From Asterionella formosa (lineage: Eukaryota), in NCBI GenBank assembly GCA_002256025.1, contig NKIB01013024.1:1-64000 (forward strand): a stretch of DNA of 64,000 bases, written 5' to 3'. The translations under genes were made by a program, and so were the position numbers. This document shows positions 1-64,000 of this stretch, in pieces. The notes beneath the pieces are model-generated. The model was not told where the DNA came from, made no database searches, and was given only the letters and a program-made list of their open reading frames with translations. The stretch's first letter is position 1. Each line of letters starts with the position of its first letter.

Positions 1-1
1 C

Positions 2-283
2 AATTATGTCATAGACGAAAATAAAGTTGATAAGGATATTTCTGGGTTACCTGGAAGTGATGAGGCAGATGACATCCAGGAGATTTTAGCTGAAATCACC
101 CCAGTCTACAATTCTCCACTTGGTTGGGGATATTTGCCAACGGTTGAGAAATTGGATGTAATGCCTGGTACTTCTGTCATTCGAGATGTTATTCTTGAAA
201 GAATTGCTAACATGGGTTTGCAAAGACCTCCAGGTAATATTGAAAGAAAAAGGTTGGAATTACATGAATTAAATTTAATGTAG
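2..283 (+). CDS. 3' end of probable Harbinger DDE transposase (partial)
   Basis: Open frame from base 2: NYVIDENKVDKD...VIRDVILERIANMGLQRPPGNIER...LM*. Resembles the (LH)NYVI..., R..I...I...GL.RP tail of Harbinger transposases. Confidence 0.55.
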   Translation, partial: NYVIDENKVDKDISGLPGSDEADDIQEILAEITPVYNSPLGWGYLPTVEKLDVMPGTSVIRDVILERIANMGLQRPPGNIERKRLELHELNLM

Positions 284-1815
284 ATTACAATTGATTGTTG
301 AAAAAAATATTCGTTTCAATGTGTCACCTTGAGACAAGAGATTGAAGACCTGATCACGCTTTCTTTTACACAATGCACAATCTAAACGAGCTTGGACAAT
401 GTCAGAACTTGAAGAGTCATAATCTTCATTTTCGAGTTCTTCCAGTTCCTCCCGCGCAACTCTTAGTCGGACCTTATACTTATCCAAGACATCCAGTAGA
501 TCATTTTCTCTGCGTGGTGCAGTTGTACACTCTAGCAGTCTGAGTTTTGCAACATTTGACTTCTCAAATGATTCCAATGCAATTGCAAGATTTTGAGAAG
601 ATGATGTAGGTTTTTGCGTCAAGATTGCATGTCTCCCCTTCTTTCTAACACTGAAATTGCTTGAAGATTTTGATTTTGATGACAATGTGGTGGCAGTATC
701 GTCAATGTCTATACTCTCACGGAAGGCATATTTTGGTAACAGTGGTACAGCAAAATTCAATAGATGTGGAACTTGACACAACCAAAGATGGTAGTAATAT
801 AGGAAATGACGTGACCCAACAAATTTGACAAAATCATCATGATTGCCTGATTGTTTGTTTTTCGAAGGCAACTTGATAATGATGATGAATGTATCCCATT
901 GCCAATGAAAAGTCTTTGGAAGTGAGGACATCATATTTTTTTGCGTAGTCAGCATCAATTCCAACTTGGTCCCAGTATCCATCTTTGGGAAATGCTAGAA
1001 TGATGCAGTCGTCATCCTCATCATCATTATATGTGACAACAAGTCGATCGAAAATGAACTTGTGTCGAAATCTTCTTGCATCAAGTTCAGCCAGAGTTGG
1101 TGGCTGACCTAGATGCAAAACATCACTGCGATGCTTGTTGCACATGTAGACATTAATGACACGGAAGTATGTGTTGATGCAGGTCACAGCATCTGGAGGG
1201 GTTGACTTTGCCTGTGCCTTATTCTTTTTCGCCTTTTTTACAGGAGGGTTCGCTTCCTCTTGTTCAAACTGAGGATCGACCAAAGACTCATGTGGCTGCA
1301 CTGCTGTTGCCTCTTGAACTTTGTCGTTCCTTTGATCATTATCATCTTTGCAATCTTCATCGACTTTGAATTCCTCATCATTAATTGATGAATCTTCGTG
1401 ATTATCATTATCACTATCCAATTCAATGTCTGATTCATTGACATTGAAAGATCTAGGGTATATCCTCTGTGACAAGCTTTCTCTCTTCAAAAGTCGAGCA
1501 ATCAAAGCAACAGCGAAAGCCTTCTTCGCATTTTTGTATCCAGAAACTTTGCATCTGACTCAAATTTTTCGGAGAACCTTGACCGAGATCTGCTTCATTG
1601 CAACACCTTTGATGAAAATCACCTTTGTCCTTTCACTATCAAGCAAAAAGTCATCAGGAAGTATGAGGGAGTCAACAATTTGATCGACTTCAGTATCTGT
1701 AGCAAGAGACTACATTGTATTGTTGAAGGTGGTGGGTCGATCTTGATATACAGTGGTCTCCACATCAACAGTTGTTGTTTGTGTTTGTGTGACTGGTTCC
1801 ACATGTGGTTCCATT
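275..1815 (-). pseudogene. Harbinger second ORF (putative DNA-binding accessory protein), disrupted
   Basis: ORFs 837..1505 and 275..982 join by a frameshift near 850, with in-frame stops further upstream. Acidic/basic tracts and a C-terminal coiled coil; convergent with the transposase tail. Confidence 0.5.
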
Positions 1816-2702
1816 TGCCTTGCTTGTAGTATCTTCAGGGAGATTCAAATGACTGATCTGTAGTAACAAATACACAAAAACACTTGGGAATTATAAGATC
1901 ACAAAGTATAACTTTCTGTCTGGTGCTGTATAATTGTATCAATGGTGTTGCTTGGACGATGTACGCAGCCAGCATAAAATTGAAGGAATAGTAAATGCCA
2001 TTAATATTATCGCTGGTGCCTTGCAGGCTTATTTTCGGTTATTTTATTAGTGACAACGGAAATGATACCCACGTGAAAACGTCAGTATCACTGATACCGT
2101 TTTTGGAGGGGGCAAAAAAAGGTGTATCAATGATACAAAATTGGTACCATCAAGTTACCGTTGCTGATACCGTGTTTTGATACCAACCGTCACTTTTTGC
2201 CCGCAACCCGGAAATGATACAGCAAATTCGGAATGATAAGAACGACCCTTAACTTTCTTTTTTTCCTACTTCTTAGTATGTAACCTGGTACCGGTAGGAG
2301 TACCAGGTACTGCGAGCACATGATGAATTTGTTTCGTCGTGTTGAGCGATCCGTACACCTTGATATTACGGACGAGGACGGACGCGATGGAGTTACTTAC
2401 AACAGCAGGCGAGCACCGGATGATACAAACCATGCAACAAGAATCGAAGGAGTCGAGGCTGAGAAATTAATAAAGCAACAACGCGACTATGAAGTTCTAG
2501 CTTTTAGAGTTGAATCGAACAACCAAGAGTGCAGCTAAGATGAGGGAAGGAGACAGCAACCACACAAGGTTAAACTAGTGAATTAGCGCAATGGTGAGGC
2601 ACACAATTATTTGAATAACAATTCAGAGAAGCAGTCTAAAGCATTGCCAAGCCTTTTGCAATGTTAAGTCTAAAATCAATAAACACCATCTCTAGCAACA
2701 AC

Positions 2703-4175
2703 ATGATTCTTGCAAACACCTGGAAGAACTGCTTTACGGATACTCTTGCTGCTCAAAATGCATGCCATGATCAGCCCTCTTGACCACAAAGTTTAGTTTT
2801 GCCACAATCTTAGTGTCCTCACAGGCAACAATTGGGGACAGTCAGCAATGGCCTATGTAGCCCTCCTCGGATTCGGATCCATTGTCCAATCAGCGGTTTT
2901 CGAAGCCAATCACGCTTTCGCATCTATCACGACCAACCTCCCCAACTACGACACCTTACATGATCATGCCACCACTCCCGAACATCTCAGCACTACCATG
3001 ATGACCACCGACATCAACCATCTTGTCCAAGTCCCGCCTTTCCTGTTCAACGTTCTCACCACCAGTTACACCGATGACCCAGCTGAACATTTTTCCTCGC
3101 TAGACTTGTAGCCAAAACATTCGCGGAAAACCAGGCGAATCTTAGCATCACCCAAACCGACGACGAAAAGGCAGCGATCCGCAAACAAGTGTATGCATCC
3201 GCATATTATCTTTTGCATTTCCTCTAAACCACGAAGATAATACCAAATCAAATATCCCTTCCCATATATTATGCGACGACGCATGAAATAATGAATTGGA
3301 GTGCCATGCTATGACATCGCATGCACATTACCTCGCCCAAGATTCGAAAGATGGACGGCGCACAGATCACACCCACAGAAAATGACATCAGCAACTCGCG
3401 TGCATGACGTAAGTATGGTTCAGGTAGCTAGCCGCAGCACTGGTAGTGAGCACCGCTTTGAACCTAGCTACAAAAACAGACAGGTTAGTGGAAGCCAGGT
3501 CTTCTAACAACCCATCTTCTTCTAGGGCCTGGGAAAAACAACCTAAATTCCTCCAAGACCAGATTCTTCGTTTAATGGCAGCTAATGATGACGACATCAT
3601 AACGGAGCCCATTCAATCCCTTGTTACATTTCTCTCGCTCCGCTCGAATACCTCTGCAGCACAGCTATTTATGGCAGAATATCTACAATCCATTCTAAAC
3701 TGTCAAGATCTATGTTTAGATCCATTTACAACTCTGTGCATTAGCCAATTTACAGTTTAATTACGACCTGACCGAAGGACCTTTGCGCATCAGTCTTTTC
3801 AAACTTCCATTGAAGTCAAATAACATGGTGTCTTCGGATATAGAGATCATTTCTAACGCCACCATTGATGCAGCAGGAGACAGCAACCGCAGCAATCAGG
3901 TCATGAAACATTTGAGTTACAAGAAACTGTTGATTGTTGTGACGACGGTTACAGATTTTGAAACAATCATTAAGAAGATGATCGTAATTGTTCTTTTTGT
4001 TCTAGGAAATTGCTTGACTTCTATTCAATTGTGTGCGTGGCTAACCCATATTGAGGCAAATTGCGCCACCTACAGGCATTGATCTGATCTCGACTTTTGC
4101 TTTTTCGTGCATCAACTTACAATCATGGACAACATGCATGATACAGGCTTTCTGGCGCAATTCGAGGATCAAGGG
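2703..4175 (+). pseudogene. DIRS-like retrotransposon ORF1 relic
   Basis: Broken frames MILANTWKNCF...AYVALLGFGS..., WEKQPKFLQDQILRLMA..., ISLFKLP...AWLTHIEANCATYR resemble the ORF preceding RT in diatom tyrosine-recombinase elements (recognition only). Confidence 0.4.
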
Positions 4176-4179
4176 GGTA

Positions 4180-5350
4180 CAACTGCAAATAAATACTACC
4201 ATGAATATAGGATCAAAGGTATCATACGCTAAGTGGCACAGGATTATTACATATATGATAGTTTTTCGATTAAAAAAATGATCAATGTATCATAATTATG
4301 GTCATGCAGTAAACTTTTACCAAGCTTGAAGCATGATGATACTATCATTGTTATAATACCATTACATCATAAAATTAGTTAAATATGGTCATATGATGTG
4401 TATGCTTTTGTCATACATCTATATTAGCATGATTGAAATTCTCATCGAAATCACTGTCTAAAATAGGATGAAATGGATCGAAATTTACAACTATTTTTAA
4501 AAATGTTTCTATGTTTCTAGACCTTGAGTGGCTACAGAATGTTCTACAATGTTCTCATCGCAATGATTGGTGCTTCAGATTTCACTTCCACCTTCCCCCA
4601 ATCGAATTCTGAAGGTTATTGTACTGGTTGCCTTGCCCTTGTTCCCCTGCCTTCCCTTTTCTCCTGACAGGCGTTCTGAGTTTGCATTCACGCATTTTCC
4701 CATTACTATTATATCTGTTTTGTTGTCTCAATCATACTAAAAAAGAGAAGCAGTTAATTGTTAGCTGTTCATGTTTTGCTTACACAACAACATGCATTTC
4801 GCTTCTATCTTCACTTACCACAAATTGAGAAAGTAAGTGATGCATATTTCTGTAAAAGAGGAATGTGTCAGTTAAAGATTGAATGAAAAGTATCGATCAA
4901 TAAATGGGCTCCAACACTGCTGTTTGTAGCTTACAAATACTGTTTGTCTACCATTATCCTGAAAGAAGCAACACACATGTGTCAGTTTTTCTAACAGTTG
5001 TGGATTGATCCAAAGACGGCTGATGGCACTTACCGATTTCTTTTGTCCACAGTGATGGTTGGCCAGCCACCAAATCGAAAAGGAGCTATTGAATCACTGA
5101 ACAGGGACAAGTCATTCCGTATTTGTAATCCCAACAATTGATCAGCCTGGCATTTGCTCTTGACATGCTGTGATACTATGGACAGCTTGTTGATTCCGCC
5201 CTTCTCCATCATTTTCACTCATTCTTAGCCGCATGGGCGGTGTATCATCGTGTTGTATTATCACTTCAGTTTTTCGCAGGATTTGTTGCTTGAGATCCTT
5301 CATTTCAGGAAGTTTACTTTGCATGACAACGAACATGAAATGTTCATACT
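4180..5350. repeat. Repeat X: AT-rich terminus plus minus-strand multi-intron gene relic (copies at 40336-41700 and 46453-47460)
   Basis: Colinear similarity, e.g. CATGCAGTAAACTTTTACCAAGCTTGAAG shared with the 40.4 kb copy and TTTGTCTACCATTATCCTGAAAGAAGCAACAC in all three. Starts with CTG(C/T)AAATAAA. Confidence 0.85.
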
Positions 5351-5367
5351 TTAGGACATTGGAGTAG

Positions 5368-5467
5368 GGCAAGGAGCCCATGTGGCTCTTAGAGTGTGGA
5401 GGAGAATTTTTTGTAACAGTAATAGTTGTGAGTCAGGCAAGGAGCCCATGTGGCTCTTAGAGTATGG
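5368..5467. repeat. 32-bp direct repeat, 2 copies
   Basis: GGCAAGGAGCCCATGTGGCTCTTAGAGT(G/A)TGG at 5368 and 5436. Confidence 0.9.
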
Positions 5468-5594
5468 TGAATAAATTGATTGAACAGGAAGAAGTAATGA
5501 GTGAGGATGGAACTGACAACATAAGTTGTCAAAACAGCTTTAAAGTAGGGCTTGAGAAACTTGAATATATGTGTGATGTGTTGTATGCATTGAA

Positions 5595-5906
<312 letters not shown>

Positions 5907-6774
5907 AAAAATAGATTGGAAGCAATGGAAGATAAAATTGATAAGAGATGAATGATCAGAGGAATGAAAGGCTGCTGGCAAAATGAATTGATAGCTAAAG
6001 AAACTCTGGAAGTTTGTTCACATCACAGCTTATTTGATTTGCTGGTAATAAACAGGGATGGAAGCATATTATTTCTGGATGGGAGGTCGTGATAGTGCTG
6101 GGATCCTCGACTTGTTCTGAGGTGTCATTGAGTAAAATCGGACAAGTGGTGGCTGACAGGCTTTGGCAATAAACAAATGAGCAATACTTGATGAAATGAT
6201 GAATCCAATGGTAGATTAGGAGTTGAGACAAGAGAAGAAGCTTGGATTGCCAATGCATTAGAGAGATCGGAGGAAAATGAAATTCCTACAGCCTTTGGTA
6301 CCCGATGGCAGAGAGTGTGGGCCGCAGCAATAGAAAACAGTTTCTTGGAATTTCTGGAGGGTCTTGGGGTCATCAAGGTGACAATGAGAGGACTAGAAGT
6401 GGCAGAGAGGGACAGGAAGCTAGTGGGAGTAAGAGTAAGCAGTTGTTTGACAAATGTGCTGTCAGAGGCGCGCAAAGTAGGCGAAAGTCGTTTCCTCAGG
6501 AGGGAACAGGTGGATTTGACTAATTTTTGCTTTGGAGTGACCAGCAGGTCTAACAGTGAAAGTTGAGCATGAAGAAGGGTGGAGGAGGGTTAAGCGAAGG
6601 GAGCGGCAGTGTCCAAAGAGGACATGGAGACTGAGGAGGGTGTCAGCAGCAGCACTACAGACTGCTGACGTAGGCTAAGTACTAAGAATAATAGAGGAAA
6701 GTCGGGATTGTAACCCGGAAAGTTTAATGTTGTGATGTTGAAACTATATAAGAAATAAATAATGTATATTCATT

Positions 6775-7295
6775 TGTCTCAATATATTTTTTTTCAATAT
6801 ATAATGTTTCTGTCTTGCCCTCTTCTTCCTCTATTCTGAATCATGTGTCAGGCAGTCCCTACTAATATTGCGTCTCTCTCCCTGCTGTTAGTAGTGTCAC
6901 TCTGAACTCGCAGACTATTCCGTTGTTTGATCGGTTTTATTGCCCTATGTAGTTACAGTAACAATGAGAAGGAATGACTTGTCAGCTAGTCATGTAACAC
7001 TGACACAACATCACGCATTTCCATCCTATCCTCTTGCTTGCTTCACTTACCACAAGCAAATCAAAACAACTGATGCATATGTCTGTATTTTTAAATTGTC
7101 AGTCAATTCTTGAATAAGTCAGTTTCAGGTATCCAATGTTGTCGAATAAAACTAACTAATTCATTTTCGTTAGCTTAACTTTGAAAGAAGGTAAACGTGG
7201 CGTGTCCATCAGTAGGGAATAGGTCCAATAACAAAAGCACTTACCAATTATGTTTTGTTTTACATTGGTGCTCCCTCACAAGCGAAATGAGCTAG
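6775..7295. repeat. Repeat B, diverged relative of the repeat X gene region (copies at 21440-21985 and partially 11155-11265)
   Basis: Shared ACAGTAACAATGAGAAGGAATGA, CTTCACTTACCACAA and TTTACATTGGTGCTCCC. Confidence 0.85.
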
Positions 7296-7309
7296 AGTTC
7301 TTCATATGT

Positions 7310-7695
7310 ACATCATATGATATTAAAATTTTATCATATATATATACAGAGTACCAGTAGAAGGTAGGAAGTGATAAACTGGGGGTAGTCAGAGTAGTAG
7401 CTAAGCAAGCAACAGAACACCATATGTTAAGGACTGTTGCTACTGCAGGAGTGGGACAGTAATTCATCATAGTTTCAGGATTGTATAATTGTAAAATTGA
7501 AAGCAAGATATGCTATTACTCAAGCTCGGTTCTGATTTTGTACATGATTATGTGAATAGCTCTGTTGGTCTTTTGGTATCATATCTAGGCAGCATAAAAT
7601 ATTATATGTAGTGGCTGATGATTCATTTTATTGTAGCAACACCTAATTTTAAGATCATTGAACTGAAGACAACATATCTAGTAGTACAATGTCTC
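7310..7695. repeat. Repeat C (copies at 19830-20265 and 12001-12400, the latter interrupted by a SINE)
   Basis: Shared AGCAACAGAACACCATAT in all three copies; AAGATATGCTATTACTCAA and TATCTAGTAGTACAATGTCT shared with the 20 kb copy. Confidence 0.85.
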
Positions 7696-7889
7696 CCACA
7701 TTTCCGCCGGTATTTTCATTCATCACTTTAACTTTTTCATCAAATGATCGAAAATCAATGAGTTCTTACTCATTATCAGCGATGTCAGGAGAACGATCAA
7801 AATATGACACTGGATGGAACTGTGACTCTGTAGAAATAGAGTCTTCATCCGCGAAGAACAACTGTTTGGGTTTATTCGGCTCTTCGGAA

Positions 7890-9030
7890 ACAATCTTTCT
7901 TTCTTTCTTTTCAATCTCTGCCACTATTGAAGAACCTTCGATTGATTTCATAAGTTTCTTCATCTTCTTTTCCGAAAACATAAAGTCGTGTAGTGTAAAC
8001 AATGGAAGTGAGTCACATTTCTTGTTTGACTGATCCTTTCCACGAAATCCATGAAATGCCATTTGGAAAGTTGTCAAAGGGCCAGAATACTATGATGTAA
8101 AACAGCGGAAAGGAAACGCGGAGCTTTTGGCGGCGCTTGTGGAGGTGCAACTGGTGTGATGGTAACCAAGTGTAGTAATTGTTGAACAGAGCACAGTGTA
8201 ATATGCATGCTCTGCCAGCATAGAGTTTACATAATACATATGCCGATATATTTAGCTATAACATGGAAAAAAGACACAACAATGAACATGATGGCTGGTT
8301 GTGGAGGATACCAGTATGTGATGGTATGCATCAATCCATATCACAAATCATATTATAGTGATGTATATATCAACGCATCCGTATACTTAGATCCTATACA
8401 CCGTATAATACTATCATATTAACTGTTGGCCTTTACTGTATACATTAAAAGTCGAATTTAAATATTAAGTACCATAATTATGATTTATTTATTTATTAAT
8501 TTTCTATGATGTATTGATAACACTTGTGTATATATTTTATCGTATTTTATTATCATTGTATTTTTTTTAACATAATCGTATTTTGATTAAAAATATATCA
8601 TAAACATTTCATTAAATCAACATAGTTCTATGATCAATGTATCATTGCTATGTGATAAACATCATTCAATATTATGTATCATATTTTGGTGAGTATGCCT
8701 CAAAGTAACCCTATCGTGATATCATACAATCATCTTATCAATCATTCAATGTTGATTGGGAACTGTATTCTGCATCGTACCACGGAGTATGATATTATAA
8801 CATGCACTTTAGTAGATAAGTCACTCCTGTAATGTACACAAGTCGACAGTGTACGTACACACCCGATAATCAGGGTTTGAGGCAATGGACAGTGGTTCCA
8901 AAGAGTGAATGAGCGACAATACCACGGGTTCCAATTTTTCCAGCGGCAAACCACTACAATGATGAAGGACATTTGTCCCTATATTGATGAGGATGACACG
9001 AAGACCGACTTTTCCAGGAGCAAACAACAA
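7890..9030 (-). repeat. Repeat D (inverted copy at 44410-45620)
   Basis: The peptide TTFQMAFH...GKDQSNKK..LPLFTLHDFMFSEKKMKKLMKSIE is in both 7766..8077(-) and 45184..45792(+). The flanking AT-rich DNA is also colinear. Confidence 0.85.
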
Positions 9031-9390
9031 TGAAGTGAGCCACTTGTCGCTCTATTGATAGTATAAAAATGCGGACAAGCTCAACAGTGAATACAAGAGC
9101 AACATACCAATGAAAACAAGTCGACAGTGTGTGTAGTACGCACAGCCAGCACGCTAAACAGGTTTGAGGCAACAGACAGTTCCAAAAAGCAATGACAATA
9201 GGAATATCAAAATTTTCCTGTGGCGAACCACAATGATAATGATGAAGGACATTCGTCCCTCTATTGTTGATGATATGGATACCAGGCGGGTTTTCCATGA
9301 GCAAACAACAATGAAGAGAGCCACTTGCTTTCACTCTCTTGATAGTATCAAAGAGGATGCGGTCAAGTTCAATAGTAAATACAAGAAGTA
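8839..9390. repeat. Degenerate tandem duplication (~280 bp, 2 copies)
   Basis: ACAAGTCGACAGTGT...GGTTTGAGGCAA...ATGATGAAGGACATT...GAGCAAACAACAATGAAG at ~8839 and ~9116. Confidence 0.85.
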
Positions 9391-10499
9391 CGGCATGCCA
9401 AATGCAGAAACAAGCGACATGAAAAAGAAAATTGTAATCAGAATCATTTTATAACTAATGCTATGTGGACTGTAGTCTGTTACATTTTCGTATCTCCTTC
9501 TATGCTGAATCTCAATAGTAGATGTAGTATCATGTGAGAATTTAAAATGTCAACGAGAACAAGTAGAATGTGTTTGTTTACGGGTTGATTGGCGAGATTG
9601 TAATGCTGGTGGTCAACGAAACGGATTTACTATTTGCGCTGTGTGCGGAACCCTGATTCCGAGTTCGAATGATTTCTTCTTTGTAAACTCTTAATTGAAT
9701 GATTATGAACATAGCTAGGCTCACTGCACATGAAGATTACTCAAAGATATAATGATCACTTGACCAACAATTGAAGACGTTATCCCAAACAATCATTCCA
9801 CTTGTTATCGCTAGTATTTCGTTGTTGTTGCAAAAATCGGATTGATGACAGATGGAGATGACCAGCCAAATTACATTACTTTAGCTGGTACATTATCCTA
9901 CCAAGCAAGAAATTCAAATACAGGACTCTAATAGAAACAATACATTTAATAATCAAATATACATAGTCAAAAGGGTTACTATTTAATTTACGAGGGCATT
10001 TATCAAGGCCATTCGCAATGTCACATCGAGGACCAACACGACGCAGTTCAAACACATCAAATTGACTAGGGCACAACCGGGTAGTCCCTGTAACACATTC
10101 AGTAACAAAGCATGTAACAGGCTATTGCGGTTCATTTTCAATAGTAGTGCACAAGATCGAGACGATGACAATTCCAGAACTTACCATTGTCAAGTTGGGA
10201 AAGATTCATTCATCCATTATCTAAAAATGTTTAACCACATCGCGCACTAAGTTTTTCGCATGTATATGAGATCAGAATATGGATTCAGCATATCGCTTGT
10301 ATCAGGACCGTGGCCTTACCACCATTCCCAATATCACCACTACCATCACCCATCACCTTACCTGGCACCTACTAAACACCTGCTACACCCAGCACACGGA
10401 TACCGCACCCCAACAATGAAGCTGTCTTGGGTAGGTCAAGTTATCATACCAGTGTTAGCGACTCCAAAAGTAAAGATCACGACACAATACTAGCTACAG

Positions 10500-11110
10500 C
10501 CGTTTGGGTACTACCATACAGCACAGAGGACACTCCATGGCAATTTGCACCAATAGTCCCATTCCTCACCAGCCCCACCATCAAACAACACACATCACGC
10601 CATTCTGTGGACAACAAGCTGCTCCGACACATCAAGTACATCCTAGATACCTCATCACCGCACATGAACACACCGACGTTTTGTTTCAAATGGAGTACAG
10701 AGGCGGCCACACACAACTGGGGGGCGATCCTAGTACAGTTCAACCTCAACATACCAAGGCAATTACAAGCCAGGCCAACTCCCCGTTCAGTATTGGTTCA
10801 GAATTCAGAGAATTACACCTACTGTTTCCTCTACTATCCTACCATCCGCTTTGGAAACATTTTGTCACTCTCATCACGACTGATGTGGTAGAGTTCCCCG
10901 CTTAAACCTCTACAGGATGAGCAGAGGCTACACAACTTGGAGCTCGCTGTCGCGCTAGAAAACTACACATGGGCGAAACTAAAACGTGAAATAGTTACAA
11001 AACTTCTAATCAAAGAAGTCGACAGAGGCTGGCAACTCCTGCCCCCGCCGGAAAAAATCCGCCTCCTAATAGCTCACGCTGTCATTGCACGGATTGGTCT
11101 ATTGACGCAA
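10500..11110 (+). pseudogene. DIRS-like retrotransposon, region N-terminal to the reverse transcriptase (relic)
   Basis: Frameshifted ...FCFKWSTEAATHN..SPFSIGSEFRELHLLFPLLSYHPLWKHF...FPLKPL...LIKEVDRGWQLLP, a pattern recognised from diatom DIRS-like pol ORFs. Confidence 0.6.
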
Positions 11111-11599
11111 GCCACGTGCGTCTGTGCGCCAGTTATGCGCCAACAGCGCTAGTGCATAGGTCCAACGACATGATAACTTACCAATTTTCTTTTGTTCTAC
11201 ATTGGTGCTCTCCAACAAGCGAAATTAGCTATTGAATCAACTGAGAAGAAAGGAATCGTTTAGTTTGTTACTCTTTGTTATTGTCGTCACAATGATTGCC
11301 ATCCACATACCACATTTATAGATTCATTAGTTTAAACAAACTCCATCCTTCGAAGGCGCAATGTGTCGAGTGAAGCCACAATCTTTTTCATTGTTGTGTA
11401 AACTTTCTTTTGTCAAATGTTACTATGACATTCCTTTTCACGAAGCAGGAATTGTTTGTTAGCATGTCAGAACAATTTCAATATATTTGCCATGTACATA
11501 GTCATAAAATTTGTAAATATATAAATATATCAAGTGTTGTACATTAATAAAAATCAAAGGCACTCTCAATATGGCACGTCTGCTATTACCCATGATCAT

Positions 11600-11800
11600 A
11601 TTTGCATATGCACAATTCGAAAATACGCATTCTCCATCTGCTTTGTTTCTGTAGTCCCTTGGGTTCCGGGTGGTGAGGCAGAGAATAAGTAGGTATAAAG
11701 CCCACTGGGGGGCCAAGTGCGACTTCACAAACTCCACAATTTTCAAGTTCTTTAACAATAGCGTACTATGAAATTTACTTAATAATTTTACATAATTCAA
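11600..11800 (+). mobile_element. Old, diverged copy of SINE family 1
   Basis: GCATTCTCCATCTG...TGTAGTCCCTTGGGTTCCGGGTGGTGAGGC matches the body of the 12043 and 53150 copies. Confidence 0.5.
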
Positions 11801-12042
11801 AAATATTCAATGCAGGATAAGTCCATTGTTTTCCATGACTTTGTGTACTGATACTGTTTCTGATATTTGTTTGTTTATATATTTTATACATTTACGCAAT
11901 TCAATTGGCAGCAGTCATTACCCATTGTATCATTATTTATACGCAATGCTTTGGTAACTTATTATTGGTGGGAGTGATGAAGCAATGTACCTGCTGTGTA
12001 AATCATATGATCATAACATTATCATATGTAAACGGAGTACCA

Positions 12043-12279
12043 GGGGAATGGCTTAGTGGTTAGCACACCCACTGTGGTGGCGGGTTTGATTCCTGCATTT
12101 TCCACCTGTCTTTTTCATGTAGTCCCTGGGGTTCTTCCAGGGGGTTCGACTAAAGAAAAGAAAGGTCGCATTGTACCATACGGACAAACAAAACCGGTAT
12201 TAATTGTTTCCACTGAAAATTTGCGCACGAGTCCGATTATTGGATAGCTTTAACGTACTACAAAATTTAAATTCAATTT
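12043..12279 (+). mobile_element. tRNA-derived SINE family 1
   Basis: Head GGGGAATGGCTTAGTGG (A box) ... GGTTTGATTCC (B box) ... ATTTTCCA, and an AT-rich tail. 18-bp TSD at 12025-12042 and 12280-12297 (15/18 identical). The empty site is visible at ~7335. Confidence 0.85.
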
Positions 12280-12399
12280 TATATATACAGAGTACCAGTG
12301 GCAGGTAGGTGGTGATTTACTGGTACTCGGAGTAGTAAGCGAGCAACAGAACACCATATCTTCAGGACTTTTGTTACTAAAACCGCGAAAAAAGTTAGT

Positions 12400-12560
12400 A
12401 CCTGCTCCCGCAAACGAATGAAAAAAGCATGAAGTGAAATAATGGACTTCTTTGTACTATTCAGTAGCATGAATCAAGAGCAAGGCCAATCCCACAAATG
12501 AGTGTTTTTCCAAATATTTATTTGTGTTTTTTCCTGAATGTATATTTATAAATATAACCT
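12400..12560 (-). pseudogene. Remnant first exon/intron of another LRR-gene copy
   Basis: AAAAAAGCATGAAGTGAAATAATGGACTT...TGTTTTTCCAAATATTTATTTGTGTTTT is a diverged match to 14230-14370. Confidence 0.65.
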
Positions 12561-12815
12561 TTTCAAAAATATGAGCATAAATGCAGGGTTTCCATTGATA
12601 TTAAAGTCTATGACTATAACCACCTGCACTTAAGGAAAGGCTGCGCTAAAAAGCTTGTATTACTTTCACATCACTAAAACTTCTTACAATTAACTATCCT
12701 AATATAGAATAATAGAGGTTTTTTTGTGTATTAATAAAGTCAATGAAGTGTCTCATTTACCTAAATATGAATCCTTAATCGACATTTTTATACATTGTTG
12801 TTTAAATTCTGTGCA

Positions 12816-14337
12816 TTACACATATTGGCCACTATTATGGTGTCTACAGCACAAATCTGCAGGGACTGAACCAGTTAATGAATTGTTGCTCAATCGTAGT
12901 GCACTGAGACTCGTGTAAAGCCCAGGCCATATCTCAGCTGGCACTGTACCTGTGAATTTATTGTTAGAAACAGAAAATTCACTGAGACTTATCAAGAGTC
13001 CAATCTCTGTGGAAATTGTGCCTTTCAATTTATTGGAGGACAAAAATAGTAATATGAGACTTTTCATGAGTCCAATCTCTGTGGGAAGTGTGCCAGTGAA
13101 TTGATTGTAATCCAATAATAGATAATAGAGACTTGTCAAGAGTCCAATCTCTGTGGGAATTGTTCCATTGAAAATACTGAAGGACAAATATAGATTTGTG
13201 AGACTTGTTAAGAGTCCAATTTCTGTGGGTAGTGTGCCAATAAAAGTATTGGAGGAAAAATCTAGATTATTGAGACTTGTCAAGAGTCCAATCTCTGTGG
13301 GAAGTGTGCCAATGAATTTATTCGAGGACAAAGAAAGTTCAACGAGACTTGTCAAGTGTCCAATTTCTGTGGGAAGTGTGCCATTGAATTTATTTTTCTC
13401 CAAAAGTAGATACTTGAGATTTGTCAATTGACCCAATGCACTGGGAATGGTTCCTGTGAGTCTAGCAAATGATAGGTCCAAATAAGTCAATTTCGTCAAT
13501 TTACCCAATGCACTGGAAATAGTTCCACTGACTTTATCGAAACGATAATAATCCAAACTCGTAGTATTTTCAGAAAAAAGTTCTTGTCCAAACAAAACAA
13601 CCACTGATGGGATGGTAGGAAAACTAGTTGGCTTGGTGGTTGGATTGCTCGTGGGTTGGATGGTAGGAAAACTTGTTTGCTTTGTGGTTGGCTTGGTTGT
13701 GGGCTGGATGGTAGGAAAAGTAGTTGGCTGGGTGGTCGGCTTGGTTGTGGGCTGGATGGTAGGAAAAGTAGTTGGCTGGTTGGTTGGCTTGGCTGTGGGC
13801 TGGATGGTAGGAAAACTAATTGATTTTGTTGGCTTGCTCGTGGACTGGATAGTAGGAAAAGTAGTTGGCTGGGTGGTTGGCTTGGTTGTGGTCAGGATGG
13901 TAGGAAAAGTAGTTGGCTTTGTGGTTGGTTTGGTTGTGGACTGTATGGTAGGAAAAGTAGTTGGCTTTGTGGTTGGCTTGGTTGAGGGAAGGATGGTAGG
14001 AAAAGTAGTTGGCTGGATGGTTCGCTTGGTTGTGGGCTGGACGGTAGGAAAAGTAGTGGGCTGGGTGGTTGGCTTGGTTGTGGGTTGGATGGTAGGAAAC
14101 CTAATTGGCTTGGTTGGCTTGTTCTTGCGCTGGATGGAAGGAAAACTATTTGGATTGGTTGTTAGCTTCCTTGTAGCATGGACAAGAAAAACGCCAAGAA
14201 TGTTAGTTCCTGTTTCCGCAAAGCCAATGATAAAAAAGCATGAAGTGAAATAACGGACTTACCGACTTGTCCTGTGCAGTCGAGTGAACCAAGAGCAATG
14301 CCAATGCTACACCAACAAGTGTGTTTCCAATATTCAT
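12816..14337 (-). CDS. Secreted or cell-surface protein: signal peptide, ~11 Pro/Thr-rich 16-aa repeats, ~10 plant-type 24-aa LRRs (spliced; 3' end uncertain)
   Basis: Exon 1 (14337-14263) encodes MNIGNTLVGVALALLLVHSTAQDKS, followed by a GTAAGT donor. The minus frame is open from ~14200 through FPTIQPTTKPTTQPTT repeats into LxxLxxLxLxxNxFxGTLPTEIGL repeats. The exact acceptor is unresolved. Confidence 0.8.
13606..14140. repeat. 48-bp coding minisatellite (mucin-like Pro/Thr stalk)
   Basis: GGATGGTAGGAAAAGTAGTTGGC... recurs with a 45-48 bp period. Confidence 0.95.
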
Positions 14338-14370
14338 TTGTGTTTTGTTTTCTCCGATGTTTTTTACATA

Positions 14371-14711
14371 AGTAGTGGGCTGGGTGATTGGCTTGGTTGT
14401 GGACTGGATGGTAGGAAACCTAATTGGCTTGGTTGGCTTGCTCGTGCGCAGGATGGAAGAAAAACTACCGTAGTTGGATTGGTTGTTAGCTTCCTCGTAG
14501 CATGGACAAGAAAAACGCCAAGAATGTAAGTTCCTGTTTCCGCAAAGCGAATGATAAAAAAGCATGAAGTGAAATAACGGACTTACCGAATTGTCCTATG
14601 CAGTCGAGTGAACCAAAAGCAATGCCAATGCTATACCAACAAGTGTGTTTCCAATATTCATTTGTGTTTTGTTCTCCGATGTTTTTTTACATAAAGTAGT
14701 GGGCTGGGTGG
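14371..14711 (-). pseudogene. 324-bp tandem duplicate of the LRR-gene 5' end plus the start of a third unit
   Basis: 14371-14694 copies 14052-14370. Its signal exon has CAG changed to TAG. A third unit starts at 14695 and is cut by telomeric repeats. Confidence 0.85.
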
Positions 14712-14756
14712 TTAGGGTTAGGGTTAGGGTTAGGGTTAGGGTTAGGGTTAGGGTTA
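14712..14756 (+). repeat. Interstitial telomeric tract (TTAGGG)7 TTA
   Basis: Seven perfect TTAGGG units read directly. Confidence 0.97.
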
Positions 14757-15419
14757 TGATTTTGCTCTACGCCATAACGTATACCGGTATGCCAAGATGT
14801 ACGCTCATTGCTCGTTTTAAAACGTAATATTGAATCTACGTTGCTGTTTGTAGGTTTAAATATAATATTACTACATTCAAAAAGGTATTTATAAAAATCA
14901 GTTCCCGGTACCTGTACCGGTACCGGAGTACCAGAGTGCCGGTATACCGGTACCAGGGTACCTGGTAGCACATAATCTTGGTTCATGATGATGGAAGACA
15001 GGATGAAACGACCAGTACCATGGTAACCAGGTACCTGGTCATGTAACAGGCTCCGTTAGTTAGTACTGATTTTACCTACCGGTATACCGGTAGAGTACAT
15101 CTAATACGTGTGGTTCAAGTTTGGCTGGCGTAATTTTACAAGATCGGGACACTGCAACCGATTTGGAGCAGGTGAGTAAATTCAATTCAACCAATCAGAA
15201 TATGTGTAGTGACGCGGGAACTTACCCTGGAGTCTTTTCGGACAGAGAATTATTCAGCAAAACATACCTACGCAAGACTCTAAGTCTACGTGAGCTTTTT
15301 GCACGTACTAATTCCGATTCCAATTTTTGGCGACTGTTGAAAAAGCCGATCGGGTCGACTTTTTGGAGGAGGATTGCTCTACATCTGTGGGGTTTCATGA
15401 AGATTAAAGTAGATAGCCG

Positions 15420-15662
15420 TGTACCCTATAACGTCAGGAGTTAACTTCTGGAGAGAAACTGCAGTTATCCCTCGTAGATTTTTTAAAAAGCTTATAGCCC
15501 CCTTTTCTGACTATTTTTTGAATAGTTACGATTCCAAAATGGTAAATTGCAGTTTCTCTCCAGAAATGAGGTTCTTACCATATCCGAAGATAGAACATGC
15601 CCCTAAGTCGACCCATGACTGTATCTAAGCATATGCAAAGTGGTCGTATTGGTGACAGCTAA
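15420..15662. repeat. Dispersed repeat with internal inverted repeat (second copy ~60455-60700)
   Basis: TTCTGGAGAGAAACTGCA (15446) and TGCAGTTTCTCTCCAGAA (15548). The downstream ATGACTGT.TCTAAGCATA is shared with the 60.65 kb copy. Confidence 0.75.
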
Positions 15663-15976
15663 TTTTACTTTTATGGCTGTTGCTAACACACGGTGAACCA
15701 AAATGCCAACCAAACAGTGTTTTGGTTTCGGTAACCCTAAAAAGCGATGCTATCGGGAGTGAAAAACCCAATGCAAACGCATTACGTTTAGGGGATTCCG
15801 TGCCCATATCCCAATAAGATACCCAAACGCATTACGTTTAGGTTTTTTTCCAAAGTTACCTAAACGTAGGATTCTATATTGGCTACTTTGAATGTATTCA
15901 CTAGAAACCCAATTATTATTGTCTGGAGAGAGCAACAACAACAAATCATCGCTGATTTCACCACAATCAGCCAACA

Positions 15977-17690
15977 TGTCGTCAAACCCTCGTCATTTCA
16001 CCAACATGGCACACATCATGGATTCATGTGACCATCGCCCACATAACATCGTATCATGGATGTCTAGATGCTAACAATGGTGAGGTAGAACCAGAGAAAT
16101 ACTTCCAGTATCTTCAGTTTTTGTCTGATTTCGGAAGAACTCTACTCATGCCCACTCTAGAAATACAAGGTCTTAACAATGTGCCTCTACCCCCAAGAGT
16201 TAGAGTGAGAGGAAAGAACAAGGTTTGTGAATACATCAACGACGAAGGGCTAATTCAAATGATAACTCCTGTGATATCAAACTGGTATATACTATACATT
16301 TCCAGACCAGCAGCAGCTGAATCAATGTGATTTCAAAAAAATCCGCCGCAGATTTCGACTACCACACAACCAGTTCCTCCAATTTGTTGTTGATGCTAGA
16401 GATTCAAATTGGTTTCCTCGCTGGACTCGACCTGGATGGACTTTTGATGACATTGAGGAGAATACTGGTATCAGTCAAGAAACCCACAGGCAATTCTTCC
16501 ATGCCTTTATTGAAGTTGGAAGTACCATCCTTTACAAAAATATGTTAGACCTCCAACAAACCCATTGGAAGCAGAGCATCACATGTTTGAAATGACACAG
16601 GCAGGTTTCCCTGAATGTCTTGGGTCCACAGATGCTATACATGTGTCTATAGAGCGATGCTTCAATCGGCTTCGGAACCAGCATATATCATCAAAACTTC
16701 CTTGTACAGCCAGGACTTATAATGCTACTGTGAATCATCGCCGGAGGATCCTGTCTAGTACCACAGGGCATCCTGGTTGATGGAATGATAAAACATTAAT
16801 CAACTTTGATACTTTTGCTCGAGGCATCCAGAATGGTGCAGATGCCTTAAAAGATGTGGAGTTTGAGCTAAAAGAAAAAGATCGGAATGGAGCAGTTGTA
16901 TCCATAAAGTATAGTGGATGCTTTTTGATAGTTGACAATGGATATCTAAAATGGTCTACAACAGTGCCTCCAACCTAAAACCCAGAAACTGAACAAGAGC
17001 TTAGATGGTCCGACAAATGGCTTGAGTCACTTAGAAAAGATGTGGAATGTAGGCCTACCTTTGGAATACTCAAGGGATGCTGGCGGATTTTAAAATCAGG
17101 CATCCGAATATATGGAGTAACAGAACCTGACAAGGTGTGGCTAACATGTTGCGCATTCCATAAAATGTTACTTGATATCGATGGCTTAGACGACCTGAAA
17201 TGGCAAAATGGTGTTTTAAGTGACTAGGAAGGAAATCAGGAATCCGAATACATGGAGTAACAGAACCTGACAAGGTGTGGCTAACATGTTGCTCATTCCA
17301 TAAAATGTTACTTGATATTGATGGCTTAGACCTGCAATGGCAAAATGGTGTTTTAAGTGACCGGGAAGGACCGCCCATTAGGCCAATTAAATGGAGCTGA
17401 AGCACCTTTTGCTATTCAAAGGCTAAATGCAGTTGCAAGACCGGCGGTACTTGGATTAGCCAGCTTGCGAACAATTATACCTCTGGAATGAGTCCTGGTA
17501 ATGATGGTGATGGACAAATTCCTGATGCAATTCGCAATTTAGTGCCGGATCCAAATGAAAACTTCAATATTGAAGTGCTAATAAAGAATGTTGATACAGT
17601 TCTAGTGGTCTGGCATTTAAGTTTACAGTTCTTCAAGAGTAAATTCATTGAACATTTTGATATTTCATGGAAACAAAACAAAATTGTTTA
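15977..17690 (+). pseudogene. PIF/Harbinger DDE transposase pseudogene
   Basis: GFPECLGSTDAIH, TGHPG*WNDKT, LIVDNGYLKW, WLESLRKDVEC..FGILKG.WRILK, TCCAFH. Multiple stops and frameshifts; subterminal AAACGCATTACGTTTAGG twice at 15775 and 15825. Confidence 0.9.
17093..17369. repeat. Tandem duplication (140/137 bp) inside the Harbinger transposase
   Basis: AAATCAGG...GGAAGG repeated at 17093 and 17233. Confidence 0.95.
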
Positions 17691-17839
17691 GCGATCACGT
17701 CGTAATGTAAATGATCATCCCTCAACCATAAAGTTATATATTTAGAAAATACAAGAAAAGTAGTATGAGCATAAACTAAGTTAGATTACTGGGCACCAAC
17801 ATCTGTGAATAAAATTTCCACATTCCCATCTTTCATTTG

Positions 17840-18040
17840 TTTCAATACCCGGTCGGAACATGACGTGGCTACAGTGAAACTGTACCTATGACTACGCTGG
17901 TACTGTGAAACTGTAGGTTTTCCCTACCAGCATTCTCTTCTTCCCCTTGTCTCAATACCCGGTCGGAACACGACATGGCTACTGTGAAACTGTACCTATT
18001 ACTTCGCTGGTACTATGAAACTGTAGCTTTGCGCTACCAA
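17840..18040. repeat. Tandem duplication, 110-bp period
   Basis: TCAATACCCGGTCGGAACA...GTGAAACTGTACCTAT occurs twice. Confidence 0.9.
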
Positions 18041-18199
18041 TCTAATGTCTATTCTTACTGAGTATGTCGGTGCTGCATCGCTCTCGATCCAGCACTTGCC
18101 CACTGTCTAATCCTATAGTTGACATTCCATTATCCCTTTCTCCTTCCTTGTTCTGTTACAGTAACCTTTTTCTTGACAACTTGACATTCGAACGCTATT

Positions 18200-19830
18200 G
18201 ATAGTGCAAGAATATATCACTTGTTATCTGGAATGGCAAATGTTCCGAGTCCTACAAGGAATGGAAAGATCTTGGTTGTGAAGGGGATACTAATCACAGA
18301 TTGTTCAATCAGGAAAAACGTGTTTCTATGCATGGCATATTCCATGTCTGTTCGAGAGACAATGGAAGAGTAAGGAATGACTCTAACTCGTTAGATACTT
18401 TGATCATGATGACAAAGGCAAGGAGACGACGAGACTAGCTAGATGACAGTGTCCTGGATTTTGTTCTCAACAAATTCTATGTGGTCCTAGAGTCTGGACT
18501 GTTTAACAAAACATCATTTGAAACTTCAAGGAAATTTCGGAATCATATAGGACCAGCGAAGATTTTATGGAAAACTCACTTTCCTCGAGATTTTAGACTA
18601 GGCCTACATCAGAAAGACAACAATATGCCACCAAATGCAGAAGAAATAGACGATTTCCTATGTTTCATCACTGATTCATTACGGTTAATCAAAACAGTTC
18701 CGAGAATCAGTGATGGATCCGCAATTGACAAAATGAAGAAACATTCTGAACATCCATTGTTAATAACAATGCTCAATTTGTCTATCGAGTGTAGTAAAAA
18801 GGTGGAAGCATGGCAATTGGTGTCGTTGTTACCTGACGTAGAAATTAGTGACTTAGAAAAAAAATCAAATATATCAGATTTGAGTAGGGAACTGTTAGCT
18901 CAATATCATCGGTCTACGGGATTTTAATTGGAACCATTTCGTGATCCAAACAAGTGTTATGAATTGTTTGTTCGTCATGGATTGGGTAAAACGAAAGTTT
19001 TCTTTCAAATTGGCATGATCATTGGTGATACAGATGAACACGACAAAATATGCAATTTTCGAGGAGGGAATGGAAAATACAGACTACATACCTGTAGAGA
19101 CTGTACAGTTACTACTCCGAACTCTGATAATCCGTATGCAAAATGCAAACCATGCCTTGTGAGCTAAACTAAACCATATCTGGAATGTGTTTTGAAAAAC
19201 ATTCATCATTCAGATGAAAAGTTACCAAATTTACCTGATTCCTTTGATATAGAGCGAAGTCGTAGATATGCAACCAAAGATGAATGGTGTCGACAAATAT
19301 CACAAAACACGATTATTCCAGCCCTTTTCTACCACTATTTCGGTGCTGAAAAGCAGGGAGTCCATGGTGCTACCCCTTTCGAAACTCTACACCAATTTTT
19401 CACAGGAATGTTGCCATACATTCTAGAATCTTTGTACAATTACAGAGCATTCACTGAAGTTTGGAAACATTTTTTGAACAAACGAACATGTTCAGATGTA
19501 CCTGAACCAAAAAAAATTAGAAAAAGAGATATCCAAGAAGAAAAAACATGATGGGAGTGGTGGAGAGGAACTACCAATTACTGATGATGATACACGTTCT
19601 GAACAACAACGGTATCTACATTGGCAACAGTCTAGACCGAAGTTGGATAATCAAAATCGTAATATATTTTCAAAAATATCTTTTGAAATGATAGCAAGAT
19701 TCATCAATGCACATCTAGAAAGACAAAGTGATCGTAACATTCCCAAAACATCGTACAGGGCTGGATTAACAGCTTTAACAAAAATGTCAGGACAAGAAAT
19801 TCCCGGATTGATCATAATACTAAAAAAGAT
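18200..19830 (+). pseudogene. Plavaka-like transposase pseudogene
   Basis: HPLLITMLNLS...AWQLVSLLP...YH..., MIIGDTDEHDKIC...CRDC, GVHGATPFETLHQFFTG and ERQSDRNIPK motifs; several stops and frameshifts. Confidence 0.7.
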
Positions 19831-20260
19831 AGTCGGAGTAATAAGCAAGCAACAGAACACCATATGTTCATGACTGCTGCTACTGCAGCGGGACAGTAAA
19901 TCATCATAGTTTTAGGACTGTATGATCGTAAAACTGAAAAGCGGTAGTCGGAGTAGTAAGCGAGCAACAGAACACCTTATGTTCAGGACTGTTGCTACTA
20001 CCGTGGGACAGTAAAGCATCATAGTATCAGGATTGTATAATCGTATAATTGAAAATAAGATATGCTATTACTCAAACTCGGTTCTGATTTTGTATATGAT
20101 AATGTAAATAGCACTGTTGGTCATTTGGTATCATCATATGTAGACAGCGTAAAATATTATTTGTAGTGGCTGATGATTCATTTCATTGTAACTAGCAACA
20201 CCTGAATTTAAGATCATCGAACTTTAAGGAAGACAACGACAACAGGTATCTAGTAGTACA

Positions 20261-21225
20261 ATGTCTTCAAGAAACCATAAAGAGGTTCATGGAAACAAAC
20301 GACATGTGGCAAATACTGCCGGTATGGATCAAAGAAGCAAGTTCCAAAATGAGTTAACAAAGAAAAAGCGAACAGGCGATTATCCAAAGCAACCCAATTG
20401 GCGATTGGGAGACGTTGGAGGTAATACCCCATCGTCGATGGGGACACCATCAGCTACTAGTACAAAGGATCCCGTAATTGATACTGACAGCAATGATGAC
20501 ATTTCTACTTCAGTTATTGATACAAGAAAAATGGCTCCTGTCGATGATACCATTAATTACTCCCGGATGCAGATGGATGACATGGAACCATATCATAAAT
20601 TTTCTTATCGCACAGACCAACAAGTACATGACAATCTGAGGGAAAAACATTTTGCACTTGCCAAAGGATATTATCAATTGATCAATGAACTCAATCACTA
20701 CAAAGGTCGTAATTCGATTCAAAAACCGTCCATATGAGGTTATCAAGACTCTTCAATTTCAGCGGCCTTATCAGAACGTCGTTCTCGCTTAGCTAAAATT
20801 GAACCGATCCATCAATTGTCACAAAGATTGTGAGTTTTATTTAAGACCAAGAAGTTTTGCTGTGAACATGTAAGTTTGATGTTATAGTTCGTGAATTGCA
20901 GGTACTGTAAAACAGAATATCAATCTAATGTGCTTTTTTCTGTTCCCAAAAGAGAATCAAACATCCCGCCCTATCTGGTCCAAGTAGTATGAAAGGCATT
21001 TCCAATCACAAACAGGATTGGTTTGCCGAATGTTGCCTAACTCGGCTATACACAAAAGTGAAACCGGAGTTAGGCAAAGAAGTGGAGAGTGACCCAGAGC
21101 TTGCCGATTTCATATGGAATGGTTCTGATGCACTACTTCCAATGAATCAGACCATTGAACATACCAACAAGGCACGTTTAGATTACATCAAATATACCTT
21201 CTCATATTATTTTCACTTGTCGTGA
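20261..21225 (+). pseudogene. Unknown accessory ORF following the Plavaka-like transposase (spliced, disrupted)
   Basis: 158-aa ORF continuing past a TGA, a candidate GTGAGT...CAG intron at ~20831-20901, then DWFAECCLTRLY...; lies between repeat C and repeat B. Confidence 0.4.
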
Positions 21226-23049
21226 TTGCCCGATGTAAATTATAACTACAATGCATCCTAAAATCAGCTAAACTATATGCTATCATTTGAATTGTTTCAT
21301 CGTATATCTATCTTAAGCATGATCATATTTCTAATTACAAGGATTGTTAAAAAAGGATTGGAATGGATCTTAATTTAACCATCAAATTTAGCACTGCTAT
21401 CTATCATTTTACAGGCCAGCGACCCGACGTCTCTCTCTACTTGGCTCAATATATATTGTTCCTGTCTTGCCCTTTCCTTCCTCTTTTCTGAATCTTGCGA
21501 CATGCAGTGCTTTGTGTCTCGTATTTCTCCCTACATTTAGTGACGCTCTGAACTCACCGACTATTCTGTTGTTTGATTTGTTTTATTGTCCTATGCAGTA
21601 ACAGTAACAATGAGAAGGAATGATTTGTTAGCTAGTCATGTTACATTGACACAACGACACACAATACCATCGTATCCTCTTGCTTCACTTACCACAAATC
21701 AATGCAACTGATGCATAAGTCTGTAATAGTAACTTGTCAGTAAGCCAAATTCTTGAATAAGTAAGTTTCGGGTATCCAAGCAATGTTGTCGAATAAAACT
21801 CACCGGTTCATTTTTGTCAGCTTAACTTTGAGAGAAGGTAAACGTTTTGTCAGTTTTGTTCCAACAGAAGTGAATAGGTCCAACGAGCGACAAGAGCACT
21901 TACGCAATTTGGTTTTGTTTTACATTGGTGCTCCCCAACAAGCGAAATGAGCTGTTAAATCGACTGAGAAAAAAGGAAATGTGCGTTTAGTTGCTGTGCG
22001 ACATTGGAATCAGCTATTGATTGAATAATGGTTCTGGTACCCTCATAAATATTTTACACTTTGGAGTGGCGAGAACATATGTGTGGGACAAGCTACACTA
22101 CGTACATATGAGCTATATAAATATAGCGGTCCCTTTGTGGAAAGTATATGTGTGGCAATGGGGTCAGGCTGTCATATATAGTGACTCTGATGTTGCCAAT
22201 AAAGAGATTTCTTAAAACAATGGGATAGGCAGTACAATGTTATTAAGCAAAGTTATGATTGTTTTTTCGAACCCCCTGCAATTCAAGGTTCATGTGATGC
22301 TACTATTTCCTGAATGAAATGAAGCAACTTCCTGATTAGTGATGTTGCGGCTCTAATTCTGCAGCATACAAACAAGCTCGCCAATAGCTAGTCAATGAGA
22401 ATGGAAGACCCATGATTAAGGCCATGAGCAACAAACTGCGCCGCCATCTGGTCCATCTTCACTTTGATCCACATCTCATCTTGAAGAACAGATTCGAAAT
22501 ATGGATCGATGTTCGCAATGGGCGAATTATGATCAAAAGGTATTGTTATCTTCTTGATTTCGGTTGGAATTGGAATTGGGTATGGCTTCAATGCATCGTT
22601 CTCCAATTCTGTCGTATAAATTGACCAAAGCTTTTGATTTCGAGAAACAAACAAACAAACAAACAATCAAACTTCGCCAGCATAATTCCCCATCAATATC
22701 GAGACCCTATCATTCGTTATAAGACTGAGATCATCGTCGTCCCCGTAAGAAGGTAGCTCTTAAGGGATTCAACGAACGCACATGGCTTGTAAGAAACTCG
22801 ATTACTGATATGCGAATGGAGAGATAATGACGAATACTACCAGTACAAGAATTGGATCAAAGCATGTAACGGTAGAGCATTCAAATTCGAATGGCAACAA
22901 GGAACGCACCGTTGTTGCACAGAATTCATTCTGATAGCATTGTCGGGTACAAGGTTTACATACACGTAAGTTGATCTGTGTAAAGTCATAACCTTCGCTA
23001 AAACAATAATTGATCAAAGAGCAACAGCTATTGATCAATCAAACAACGT

Positions 23050-23405
23050 ATCAATATATCAAAGCATTTGGTTAGCATATTAAATTTGATAACTAATATA
23101 TATGACTTCTATCTATGCATAACCTGACATGTGTAAGAAAATAATCTGACAAACAAATTTGATTGACCACACCGACATGGTCATTGATATATCAAAATTA
23201 TCATCAACATAACAAAACATTTGATCAATATATCAACAATTTTGGTTAACCGATTAGATTTGGTAACTAGTATATACAAGTTCTTATATACACATAACCT
23301 AACATGTGTATGCTAGTAACCTAACGTACATATTTGATTGATCATACAGACACCAGGGCTTGTGATATATCAAAATTATCATCAACATGTCAAAATATTT
23401 GAATA
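23050..23405. repeat. Degenerate AT-rich tandem repeat (~175 bp, 2 copies)
   Basis: ATCAATATATCAA...CATAACCT.ACATGTGTA...TGATATATCAAAATTATCATCAACAT occurs twice. Confidence 0.85.
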
Positions 23406-23774
23406 ATCAATCAGTTTTTTTAACGTATGCTGAGTAAAAAGTTAAATCTAATGGAAAATTTAATCACAGAGAATGTTATAGTTATGATAGTGGCCTTTTG
23501 TATTTTGTTTCCCGCAAATATTTGACTGGCCGACCGATATGAAACAGCAGTTGGCGATATGTACATTTATGCAATGGATATGCGCATGTAAAATTGGTTT
23601 CGATTAATTTATTTAGATGCTAATAATTTAATCACAGAAACCGAGCATATGTTCAGGTCTAAGTATCTCATAAATAACGCATTTTTCAGAGTAAGCCGAC
23701 CCTCACGTAGAAAATTGGTAAGTAGGCTACATAATCCTTCATATTCGAACATTAAAGTCACTGGTGGTGCCGGC

Positions 23775-23810
23775 AAATCGATGCAACTGTTACGCACTAG
23801 ATAGAGGGAG
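23775..23810. mobile_element. Orphan right TIR of a mariner/Stowaway-like element
   Basis: ATCGATGCAACTGTTAC(GCA)CTAGATAGAGGGAG followed by TA; approximately the reverse complement of the TIR at 23954. Confidence 0.7.
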
Positions 23811-23953
23811 TACAAAGGATCAATAGTTTTCTATCTAATACACAAAATCGAGCATATTAAAGACTCAGTACATACCGGTACTCAATAAAAATAGAGGATA
23901 CATACGCTTTTGAAAGTACTGGTATATAATCATCCGCATAACGGTACCTGGTA

Positions 23954-25764
23954 CTCCCTCTGTCTAGTAACAGTTGCATCGATTCTCCGGTAAGTTCAAT
24001 ACATATAGAACCATTAATAACCAGTGCTAGTATATTTATATAAGAGGGAACGTCTTTTGATCTAATGCAGCCGAGCAAAATGGCGCCAGAGACGAAAACA
24101 CCCTTATCATTACACCCTACCGTTAAAAAAGATCATCCAGAAATGTGCTAGCCAACTCAATTGCTCCTTCCCCAGCTGCTAACAACCTATCAGGTAAAAT
24201 TTCCGCCCGTTCCGGAGCCGCCTTCCCAATGTGAGGTATATTATAATTGTTGTCGCCATTAACCAAAATAATCTCTCCCAAGCAACCCTGTAATGTTAAG
24301 AAAGAACAATTTAATTTGGTTGGTTTAAAAAAACGAATGCTGCCTGCAATGCCTCTATCAAACCGTCGATGTGAGTCCCATTGACCTGACTGTAATGCCC
24401 TAAAAAAGGATAGATCGTTGATATTCAAATCCGGACTGTTCGCTGGTTGCTTAGTCAATCGAATATCCCATTCTTCATCTGTTGCAGCTGCTACAAAGGG
24501 AGCAAAATCGGAACCAAAATGTGTTGAAGCATTGTCGTGCTGTAGATATGTTCGTTTGTTTCCATCAGGCCACTTCGCTTTTATCATAGGTAAAACATTA
24601 TCAACAATCATGTCAGCATAAGACTGTTTTGTCACTGCCTGGGAGTGACTTTGTTTCCACTGTCCCTGCCGGTCGATAAATTGAACTTCTTTGCGCTGCT
24701 ACTTGGTGCACAAATGGCCAAATTCCAAAATTTTCGTCGTCAAAACGCGGACGTGTCACAGCAGAAAGGAGCATGACCATTTCGATATGCTCCTAATGTT
24801 TTGTCCGCCTTGTGGGAGCCTCTTCTCCATGAGCCAGATATATTTTCAACTTTCCTTCTCAAACAAAGAACCACTTTTCATCTCTATGTACTACCTGGTT
24901 GTAGAAGCCATCATAGTAACCAAACAGTCCCGGATCAAAATCAATGTCAGGGGAAGTCAAGGATGTTCTTGATCTGGATAGTTCAATTCTAAATGATTAA
25001 CACAATACATAAAACGACTTATATTACCCTCCTCTGAAAGCATCGGCTTGACTGCATTGTGTGCGGTCGTATTATATTCTCTCTGTTATACTTTGTAATC
25101 CAAAAAACTGTTGACTTGGGAAGGGCAAGAGCAGCTGCTAATTTACGATACGTAGAACGCTTGCGATATGGAATACCTCTAATCGCTGCAATTATTTCTT
25201 CACGTGGGTATTTGCGAGTATACCCAGTCAATAATTTGCGGGAAAGCGATGCAAACACGTAAGTATCATCATTATAATACTAGGATTCGAGCGCGCGGTT
25301 CCAAATACGTTGTATAGTTGGTTTATCAACTTTGAACCAGCCCGCCAAAAATTTAACGGTTCCACGCACTAAAATGAGCCAACCATCTATTTCGTCCCCT
25401 CCATCAGGTCCTTTTTGGAGGTTCCGTAAACCATAATCCAACACGAGTTGACGCTCTTCTGGTCGTGTTAGATCCTTTCTGATGTGCTTGTTGAGAAGAG
25501 GTGGTGGCAAGATAAAAAGGGGGGTCAGGCATCTGCATTTCGCTTGAGATGAGCAAAAGTGGAAGTCGAAAAAGCCGGAAAAAAAAACGTTTTTTTCAAA
25601 TGTAGTTGCCCATTTTAATTTTTCTATATAATATATATACATGGATCCGTAGCTTAGAGCAAGCTGTACCATAGGGCTATTGAGGCGGAGAAAGTCGTAG
25701 GAATCAAAATGGCCCCGGATAAATTTGAATTTTCGATGTAACTGTTACTAGACAGAGGGCGGAG
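23954..25764 (-). mobile_element. DD39D mariner-like DNA transposon with both TIRs and TA TSD; transposase disrupted
   Basis: TIR CTCCCTCTGTCTAGTAACAGTT(G/A)CATCGA at both ends (3-bp insertion in the right copy), TA at 23952 and 25765. DEKWF, QHDNASTH and QPANSPDLNIND motifs, with 39 residues between the last two catalytic Asp. Confidence 0.95.
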
Positions 25765-25892
25765 TACCTGGTACCTGGTACGTGAAGTGACATCAGGGTA
25801 TGGTATGAAGTATCTAACTAGAAGTTGTAGTATTTGTTGAATATATGAGCTTATTTGTTAATTCTTGCTTGTGTGCATCTCGATCTCCTACT

Positions 25893-26153
25893 AAGGTGAC
25901 ACTAAAGTACTATTCAAAAAGGTGTTAGTCGAGTTCCCTCCTGAAGCAAAACGTTTTGATATGCATATCTATGTAAACCTAAGCAACCTTATAGGTATAT
26001 ATGTAATTGAGCGAGATCGGTCAAGGTGACACTAAAGTACTATTCAAAAAGGTGTTAGTCGAGTTCCCTCCTGAAAACGTTTTGATATGCATATCTATGT
26101 AAACTTAAGCAACCTTATAGGTATATCTGTAATTGAGCGAGATCGGTCAAGGT
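25893..26153. repeat. Tandem duplication (130/126 bp) bounded by AAGGT
   Basis: AAGGTGACACTAAAGTAC...GAGATCGGTC at 25893 and 26023. Confidence 0.95.
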
Positions 26154-26169
26154 AGAGGGTTCGAATGAT

Positions 26170-26306
26170 TACCGTAGATTCGGAGTACCAAATACTTTAT
26201 GTTGTGTTACTTTTTCTGTACCCATAAAATCTTTGGGAGTGTTTTGCCAGATGTACAAAGGGGGTACAAGACTATGGGTGGATAAGAGGCACCGGGTTTT
26301 ACGGTA
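26170..26306. mobile_element. Possible small TA-flanked MITE
   Basis: TACCGTAGA at the left and TTTACGGTA at the right; the inverted match is short and imperfect. Confidence 0.3.
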
Positions 26307-26939
26307 TTAAAAAACAGCGAGTTCTGTGCACAATAAACATAAGGAATTTTCCACATAGCAAGGAAGTATGGAGTTACCTATACCTCCCAGGGCAAAGTTA
26401 TTGGAGCGAATTTTTCATCGAAAATTAAAGATGTACTATTTCTAGTATTTCGCACGTATATCTAGCCTAACGTAGCTAGACAAGGTCATCATTCAATAAT
26501 GAATGTTTTTGCACTAGCTAATTTTGAAAACCAAAATTGAAATTGCACTAGAATTTGTTTTCGTTGTCGTTTGCTCAGTTTTTGAGGATATGAACACATT
26601 AACAAAACATCATTCAGTCTGCTGTGACTAGCTTAATAACTACTATTAGATAATTATTTATATCTTTTCCAATAGACGTGAAAAGTTTGAGCAATAGAAA
26701 TCTTGGAGCGGGTGCAACATCTCAAAATGCAAGAAAATACCTCAATATATAATTTTGTACTGAGTTTCATGTACACACTAATTGTCGTGGTTCATATATC
26801 TATGGAATCTTGACTAGGTTATTTTGCATTTAAATGTTACAGGTCTCCATTGTACAGTATCTGGTACCATGGTGGACAATCCAAGAAAATATTGAATAGG
26901 TTCTTGATCCTACCTGACATCAATTACAGCGCCTTCCAA

Positions 26940-27365
26940 CCTTGATGGATGGCAACATGGCAACAATTCCACCAGATAAATTAGAGACTTGTTCCATACC
27001 AGCTAGTTTCATTCGTTATTTCACTTCCTCCTGATCTGAAAATTTCCTAATACTTTCAACCAAATATTGATATGATGCTCAATAATTGGTGACTAACTCC
27101 CCCAAGACAGGAGTGATATCATAGACTCGTTGAAATATTGGTGAAGGCAGTTTTGAAAACTCCAAGCACAAATACCGTCCTCCTGGTTTCAAGACACAAT
27201 GTGCTTCTCGTAATGCCAGGTCCCGCATCTGTCACATTGCGCAACCCAAAGGTAATTGTATATACGTCGAAATTGTTGTCTGGGAACTTCAAATCTTGTG
27301 CATTTCCTTCAACAAACTTGAGCGCTTGACTTGCATTTCCAAGCAAAGATGGTGCAAACATTTCT
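26940..27365 (-). pseudogene. COQ5: COQ5/UbiE C-methyltransferase 3' fragment
   Basis: [43 protein letters not shown] and SYQYLVESIRKFSDQEE motifs, with frameshift, stops and a small deletion. Confidence 0.85.
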
Positions 27366-27464
27366 CACGCCCGATAAAAGCCCCATGGTGAAGGAAGATG
27401 TCTTTACACATATGCGAATGATGGATTCATAGAATTGGATCGTGCTGCAAGTTGAATCGAGTGC

Positions 27465-27650
27465 GGACCAGCCGTTTCATTGGGAGTAACGCCTACCAGG
27501 AGGATGCCCCGGGTAACCACCAGTAGGGTCCATCGATGTGTGGAGTGTAGAAAACATTGTCCGAGTTGATTTCCTTTTTGGATCCAATCGCTGTAATGTA
27601 AATTCCATTCATTCCCTGAATAGCAGCGTCGTCTTCCAAGTTCTTTAACA
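27465..27650 (-). pseudogene. Fragment of an HxD-motif algal protein (SD.VFY..HIDGP family)
   Basis: MNGIYITAIGSKKEINSDNVFYTPHIDGPYWWLPGAS then LVGVTPN after a frameshift. Resembles a domain recalled from algal proteins annotated as phospholipid methyltransferases (unverified). Confidence 0.45.
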
Positions 27651-28890
27651 TTGGCGGATGCTCCTGGTTGGATTGTGCAGCCAAATGTGCGTCGTTTCCT
27701 TTGATTCCGGAACATTCGTTTGCATCCAAGTGCGACATTTGTTCATCTAGGGTCTTCTCCGAGGACACTTGCATGACTACATTTCGGTTGCGAGTGACAA
27801 GGTTTGGCAAGAAGCAATAACGGATGAGGACCGAGTCAGTGACGAATGGCAAGAGCCAAATGGAGTGGAGAATGATTGGCTCCAATGTACGATCCCAAGA
27901 ACACGAGATTTGAGATAAAAATAAAGCATATAAATGTTTTGAACATATCCCTCAATATATTGATAAAATCTGGGCCAGCTCCCGCTATTCTTTATTACCA
28001 GTAGCTACTGTATTTGAAAATGAAATACTGGGGTAGTTCGTGGTAAACTTTTTTACGTAGCAAGAGCAAAAATTTGAGGCACAGAGAGAGCAATAAAGCA
28101 ATTCCTCTGAGCAATGAGCAAATGCTGTGAGCGAAGGCCGAGCAAAAATTTCGTGAAGTGAGCAAATCGGAGGGTTTATCAAGGAGTAAACGCCAAATCA
28201 CTAAATAAGTGCATTAATAATTTGAATTTATACTTTTTAGGAATAATGATAGGAAGCCAGCCGACTCCCATGGTCAATTGTAGTTTCAAAGCCCTGCAGA
28301 CGGGCTGAAACCAAAAAAGCGCGCAGATGACGCAACTATCGCACCTGCCTTCCAGACGGGAAGGGAAGGAGTACGACATAACCTTTTACCAAGCTATTAC
28401 ATATCGGTAACTGGTAGCCGGCAGTCATGCTCTATCTCCTCGTGTACATAATTATGTACCAGGGTACCAGAACCACGAATTGTTTGCTAGTCCTGTGAAC
28501 GTGGATGGGACACAAGTTTCAGTGGTGCCTTGAATTGAAAAAGTTTCTACAATGAGAGCAAGAATGAGTATTCTGTTACTGGTATTAGTCGTTGCACAAA
28601 AATGAGACTACCTGTAATAAGTGCATGCTGTACAATACATAGGTCACTCTTTTTAAGCTTCTCATTAGGTTCACCTATCGAGGCTTCTCATTTTGAGGTT
28701 CACCTGTTGCAGTTCACCTCTGGTTTAACAAGCTATTTCTATATTCTCATAATTTTCTGTTTGATGATATATAGGATACGTATACAGGCAGTCAGAAAGT
28801 GATGCATTCATCCATAAACATAATAATTGCTGGTCATTCCTCTCCTTCTCATACAGTTGATGAAGTCAAAACAATTTAAAACATATTTCC

Positions 28891-30078
28891 ATGTTCACTA
28901 ACAGTCAATACATGACGTCTACGGACAAGGAAGATTGGAAATCCTTGTTCAATGATTTAGTTATTTATCCGTTTTCGTGCTTGGCTCCAACAAATGGTGA
29001 ATACTTGCAGTCTCCATCTACAGACCAAGAAGGTTGGAATGCCTCGTTCAAGGATTTGAATCTTTATCCATTCGCTTGCCTGGCTCCTACATTTCCTACT
29101 CCTCAACTAAACAATCCATGTCAGCCAATGAAAATAACGAAACTGCTAATGTCGTGGTTAAAATCTGCAAGGCGACAAGGACCCAGGAGTGAGAGGATGC
29201 CACTAGCACCATCAAGGAAGGATGAAACTGAGGCAGAAACGTCAACAGATGATGGATGTGGCACTTTGTTTCATGATTTACTGTCACCATTCAATTTTAT
29301 GGCTTCCAAAGCATCACCTCAGGTGAATGAACAAACACAGTATAGGTCGCAAGTGGTGTCCAAGCAATTTGATACTCCAGCAGTGTTGTCAGTGAATGAG
29401 GTTCCCGTGCCTCAACGGCCTCGTTTGAAGCAGATTTTGTTTAAAAGGCGCTTTTTTAGTTTTTCGTTGTCAAGAAGAAATTCGAAGGAGTCCATCCATC
29501 CAGAATCAGACCAGTCATTAAGAACTTGCTCTGTCAATGATAGGACAACACAGCTAGAATTGTCTGGAGAACCATCTAATCCAAATACGCAAGCAGTGCC
29601 CAGAGCAGCATCATACAACACCAGTCACATTAAAGTGAATTTCGATGTAGCAAGTACACATGAGAAGGCCAGCAATGAACCACAAGATCTTCTGATGGAG
29701 CAGAACTCAAACACCTTTGCAACTGATAATAAGACACAATCACAAGAGGCAGGCAATAACATCATTTATGGTTGTATGTCCCTAGGAGATATAGGCGACA
29801 ATGATGTACACAGTAAGGTACAGTTTCAATGCTGTCATCTGATGGATGATGACAAGGCAACAACAGGGAAACCAACAAACAATAGCAATGCCATCCTGCA
29901 ACATGAACCCATAATGTTGGATAGCAAGGAAGCCCAAGGCCTTGGATTGGATGGGCAGCAACTTCTTCAATTGCCATCCTCCCCATTCGGCATAACGAAA
30001 ACAAAATGCCAGCCCTATAACCGAGCAATTCAAAAACTTTTGTCATTTCGGAAAAAAAGAAGCTGGAAATCACTGTGA
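28891..30078 (+). CDS. Hypothetical disordered protein, family member 1 (395 aa; may lack an upstream exon)
   Basis: Uninterrupted ORF with three WxSLFxDLxxxPF-like motifs and a C-terminal PYNRAIQKLLSFRKKR shared with the other three members. Confidence 0.75.
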   Translation: MFTNSQYMTSTDKEDWKSLFNDLVIYPFSCLAPTNGEYLQSPSTDQEGWNASFKDLNLYPFACLAPTFPTPQLNNPCQPMKITKLLMSWLKSARRQGPRSERMPLAPSRKDETEAETSTDDGCGTLFHDLLSPFNFMASKASPQVNEQTQYRSQVVSKQFDTPAVLSVNEVPVPQRPRLKQILFKRRFFSFSLSRRNSKESIHPESDQSLRTCSVNDRTTQLELSGEPSNPNTQAVPRAASYNTSHIKVNFDVASTHEKASNEPQDLLMEQNSNTFATDNKTQSQEAGNNIIYGCMSLGDIGDNDVHSKVQFQCCHLMDDDKATTGKPTNNSNAILQHEPIMLDSKEAQGLGLDGQQLLQLPSSPFGITKTKCQPYNRAIQKLLSFRKKRSWKSL

Positions 30079-30533
30079 ACAATGAGGACATCTTGAAAAT
30101 TATATGGTCCATACATTTATCTCTTCCCTTTACACAATGATACTTCCAATGTGCTGCTGACAAGAATACATCCTACTTAATGAGGAATTCTAGATAGGAA
30201 GAAGTAGAACTGGCCATGACTATTTAAAACTTGTCTCATCATGTCGACAACATTGTCACTGTAATCTACGAGCACTAAAGAAGGTAGAGGTCTAGCTACT
30301 GAGCAAAACGAAATCATTGTTGCAGCCCAAAGTAAGCATAGAACAATAGGAAGGGTTTTCAGCAAATAGAATGTTTTAGAAGACTGAAACACATCCATTG
30401 CGTCCATGAAAGAAAAACAAGAAGTCAAAGGCAAAGTGACCTCTCACCATAATGGCCCCTGATTACAATTTAAACTTCTGAGCTTTTTAAGATCAAAAAC
30501 TGCAGAAGTATTTTTGTATTATTGCCAGTACTA

Positions 30534-31150
30534 CACAGAAAATGAAAATACCCTGTATTCACAATTTTTTGTACATTTTCAACCAGTTTTCATCCTCCAA
30601 ATCCAGGCATACGTTGTATTGGGCCTCACAACGTTTTCTAATACAAAGAATTGATTATTCTTTTTTTTCAACAATGCAAGGTGATATACCATTCTGAAAC
30701 AAGACACACCTCCTTGTATTGGCAAAAGATAAGTTTGTCAAGTCCAATACAAGGTGAAAACAACTCTGGGTATCACTCCAGTTCAAGGAGTTCCTTTATT
30801 TGTTGTGAGAAAATCACCCAATCCAACATAATCCCTGTATTGGACTTTGTTTTTGTCCCAATACAAAGTGGTGACTTGTTGCATATTAAGGTTCACCCCT
30901 GTATTGGGTTTTGGTTGTACTTCATCACTTCCCAAGCAATACAAGGTCATAAATTCCAATCGAAGGTGATAAGTTCCAATATAAGGTAACAATATTTTTG
31001 CAAGTCAAGGTTGCCCCTTTAATGGGTTTTGGCGGTACTATATCGCATCCCAATACTAGGGCATAAGTTCCAATACAAGTGACAATATTCTGCAATTCAA
31101 TATTGACCCTGTATTGGTCTATAGTGCTGACAAAGTGTTCATACAATATC
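30534..31150. repeat. Array of CCAATACAAG/CCTTGTATTGG motifs in both orientations, probably a DNA-transposon subterminal region
   Basis: More than ten degenerate motif copies; the array begins at TA-CACAGAAAATG, like a CAC-type TIR. Confidence 0.6.
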
Positions 31151-31350
31151 ATAGTAATGTAAATTGATTAAATAAAACTGTCATTTTTGGTGTTTCATAT
31201 GATGATCATACAGTAAGCAATGTCTACTTTCAAATTTTTTATTGTGTCTGGCTAGCATATGATATCTTGTCGCTCAAATTATTCTGTACTGCTGAGTGTA
31301 TATAGCATATATACCAGTACATCACTGAGTCTTGACATTATTTATTGACA

Positions 31351-31727
31351 TCAGGCAAACGGCTCGGTTGTTTGAGCATGTTGCCTTTGATATGAAGCTT
31401 TGCGTTTCGATTCCCATAATTTTTTGAGAAGCAATTATTGGGTTCATTGACTCCCACACTCCTCCTCACCATCCTGTGCGGTCTTGACTGGTGTGCAAGG
31501 AAAAGTGGAATGCCCCCCGCCCTACAAGCAGTGTGGCGCCTATCTAAGCGGTCGAAGTTCCCCTAATGCTGTGGCTAAGACAATCACCTTTCGCGAAAGA
31601 TGGTTGGGGACTCACCCACTCTAGCTAGCAAAACTAGGAACGCACACAGACTTGTTGGCAGGCCGTGCTATGAAATTCCATGTGTCACTCAATAGTCTTA
31701 GAAAGGACGTTATAAGTGAGTTTCAAT
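31351..31727 (+). mobile_element. tRNA-derived SINE family 2 (377 bp)
   Basis: Perfect 13-bp flanking direct repeat TTATTTATTGACA (31338-31350 and 31728-31740). A-box-like CGGCTCGGTTG, B-box-like GTTTCGATTCC, GC-richer body, tail ...TTTCAAT. Confidence 0.7.
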
Positions 31728-31799
31728 TTATTTATTGACAATACAAAAGTAATACCTCCAAGCAAGCAAGTTATTTCCAATCCTTTACAATTATGAACG

Positions 31800-33620
31800 G
31801 AAAACATTTTCTCACTAGCTAATTCACTCATCTCCAGATGAACAGAGAATGCTCACAATCATAGGTAAGTTGCCATGATGTCTAAGGATTGAATCTTTTT
31901 TACGCCATAGCATGTAGGGATTCCTGCCACTTGCTTGCCTGTGCATTATTTCTCACCTATCATCATGATTCTGATCATTTCATGAATGCTTCAGAGATTC
32001 AATTCTCCTTTCGATGCAATTAAAGAAAGAGATCATTGAATTGTTGAGTGATTGGAAGCAAAGTAAAAAGTCAGCTCCGGTTGTTTCATGCAAAATGATG
32101 TAAGTAGTCAAATTGATGAAGGTATTTTTGTTGTATTGTTTGCATACTTGCCATTTCTCAACCGTGCTCTTGCTTCTGTCCTTGAATTGTTTCAATGTCA
32201 ACATCATTCTCAGCTCTCTAATTCGCATTCTTGACTAGTAAATGATTGGTGAATTGCGATGATGGCAATGCCTGGGCTAGATTTCCAACAGAAAAAGGCT
32301 GTCACAGGAATAGTAGCAATTGAAGACAAATCACATTTATGGTAATAGCAAGAAACAAAAAAACCAATAGGGTTTTACATCAAGTCACAATATTCCTCTG
32401 GAAACTCATCAACTCCATCTAGCTTTGCAGCAGAAGTAAAGATAACATTCTTGGGACTCGCACTCCCTTTGTGAGTCTCAGGGCCATGAATAGTAGACCA
32501 ATGCCCTTCTCCTCCATGGCATTTGTTGCAACAATTCCACTGAAGACCATTCTGGTCATAGAAAACTTTCCATCAGTAGGAGGAACATTTGGTTAAAAAG
32601 ATTTACCAGTTTAGTAATGGTTGCCTTATCAGGCCAGTTGGGAAGACGATGACCAAGTTTGATGCACTTGCAACAAGTAGTGTTAGAAGCACTTGTAAGT
32701 AGTTTTAGAAAGGTCCTGGCCAGCCCCACTAGGATTGGTCCCAAAATCTTTCCAGAAGGCTTTAAGTTCATCAGCAAGTGCTTTTAAAGCATTAGAAAAA
32801 GTGGTAGCCTGGCTGGAATGCATCTGGTAGGGAATCTGACTGTTTCTTGGAAACAGATTGGGAAGGTGACCATCATCCTCCATTGTCCATGACACGTTTG
32901 CACTGTGTGAGTGCCATACTATCAAGAGGAAACATTTGTTTTGACTCCACTTGCTGTAGCCTGAAATTTGACAAGTGCAGCATTATCTTTACCAATGTGA
33001 CACTGTTCTTCAGTATCGTTCTTGACAGAGATTGTATAGAATACAGCACAAAATTCCTCAACTTGACAGAGAAGGAGCTTGGTAGCAACAATGATGCTGG
33101 AGGCCATGATAGGAAAACACTGTCCACTCCTAAGTAGCTTTAAAAAAAGATTGTTGGACATCTTGGACCATGAGGCAGACATTTTCGCCAGGATAAACAG
33201 AAATCTTTTTAAAAGTTTTCCAAGATGCCATCCATTGCTGCCTGTATCAGATCAAAGAGGCGGTGGGAGCTTTTATCCAATGCCTGATAATCAAAGTTAT
33301 GATTTTTTGCCTTGGCAAGTGAATCAGCAGTGGGATTTCCAGTCTTGGTTGTCAATGCCTGGTTTGAATGTCTCAAGATGATCTGGTCATACACCAAATT
33401 TTTCCAAAACTGTAAGGGGCAAAGAGGAAAATGTCTACACTGCCACCAGTCTTTGTATCATTGTCAATGAGAGTGCAGAGCTGAGCAAGAAAGAGATTGT
33501 TGATAGTAGGGTCACCATTGAGACCATTGTAAAACTGTTCAATGCAGTCTTGATGTCCCTGGAATCATCTGAGCTGATCTGGTATGGAGACTGCATTGGT
33601 TTCAGAAATCGTAGATTAAC
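31800..33620 (-). pseudogene. LTR-retrotransposon gag/protease-like relic
   Basis: Heavily broken frames with YPGENV and CNKCHGGEGHWSTIHGPETH (Cys/His knuckle-like); CpG-poor. Confidence 0.4.
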
Positions 33621-34668
33621 CTGAAAGGGCGGGGTTCGACTTCTTTCTAAAAAGTACTGTATACTTCATTGTCCTGAACCCCCCCCCCATGGTTGCTGGA
33701 CCCCCCTGTACATTAATTCTTGAGGTGTAACCAAACACCCAATGATTTTCAATGAAGCTTGTTGCCATCATTCTTTTGGTCCTCAGTGGCACTAGTATTT
33801 TAATATTAAGCTATCATGGTGCGATTCTTCATCATGATGTTGTTGCAACCTTGACCATGACGAAAATACAAATTATCTCCACGAAAAATTGAGAACGAAA
33901 CTTTGCTACTTGCTACCTGCATTCAGAATGACATGGAAAAAACAATGGTAAAAGAAGTAAAGTAATAACACTAATAATGACAGCAAAAATTGAGATTGCC
34001 AATAATATTGTGATAAATATAATCTCTGCAACATAGGTGCTAGGCAGTGGATCGAAAGAGTATGGTGAATTTAGGAGCCTGTGGGTAGATTCGACTCCAT
34101 TGGTATATCCACATAAAGTGAGCTTATAGAATTACTTTTAGCAAACCAAACCAATGAACTAACGTATGAGTAAAGAATGATTCATGTTCATGACTAGACT
34201 AAAAGGATCATGACTGAACTGATTTTGGAGATACAATTAAGATTCATTCGATTTGTCGGTTTCAACTGCCTGCCCCCCATTATTCTGTCATAAACATTTA
34301 CATGAATGGGTTAGATACTATGTTGTAGTGATTTAGCCACTTTGTATTTTGGGAGAAATAATATAACATTAGACATTTGAAGGAGGAAATGAATGCTTGG
34401 CTATGAAATACAAATGCTGTGAGAAAATTTCCCTTAAATAAATTAATCTTCTACTTAACTACGTAAAACTCTTTAACTTGCACAATCCAGAGCGAAGAAA
34501 TGGCATCAGTCAACCTTACTGTATTGAAACGTACTTACAACATCAAAAGTTTGGCATCGGAAAAAATTTGATGGTTTACAAACTGCGAATCACAGCCATG
34601 ACCTAATAGAGTAATACGACGATGCCCGATACATATGGGTTTTTTTGGTTTTCAAACATTTTTGCTGG

Positions 34669-37600
34669 TTAAAAAACATGGCTTTGCCTATCAGCAAACC
34701 CATCCCTCTTTCGGAATGACTTCAATGCCAGAAAAGCGCGGATATTTCGAGGCTCGCTCTTCTGAAGTCGGCAAGGGGTAGACTCAGACTGGGAGGAGGA
34801 TGTAGTTTCACTAGATTGTGACACAGAACCGACGTCATCTCCATTAATCCCTTTGTCGATGGGTTGATTTGGCATGGCATTGTCATTTCTTCTCGATGAT
34901 GGTCCAACTGCTGTGCACAAATCGTCAGCAAAGAAATTGACCATCTTGTCCACAGCACTGTGGCAGGGATTTAGGAAGAAGAGGTCCTCAATATCTTCGT
35001 TGCAATTGTATCTGAGACGACTGTCTCGATCTGGTGATGAGGAAATAGGAGGCTCTGGTGGTGTTGACATCACTACCATGTTGGAGATTGGAATAGGATT
35101 AGGATTGTCTAACCTCATCGAATTGCGCCTGAGAGACCTTCCAAAGAAGCCACGATTGGAGAGCCCATTCATGTTCGAAGTACTTCTCGCCATGCTCTTT
35201 GGCTGCTTCACAGCACTTGACATTGCGGCTTTCACAATCTTCTTTCGAAATGACTTGAACTCACGAAAGGTTCGGTTGCGAGGTTCACTCTTCTTTTTAC
35301 TTTCGAAAGCACCAATTGGGTACTCTGATCCTTTCTGTTCTGGCTCTTTGCCCGATGTCTTGGTGGCAATCACTGTTTGCGCAATGACCACCCACGGCAA
35401 ATTATCATTGCTGATGTTTCCTTGCTGCGATTGCTGATAGACAATTTCAACATCATTGGAGTCGCTTGGAGTTTCATTTTCAGCTGCTGGCTCAGGACTG
35501 GTTGCTTTTGCCGCTTCCGACGAACAAGCAGCTATTTGCTTCGCAATGGGAATATTGGCATTGCCCGGGGTAATGGCTTGCTGTTGATTTGAGATTCCGT
35601 TCGAGTTTACATTCGCATTTTGAACGCTGAGGACGTCCCTTTTCAGCGATTTTTGTTTCTGCGTAATATTAGCTGAACGCGAAGGTCTAAAATTCTTTCC
35701 TCCCTGTTTCGCCTTTGTCTTGAATAACATTCTCCGCACCTTTTGTGACCACGTACGTGGACGTTTCCGTTGTTTGATTGATCGACACTTCTTGACCTTT
35801 TGAGGAACCACAGGGTAAGAGCAATCGAATTGTGATGCCAGGTCAATTAGAACTGAATTAAACTCATTCCACATGTAACCTGAACTGGTTTTCGTGTTTG
35901 ATCGCAAAACCTTTGTCTTCCTCGTAGTATCGTCCACTTCAGTTACATCACAGAGTGAGGGAACAATGGACTGGAAAGGGTAGATAAGGTCACTGAACAA
36001 GGAATCCCAAGCTAACCGATCTTGGTCCCGCGACAAATAATGTGCTAAGCTTGGCCTTTCCTTGGGACTATTTCTCCACCACGACACTCCTTGCAATGAG
36101 GTTTTACTGGTGTCGAATGTCCCCGATGAAGCATCTGAGACGGATTCGTCAGATTGTAAAGTCTTTTCTACCCATGGCGATTTGGGGTTTACAACGGAGA
36201 TTTTGGAGGCTCGCGAATCTGCAATTACGAAACTTGTGTCACACCCGTCTAGTGCCATATCGTTGCGGCTATCATATTCAGCAGCATTCAATTTGCCCAT
36301 TACATTTTGCAAAGCCCCAATCACGTGTTCCCTTGAGACTCGCTTTCCCTGGTTGGTAGCTCTCTCAAGCTCACTCTGCATTTGTTGCAATGTGGCTTGC
36401 ACATCATTCACAACATCCCCGGCGAGTGAGTTTTGCTCTGTTTGTTCCATTCTCGACACAGTGCGATCCAAGGACGAGGATCGAATGTTCCCGAAAAAGT
36501 TCTTTTTCCTTGCAACTTTGGATGGAAGGCGTGAGAGAGACTGGCTTCGTGAAATTCCTTGTTGCAAGTGACTCATCGTAGACGAACAAGCAAGAGGCAA
36601 ATCTGATGATAACACATGTGCCTTTGAATGGAGTAGAGACGCATCAAAAGGTCCGCTTGTATTTGACATTCTCGTAGGTTTTGTTGGAATACCATCAACG
36701 CTGTTATTATTAGAAGTAGTCGTTGTCGTCAGCTCCGGATCCACTTCAGGGAGAGCGATAGTTTCACCTGTGGAAGCGATGCCGTCCATCTTGGTAGATG
36801 TCAAACGCTCGCCTTGCAAACCACTTCGTAACCATCGACGACGTCCAATCGAATTGGATCTTCGCCCTTTGGGGGTGCTACCCACGTCAAGCTCAGCTGA
36901 TGGATCTGTCCATGGCTCAGGTACCAAACTTGTCTCAACAATCATTGGTGACTCTGTGATCAAGATTTCCTCGGATACACTCGTAGGATGCACTACCCTT
37001 CCCAAACTAGTAGTACACTTAGCAGTGACAGCATGACTGTTTGTCAAAGGAAGTGAGGCCACGGTTCGGTTCTCAGCTTCAATTGAGGAATCTGATTTCG
37101 TACCAAAGCTTGTTTCGGCAATCATTGACGACTCTGTGACCATTCCCACTTTCTTACAATTTTCAGCAATGTTATCAGCATAACTGCCCTTTGAAGGTAG
37201 TGAAGCCATAACACGATACTCAGTGTCCATTGAGGAATCTGCATTGTTGCCAAAGCTTGTCTTGGCAAGAATTGATGACTCAGTGACCGAGATATCCTCT
37301 CTTACACTCGTGCATTGCATTACCCTTCCAACAATCTTGGCAATTTGAGCAGAACTGCTCGTCGAAGGACGTGATGCCACATTACCGGTACTATTCTCAG
37401 CTGTCTCGGAGGAATCTGAATTCTTCTTCAAGATTGACAGCATATCTGATTCCACGATAACTTCCTTCGTTGCAGTTGGAGTTTGCAGGAGTGAACGCGA
37501 AAGGTCGACATATTGCGTGTTCTTGTTGAACCAGCACCTTCGGCCAATCCTTAAGTTGGACCTTCCTTGTTCAGGCTCGTTTTCCATCTCATATTCAGTT

Positions 37601-37986
37601 GGTGGATCCGATGACAGCACAGATTCCAACCTTTCCTTGATTTCCAAGGATGACTTTGTCATAATGATATCGTCAGGGGCGAAAGTTGAAGGCACAACGG
37701 CAAGTCCCAAACTTATGTTCTTGGTAGTCTCAGCAGACGTTTTAGTGCAGATCATCGAGGGATCTGATGACACACTCCTGCTACCAGCTGCTGTCGAGGA
37801 CTCTGCATTCGTCCTCGCCAAAGATACCGGTGTGTCATAGGTATCCGAGCTGCCAAAATCCTTTTTCAAAAGTGGATACTCGTCGATACTAAATTTAGTC
37901 TGACACAACTTTTGATTGGCATTCCGACTAGGAGTAGGTGGATAGATCGTGCAGCAACGGGCTTGCTCATTTCGGAGGGACACCAT
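34669..37986 (-). CDS. Hypothetical Ser/Thr-rich disordered protein, family member 2 (1105 aa)
   Basis: 3.3-kb uninterrupted ORF; close paralogue of 48275..51718 with only frame-preserving indels. Confidence 0.92.
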   Translation of the reverse strand: MVSLRNEQARCCTIYPPTPSRNANQKLCQTKFSIDEYPLLKKDFGSSDTYDTPVSLARTNAESSTAAGSRSVSSDPSMICTKTSAETTKNISLGLAVVPSTFAPDDIIMTKSSLEIKERLESVLSSDPPTEYEMENEPEQGRSNLRIGRRCWFNKNTQYVDLSRSLLQTPTATKEVIVESDMLSILKKNSDSSETAENSTGNVASRPSTSSSAQIAKIVGRVMQCTSVREDISVTESSILAKTSFGNNADSSMDTEYRVMASLPSKGSYADNIAENCKKVGMVTESSMIAETSFGTKSDSSIEAENRTVASLPLTNSHAVTAKCTTSLGRVVHPTSVSEEILITESPMIVETSLVPEPWTDPSAELDVGSTPKGRRSNSIGRRRWLRSGLQGERLTSTKMDGIASTGETIALPEVDPELTTTTTSNNNSVDGIPTKPTRMSNTSGPFDASLLHSKAHVLSSDLPLACSSTMSHLQQGISRSQSLSRLPSKVARKKNFFGNIRSSSLDRTVSRMEQTEQNSLAGDVVNDVQATLQQMQSELERATNQGKRVSREHVIGALQNVMGKLNAAEYDSRNDMALDGCDTSFVIADSRASKISVVNPKSPWVEKTLQSDESVSDASSGTFDTSKTSLQGVSWWRNSPKERPSLAHYLSRDQDRLAWDSLFSDLIYPFQSIVPSLCDVTEVDDTTRKTKVLRSNTKTSSGYMWNEFNSVLIDLASQFDCSYPVVPQKVKKCRSIKQRKRPRTWSQKVRRMLFKTKAKQGGKNFRPSRSANITQKQKSLKRDVLSVQNANVNSNGISNQQQAITPGNANIPIAKQIAACSSEAAKATSPEPAAENETPSDSNDVEIVYQQSQQGNISNDNLPWVVIAQTVIATKTSGKEPEQKGSEYPIGAFESKKKSEPRNRTFREFKSFRKKIVKAAMSSAVKQPKSMARSTSNMNGLSNRGFFGRSLRRNSMRLDNPNPIPISNMVVMSTPPEPPISSSPDRDSRLRYNCNEDIEDLFFLNPCHSAVDKMVNFFADDLCTAVGPSSRRNDNAMPNQPIDKGINGDDVGSVSQSSETTSSSQSESTPCRLQKSEPRNIRAFLALKSFRKRDGFADRQSHVF

Positions 37987-39419
37987 TGCTCACCTTTCCT
38001 CAATGGAGCCGCCTGAAATGGTATCTTCTTTCAAAAAATTTGTGGAACAATTTCTGTTCGGCTTCAGTTCAAGTTTAGTTCCCGGCCGCCGATATATTTA
38101 AATGGTATGATGTTCAAAATGTTCTTAAATATAGCATATAAAATACTCACATGATAACTGTTTAAATAAATATTCTTTGTGATCTCTTTGAAAAACGGAT
38201 GCACATTGTTGATATGACATAAATTATATGCCGAGCCTGGATGTCGAGAGTGAGCATGATGCACATAGCTTCTGGACAAGGGTACCGGTATGTATCTTAG
38301 GTACCTGGTAGCTGGTACAAGGTCAGTACCAACATCGAAGCAAAATTTAGAATAGAAAATTTGCTGAAGTTATCGGGCGGTTAGCCAAAGACAAATGCTA
38401 CCGGTACCGGTTCTCGGAAACCCGGGTTAGAAATTTTTTCCCCACGTGGCTAGTGAAAATATGTTCTTCGTGTACCATTAGATAAAATCAGTCAAATTCA
38501 GTCACAGCAGTGTACATGGGTGAGGGGGTCCGTGACACTAAAGTTTAGGGTATGCGATAATTTTCATTGAATCAAAATACCGTCCTGCAATTCTGCACTG
38601 TATGAAATCGGCGAGGGACAGGCTTTGGCAGATTAGCACTGTGCCAAGATATCTCAAGCACATGAAAGAAGAAGGGTACCTGGTACCAAATCTATTTACT
38701 GTCAACCTGGACCTAACCAATGGGGCATAGATAGATAAACACGTCGTGTGTCGTGCCTGACGTGCTCGATCATTGATTTTGAACAGGATGAATTTTTGCA
38801 GAGCGCGAGAGGAGGGGCGATGCATTAGTTATGTTTTGAAATACCGGTACCCTTGAACCATACCTGGTACACAACGCCGACATACCTTATACCGCATAAT
38901 GGTTGTCCTGGCCCCTGTAAATTTTTTTCGAGGTGGAACCAACAACCAATGATTTTTTAGACATACCGGTAGACACAGTCACGTGCTACGGTATGCTATG
39001 ATTCCATTGGTCCTCGTAGACACTTTTAAATAATTATTTAGCTATGATGTTTCGTTTCCTTCGTGTGCTGTGTGCATCCCGAAACTACTGGTACCGGTAG
39101 GTAGTCACCGTTGTTAACCAGGAAAGTCCGGTAATCAGCACAAAAAGCTTGCAGGTTGCTAGATTTTTGGTAATCGATTCACATGCGAGAAAAGGCGGGG
39201 GTAAACCAACCCCCAAAAATTGTCGAACCCCTAAATTTTGGGCCACTCCGTTCTTCCTTTAAATGATGGTAAGCCAAGTCCGCAGTAAATAGTTAGCAAG
39301 TTGAAGTCAGCATTTTTACTATTGTATATACAGGGTAGCAAAATGAAGAAGTAGATAGCAATGACTATTTTAATCGGCATTTGCCGCCTAGACTAGTCAT
39401 TCACTCCTATACCATTGTT

Positions 39420-40335
39420 TCGTATGGTGGTAACGGCTATTTACTGGGATCCTTCGGGGAACCGTTAAATCTAGATTTGCCAGTAGGGCAAATGATGCGC
39501 AGGGTGGGCCTGGGTGGGGTTCCGAAGTTTCAGAGGCAAGGGTTTTTGACAAGACTGGCTTCCAACGGGATGGCCTGGCTGCTGTACCAAAGGGGGAGAC
39601 TGTGATGGTCTCCGTTCCGGTCTTACCAGTTGATTGACAATGGTGTGATTCAACAAATTTATGAAGGTTCCGATACAACAGCCAGCAGTTTCCATGTGTA
39701 CGTACCTACTGGTACCATCCTTACCTTCCCAGTCTGCAGCGGCATTTCAGAGTCAACAAAGGCGCAGAGAAGGGCCATTGCCCCGCCCGTGCGTAGGGAC
39801 CGTGCACTGACATCAAGGGGGAGGAAGCCCAGGGTGGGCCCTAAAGCGGTGGCGGAGGTGCGGAGCGCGTCGGTGATGTGCTGGGCGGTGACATATTTCC
39901 AAGATTGGTGAAGGTGGTAGGCATTAAGGGGTGTTAGGGGGCTCGCTTGGGCCTTGCGGAGGTGCACGAGTCGGCGGGCGAGGGCATGGACTGGACAGGC
40001 ATAAAGGTGGCTGCTGAGGTTGTGGCCAATGACCTCGCCACAAACGCCGTTCTTCTGGTTGGTAAATGTGAGGGTGGCGAAAGTGGCGCGTTCAATGTCC
40101 GCAATGGGGCAGGTGAGGATGGTGAGACAGCGAGCACCGATCCACATCTGAATGTCCTGGAGACAAAACAATGAACAGGTGTTGAGGAGGGGGGAGGGCA
40201 GGCCACAGTACTACTTGCCAGGGCGCCTGAGAAAATAGTAAGCTGATATGGCCATGTCAATAGTGGCCTAATCCCGGGTGAGGGGGCTGCGGCATGCAGT
40301 GTGCAGGGCATGGAGGAGAAGCTGGAGAGGGATGC
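39420..40335 (-). mobile_element. DIRS-like element 3' part: C-terminal half of tyrosine recombinase plus terminal sequence
   Basis: YYFLRRPGK, ATLTFTNQKNGV.GEVIG, CPVHALARR and SARSLRTGGAMALLCA motifs; truncated before the catalytic Tyr. Confidence 0.9.
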
Positions 40336-41700
40336 GTCTGTAAATAAAAAATATCATGAAAATATGATCAAGGGTATCGTACTCTAAGTGGCACAGGATT
40401 TTCAAATATATGATAGTTTTTTGATCAAAAATATGATCAATGTATCATATAATTATGATCATGCAGTAAACTTTTACCAAGCTTGAAGTATGATGAGACT
40501 ATCATAGCTATAATACCATTGCATCATATAATTAGTTAAACATGGTCATATGATGTGTATACTTTTGTCATACATCTATCTTAGCATGATTGTAATTCTC
40601 ATCGATATCACTGTCTAAAATAGGATGAAATTGATCGAAATTTAGAACTATATTTAAGAATGGTTTTATGTTTCTATATCTTTAGTGGCTACAGAATGTT
40701 CTACAATGCTCTCATCGCAATGATTGGTGCTTCAGCTTTCACTTTCACTTCCACATTCCCCCCATTCCAATTCTGAAGGTTGTTGTACTGGCTGCCTTGC
40801 CGTTGTTCCCCTGTTTGCTTTGTTCCATTTACTCCTGAGGGTTGTTCTGAGTTTCCATTCATGCACTATTGAATCCATTTCGTTGTTCCAATCAGCCATA
40901 CTAACAAAGAGAAGCAATTCATTGTTAGCTGTTCATGTTTTGCTTGCACAACAACATTCATTTCGATTCTATCTGGCTGCCTTCACTTACCACAAATTGA
41001 GGAGGTAACTGATGCATATTTCTGTAGAAGAATGTGTCAGTCGAAGATTGAATGAGAAGGAAAGTATCAATCAATAAATGGGCTCCAACACTGCTATTAG
41101 TAACTTACAAATACTGTTTGTCTACCATTATCCTGAAAGAAGCAACACATATGTGTCAGTTTTTCTAACAGTTGTAGATTGATCCAAAGATGGCTGAGAG
41201 CACCTACCGATTTCTTTTGTCCACAGTGATGGTTGGACAGCTACCAAATCGAAAAGGAGCTATTGAATCACTGAAAGGGGTCGAGTCATTCCGTATATGT
41301 AATCCCAGCAATTGATCATCTTGGCATTTGCTCTTGACAAACCGTGATGCTATGCACAGCTTGTTGATTCCGCTCTTCTCCATCATAGTCACTCATTCTT
41401 ATCGTGCTGTATTGTCACTACAGTTTTTCGCATCATGTGTTGCCTGAGATCCTTCATTTCAGGAAGTGGATGCAGCATGACAAGGAACATGCAAGGCATT
41501 TGCTCTTGCCTTAGACTACCATCAATTGATTCCGCCCTTCTCTTCTAAGCCGCAAGTATCATTGTGCTGTATTATCACTTTCGTTTTCGGCGTCATCATC
41601 TGTGTTAATCCTTCATTTCAGGAGCAAAGTGTATGCATGACAAGGAACATGAAAACATGAATTCAAATGTTTCAGCCATGAATACATACATATAAAGATT
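40336..41700. repeat. Repeat X copy 2
   Basis: Colinear with 4180-5350 and 46453-47460. Confidence 0.9.
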
Positions 41701-43475
41701 TGTAAGACGTTTAAATGTATATATAGTTGAACATTCGCATAGTTTTAAACACGCTCGTTATACGGCACATCCTGTGTATACTTTCATCAATTTTGATTAT
41801 ACATAATTCAAATATATAGTACAATGCATGATGAGTTCATAGTTTTCCATGACCTGTTGAGTTTTTCAATTTTTTTGTGTCAATTATTGTACCTAAAAGT
41901 CAGTGGCTGATTTAATTAATACCCTTGATAAACAGGAGTCATCAGCAATTTTTCAAATGGTCAAAATCATACATTTATGTATATAGACATATTGACCAAA
42001 ATTCATTTGGCCTACCGGTAGTACTGTATAATTGCTGGTAATTACTTAGATCATGGAAATACCACAATAGTGCAGCGGAAAACTGAATATGCTCATGTGT
42101 ATAGGATCATTTGATCATATTTTTAAGATCAATTAATCCTGATTCTTGAACATGGCTGTATATCTACTAATGAAAGGGCGGGAGGAGTCATTCATGCACC
42201 TGTATAATATGAAATATGGAAATGATCAAATATAGCTAGTCTACAAAAGGAGCAGTGCATCATATATGCCCTTTTATTTTAATTCCTTTGAAATCTTGCT
42301 CTTGCTCTGTTCTGCGCTTTTTCGCCACAATTGTTTTCATTGGCTGTTTCACTGGACAGCATTCGAATTGATTGTGCTTTAAACGAAGCAATGATCAATG
42401 TCCACCCCATTGCAGAATGGTGAGTCTCACAACTAAGTATCAGCCAGTCGATTAAAATTGGACTGTCTTTTGTGCACCCTCTTTGAGTTTGTACTTGACT
42501 TGGCAGGCAGCTGTCAGCCAAGAGCAGCCATGGCATGTCACCATTTCTTGTCTATACAAGTTTCGAATGCGTTCAGCTATGATAACTTTTGCTCCCCCCT
42601 CCTAAACACTATCTCACCACGAACCCTTGTCATATATTCTTCTTTATCCTTTGGATTCACAGGCCCAGGTTACTCAATGCCTTCATCTGCAAGGAGTTCA
42701 GCCAAGCAGGTCCACGTTGGCGTGAAGAAAACCTCAACCCCAATTTTCCTCACATGCTCCACCCATTGACTTCTTCATTGATGAAGTCGAGGTAGCTATA
42801 TTGACGACATCAGGTGACACAGGCTTGTGTATAGATTGATGATGCTGAAAGCATTGCTTCCTTTCCGATAGTAGGTAACTATTTGTCAACATTGTTTGGT
42901 TCAATCCATTCTTGTTCCCGCAAGACCAGAAGCAATAATCCCTTTACTTCTCCTCCCAAAAACCTTCATTTCTCTTTCACAATTGTCCTGATGATGTTTG
43001 CAGAGCACCATTTTAAGTTCCCTTTTGATTTTTCCACTGGTTTCGATCCCTTTTGCATTAAAGTCAAGAAACAAGCAACTCATTGAGATTTCTGGAGGTT
43101 TTGGTCAGTGGCACCATAAAGCAACAACCAACAGATCATGGCGGCTGTTCTCCATTTTCTGTAGCAAGTGACATTCAAGAAGGGACTGGAATCATTGGGG
43201 AGAAAAATTAGTAGTAGGATTCTCGGTGTTTGCCCCCGCCAGGTTGGCAGCCATCCTACCATTGCTTTCTCGCACCAATCAATACTAGATAGTATAGCTA
43301 ATGAAAACCGTAATTAGATGAAATGTGACTTCCGGTTTCTAATATTTTACATTGTTGCTTTACTGAAACTTTAATCCATAAATGGTCATTCAACTTGTGC
43401 TTCTTGCATTTGCAGTATAGAATGGCTGTTGGGCGATAGGCCAAGCAAAGTGTCTCGCTTTTCATGAACATCTAC

Positions 43476-43679
43476 AAGGTACTAGTGCTTTTGTCGAGGT
43501 TTGTGACTAAATCCAACTGCTGCCATCAATTGAAATATTCCAGATACATCAAAGAATATGCTCCTGTCTTTAAAGGTAAGGTACTAGTGCTTTTGTCGAG
43601 GTTTGTGTCTAAATCCAACTGCTGCCATCAATTGAAATATTCCAGATACATCAAAGAATATGCTCCTGTCTTTAAAGGT
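43476..43679. repeat. Near-perfect 102-bp tandem duplication
   Basis: AAGGTACTAGTGCTTTTGTCGAGG... at 43476 and 43578. Confidence 0.97.
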
Positions 43680-43829
43680 AAGGAACTAGAACGATGACAA
43701 AGAAAATCAATTGAGTCATAAAAATTACGAAACCAGAATCACTCTGTTACTATAAATAGACTGTCTCATGCTTCTTTGTGCATATCGCCTGCTATGCTGC
43801 GTTTCTGGTGACGACTTGTCCTTATGTAG

Positions 43830-44395
43830 ACTCAAATTATATCATTCTGTTACAGGATTTCTATTGTCGCCTTTCGAAGAGCGTTCCAAACAAGTCATAC
43901 GATATTTGGGTTCATTGTCTTGGTATGACAAATGTTTATTTCCAGATTGGAATGATCATTGGTGATACAGAAGAACACAATAAAATTTGTGGCTTCAGGG
44001 GTGGTTATGGATTATATCGACGATATGTTTGTCGTGATTGCCTGGTTTCAACTGAAGATGCTGATAATCCTGATATTGGATGTGAACGTCATAAAGTGTC
44101 AGATGATAATAAGTTTTTAAACAAATTTCTTGACAAAAATGCATATCCCGATGGAAAATTGCCATGTATCCCACCTGAGTATTGTGTCTCCCAATCTAAT
44201 GGCAAATACGCAGCGCACAGGAAACGAGTGGTGCCGTGTTATATCGCATAATCCTATTATGCCTGCACTAATAAATCTTTTTTTAGTGGTGATTTGAGGT
44301 TCTTCAACAATTACTGCTTGGAATATTCAAGTTCGCACATTTTGGAATCTTTGTACAATTATCGGACTATCCCTGAAGATTGGACATGTTTTTTT
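43830..44395 (+). pseudogene. Second Plavaka-like transposase fragment
   Basis: VYFQIGMIIGDTEEHNKICGFRGG...CRDC is homologous to 18928-19167. Confidence 0.75.
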
Positions 44396-44409
44396 ATAGA
44401 AAGAAAATC

Positions 44410-45620
44410 TGTTGTTTGCTCCTGGAAAAGTCGGTGTCTGAGTCATCCTCATCAATAGAGCGACAAGTTCTTTCGCTGGAAAAATTGGTACTCGTGGTAT
44501 CATCATTCGCTCGTTGGAAGCACTGTCCATTGCCTCAAACCTGATTAGCGTGTGAGTATGTGCACTGTCGACTTTAGTACTACATTACAGGCGGAGTGAC
44601 TAAGCTACTAAATTGCGTGATATAATAATATACCCCGTGGCACCATGCATAATACAGTTGCTTCCCAATCATCTCATCATGATTGATACGATGATAACAA
44701 TGTGATATCGTGATAGGGTTACATCGATGCATACATCACCAAAGTATGATACGTAATATTGAATAAAGTACATCACATAGCTATGATACATTGACCATAA
44801 AACTGTGATGATTTTATAAAATGTTTATGATATAATTTTGATCAAAATATGATTATGTTAAAATAATACAATGACAATATAATACGATAAAATATGTACG
44901 CAAGTGTTACCAAGACATCATAGAAAATAAATGAAGCAATCATAAAGTATGTTAATTAATATATATGTTTGTCGTTTAATGTATACAGTTAAAGTCAACA
45001 GTTAATATGATAGTATTATACAGTGGATAGGATCTAAGTATATGGATGCGTTGATATGTACATCACTATAATATGATTTGTGATATGGATTGATGCATAT
45101 CACATACCGGTATCCTCAACAACCAGCCATCACGTTCATTGTCGTGTCGTCTTTCCTTGTTTTAGCTATATATATGCCGGCATGTGTATTGTGTAAACAC
45201 TACGCTGGCGGAACATGCGTATTACACTGTGCTCTGTTCAACAATTACTACACTCGGTTACCATCACACCAGTTCCACCTCCACAAGTGCCGCAAAAAGC
45301 TCCGCGAAAAGCTCCGCGTTTCCCTTCCACTGTTTAACATCATTGTCTCCTGTCCCTTTGACAACTTTCCAAATGGCATTTCACAGATCTCATGGAAAGG
45401 ATCAGTCAAACAAGAAACAAGACTTACTTCCATTGTTTACACTACATGACTTTATGTTTTCGGAAAAGAAAATGAAGAAACTTATGAAATCAATCGAAGA
45501 TTCCTTTGAATACACTCAAATAACAGATGAATTTGAACAGATTCATAATACTCCAGAAAAAATAATGAAGTATGCTGATACAATAGTGGCTGAGATTGAA
45601 AGGAAGGAAAGATTGCTTTC
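44410..45620 (+). repeat. Repeat D copy 2
   Basis: Reverse complement of 7890-9030; retains a segment deleted in that copy. Confidence 0.85.
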
Positions 45621-45626
45621 GAAGAG

Positions 45627-46452
45627 TTGCACACACGCCCCGCCTGTTTCCGCGAACTTGTCCCCACTCCACCTACTTTCATTGGCGCTTGTGACGCTTC
45701 TGGACACGTTATGGGAGGAGTTTGGTTCCCTCCTTCCCCTTTCCCGCCCATCCCAACCTCCGCCCGTCACACCGCCGAACTCATCACAGTAGTGGCTGTG
45801 ACAATCTCGCCACTGTTGCTTGGCAACACAAGGGTCTTCCACCACCACGTCGGCCCATGCCTACTTGTTATGCCAAGCCTCCTTTCACCAATGGCAGCAT
45901 CGGTACCACGAACAAATTCACTTTATTCCTGGGACTCATAACACCATGGCAGACACCACGAGCCGCTCTTTTCACATGTCCGACTCCGACTTTCTCACCC
46001 ATTTCAATTCCCACTTTTCTCAGCCCACCTCTTGGACACTACACCACTTGCGACATGAGATGATCTCCTCACTGATCATCACGCTGTGCAAGAGGCCATC
46101 GCTTCTGGCGTCATAGCCTCCCGCACCCGTGCTGCCTCCTCAGCTTGGAAACTGTGGGTCTCTTTTTGCACATCCCTCCACCTCGACCCTCTCCTTCCAT
46201 CCTTCCAAGATAAAATTCCCGTCCTAAAAATATTTGCCCACTGTTACCGACACAGCACCATCTCCCCCTCCAAACGACAGGTCCGGGCTCGCACAGTGGA
46301 AGATGCTGTGCGTCAGATTGCGCAGACATACTCCAACTTGGGGTTCCCAGACCCTCGTCTAAACCCCTTTGGGGACCTTGACTTCCGTCTTCTTCACCAA
46401 CAAAATTCTACGGAAAACTTGACTCGCCCCCCTCGCGTGTCGAGCCCATCCC
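45627..46452 (+). mobile_element. DIRS-like element: RNase H and N-terminal half of tyrosine recombinase
   Basis: GACDASGHVMGGVWF, CDNLATVAW, HFIPGTHNTMADTTSR; overlapping ORF WKLWVSFC...TVEDAVRQIAQT...DPRLN..GDLDFRL...DSPPSRVEPIP. Confidence 0.9.
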
Positions 46453-47460
46453 ATGTTCTACAATTCTCTCATCGCAATTATTTGTGCTTCAGCTTTCACT
46501 TCTACCTTCCCCCCAATCCAATTCTGAACGTTGTTGTAGTAGTGCTGGTTGCCTTGCCGTTGTTCCCCTGCTTTGTTGCATTTACTCCTGACAGATCTGA
46601 GTTTGCATTCACGCACTATTGAATCCATTTCGTTGTTCCAATCAGCCTTACTAACAAAGAGAAGCAATTCATTGTTAGCTGTTCATGTTTTGCTTACACA
46701 AAAACATGCATTTCGCTTTTATCTTCACTTACCACAAATTGAGGAGGTAACTGATGCATATTTTTGTAGAAGATTGTGTCAGTCGAAGATTGAATGAGAA
46801 GGAAAGTATCAATCAATAAATGGGCTCCAACACTGCTGTTAGTAACTTACAAATACTGTTTGTCTACCATTATCCTGAAAGAAGCAACACATATGTGTCA
46901 GTTTTTCTAACAGTTGTGGATTGATCTAAAGATGATAGCACTTACCGATTTCTTTAGTCCACATTGATGGTTGGCCAGCCACCAAATCGAAAAGGAGCTA
47001 TTGAATCACTGAAAGGGGACGAGTCATTCTGTATTTGTAATCCCAGCAATTGATCATCCTGGCATTTGCTCTTAACAAACCATGATGCATGCTATGCACA
47101 GCTTGTTGATTCCGCTCTTCTCCATCATAGTCACTCCTTCTTAGACGAATGGTGTATCATCGTGCTGTATTGTCTCTTCAGTTATTCGCATCATGTGTTG
47201 CCTGAGATCCTTCATTTCAGGAAGTGGATGCACCATAACAAGGAACATGAAAGGCATTTGCTCTTGACTTACCATCAATTGATTCCGTCCTTCCCTTCTT
47301 AGCCACAAATATCATTGTGATGTATTATCAATTTCATTTTCTGTGTCATCTTGTGTGATGATCCTTCATTTCAGGAGCAAAGTGTATGCATGACAAGGAA
47401 CATGAAAACATGATTTCAAATGTTTCAGCCATGAATACATATATATAAAGATTTGTAGAG
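46453..47460. repeat. Repeat X copy 3 (5'-truncated)
   Basis: Matches 40697-41700. Confidence 0.9.
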
Positions 47461-47484
47461 CCATGATGGCTCTACTGTGCATGC

Positions 47485-47985
47485 ATGTTACAAAGGTGTC
47501 GGAAACCCTAGTAAACCCGCCATTACCACCATCAAACAGTGTTACCACCTTCACTAGGTGTCTACTTAGCCCACCACAGAAGAGTTGTTTAGTAAACGGG
47601 AGTCCTAGGCAAAGTGGCTACAGCTGCTGTAGCCTGGGATGTGAGTGACATAGCAAACATGTCAGCACTTCCCCAGCACCATACACCTCAACCTCCGGTA
47701 GTTGAAAAGAAAAAAAATCATTATTTCATCAAAATTGCTGACTTCGAAAGCAACCTTGTTGAAAAGCAAACCACACCCACCCCGGAAACCTAGTCTACGG
47801 ACTCTGTGTACGGTGGTACAAAGGTGTCGGAAACCCTAGTAAACCCGCCATTACCACCATCAAACTGCATTACCACCTACACGAGGTGTCCACTTAGACC
47901 ACCTACACGAGGTGTCTACTTGGCCCACCACATAAGAGTTGTGTAGTAGACGGGACTCCAAGCCAAAGCGGCTACAGCCGCTGGG
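47485..47985 (+). repeat. Two ~150-bp direct repeats, probably DIRS-type terminal repeats
   Basis: TACAAAGGTGTCGGAAACCCTAGTAAACCCGCCATTACCACCATCAAAC at ~47489 and ~47817; resembles the reverse complement of 39420-39460. Confidence 0.65.
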
Positions 47986-47992
47986 GCGGGAA

Positions 47993-48158
47993 TTGCTGAA
48001 GGCAATACACGCCCGAGGCGGTCTCATGCCTGCGAGTATACATGTGTTCGAGGCTGGGTGGCGCCACTCGTATGGTCTACCTACTCGCGCCACACGGCCT
48101 CGAAGATATGTATACTCGCAGGCATGAGACCACCTCGGGCGTGTCTCGCCTTCAGCAA
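47993..48158. mobile_element. Fold-back/MITE-like hairpin (72-bp arms)
   Basis: The arms are near-perfect reverse complements (~7 mismatches); flanked by CGGGAA at 47987-47992 and 48160-48165. Confidence 0.8.
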
Positions 48159-48274
48159 CCGGGAACAAAAAATTGAGCTGAAGCCGAACTGTCATCTTTT
48201 CACAACCTTTTAAAGTCCGCATTTTCTTTTTGCATGAAAATACAAGTTTCAAGCGGAGGATCTTTTGAGGAGCA

Positions 48275-51200
48275 ATGTTGTCCCTCCGATATGGGCAACT
48301 CCGTCGCCGCACGTTCTATCCACCTAGTCTTTGTCACAATGCTGATCAAAAGTTGTGTCACAATGGTAAAAGTAACATCGACGAGTATCCACTTTTGAAC
48401 AAGGATTTTGGCAGCTCGGATACCTATGACATACCGGTATCTTTAGTGAGGTTGAATGCAGAGTCCTCGACAGCAGCTACTAGCAGGAGTGTGTCATCAG
48501 ATCCCCCAAAGATCTATTCTGAAGGGTCTGCTGAGACTATTAAGAACTTAAGTTTGGGACTTGCCGTTGTGCCTTCAACTTTCGCCCCTAACGATATCAT
48601 TGTCACAGAGTCGTCCTCGGATGTCAAGAAAAGGTTGGAATATGTGCCGTCATCGGATCCACCAACTAAATACGAGGTGAAAACTGAGTCCGAACGAGGA
48701 AGGTCAACGTTCAGGATTGGACGAAGGTATTTCAAAAAGGATACGCATTCTGTCGAACTTTCGCATTCGGACCTGCACACTCCAACTACAACAAAGGAAG
48801 TTATCGTCGCATCAGATATGCTGTCAATCTTGAAGAAGAATTCAGATTCCACTAAGAAAGCTGAGAATAGTAATGTGGCATCACATCCTTCGACGAACAG
48901 TTCTGCTGACAGGACCAAGATTGTTGGAAGGGTAATGCAATGCACGAATGTATGGGAGGATATCTCGGTCACCTCGGTCACTGAGTCATCAATTCTTGCC
49001 AAGACAAGCTATGGCAACAATGCAGATTCCTCAATGGACACTGAGAATTGTGTTATGGCTTCACTACCTTCAAAGAGCAGTTATGCTGATAATATTGCTG
49101 AGAGTTCTACGAATGTGGGAATGGTCACCGAGTCATCAATGATTGCCGAAAGAAGCTTTGGTATAAATACATATTCCTCAATTGAAGCTGAGAACCGTAC
49201 CGTGGCCTCACTTCCTTTGAAAAACAGTCATGCTGTCACTGCCAAGAGTACTACGAGTTTGGGAAGGGTAGTGCATCCTACGAGTGTATCCAAGGATATC
49301 TTGTTCACAGAGGCAACAATGATTGTCGAGACAAGTTTGGTACCTGAGCCATCGACGACTACATCTGCTGAAGTTGACATAGGTAGCACCCCCAAAGGAC
49401 GAAGATCCAATTCGATTGGACGTCGTCGATGGTTACGAAGGGGTGTACAAGACGAGCGTTTGACATCTACCAAGTTGGACGGCAGCGATTCCACAGGTGA
49501 AACTGTCGCTCTCCCTGAACTGGATCCGGAGCTGACGACAATGACTACTACTAATAACAGCGTTGATGGTATTCCAACAAAACCTACGAGAATGTCAAAT
49601 ACAAGCGGACCTTTTGATGCGTCTCTACTCCATTCAAAGGCACATGTGTTATCATCAGATTTGCCTCTTGCTTGCTCGTCTACGTTGAGTCACTTGCAAC
49701 AAGGAATTTCACGAAGCAAGTCTCTCTCACGCCTTCCATCCAAAGTTGCAAGGGAAAGGCACTTTGTCGGGAACATTCGATCCTCGTCCTTGGATCGCAT
49801 TATGTCGAAAATGGAACAATCAGAGCAAAACTCACTCGCCGAGGATGTTGTGAACGATGTGGCAGCCACATTACAACACATGCAGAGTGAGCTTGAGAGA
49901 GCTACCAACCAGGGAAAGCGAGTCTCAAGGGAACATGTGATTGGGGCTTTGCAAAATGTAATGGGCAAATTGAATGCTGCTGAATATGATAGCCGCAACG
50001 AAATGGCACTAGACGGGTGTGACACAAGTTTCGTAATTGCAGATTCGCGAGCCTCCAAAATCTCCGTTGTAAACCCCAAGTCGCCATGGGTAGAAAAGAC
50101 TTTACAATCTGACGAATCCGTCTCAGATGCTTCATCGGGGACATGCGGCACCAGTAAAACCTCATTGCAAGGAGTGTCGTGGTGGAGAAATAGTCCCAAG
50201 GAAAGGCCAAGCTTAGTACATTATTTGTCGCGGGACCAAGATCGGTTAGCTTGGGATTCCTTGTTCAGTGACCTTATCTACCCTTTCCAGCCCATTGTTC
50301 TCTCACCCTGTGATGTAACTGAAGTGGACGATACTACGAGGAAGACAAAGGTTTTGCGATCAAACACGAAAACCAGTTCAGGATACAGGTGGGATGAGTT
50401 TAATTCAGTTCTAATTGACCTGGCATCACAATTCGATTGCCTTCACTCTGTGGTTCCTCAAAAGGTCAAGAAGTGTCGATCAATCAAACAACGGAAACGT
50501 CCACGTACGTGGTCACAAAAGGTGCGGAGAATATTATTCAAGACAAAGGCGAAACAGGGAGGAAAGAATTTTAGACCTTCGGGTTCAGCTAATATTACGC
50601 AGAAACAAAAATCGCCAAAAAGGGACGTTCTCAGTGTTCGAATTGCGAATGTAAACTCGAACGGAATCTCAAATCAACAGCAAGCCATTACCCCGGGCAA
50701 TGCCAATATTCCCATTGCGAAGCAAATAGCTGCTTGTTCGTCCGAAGCGGCAAAAGCAACCAGTCATGAGCCAGCAGCTGAAAATGAAACTCCAAACGAC
50801 TCTAGTGTGTCGACACCTTCCAATGATGTTGAAATTGTCTATCAGCAATCGCAGCAAGGAAACATCAGCAATCATAATTTGCCGTGGGTGGTCATTGTGC
50901 AAAAAGTGACTGCAACCACGGTATCGAGCAACGAATCAGTGCATGAAATTTTAACAAAACCCTCAACTCGTAATGGCGACAAAACGGTGCCGGTGGACTT
51001 GGAAAGCTTGCGAAGCAAGACCTTAAAGTGGGCAGAAACAGAGAACATAATTAGTGGTTCGGATGGCTTGCCACTATGTTCTGTGGCATTTGAAAGGAAG
51101 AGGAAGGGTAAACCCCGCAACCGAGCCTTTCGTGCGCTCAAGTCATTTCAAAAGAAGATTGTGAATGCCGCAATGTCAAGTGCTGTGATGCAGCCAAAGA

Positions 51201-51718
51201 GCATGGCGAGAAGTACTTCGAACATGAATGGGCTCTCCAATCGTGGCTTCTTTGGAAGGTCTTTCAGGCGCAATTCGATGAGGTTAGACAATCCTATTCC
51301 AATCACCAACATGGTAGCGTTGTCAACACCACCAGGGCCTCCTATTTCCTCATCACCAGATCGAGAAAGTCGTCTCAAATACAATTGCAACGAAGATATT
51401 GAGGACTTCTTCCTAAATCCCTGCCACAGTGCTGGAGACAAGATAGTCAATTTCTTTGCTGATGATTTGTGCACAGCAGTAAGACCATCATCGAGAAGAA
51501 ATAACAATGCTATGCCAAATCAACCCATTGACAAAGGGATTAATGGAGATGACGTCGGTTCTGTGTCACAATCTAGTGAAACTACATCCTCCTCCCAGTC
51601 TGAGTCTGCCCCTCGCCAACATAAGAAGAGTAAGCCTCGAAATATCCGAGCTTTTCTAGTACTGAAGTCATTCCGAAAGAGGAAAGGGTTTGCAGATAGG
51701 CAAAGCCATGTGTTATAA
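48275..51718 (+). CDS. Hypothetical Ser/Thr-rich disordered protein, family member 3 (1147 aa)
   Basis: 3.4-kb uninterrupted ORF; inverted paralogue of 34669..37986. Confidence 0.92.
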   Translation: MLSLRYGQLRRRTFYPPSLCHNADQKLCHNGKSNIDEYPLLNKDFGSSDTYDIPVSLVRLNAESSTAATSRSVSSDPPKIYSEGSAETIKNLSLGLAVVPSTFAPNDIIVTESSSDVKKRLEYVPSSDPPTKYEVKTESERGRSTFRIGRRYFKKDTHSVELSHSDLHTPTTTKEVIVASDMLSILKKNSDSTKKAENSNVASHPSTNSSADRTKIVGRVMQCTNVWEDISVTSVTESSILAKTSYGNNADSSMDTENCVMASLPSKSSYADNIAESSTNVGMVTESSMIAERSFGINTYSSIEAENRTVASLPLKNSHAVTAKSTTSLGRVVHPTSVSKDILFTEATMIVETSLVPEPSTTTSAEVDIGSTPKGRRSNSIGRRRWLRRGVQDERLTSTKLDGSDSTGETVALPELDPELTTMTTTNNSVDGIPTKPTRMSNTSGPFDASLLHSKAHVLSSDLPLACSSTLSHLQQGISRSKSLSRLPSKVARERHFVGNIRSSSLDRIMSKMEQSEQNSLAEDVVNDVAATLQHMQSELERATNQGKRVSREHVIGALQNVMGKLNAAEYDSRNEMALDGCDTSFVIADSRASKISVVNPKSPWVEKTLQSDESVSDASSGTCGTSKTSLQGVSWWRNSPKERPSLVHYLSRDQDRLAWDSLFSDLIYPFQPIVLSPCDVTEVDDTTRKTKVLRSNTKTSSGYRWDEFNSVLIDLASQFDCLHSVVPQKVKKCRSIKQRKRPRTWSQKVRRILFKTKAKQGGKNFRPSGSANITQKQKSPKRDVLSVRIANVNSNGISNQQQAITPGNANIPIAKQIAACSSEAAKATSHEPAAENETPNDSSVSTPSNDVEIVYQQSQQGNISNHNLPWVVIVQKVTATTVSSNESVHEILTKPSTRNGDKTVPVDLESLRSKTLKWAETENIISGSDGLPLCSVAFERKRKGKPRNRAFRALKSFQKKIVNAAMSSAVMQPKSMARSTSNMNGLSNRGFFGRSFRRNSMRLDNPIPITNMVALSTPPGPPISSSPDRESRLKYNCNEDIEDFFLNPCHSAGDKIVNFFADDLCTAVRPSSRRNNNAMPNQPIDKGINGDDVGSVSQSSETTSSSQSESAPRQHKKSKPRNIRAFLVLKSFRKRKGFADRQSHVL

Positions 51719-52723
51719 CCAGCAATAATGTTTGAAAACCAAAAAAACCATTTGTATTGGGCATCATGGCATTTTTATATAAGGTCATGGCTGTGATTCG
51801 CAGTTTGTAAACCGTCAAATTTTTTGCTGATGCAAAATTTTTGATGTTGTAATTACTTTTTGATACAGTTTGGATGACCGATGCCATTTCTTTGCTCTGG
51901 CTGTATTGTGAGAAGTTGAAGACATTATGCAGTTTTATTCACTTGCCAAGTTTTTCACATAGAATTTTCACAAATTTACATGAACTGGATTAATTTAAAA
52001 ATGCATTTTTCTCGCAGCAGTTGTACTTCATAGTCAAACATGCATTCAGGAAAGTATCTAATTATCAGTTGTTTTGGTGTAACCATGACTTCTTCATCCT
52101 GGTTTGAACTGGCTTACAGTAGTATCTTCCTTCAAAGAGCTAATGTCATATCATTTCTACTGTGTTATATTTTTTAACTTGAAATTTGATGTTAGTTTCA
52201 ATCTTGCCAAATTACTTGGTCTCAAAAATCTTACTTTCTTGGACTTGTTCTTCACCTCAATCCACTCTTTCTTATTGGTCGATTTTGAAAAATTCTTAAT
52301 TCCAATCATTTCAGTCTTAGAAGTTTTCTTGCATGTTGGACTCCATCTGTAGAAATGCTATTTCATTTACAAATCCCACTGTTATTTTCCTGAACTGACC
52401 TTCTTGTTCTTGTTCCATGGAATTCTTCATGACTATTGGTCATGCAGAATGTGCAGTCATTGCAAATTAGTTGTACTAGTGGTGAGATGATAACAGTAAT
52501 TGTTTATCCTCAACATCCACCCTCCAACATTCAAGATTCTCATTACTTATCCTTGCTGGCTGCTTTATGGTGTGCAACTTCTCTGGACAGTTTTTGTTCA
52601 GTGTGCCAGCTGAGTTCTCTTCCAATCATACAAACTGTATCATCAAATATCCTTGATCTTCAAGTGCTCAGATGAAATGTGCCCTAACACCAATATGTTT
52701 TGTCTGTGCACCCACATGTTGGT

Positions 52724-52956
52724 CCTTATTTTTTTCAATTAAATTTTATAGTACATCAAAGCTATCCAATAATTGCACTCAGGCCCCCACAAATAAATGG
52801 ACACACTTAGTACCAGTTTTATTTTTCCATAAGGTACAACAGGAGCTGTCAGCGGCACCCCTGGAACCATAGGGACTGCATGAAAAAGACAGGTGGAGAA
52901 TGCAGGAGTCAAACCCGCCACTGCAGAAGGTTGTGCTAACCACAAAACCATTCCCC
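52724..52956 (-). mobile_element. SINE family 1 copy
   Basis: Reverse complement reads GGGGAATGGTTTTGTGG...GGTTTGACTCCTGCATTCTCCA; flanked by CACATGTTGG (52713 and 52958). Confidence 0.85.
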
Positions 52957-53147
52957 TCACATGTTGGGGTTCTTTACCAAATAGATAGCTCCTAAATTGT
53001 CTTGTCTTCATTTACACACCCAACCAATTTCTCCTTGTTTGGATATTAGATCAATTCTTCAAGTAGCATGGATATGAACTTGTTCTCACAGCCATGCTCC
53101 TTTTGCCAAAATGATATACTCCGCTTCTGTGCTTAAGATTTTAACTA

Positions 53148-53383
53148 CAAAAAATGTCAATATAATTTTATAGTACATTAAAGCTATCCAATAATTGCAC
53201 TTGGGCCCAAATAAATGGACACAATTATTACCAGTTTTATCCTTCTGTATGGTACAATGGGACCTGCCTTTTCGTCAGCCTCACACCCCGGAACCCTAGG
53301 AACTACATAAAAAAGACAGGTGGACAATGCAAAAATTGAACCCGCCACTGCAGAAGGGTGTGGTAACCAGTAAGCTATTCCCC
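53148..53383 (-). mobile_element. SINE family 1 copy
   Basis: Reverse complement reads GGGGAATAGCTTACTGG...GGTTCAATT; degenerate TSD TGCTTAA.A.T.T.ACTA (53130 and 53388). Confidence 0.85.
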
Positions 53384-54982
53384 TGGCTGCTTAACAATAT
53401 GACTAGGCACTACATGTTGTGTCTGTGACTCCCAGTTCACCAATGTACCACTGATTATATGTTGACCAGATGAAATGCTCTTCCTGTCATAAATATTCTG
53501 TGTTTAGTCTGAGTCTACAAATGATATAGGCCTCAGATCCTTTGGGCTCCAATAGGTCAACCATCATATTATCTTGCTTTAATGTGTCCAAGATGTCTTT
53601 CAAGAGTTTTACAGTGCTCCTTGCCTGGGTTTGACAGATGTTGCGCCAACACTTGTGCAAGGTTTGCCAGATCTGGTGCCAACTTTATCATCAGATGATA
53701 CATTACCCTCACAACCATAGAACAATATTCCATCATTTTTACTGGTTCTCTTTGATTCTTCCTGAGGAACTTGTTTGGATACTAGTATCCTGGTGTCTCT
53801 GCTGACTCCTTATCATTCTTCCCAATAATATTTTCGAATGATTCAACAATTTCAACCTCCAACTTTGTCATACCAGCCACAATATAGATTTCACCATTTT
53901 TATTCAAGTTTTGCTTTCATACCATATGCCAAGATGCTTCTTCAATCTTCCCAAATCCGAAATATTAAACCTCTTCTGCAATTCCAACTTGAACTTTCAA
54001 TTGTTGAATTCTTTCCAAAGAGTAAAACATCATCAACATGTACCACAGCAATCAGAATAACTTCATCCACTTTACTTTCCCAGTAATATAAACATGGATC
54101 CACCAAGCTCTCTTTGTCATTTTTGTTTCCTTTGTTAAGTGTTTGCTCAGTTTCTTTGTGAAAAGTCTTGGGGCATGATTGATTCCACCATACATGGCAA
54201 CTCTTGTCAGCTTTGTGCAAAACTTCTTCTGTTCTTCTTCTGTGATAAATCCAAGTTCCACTGCACCTTCCGGCCATTCTGGATTCAAGGTTCTGTGTTT
54301 AAGAATGCTGCCTCCCTTCTTCATTCTAGTGATATAAAGTTGCAGAAATTGCTGCTGTCCTGACTGTTGTGTCTGTCATTGCAACTGGCAAAAAAGATTC
54401 AGTGTAGTCCACTTTGGTGTTGTACAGACAAGGAGATGGTGGATTACACCAATAGATTGTCAAACCTGTCATTGGTGTGTTGCAATCATTATTGTTTTGC
54501 AGGTATCAATGTATGTGTGTTGTTTGTTGTCCTTTTTCAATTTCTTCTTTTCGCCCTTTCAGAGAGCGAGGCTGTGGTTCTAGTAATAACAAACTGTAAA
54601 GGCAGATCAGCAGGGCATGAAGAATGGTGGAAGAGTGGCTGGGGCAAACAGTGAAGAGACATGAAGTTTGATAATGTGTAAAATTATATGTAAAAGCGCA
54701 CAGGATGTTTTTTTGGCATACATGGTTGAATCAATATATATAGTGTATTGTTCTCTTGTGACTTCTTTCTGAAATCGTCTGAAGTTCTTGACTGACACAG
54801 CTGACGCATTGATATATAACTACCGGTATGAATAAATGAATGAGCAATGTGTCTCTATACCGGCGAGAATTGCATAGCGTACAAGAAGGAGGTGGCAACC
54901 AAACAGCAAAGCAAGCCTTGACGACAATATCAGGTCAAAAGATGATCATGACGCCGGAGCCTCGTTGCCCAGAGAATACAAC

Positions 54983-56266
54983 ATGGAAAATCATCATATC
55001 GAAATGCCACAACAGGAAGGTGCTTCCAATTCCACTTCAGGTTTGAATCCTCCTATTGATGCATCGGTTGAAAGCGTCTTGGACATACAAGGTATACCGG
55101 TAGTGAGAGCGCAGTTGCTTGTCGTCGAAGGAACGACAGCGAAGGAACGCTCAAAATATCCAGTGATTTGGATAACACTATTCGTCCTTGTTCTTGCCGG
55201 AGTGATTGCAGGAACTCTGGCCCCCTTACTAAAAAGATGTTGCGATAGCACAAACGCACCATCACACACTCCGACATTAGCCCCGTCCAAAGATCCTCCT
55301 TACCCAGGGAACCTTAACTGGACAATCGGGCAACAAATTTCTTTGATAGCTCCTGGAGATTACCATGTTCTGGGTATTATTCCAGATCCAGAGCTTTTCA
55401 TCGAAATAACGAATCGAACCAATGTCAATTTCACAGTTTTTACATTTGCAACAGGCAAGATTGATAATGTTGACATTTCCATCATCACTAAATTCGTGAC
55501 GACCCTCTGGAACGGCCACTCAGTAAGTAATAGAAAGGAAAGCGAAATAATTAATTATCCCTTGCTTGCCACCATCCTCCCTCACTCTCCTTTTGTACAA
55601 ACAACAAAGCTCGACTTTTTGCTAAGTTTCACAATTGAAGGCATTGTCTTGTCCGCTGATGACCTCTATGATGGCCTCGTTCTGACTTCAATGGCTCGAT
55701 ATCCACTAGAATTCAACCTTAATCCAACTCGAGTTAATGATGTTACAATTGTCGAAAGCACTCAATACTATCGGAATGGAGTCATGATATTCATCTCTGG
55801 ATTCCCTACCCCCTATATACCTTGGGTTGAGAAATCCCTTTATGATATTCTGATTGAAGCCAATATTCGACGAGGTGGTGATCTCTCCACCTTCATTTCA
55901 ATCGTGAATAATACAGTTGATTTTAAAAAGGAGTTGCAGGCACATGGAACTGGAGCAACAACTCTATTCGCTCCTACCAATGAGAATTTATCCACATCCA
56001 TGGGTAACCTCACCATCTTTCTTAACAATCACATTGCTGTTGGTAACGTTGCAACACGAGCTTGGAAGACAATCCCCACTGGTATTATTTTGAATGACAC
56101 GCACTTGAGTTTGGAAACGTTTGGTGGAACTACTTTAGTGCTGGCCATGACGCAACCGAATATCACCATCAATGGCGATGCAACAATCATTGAATCTGAC
56201 CTATTCTCCGAATTTGGAATAGTGCATATTATTGACAAGCCGATTATAAGTGCCGCTCAAAAATGA
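54983..56266 (+). CDS. Fasciclin (FAS1) domain protein with N-terminal membrane anchor
   Basis: TM segment VIWITLFVLVLAGVIAGTLAPLL, a Pro/Thr linker, and FAS1 motifs TTLFAPTN and GIVHIIDKPI; first ATG at 54983. Confidence 0.85.
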   Translation: MENHHIEMPQQEGASNSTSGLNPPIDASVESVLDIQGIPVVRAQLLVVEGTTAKERSKYPVIWITLFVLVLAGVIAGTLAPLLKRCCDSTNAPSHTPTLAPSKDPPYPGNLNWTIGQQISLIAPGDYHVLGIIPDPELFIEITNRTNVNFTVFTFATGKIDNVDISIITKFVTTLWNGHSVSNRKESEIINYPLLATILPHSPFVQTTKLDFLLSFTIEGIVLSADDLYDGLVLTSMARYPLEFNLNPTRVNDVTIVESTQYYRNGVMIFISGFPTPYIPWVEKSLYDILIEANIRRGGDLSTFISIVNNTVDFKKELQAHGTGATTLFAPTNENLSTSMGNLTIFLNNHIAVGNVATRAWKTIPTGIILNDTHLSLETFGGTTLVLAMTQPNITINGDATIIESDLFSEFGIVHIIDKPIISAAQK

Positions 56267-56328
56267 AACAATGTTTATCCGTTATGCACAACGAAGCACC
56301 GACTGTGATCTATAAAGCACTATTAAAA

Positions 56329-57240
56329 TTAATTGGCTGGTGGGTGCTTATAGTAAAATGTTTTTTTCTTCATCAATTCACCATTCAAAAAATCCTTGGG
56401 GGCTTCATAATCTTCCATTGAAAATCCCGCCCTAATCCCCAGCGGCTTCCCATTCTTAATCCACGCCGCTACCATTCCCGTTCTCACTGTCCAAGGTCCA
56501 GGTCCATCCTTTGCGGATTCAACAATGTATTGAAAGGGTTGGTCGGTTCTGACTTTTCCACCAGCACATTCACAAATTTGATGTTTTATTTTTTGGCAGA
56601 GAACAGGTGTTGACGGCACATGGTGCCTCACGGTAATGACAGGAAGCCCTGTCTCCTCCCGTATACTCCTTGCTTTTTCTGTCAAAAGTTCTTCTCGGTA
56701 CTTGGCATGCGTATGCTTTCCCCATGGCACTTGCCATCGAATGCCATGTGCCTAGCGGGTGGCATGGATCCCGTACCGTTTGACTTGTTCGGGGGTATTG
56801 GACAATTTGTGTTTCAATACTGGTAGTTGTGTTACTACATTGATACCAGAATTGAACATTCCAGAACAAAGCCTAAGTTGCATTCAATGACAGGTATGGT
56901 GGGTCGGAAGTGGGCACAAGTGTCCAATCCGTAAATGGCGTGTTGTTGTGTCTCCAATGTGGTCCTATATTTTGTGCCCAGGTGGGCAAATTCTGTCATG
57001 GACAGAGTTATTCCAGCATCTTTGAATATCGTTACAAAGTGTGTTTTTTGTCACTGTCATTTAATTTGATTGGTGGGACAAGAGGGAATGGTACAAGTGG
57101 CGATTTTCTTGAACGGCGTTAAGAAATAAACGTTTCCAGCCAGCATGGATAATATTCCCACAAAGGAAACTGAACCTAGAATGAAGTTGCCAGATAGTTT
57201 ACAAATTGGCTCCTCACCGGCCTGAGTTGTTCCGTAAGCT
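56329..57240 (-). pseudogene. Sulfotransferase-like diatom family pseudogene
   Basis: GMFNSGINVVTQL...*AHGIRWQVPWGKHTHAKYR...LPVITVR, with in-frame stops and frameshifts. Confidence 0.5.
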
Positions 57241-57539
57241 GGGAATTGCTATTGGGGTCTAAGCTACTGAAAGTAGACTGCCGGTTTTATACAGAATGAT
57301 GGATTTTGGTGATGTAACCATGATTTCATGTATTTTAAGTATATGGAACCTGTAACAACTCAATGATTAATAATACTCCATTTGTACCGGTATGTTATTA
57401 CCATGATTATTTTTATCTGAATTTTGTATTTGCTTTACATGCATGTATGATGTATCTAAATTACAAGAACCACCTGGTACTGGTATCAGGTGCTGTGTAT
57501 AGTGTGGCATAAATACAGGTACCGGTATCATGCATTACC

Positions 57540-58300
57540 ATTACATAGCCCTTCAGGACAATCCTGCTCTTGAGCCTTTGAGAAACCAGGTTTTTCTGCT
57601 ACCACTGTGGACATTATTTGTTCTTTTTCTGGGTAGCTTTTGCTCATGCACAGCTGTCACACACCAACATCTTTCCAAATGGTATGATGTCATTTGCATG
57701 CAGCATTTTTTCCACTCTTTTTTCAGTTGCATGCCCAAATTTTGTGTGTGCCTCATTAATGTCCATTACTTATCTCTCTTGTTTCTTTCTCATTTCATCA
57801 TGATTTTTCATTTCTTCAATATTGTAGACCTCTTTTGCTCCAACAACACACTGTGCAATCAGATAAGTCATACCATTGATTCCTGTCTTAAACTCATGAT
57901 ACCACCAGACTCATTAAATATCTTGGATCCTTCTTTTCCAGCCACAAAGCAACTCGTTTCCTCTCTCTGTCAACCTGCCAACACATATCAAATTTAGAGC
58001 AAAACCAGGAACAACCAGCACTTTTTCCAATTTCAGTGTTTTCCTTCTTGTATCCTTCTGCTCCAGAGTCAAATCACCAATCACTGTTGCCTTAAGGGTT
58101 TCATTGTTTCCAACCCTCACATGCTCACCTTCAGTTGCAGTCTACAAATTACTCTTTTTTGATGGACACATGGGTTGTTACCCCTGAGTCAACAAACCAG
58201 CTTTCATGTCCACTCTCTGTGACAGGGCTCATGGTTTTTCGAGAATTTTTCGCCAAAACTTCCTCATCATCCCACATCCATTCTGCTCCATGGCTTGTTA
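57540..58300 (-). pseudogene. Copia protease/pre-integrase relic
   Basis: SWFVDSGVTTH and VRVGNNETLKATVIGDLTL...LEKVLVVPGFALNLICVGRL. Confidence 0.75.
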
Positions 58301-58329
58301 GATCCATCTGCTAAATAAATTTTTTCTCA

Positions 58330-58845
58330 TCAACAATTCTGTTCACATTTTTGTTGACAGGCATTACCCAATTACAATGGAATGTCAAGTGAAGGTGATG
58401 CCTCAACTTTTTGCCATATGACATCAGTGCACTGCCCCTACACCAATGAATTGAGGGTCTTGATGTTTTCATTGAGATAATTGATCCGCTTAACATATTC
58501 ATCTACTTGATTCTACCAGAGGCGCTCCTGGGTCCTGGTTCTTGCTCTGGATGGTGGGTCTGATGATGGCTCATTGATTTTGAGTAGCTCGAGGTTCTCC
58601 ACAGCAAGCTTGATGTCTGTACCATATTTGCATGTCCTTCCAACATATTCAGCGACTTTCTTGGTGGTCTTCACAAACAGATCTGACTGTCAGGCGTCTG
58701 AGCAGTCATAAATGTGGTCCTTGATGTCATCACATTTTCCTTCGAACTTTGTGTGTCTTGGCACCGTGTCTTTTGGTTTGGATTTACAGACCGGAAGGGT
58801 GGCTTCCCGCAGCCTTGTCTTTCCTTCTTCTGAGTTGCAGTGACG
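58330..58845 (-). pseudogene. CoDi-like copia gag N-terminal fragment
   Basis: KFEGKCDDIKDHIYDCSDA*QSDLFVKTTKKVAEYVGRTCKYG...VDEYVKR...ENIKTLNSLV*GQCTD. Confidence 0.7.
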
Positions 58846-58849
58846 CTAG

Positions 58850-59880
58850 CTAGTGCCGCTAGCTAATGCCGCCATCATTGGCAGCTGTGTCACCGGACAA
58901 AATGATCGCTCTACGTCCTTGCGTTGGGCATCTTGAACCATTGAAAAATGTGCACGCTTTTCACCCTGTGGTTCCGGAATTGTTTTGACAAAAATGTGCC
59001 AATCTGGATAGATGCCATCAACCAAATAGTAAGCTAGATTGTGCTCTTTGTTGTTGATTGTGAAACTGACAGCAGGAGTCCTTCCAGCTGTCAAATCCCG
59101 GAAAAACGGAGAACAATCCAAAATATTGAGATCATTGTTAGCACCTGGCATTCCAAACCATGATGCCTGCCAGAACCAAAGTCTACAACCAACATCAGCT
59201 TCCAAAGCAACAGTAGCCCCTCCATCTTTTCCTCGAAATGTTCCTCTGCAAGACTTGGGACAATTCTTCTATTCCCAATGCATCACTTTCAGTGAACCAA
59301 GAAGTCCTGGCCAAACCCTTTGCTTCATGGAAAAGTACAACCATTTCCATGTCATCCTTTGTAGGAGCTCGCAAACATTCTGTTCCATACCTGCTGATTT
59401 TTGAGTTACAAAACACTTTTGATTTGGGAGTTTAGTCGATTCAGATCTTGTGAGGTTATTCAGATGATTCGCCAAAGTTCCGTAAGCCAACATTCGAGGC
59501 GCTGAGGTTAACTTTTGATGTGGCGAAAAACCAACCAGACCCAAGGCATCTTTCTTCTGTTCAAATTATGGATTTGCCTCGACGAAATCTTCAAGAATCT
59601 TTTCAAATAAGGAGCGATGCATCCGGAAGCACCTCCTGAAATGTGCAGAAGAGTAGATTGGATTCTTGCTGCAATAGCTACTAGTTGTCCTTCAACAGCT
59701 TGTTGTTGTACTCTGCATGAAAGCGATTCATGTTAGTAGCCTTACCAACCTTGGAACCTCCTCCCCTATTTTGTCTTTTCTTTGCATCGTTCTCACCTCT
59801 TTGCTGACAATGCATCTTGTGGAAATGGTAGAGGTGATCATCATCAGATGAGTCGCTATCATTGCTCCTTGTTTCATTCT
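58850..59880 (-). pseudogene. PIF/Harbinger transposase pseudogene
   Basis: FRRCFRMHRSLF, RMLAYG, PGLLGSL..MHW, FGMPGANNDLNIL, YYLVDGIYP and QRKDVERSF. Confidence 0.9.
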
Positions 59881-60225
59881 GTGTTTATATAGCTATGTAG
59901 TATGTACCGCTATATCATCGATACACATATAAAGACAAAATAGCACTATTTCTATTTGCTAAAATTATGTGTGCAAAATTTGTCTTTTATAGGATTTGGT
60001 CAATGTGGTGGAAAAAAATGAATAATTTGACTATTGATAAAAAAAATTCTCGACTGGTGAGTGATGTGTTTTGATATTTTCAACTGCATTTGGCTTCGGT
60101 ATTTGGTCAATGCAGATGCTCTTATTATTCAGTAGTACATATGTAATACTGCATGCACTTACAATGGAATTTTTTGTACAGGAAATTCGACAACTAAATA
60201 TTGCCTCACAAGAAAGATTCTGATT

Positions 60226-60339
60226 CACATGATGATGTTTTGGCACTACCAGTAAGTGTTCTGATTCCGATATAATGGAGACACATGATGATGTTTTGGC
60301 ACTACCAGTAAGTGGTTCTGATTCCAATATAATGGAGAC
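60226..60339. repeat. 56/57-bp tandem duplication
   Basis: CACATGATGATGTTTTGGCACTACCAGTAAGTG... occurs twice. Confidence 0.95.
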
Positions 60340-60454
60340 TGTAGTAGAGAAGGCCGATTTTGTCGAATTTTTGGACAATGATAGCTCAACGTTGGCTGCG
60401 TCTGAATGCGATTTAGATAAATAGGTAACCTTCAAATAGCATCAGCATACTGGG

Positions 60455-60700
60455 CCGGTATAACTTCTGGCGAGAAACTGCAGAAAGGAACTTCGGTTTT
60501 TTACAATGATGCCAAATAAAGTGATTTCCCCCGAAATTTCTAGTCTTAACAGCATGGTGAAAAAAATGAAGTTCCTTTCTTCAGTTTCTCGCCAGATCCT
60601 GTATCCTGACGATATTTAGTGTTGACCAATTTACACCTGCTACTTTTGATCAATGACTGTGTCTAAGCATACGGAAAGGGTTTGTAGTGGTGAAAGCTCC
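60455..60700. repeat. Second copy of the internal-IR repeat (see 15420)
   Basis: 29-bp inverted repeat at 60466-60494 and 60568-60596 with one mismatch. Confidence 0.75.
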
Positions 60701-61382
60701 GTTTAGCGATATACATTTATGTTTTACTCTTAAGAAGTGTTGGTTTGAGTACTCTGACTCAATATTATCTTTTGAACCCTACCTCTAAACTAGGGTTGAA
60801 ATGCAGGAACCTTAACTCGGAGCACAATACATTACGACGTGGCTCCCGGTCGTTTGCAGTTTGTTTACATAGACAGCACAGGAGTGACGTCATGGAAGCG
60901 TTGAGTACATTACTATGTTGATGCGTTGAGTCAGCTCGACAACCCCAGCGGACAACCCCAGCGTCGAAAATGACAAGAAATTCAAGCGTTGAGAACCCTT
61001 TTTAGCATACAAATAAACAATAGACGAAGTTGTTTGAGCTCTGAACCACATAGTAGGGAAGTCTGATGGCATGAATGGTTATCATACCGGTAGTCGTGAC
61101 TAAGTAGGAGTCTCCCACAGATATGCGTTTCACCATTGAAATACATCCTGCCACTTGGTCGGCATCCTCACGGAGCCTGTCCGATTTGGGATTTCTAATT
61201 CTTTTTGTTTGACATTTCAATAGGTCGGCGGCTACTACGACGAATGATCACACTTTGATCCTTTCAGCGTAAGGCGTGTCGCCTGCCAAACTTTTTCTTA
61301 CACATGAATATATTCCTTATAGTCAGCATGACATATGAGCATTCACCACAATTTGGAACAATTGAGGAGCGTAAAATAGCAA

Positions 61383-63836
61383 ATGGGGTACAGCCAACCT
61401 AAGATGTTTCGTCGTCCCTCTTCGTCGTCGTCTTACGAATGGTCACGTCGGAATGCCACGAAAGGGACAATAGTAGGTCGAGGAGCGGCGCAGCCACTTC
61501 TGAATAACGAGGAATCGTCCTCTTCGCCAGACGAAATGACTATTCCCGAGAATCGAGCACCAACGGGATATGACGAAAGGTCGAACTCAAGAGGAGGCAA
61601 GCTGTTCGATACAAGCACAAGAGATAAGCCCAAGCCTTACTGTCCTGAATCGGAAACAACTGCCGAAAACAGTTCGCGCCCACGAATCTTTCAACGCAAG
61701 TCAAATTCGCACTGGTCAACTGCAACTGCACCTAGCACCAGGACTATTGGATGGCGCCGATCGAATACCGGGGGAAAAGTTCAGGTATCACCTATGCCGG
61801 GCTCCCTCACCGACATTTCATTGACTGGTGTGACAGGGACCCTGCGGCAGATGGAGAAGGACCTTAGTCGAGCGCGCAAGATGGGGGAGTCAGTGTCAAG
61901 AGAGGCTATCATGGTGTCCTTGCTCGGTGTGGTGAACAATCTAAATTCTGAATTGGATGACAAGATATGGGTGCCTAGGGATGCTTCAACATTGTCCACT
62001 TATGTTGAGACAGAGGTCGGTACGACGAAAATCACAGTTATTAGTTATCTAAAGTCAGATGACTTGAACTTGCACGAAGAAGGTAGATCGCTATCATTTA
62101 CAAACGTGGATACAGACTATAATTATGAAAGTGACTCGCAATTGTCAGACATTAGCGTTTCAACGAACGGCGAGGACGTCCAGGCCGTCCAGGCCGCAAC
62201 AAGCAAAGATTGTTCGCTTCCAGGAGACACTTTTATCTTCAATAAAATGGTGCAAGCTTGCCTTTGCATGAATCCATCATATCGTCCCAATGCAAGAGGC
62301 AAAATGCCAAGTCCGAACGTCACGACAAGGAAACCATTGCTTCTTCCACCATCGAGTTCCAAAACGACTCTATTCGAAGATGAAAAGACGCGAGCAACAT
62401 CGCAGCCAACAGCGAGGAATATGCCACTACGAATTAATCGCATTCTAGGCTTGCCTTCCCCAAGTCGAACTTCCAAGAAATTGAACAGCCCTTCCAAAAT
62501 GCCAAAATTCTTCAAAAAGTCGATTAAGGACCCCGCTCCAGTTGCCGAAAACGAGGAAACGGGTTGCTTTGCATTAGATAGCGACGAATCAATTCAATTT
62601 CAAGAGGCACTTGCAGATATTTTATTTGCTGATTTAGTCCCAGCGTCTGTGGGGAGTACGGTTGCCCTTGAGCATTCGGCAATTGATGATTCCTTGATGC
62701 TCTGCTTTGCCCCTTTCGATGCTGCCTCGAAGGAACCATCCAATAGCAATGATGATCCATCTGCTCCTAATAAGTTGAATAAGTTGAGAAGTAAAACCAT
62801 GGAATGGGACGAAGATCAGAAGCAATGCAATGGTTCCGACAGCTCGCAACTTGATCAAAAATTCAAACCCAATAACAGAGCTTTTCGAAGCTTTGGGTCC
62901 TTTGGGTCCTTTCGAAGAAGAAAGGAAGTTCCGTCACCCCAAAGTATCCCACCAGAAAAGGTATTGAATGATACGGAGTCTACCGATCAAGATCCCGTTC
63001 CAGTCGTGACGACGAAATACATGCCGCCAAACGACGATGCTTGGAATTCCCTGTTTAATGACCTAGTTTTTGCCTTCATTTGCATGGCTCCCGCATTTCC
63101 TCCTACAAAGGCCAAGACTTTTCAACCGAAGAAAAGACGTGCTCGCCAATCCAGGATATCCAAATTTCTCGCCTTACCACGAATGCGCGGTTCAAAAAAG
63201 AGTGCACCATCGTCAAAGCCTCCCGCTAAGAATAGGGGCTTGCTGAACAAACGAAGCGGTTTCACCAACTCATCTCAAAAGTGCAATCCAAATCAGTCGC
63301 CGAATCCGAGTAAGTCGCAAGCGTCAGTGGTTCCTCCTTCTAAGCAGGCAGCTGATCCTATCAATGCGACAATGGAAAAGTCAGCACCAGTTGCAACAAA
63401 TTGGTTTGCATTAGATGACATGGAATCTAACCAATTGCTAGAGGTAGTTGACGATATCTTCTTGATTGACGTATTTTTGCCGGCTTCGGAGAAGGTAGAC
63501 GGGATGGAAAATGATACTTTCGGCTTGCTTCCTTTCACAGCTTTTGACAACTATCATACAAGTGCAAAAGAGACGACGACGGAGCCTTCAAGGAATCCAG
63601 GGGACGGTCTCATCATGCACAACTTAGAGAGCAGTGCATACGATATGCGGAAGGACGAAGGAAGCCCCACATGCGATGGCTCTGAACTATCACCACCACC
63701 AACTCACAAGTCACTTTCCAAGGGCAGCTCAGCTGACAAAGCGAGTAAAAAGAGGCTCGAGCCTCGTAACCGAGCCTTTCTAGCGCTTAAGTCATTTGGA
63801 AGGAAGCAGAGGGAGGAGGAGCTGGAAAGTGTCTAG
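61383..63836 (+). CDS. Hypothetical disordered protein, family member 4 (817 aa)
   Basis: Uninterrupted ORF; shares TLxQMxxxLxRAxxxGxxVSRE, WNSLFNDLVFAF, LRSKTxxW and PRNRAFLALKSF with members 2 and 3. Confidence 0.9.
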   Translation: MGYSQPKMFRRPSSSSSYEWSRRNATKGTIVGRGAAQPLLNNEESSSSPDEMTIPENRAPTGYDERSNSRGGKLFDTSTRDKPKPYCPESETTAENSSRPRIFQRKSNSHWSTATAPSTRTIGWRRSNTGGKVQVSPMPGSLTDISLTGVTGTLRQMEKDLSRARKMGESVSREAIMVSLLGVVNNLNSELDDKIWVPRDASTLSTYVETEVGTTKITVISYLKSDDLNLHEEGRSLSFTNVDTDYNYESDSQLSDISVSTNGEDVQAVQAATSKDCSLPGDTFIFNKMVQACLCMNPSYRPNARGKMPSPNVTTRKPLLLPPSSSKTTLFEDEKTRATSQPTARNMPLRINRILGLPSPSRTSKKLNSPSKMPKFFKKSIKDPAPVAENEETGCFALDSDESIQFQEALADILFADLVPASVGSTVALEHSAIDDSLMLCFAPFDAASKEPSNSNDDPSAPNKLNKLRSKTMEWDEDQKQCNGSDSSQLDQKFKPNNRAFRSFGSFGSFRRRKEVPSPQSIPPEKVLNDTESTDQDPVPVVTTKYMPPNDDAWNSLFNDLVFAFICMAPAFPPTKAKTFQPKKRRARQSRISKFLALPRMRGSKKSAPSSKPPAKNRGLLNKRSGFTNSSQKCNPNQSPNPSKSQASVVPPSKQAADPINATMEKSAPVATNWFALDDMESNQLLEVVDDIFLIDVFLPASEKVDGMENDTFGLLPFTAFDNYHTSAKETTTEPSRNPGDGLIMHNLESSAYDMRKDEGSPTCDGSELSPPPTHKSLSKGSSADKASKKRLEPRNRAFLALKSFGRKQREEELESV

Positions 63837-64000
63837 GGACCAGAAACAGGAGTGAGTCTTTGAATCACTCAGCAAACCGACGTGGCTGCAGTGGGACTGT
63901 GGAAGTGAGCGAGTTCTGCAAAGGTGTCATGCTCTACTACCGATTGTTTGGCCATCGAAAGAGAGCATACAGAATCACATTCTACAATGTAGGTGCTTGA

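Follow-up and report, generated by a model that had tools for sequence, protein, structure and literature searches.

Among described systems, those closest to the proteins reported here are SLiM cassettes in disordered scaffolds, small alpha-helical hairpins, and the effector domain of MARCKS, whose binding to membranes and calmodulin is released by Ser phosphorylation. Motifs that bind lipid usually conserve only their composition. A large share of algal genes carries no annotation, and the cluster described below is a clean, expressed example of an unannotated algal family. Its four genes, which lie in a 64,000-nucleotide stretch of Asterionella formosa DNA (the window), very probably form a small family that is confined to a handful of related freshwater algae and matches none of the families described so far. 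Though real and undescribed, it is one of many such orphan families; it is fast-evolving, mostly unstructured and at least partly expressed.

Gene cluster, motif order and predicted structure

The four open reading frames were re-found under the standard code, intact and with the coordinates and lengths originally predicted: member 1 (395 aa; 28891–30078, plus strand), a partial family member; member 2 (1105 aa; 34669–37986, minus strand), an inverted recent paralogue of member 3; and members 3 (1147 aa; 48275–51718, plus strand) and 4 (817 aa; 61383–63836, plus strand), both transcribed and without introns. These frames of 395–1147 codons, in DNA of roughly 42% G+C, are the only four family copies in the window. 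The description as a four-gene family holds for the number of frames and needs qualifying in two respects: members 2 and 3 are recent inverted duplicates, as judged by their identity of 79% in protein and 91% in DNA, and the likeness of member 1 to member 4 is confined to the C-terminal half of the latter, where BLASTP aligns it with residues 544–814. The sequence TTGAGGAGC is matched exactly at just two places in the window, both strands considered, one directly 5′ of the member 3 ATG (48265–48273, plus strand) and one 13 nt 5′ of the member 4 ATG (61362–61370, plus strand).

A full-length member begins with an N-terminus that is variable, disordered and rich in Ser and basic residues, continues with one folded module, a predicted helix-turn-helix of ~50 residues (motif c) leading into a short KITV strand region, and ends in a long, disordered tail along which short conserved peptides follow one another in a set order: the helices a and e, both acidic-hydrophobic, motif d with its W, an S.SPDR site and the basic motif b. 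The family-wide order is N-terminal basic motif, c, KITV strand, a, e, d, SPDR, b, from which the window's members depart by the duplication of one module and by a different place for motif a. The module running from e to b is present twice in member 4, and in members 2 and 3 a further b motif follows a degenerate e-like one. We reject the proposal that the motifs are freely shuffled; they run collinearly from member to member, one module being duplicated.

Regular-expression searches placed the five motifs as claimed, including motif d (LRSKTxxW) in members 3 and 4; its site in member 2 is a 31-codon gap. On shuffled family sequences the motif patterns, which were composed from the very sequences scored, gave 0 to 0.26 matches per 11-protein set (200 shuffles). 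The strict form of motif a occurs once each in members 2, 3 and 4, with a second, degenerate copy (a′) at residue 709 in members 2 and 3; a looser form finds two copies in member 1 (residues 16 and 49), where a third is seen by eye at about residue 124. The Atg8-interacting (LIR/AIM) consensus has a [W/F/Y]xx[L/I/V] core with acidic residues before it. Judged by eye, WKSL, WDSL, WNSL and WNAL within motif a fit this core, and WNAS, in the second copy of member 1, does not; the core is so degenerate that a fit means little. Motif b, with the consensus P(R/N)NRAFxxLKSFRK and an invariant Ser, is very well conserved; it was found at the C-terminus of all four members and internally in members 2, 3 and 4, and the motif b of member 4 is nearly identical to that of the outside protein P0022. 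Members 2, 3 and 4 also carry motif c. Motif e (FALD..ES.Q..E...DI) occurs twice in member 4, the pair corresponding to a repeat in the DNA (63 nt, 73% identity).

Member 1 has three a-type copies near its N-terminus, a basic/aromatic Ser cluster (FKRRFFSFSLSRRNSK, residues 183–200) and a C-terminal motif b (PYNRAIQKLLSFRKK; 30013–30060, plus strand, by regular expression), and is without a c domain. Its motif a copies 1 and 2 (residues 16–27 and 49–60; 28936–29070, plus strand, by regular expression) match motif a of member 4 with BLASTP E values of 4e-5 and 6e-5, and residues 33–84 share 79% identity with the C-terminal end of P0009, an outside protein. On the minus strand, the regular expressions located in member 2 the c domain (residues 520–575; 36262–36429), motif a and the degenerate a′ (residues 660–671 and 709–720), then a basic stretch (35827–36009), the internal motif b (residues 902–917; 35236–35283) and the C-terminal motif b (residues 1079–1094; 34705–34752).

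The N-terminal extension of member 3 (all features on the plus strand) contains internal tandem repeats (48839–49247; three DNA copies, protein repeat ~40 aa) with a local alignment score of 93, as compared with a mean of 27 (sd 4.9, maximum 51) for shuffles. Then follow the c domain (residues 520–575; 49832–49999, by regular expression and BLASTP), motifs a and a′ (residues 660–671 and 709–720) with a basic stretch that includes KQRKRPR (50252–50434), motif d with the internal motif b (residues 912–919 and 947–962; 51008–51160), the e-like acidic motif EDIEDFFLN (residues 1040–1050; 51392–51424) and the C-terminal motif b (residues 1121–1136; 51635–51682), all matched by regular expression, the d–b pair by BLASTP as well. 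BLASTP aligns members 3 and 4 with E values of 3e-9 (d–b), 1e-6 (c) and 1e-5. In member 4, likewise on the plus strand, AlphaFold2 predicts a helix-turn-helix (residues 144–195) and a low-confidence KITV beta-hairpin (residues 204–223) for the c domain (61803–62051). Its tail holds motif e copy 1 (residues 395–418; 62565–62636, regular expression, and a helix in the AlphaFold2 model), motif d and the internal motif b (residues 468–475 and 496–512; 62784–62918, regular expression and BLASTP), motif a followed by PKKRRAR (residues 554–565; 63042–63077, regular expression), motif e copy 2 (residues 674–697; 63402–63473, regular expression and DNA repeat) and the C-terminal motif b (residues 794–809; 63762–63809, regular expression, and again a predicted helix).

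In agreement with the disorder anticipated for the family, the AlphaFold2 model of member 4 has a mean pLDDT of 35.6, with 733 of its 817 residues below 50; only residues 144–195 reach 65–77, and the model shows weak helices at motifs e, a and b (pLDDT ~54 at b). Folded alone, the motif c hairpin reaches 77–88, so that motif c, first taken for a linear motif, is instead a predicted helix-turn-helix, and this small alpha-hairpin is the sole part predicted to fold with confidence. The five proteins analyzed for composition contain 65–72% disorder-promoting residues, 11–15% Ser and 4–12 R..S sites each.

Relatives and transcription

About 30 relatives, in 8 clusters, were found among ~15 billion proteins. 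The predicted restriction to a lineage is borne out by phmmer: run exhaustively over 1.84 billion representatives, it returned seven matches at E ≤0.001, including member 4 itself, a member 2 variant and the frame-broken sequences P0007, P0008 and P0010. The distant relatives P0009, P0011 and P0022–P0025 have the same motif order. Distant members resemble one another significantly for the most part within the motif regions, and a few weak alignments extend collinearly over longer stretches: the c domain of member 4 is 50% identical over 50 residues to P0022 and P0023, a level seen for motif c between proteins ~24% identical overall, and identity to P0022 across a further 198 residues is 26%.

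Searches of Pfam, NCBIfam, PDB sequences and the ESM Atlas, and two fold searches, gave no match to the family. For the four proteins of the window together with six relatives, no Pfam-A or NCBIfam profile matched above cut-off; the top Pfam match was HEPN_STY4199 on P0025 (19.1 bits against a cut-off of 25), and the others, with E values of at least 0.027, were all below cut-off. The best E value of a profile against PDB sequences was 0.57 and that of Foldseek 0.8, and VIA-align gave a best Z of 7.4, to generic hairpins. The earlier reading of no known domain, signal peptide or TM segment agrees with the absence of Pfam matches at cut-off and a top Kyte-Doolittle 19-residue mean of 1.43.

Genes 3 and 4, the two looked at, are covered by unspliced RNA contigs of 3.0–3.3 kb, which carry no strand. 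A 3253-nt contig in X5 spans 48215–51458 of gene 3, with further pieces in X1 (0 differences), X2 and X6, and transcription of this gene is seen in four runs from three studies. The member 4 contigs of 3071, 3011 and 3008 nt, in X1 (0 differences), X2 and X5, start at 61019–61025 and reach the window end. As a control for splicing, the 87-nt GT..AG intron of the neighboring FAS1 gene is removed in three of the same four runs, and intergenic bins are near zero in the same RNA runs. The transcripts of members 3 and 4 are intronless mRNAs. The original prediction had named a match to a characterized family, lack of transcription, and motifs no better conserved than their linkers as grounds for abandoning it; since two members are transcribed, profile and fold searches yielded no characterized family and similarity lies mainly in the motifs, none of the three applies.

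Proposed function and competing readings

We infer that these proteins may function as multivalent docking scaffolds under phosphorylation control. A tentative mechanism, read from composition and motif conservation and less likely than not to be right, would have them act as cytosolic multivalent adaptors, in which (i) the hairpin would dock onto a partner or onto itself, (ii) each conserved peptide would be a site for a folded partner and (iii) kinases acting at the many basic-x-x-Ser sites (the motif b Ser and the GKRVSR turn among them) would toggle these contacts on and off. The best explanation overall, identity and mechanism together, has in our judgment about an even chance of being correct. 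A bolder version, which we consider quite unlikely, is an unseen kind of algal signaling scaffold: an oligomer held together by the hairpin would display peptides of two alternating kinds, acidic-hydrophobic ones (a, e) and basic Ser-Phe ones (b, N-terminal), that bind one another or partners in common, giving a phosphorylation-controlled condensate or cortical assembly tuned in populations by rapid paralogue turnover and gene conversion.

Close to the view of the original prediction, which likened motif b to basic helices that bind calmodulin, membranes or microtubules, is the alternative that basic/aromatic Ser clusters bind acidic membranes or calmodulin and are released by Ser phosphorylation, the candidates being motif b, the N-terminal RRSLSPFRRRR and the FKRRFFSFSLSRRNSK cluster of member 1. 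The peptides are basic, aromatic and Ser-rich, the net charge is positive in most members, and motif b is predicted to be helical, if at low confidence, but the hydrophobic moments of five of its copies (0.18, 0.20, 0.31, 0.32 and 0.54), all positively charged, are unremarkable and inconsistent, and the roughly nine near-invariant positions in this 14-residue motif suit a specific protein partner better than lipid binding. There is no MARCKS match in Pfam, and member 4 starts with MGYSQPK, with Pro at position 6, which the myristoylation rule makes unfavorable. We hold this alternative to be unlikely.

The same can be said of a reading in which members 1, 2 and 3 are young duplicates drifting to pseudogenes, with only member 4 and the outside relatives functional. 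Several observations favor it and count against the scaffold explanation: the dN/dS between members 2 and 3 is 0.93 and no lower in motif windows, which fits loss of constraint too; frame-broken gene 2/3 alleles or copies occur in other assemblies (P0007, P0008 and P0010, frames checked) and make up three of the seven phmmer matches; and a minority RNA contig in X1 has a frame-breaking change, with 21 nt in place of 82 nt at 51411–51494. In the comparison of motifs with the rest of members 2 and 3 that had been suggested as a check, motif windows are not lower in dN/dS, dN and dS dropping together. Member 1, moreover, has no c domain and is not represented by an exact match in the protein collection searched. 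Against decay, both 1100-codon frames are intact despite ~274 substitutions, for which neutral simulation gives a chance of 0.0044 per lineage (frame open in 0.44% of trials), all ten indels between members 2 and 3 are in frame, and the indel variants of gene 3 among the RNA rows listed are of 3, 6 and 3 nt. To this are added the transcription of gene 3 and the intact member 2 variants of 1105 (P0006) and 1110 aa (P0026) found elsewhere, on 3.4–3.8 kb contigs. Eleven intact member 4 variants (814–817 aa) differ at 35 of 817 columns and include one in-frame 3-codon deletion. The frames of members 2 and 3 are kept open, and these paralogues still exchange sequence.

We find it very unlikely that the proteins are nuclear regulators, in which the a and e helices, which we presume to resemble activation domains, would act as such and KQRKRPR and PKKRRAR would be nuclear localization signals. 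Basic heptads with at least five K/R lie just past motif a in members 2, 3 and 4, and motifs a and e are predicted acidic-hydrophobic helices, but P0011 and P0022 are without such a heptad and Pfam finds no DNA-binding domain.

The surroundings had been described as dead transposable elements, which is only partly borne out, by one PIF/Harbinger fragment and several interspersed repeats. The transposase fragment (PF04827, E 1.2e-40; 58849–59268, minus strand), found in 1 of 63 ORFs scanned, is a relic 2 kb upstream of gene 4 and separate from the family genes; upstream of gene 3 there is a hairpin element whose arms measure 72 nt. Despite these elements, the repeat-rich stretch and the intronless genes, it is highly improbable that the family is transposon cargo or product, with intronless ORFs spread by the surrounding repeats: the gene regions examined (1, 3 and 4) are flanked by neither terminal inverted repeats nor long direct ones, Pfam finds no transposase, reverse transcriptase or integrase domain in the family proteins, copies are few (four in the window and few sequences in public collections), and the edges of the member 2/3 duplication, which stops ~180 nt beyond the stop codon and fades ~120 nt 5′ of the ATG, are not element-like.

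Significance and comparison with known systems

The family opens no long-standing question. With conserved peptides that are clearly delimited and a single small module able to fold, it lends itself to experiment. Replacement sites change nearly as fast as silent sites with the frame strictly kept, and paralogues swap segments within natural populations.

The model of the hairpin aligns with the alpha-helical hairpins of the ESCRT-I core (2caz/2f66/2p22), the BRAF BRS domain (5vr3) and the Siah-interacting protein N-domain (1ysm) at Z 5.7–6.6 over 55–63 residues, values under the tool's meaningful level for helical models, with identities of 2–12% and no Foldseek match at E <0.8; the arrangement is a common one, and the likeness does not point to kinship. 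With the MARCKS effector the family shares clusters of Lys/Arg, Phe and Ser (LKSFRKK, FKRRFFSFSLSRRNSK), a likeness in make-up only; it differs in having no Pfam match and no likely myristoylation signal, and in a motif b conserved position by position, not just in composition. To SLiM cassettes in disordered scaffolds the family has no sequence relation, and it has a small folded hairpin besides. What it has in common with this general class, exemplified by the BubR1 cassette (PMC5204127), is the long disordered chain in which conservation among otherwise unalignable relatives is limited to short peptides that keep a set order.

Four reading frames and one motif order

The four ORFs of the family are located at 28891-30078 (+; member 1, 395 aa), 34669-37986 (-; member 2, 1105 aa), 48275-51718 (+; member 3, 1147 aa) and 61383-63836 (+; member 4, 817 aa), all in the standard code and as originally predicted. 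In three of the four, an in-frame stop is followed by ATG as the first codon, or nearly so, and no further copies came to light when the four proteins were searched against the window by tblastn. The predicted motifs were each recovered by regular expression where they had been described: motif a (W.SLF.DL..) is strict in members 2, 3 and 4, the first two of which have an additional degenerate copy (a'), and member 1 has looser copies; motif b (P.NRAF..LKSFRK) is C-terminal in all four members, and all but member 1 have it internally as well; motif c is present in members 2, 3 and 4; motif d (LRSKT..W) in members 3 and 4; and the FALD motif (e) twice in member 4. Members 2 and 3 also have tandem repeats within their N-terminal extension, not mentioned in the original prediction: about three copies, each of some 40-60 aa (VTESS.IA..S.G......S...EN...ASLP), detected by local alignment and as a DNA repeat at 48839-49247 (+) in member 3 and in the matching part of member 2.

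The motifs had been regarded as shuffled. Alignments and a motif map instead reveal one collinear order family-wide: a basic N-terminal motif (MKA.RRSLSPFRRR.N), RSSS(L/F)(D/E)R, the c domain (SL(T/A)D..V.D....L..M......A...GKRVSR..V.GAL..VV..L), a K(I/V)TV strand, an acidic Ser-rich stretch, motif a or a degenerate form of it, motif e (SWF.L.......L..A.ADIFL), motif d, S.SPDR, motif b and, closing the series in the outside group, KIVID. In member 4 the order is c, KITV, e, d, b, a, e, b; in members 2 and 3 it is c, KITV, a, a', (d), b, SPDR, e' (a degenerate e), b. Set against the family order, this amounts to duplication of one e..b module and a different placement of motif a. The e..b duplication of member 4 is still seen in the DNA (62564-62626 versus 63401-63463, 73% identity).

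Two readings of individual motifs were dropped. A mitochondrial presequence was considered for the basic N-terminus, which in five distant members is invariant at 9 of the first 16 positions, an invariance that a binding motif fits better than a targeting peptide. The kinesin-light-chain "W-acidic" motif offers a comparison for motif d (MEWDED in member 4), to which the other three copies do not conform.

Upstream of the genes, the nonamer TTGAGGAGC, which includes the in-frame TGA, has exactly two occurrences in the window on either strand (48265-48273 and 61362-61370, both +), a short way 5' of the ATG of members 3 and 4, with an interrupted form at member 2; it may be a shared 5'-UTR element. 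An inverted repeat at 47993-48158 has 72-nt arms that are 90% complementary and separated by 22 nt. Situated 120-280 nt upstream of member 3, it resembles a small hairpin-forming element, and several RNA contigs break at 47994.

Duplication and divergence of the members

The proposal of a four-gene family holds for the number of ORFs and needs amendment for their independence: members 2 and 3 are one recent duplicate, and member 1 is partial. The duplicate is inverted (34487-37991 versus 51900-48270), with 79% protein and about 91% DNA identity, and weaker similarity extends ~120 nt upstream of the ATG. Nei-Gojobori estimates are dS 0.093, dN 0.087 and omega 0.93, dS ranging from 0.014 to 0.229 along the gene, and all 10 indels between the two are in frame. 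One rival explanation is that these are young copies in decay. In a neutral simulation, however, the frame was open in 0.44% of 5000 trials after 137 substitutions and in none after 274; open frames being so rare, selection is concluded to keep the member 2 and 3 frames open, even with replacement changes nearly matching silent ones in frequency. Three gene-2/3-like sequences of other assemblies (P0007, P0008 and P0010, matching 37986-37431, 51173-51656 and 49961-50109, respectively) shift frame partway, either as broken alleles carried in natural populations or through misassembly of the two paralogues.

The outside variants P0006 and P0026 of member 2 are both mosaic: in alignment columns 301-500 they resemble member 3 (90-97%) more than member 2 (77-89%), and at the C-terminus P0006 is 98% member-3-like and P0026 100% member-2-like. 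Such mosaics are what the paralogues would yield by gene conversion or recombination, which would also explain the uneven dS.

Judged by its sequence, member 4 is a distant paralogue, with significant similarity to member 3 only in d-b (E 3e-9), c (1e-6), the a-to-b tail (1e-5) and motif a (0.003). Its 11 variants are all intact (814-817 aa) and vary at 35 columns, one of them carrying or several sharing a single in-frame deletion of SFG. For member 1, matches are confined to motif a and, at weak significance, to aa 551-814 of member 4 (E 0.009). It contains no c domain, nor is there anything c-like upstream of it, and residues 33-84 share 79% identity with the C-terminal end of P0009, an outside protein that runs through the front half of the architecture (N motif, c, KITV, a) and then ends. 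Member 1 thus appears to be an incomplete copy of a family gene's back half.

Elsewhere in the window, interspersed repeats of 85-89% identity (4183-5337, 40338-41704 and 46453-47457; also 7932-8945 versus 45503-44474) have no protein-domain match, and the interval between inverted paralogues 2 and 3 holds two of the copies. An ORF with LRR and PT repeats (12816-14258, -; LRR_1 E 2.1e-21, PT E 1.4e-12) is internally repetitive in its DNA (13610-14168 and 12983-13394), and a 154-aa ORF (25280-25744, -) matches DUF7769 weakly (E 9.3e-5; 22.5 bits, below the cut-off of 27). The only transposition domain among 63 ORFs scanned is a PIF/Harbinger-type transposase fragment (58849-59268, -; PF04827 Plant_tran, E 1.2e-40, profile positions 39-162 of 205).

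Transcripts of genes 3 and 4

RNA contigs cover genes 3 and 4. The segment 54001-64000 is present in part in 13 RNA-labelled runs from 10 studies, mostly lake or freshwater metatranscriptomes, and four runs (X1, X2, X5 and X6) were aligned to 44001-64000, in contigs that show neither strand nor level. Gene 4 is covered from 61019-61025 to the end of the window by single contigs without a joint (3071 nt in X1, 3011 in X2 and 3008 in X5), and that of X1, a poly(A) library, has no differences from the window. Gene 3 is represented by a 3253-nt contig in X5 (48215-51458, 76 differences), by X1 pieces with no differences and by further pieces in X2 and X6, and shows no intron-like joint in the contigs of these four runs. 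Among the rows listed, which leave out five more, its indel variants are 3, 6 and 3 nt long. A contrary case is one X1 contig with 21 nt in place of 82 nt at 51411-51494, which breaks the frame, at a depth of 81 versus 249 for all X1 contigs at nearby 51405.

The adjoining FAS1 (Fasciclin) gene (54983-56266, +; PF02469, E 1.3e-15) has a hydrophobic stretch near its N-terminus and a 427-aa ORF that reads through an in-frame 87-nt GT..AG intron (55523-55609). It serves as a control: the intron is spliced out in contigs of X1, X2 and X5, which argues that the contigs derive from RNA. Cover in poly(A) libraries is near zero in bins 52005-54672 and most of 57341-60675, and that of the intergenic and repeat DNA at 44001-48000 is uneven, partly due to repeats of other organisms, and is given no weight.

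Predicted structure, possible function and relatives

AlphaFold2 (13-row alignment) gives member 4 a mean pLDDT of 35.6, with 733 of 817 residues below 50. The sole confident part, aa 144-195, is predicted as two helices and a GESVSR turn (pLDDT 65-77), so that motif c, originally taken for a linear motif, is a predicted folded module; weak helices appear at motif e (55), motif a (47) and the C-terminal motif b (54). Modelled in isolation, the c domain has helices of pLDDT 77-88 and a subsequent beta-hairpin of ~50. Its fold had no better match in the PDB than E 0.8 (Foldseek), and VIA-align found generic hairpins only (Z 7.4 or less). A two-copy model of member 4 residues 125-230, aimed at self-association of the hairpin, scored 0.01 with the chain's own fold uncertain, and speaks neither for nor against such pairing. 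No membrane segment or signal-like N-terminus was detected by hydropathy.

Based on these observations, we consider it very probable that: (i) the family is real, expressed and lineage-restricted, comprising mostly disordered, Ser-rich, slightly basic proteins, and (ii) each protein combines one small helical module with a conserved series of short peptides. How they act is a more tentative matter. The proteins could be multivalent adaptors whose short peptides dock folded partners, with kinases preferring basic sites controlling the contacts through basic-x-x-Ser sites, a mechanism that we favour over its rivals but judge, as a whole, less likely than not. A specific partner for motif b is proposed because the motif is conserved position by position between proteins otherwise ~24% identical; that basic-x-x-Ser is frequent, including Ser within motif b and in the hairpin turn, suggests regulation by such kinases. 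Motif b could alternatively serve as an electrostatic membrane or calmodulin switch, but its position-wise conservation argues against lipid binding by charge alone. Besides this switch and the decay of young copies, the rivals considered were nuclear regulators and transposon cargo.

An exhaustive phmmer search with member 3 over 1.84 billion representatives gave 7 matches (E up to 0.001): a member-2 variant, member 4, the frame-shifted P0007, P0008 and P0010, and, as true outside relatives, P0009 and P0011. Searches by profile add P0022 (labelled "hypothetical protein" by its source), P0023, P0024 and P0025; two word-index profile searches returned P0011 and the P0022-P0025 group and nothing else. 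The family thereby reaches ~30 sequences in 8 clusters, cluster members counted and the three frame-shifted fragment clusters (P0007, P0008, P0010) excluded. A metagenome scan with a narrower alignment (A3) yielded one 1.6-kb locus, L001, without usable context.

None of the four members or six relatives reaches a curated Pfam cut-off, the family has no match in NCBIfam, and its profile matches no PDB sequence. P0022, searched whole and as residues 140-285 in the ESM Atlas, gave best values of 0.83 and 0.79, to unrelated disordered fungal clusters below lead level, and neither the family nor its motif strings were found among the papers listed by a limited topical and motif-string literature search. 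The three findings named in advance as grounds for rejecting the prediction thus did not arise: these searches match no characterised family, genes 3 and 4 are transcribed, and between distant members the significant similarity falls mainly within the motifs. The family is undescribed, and in this it resembles the orphan families that are common in algal genomes.
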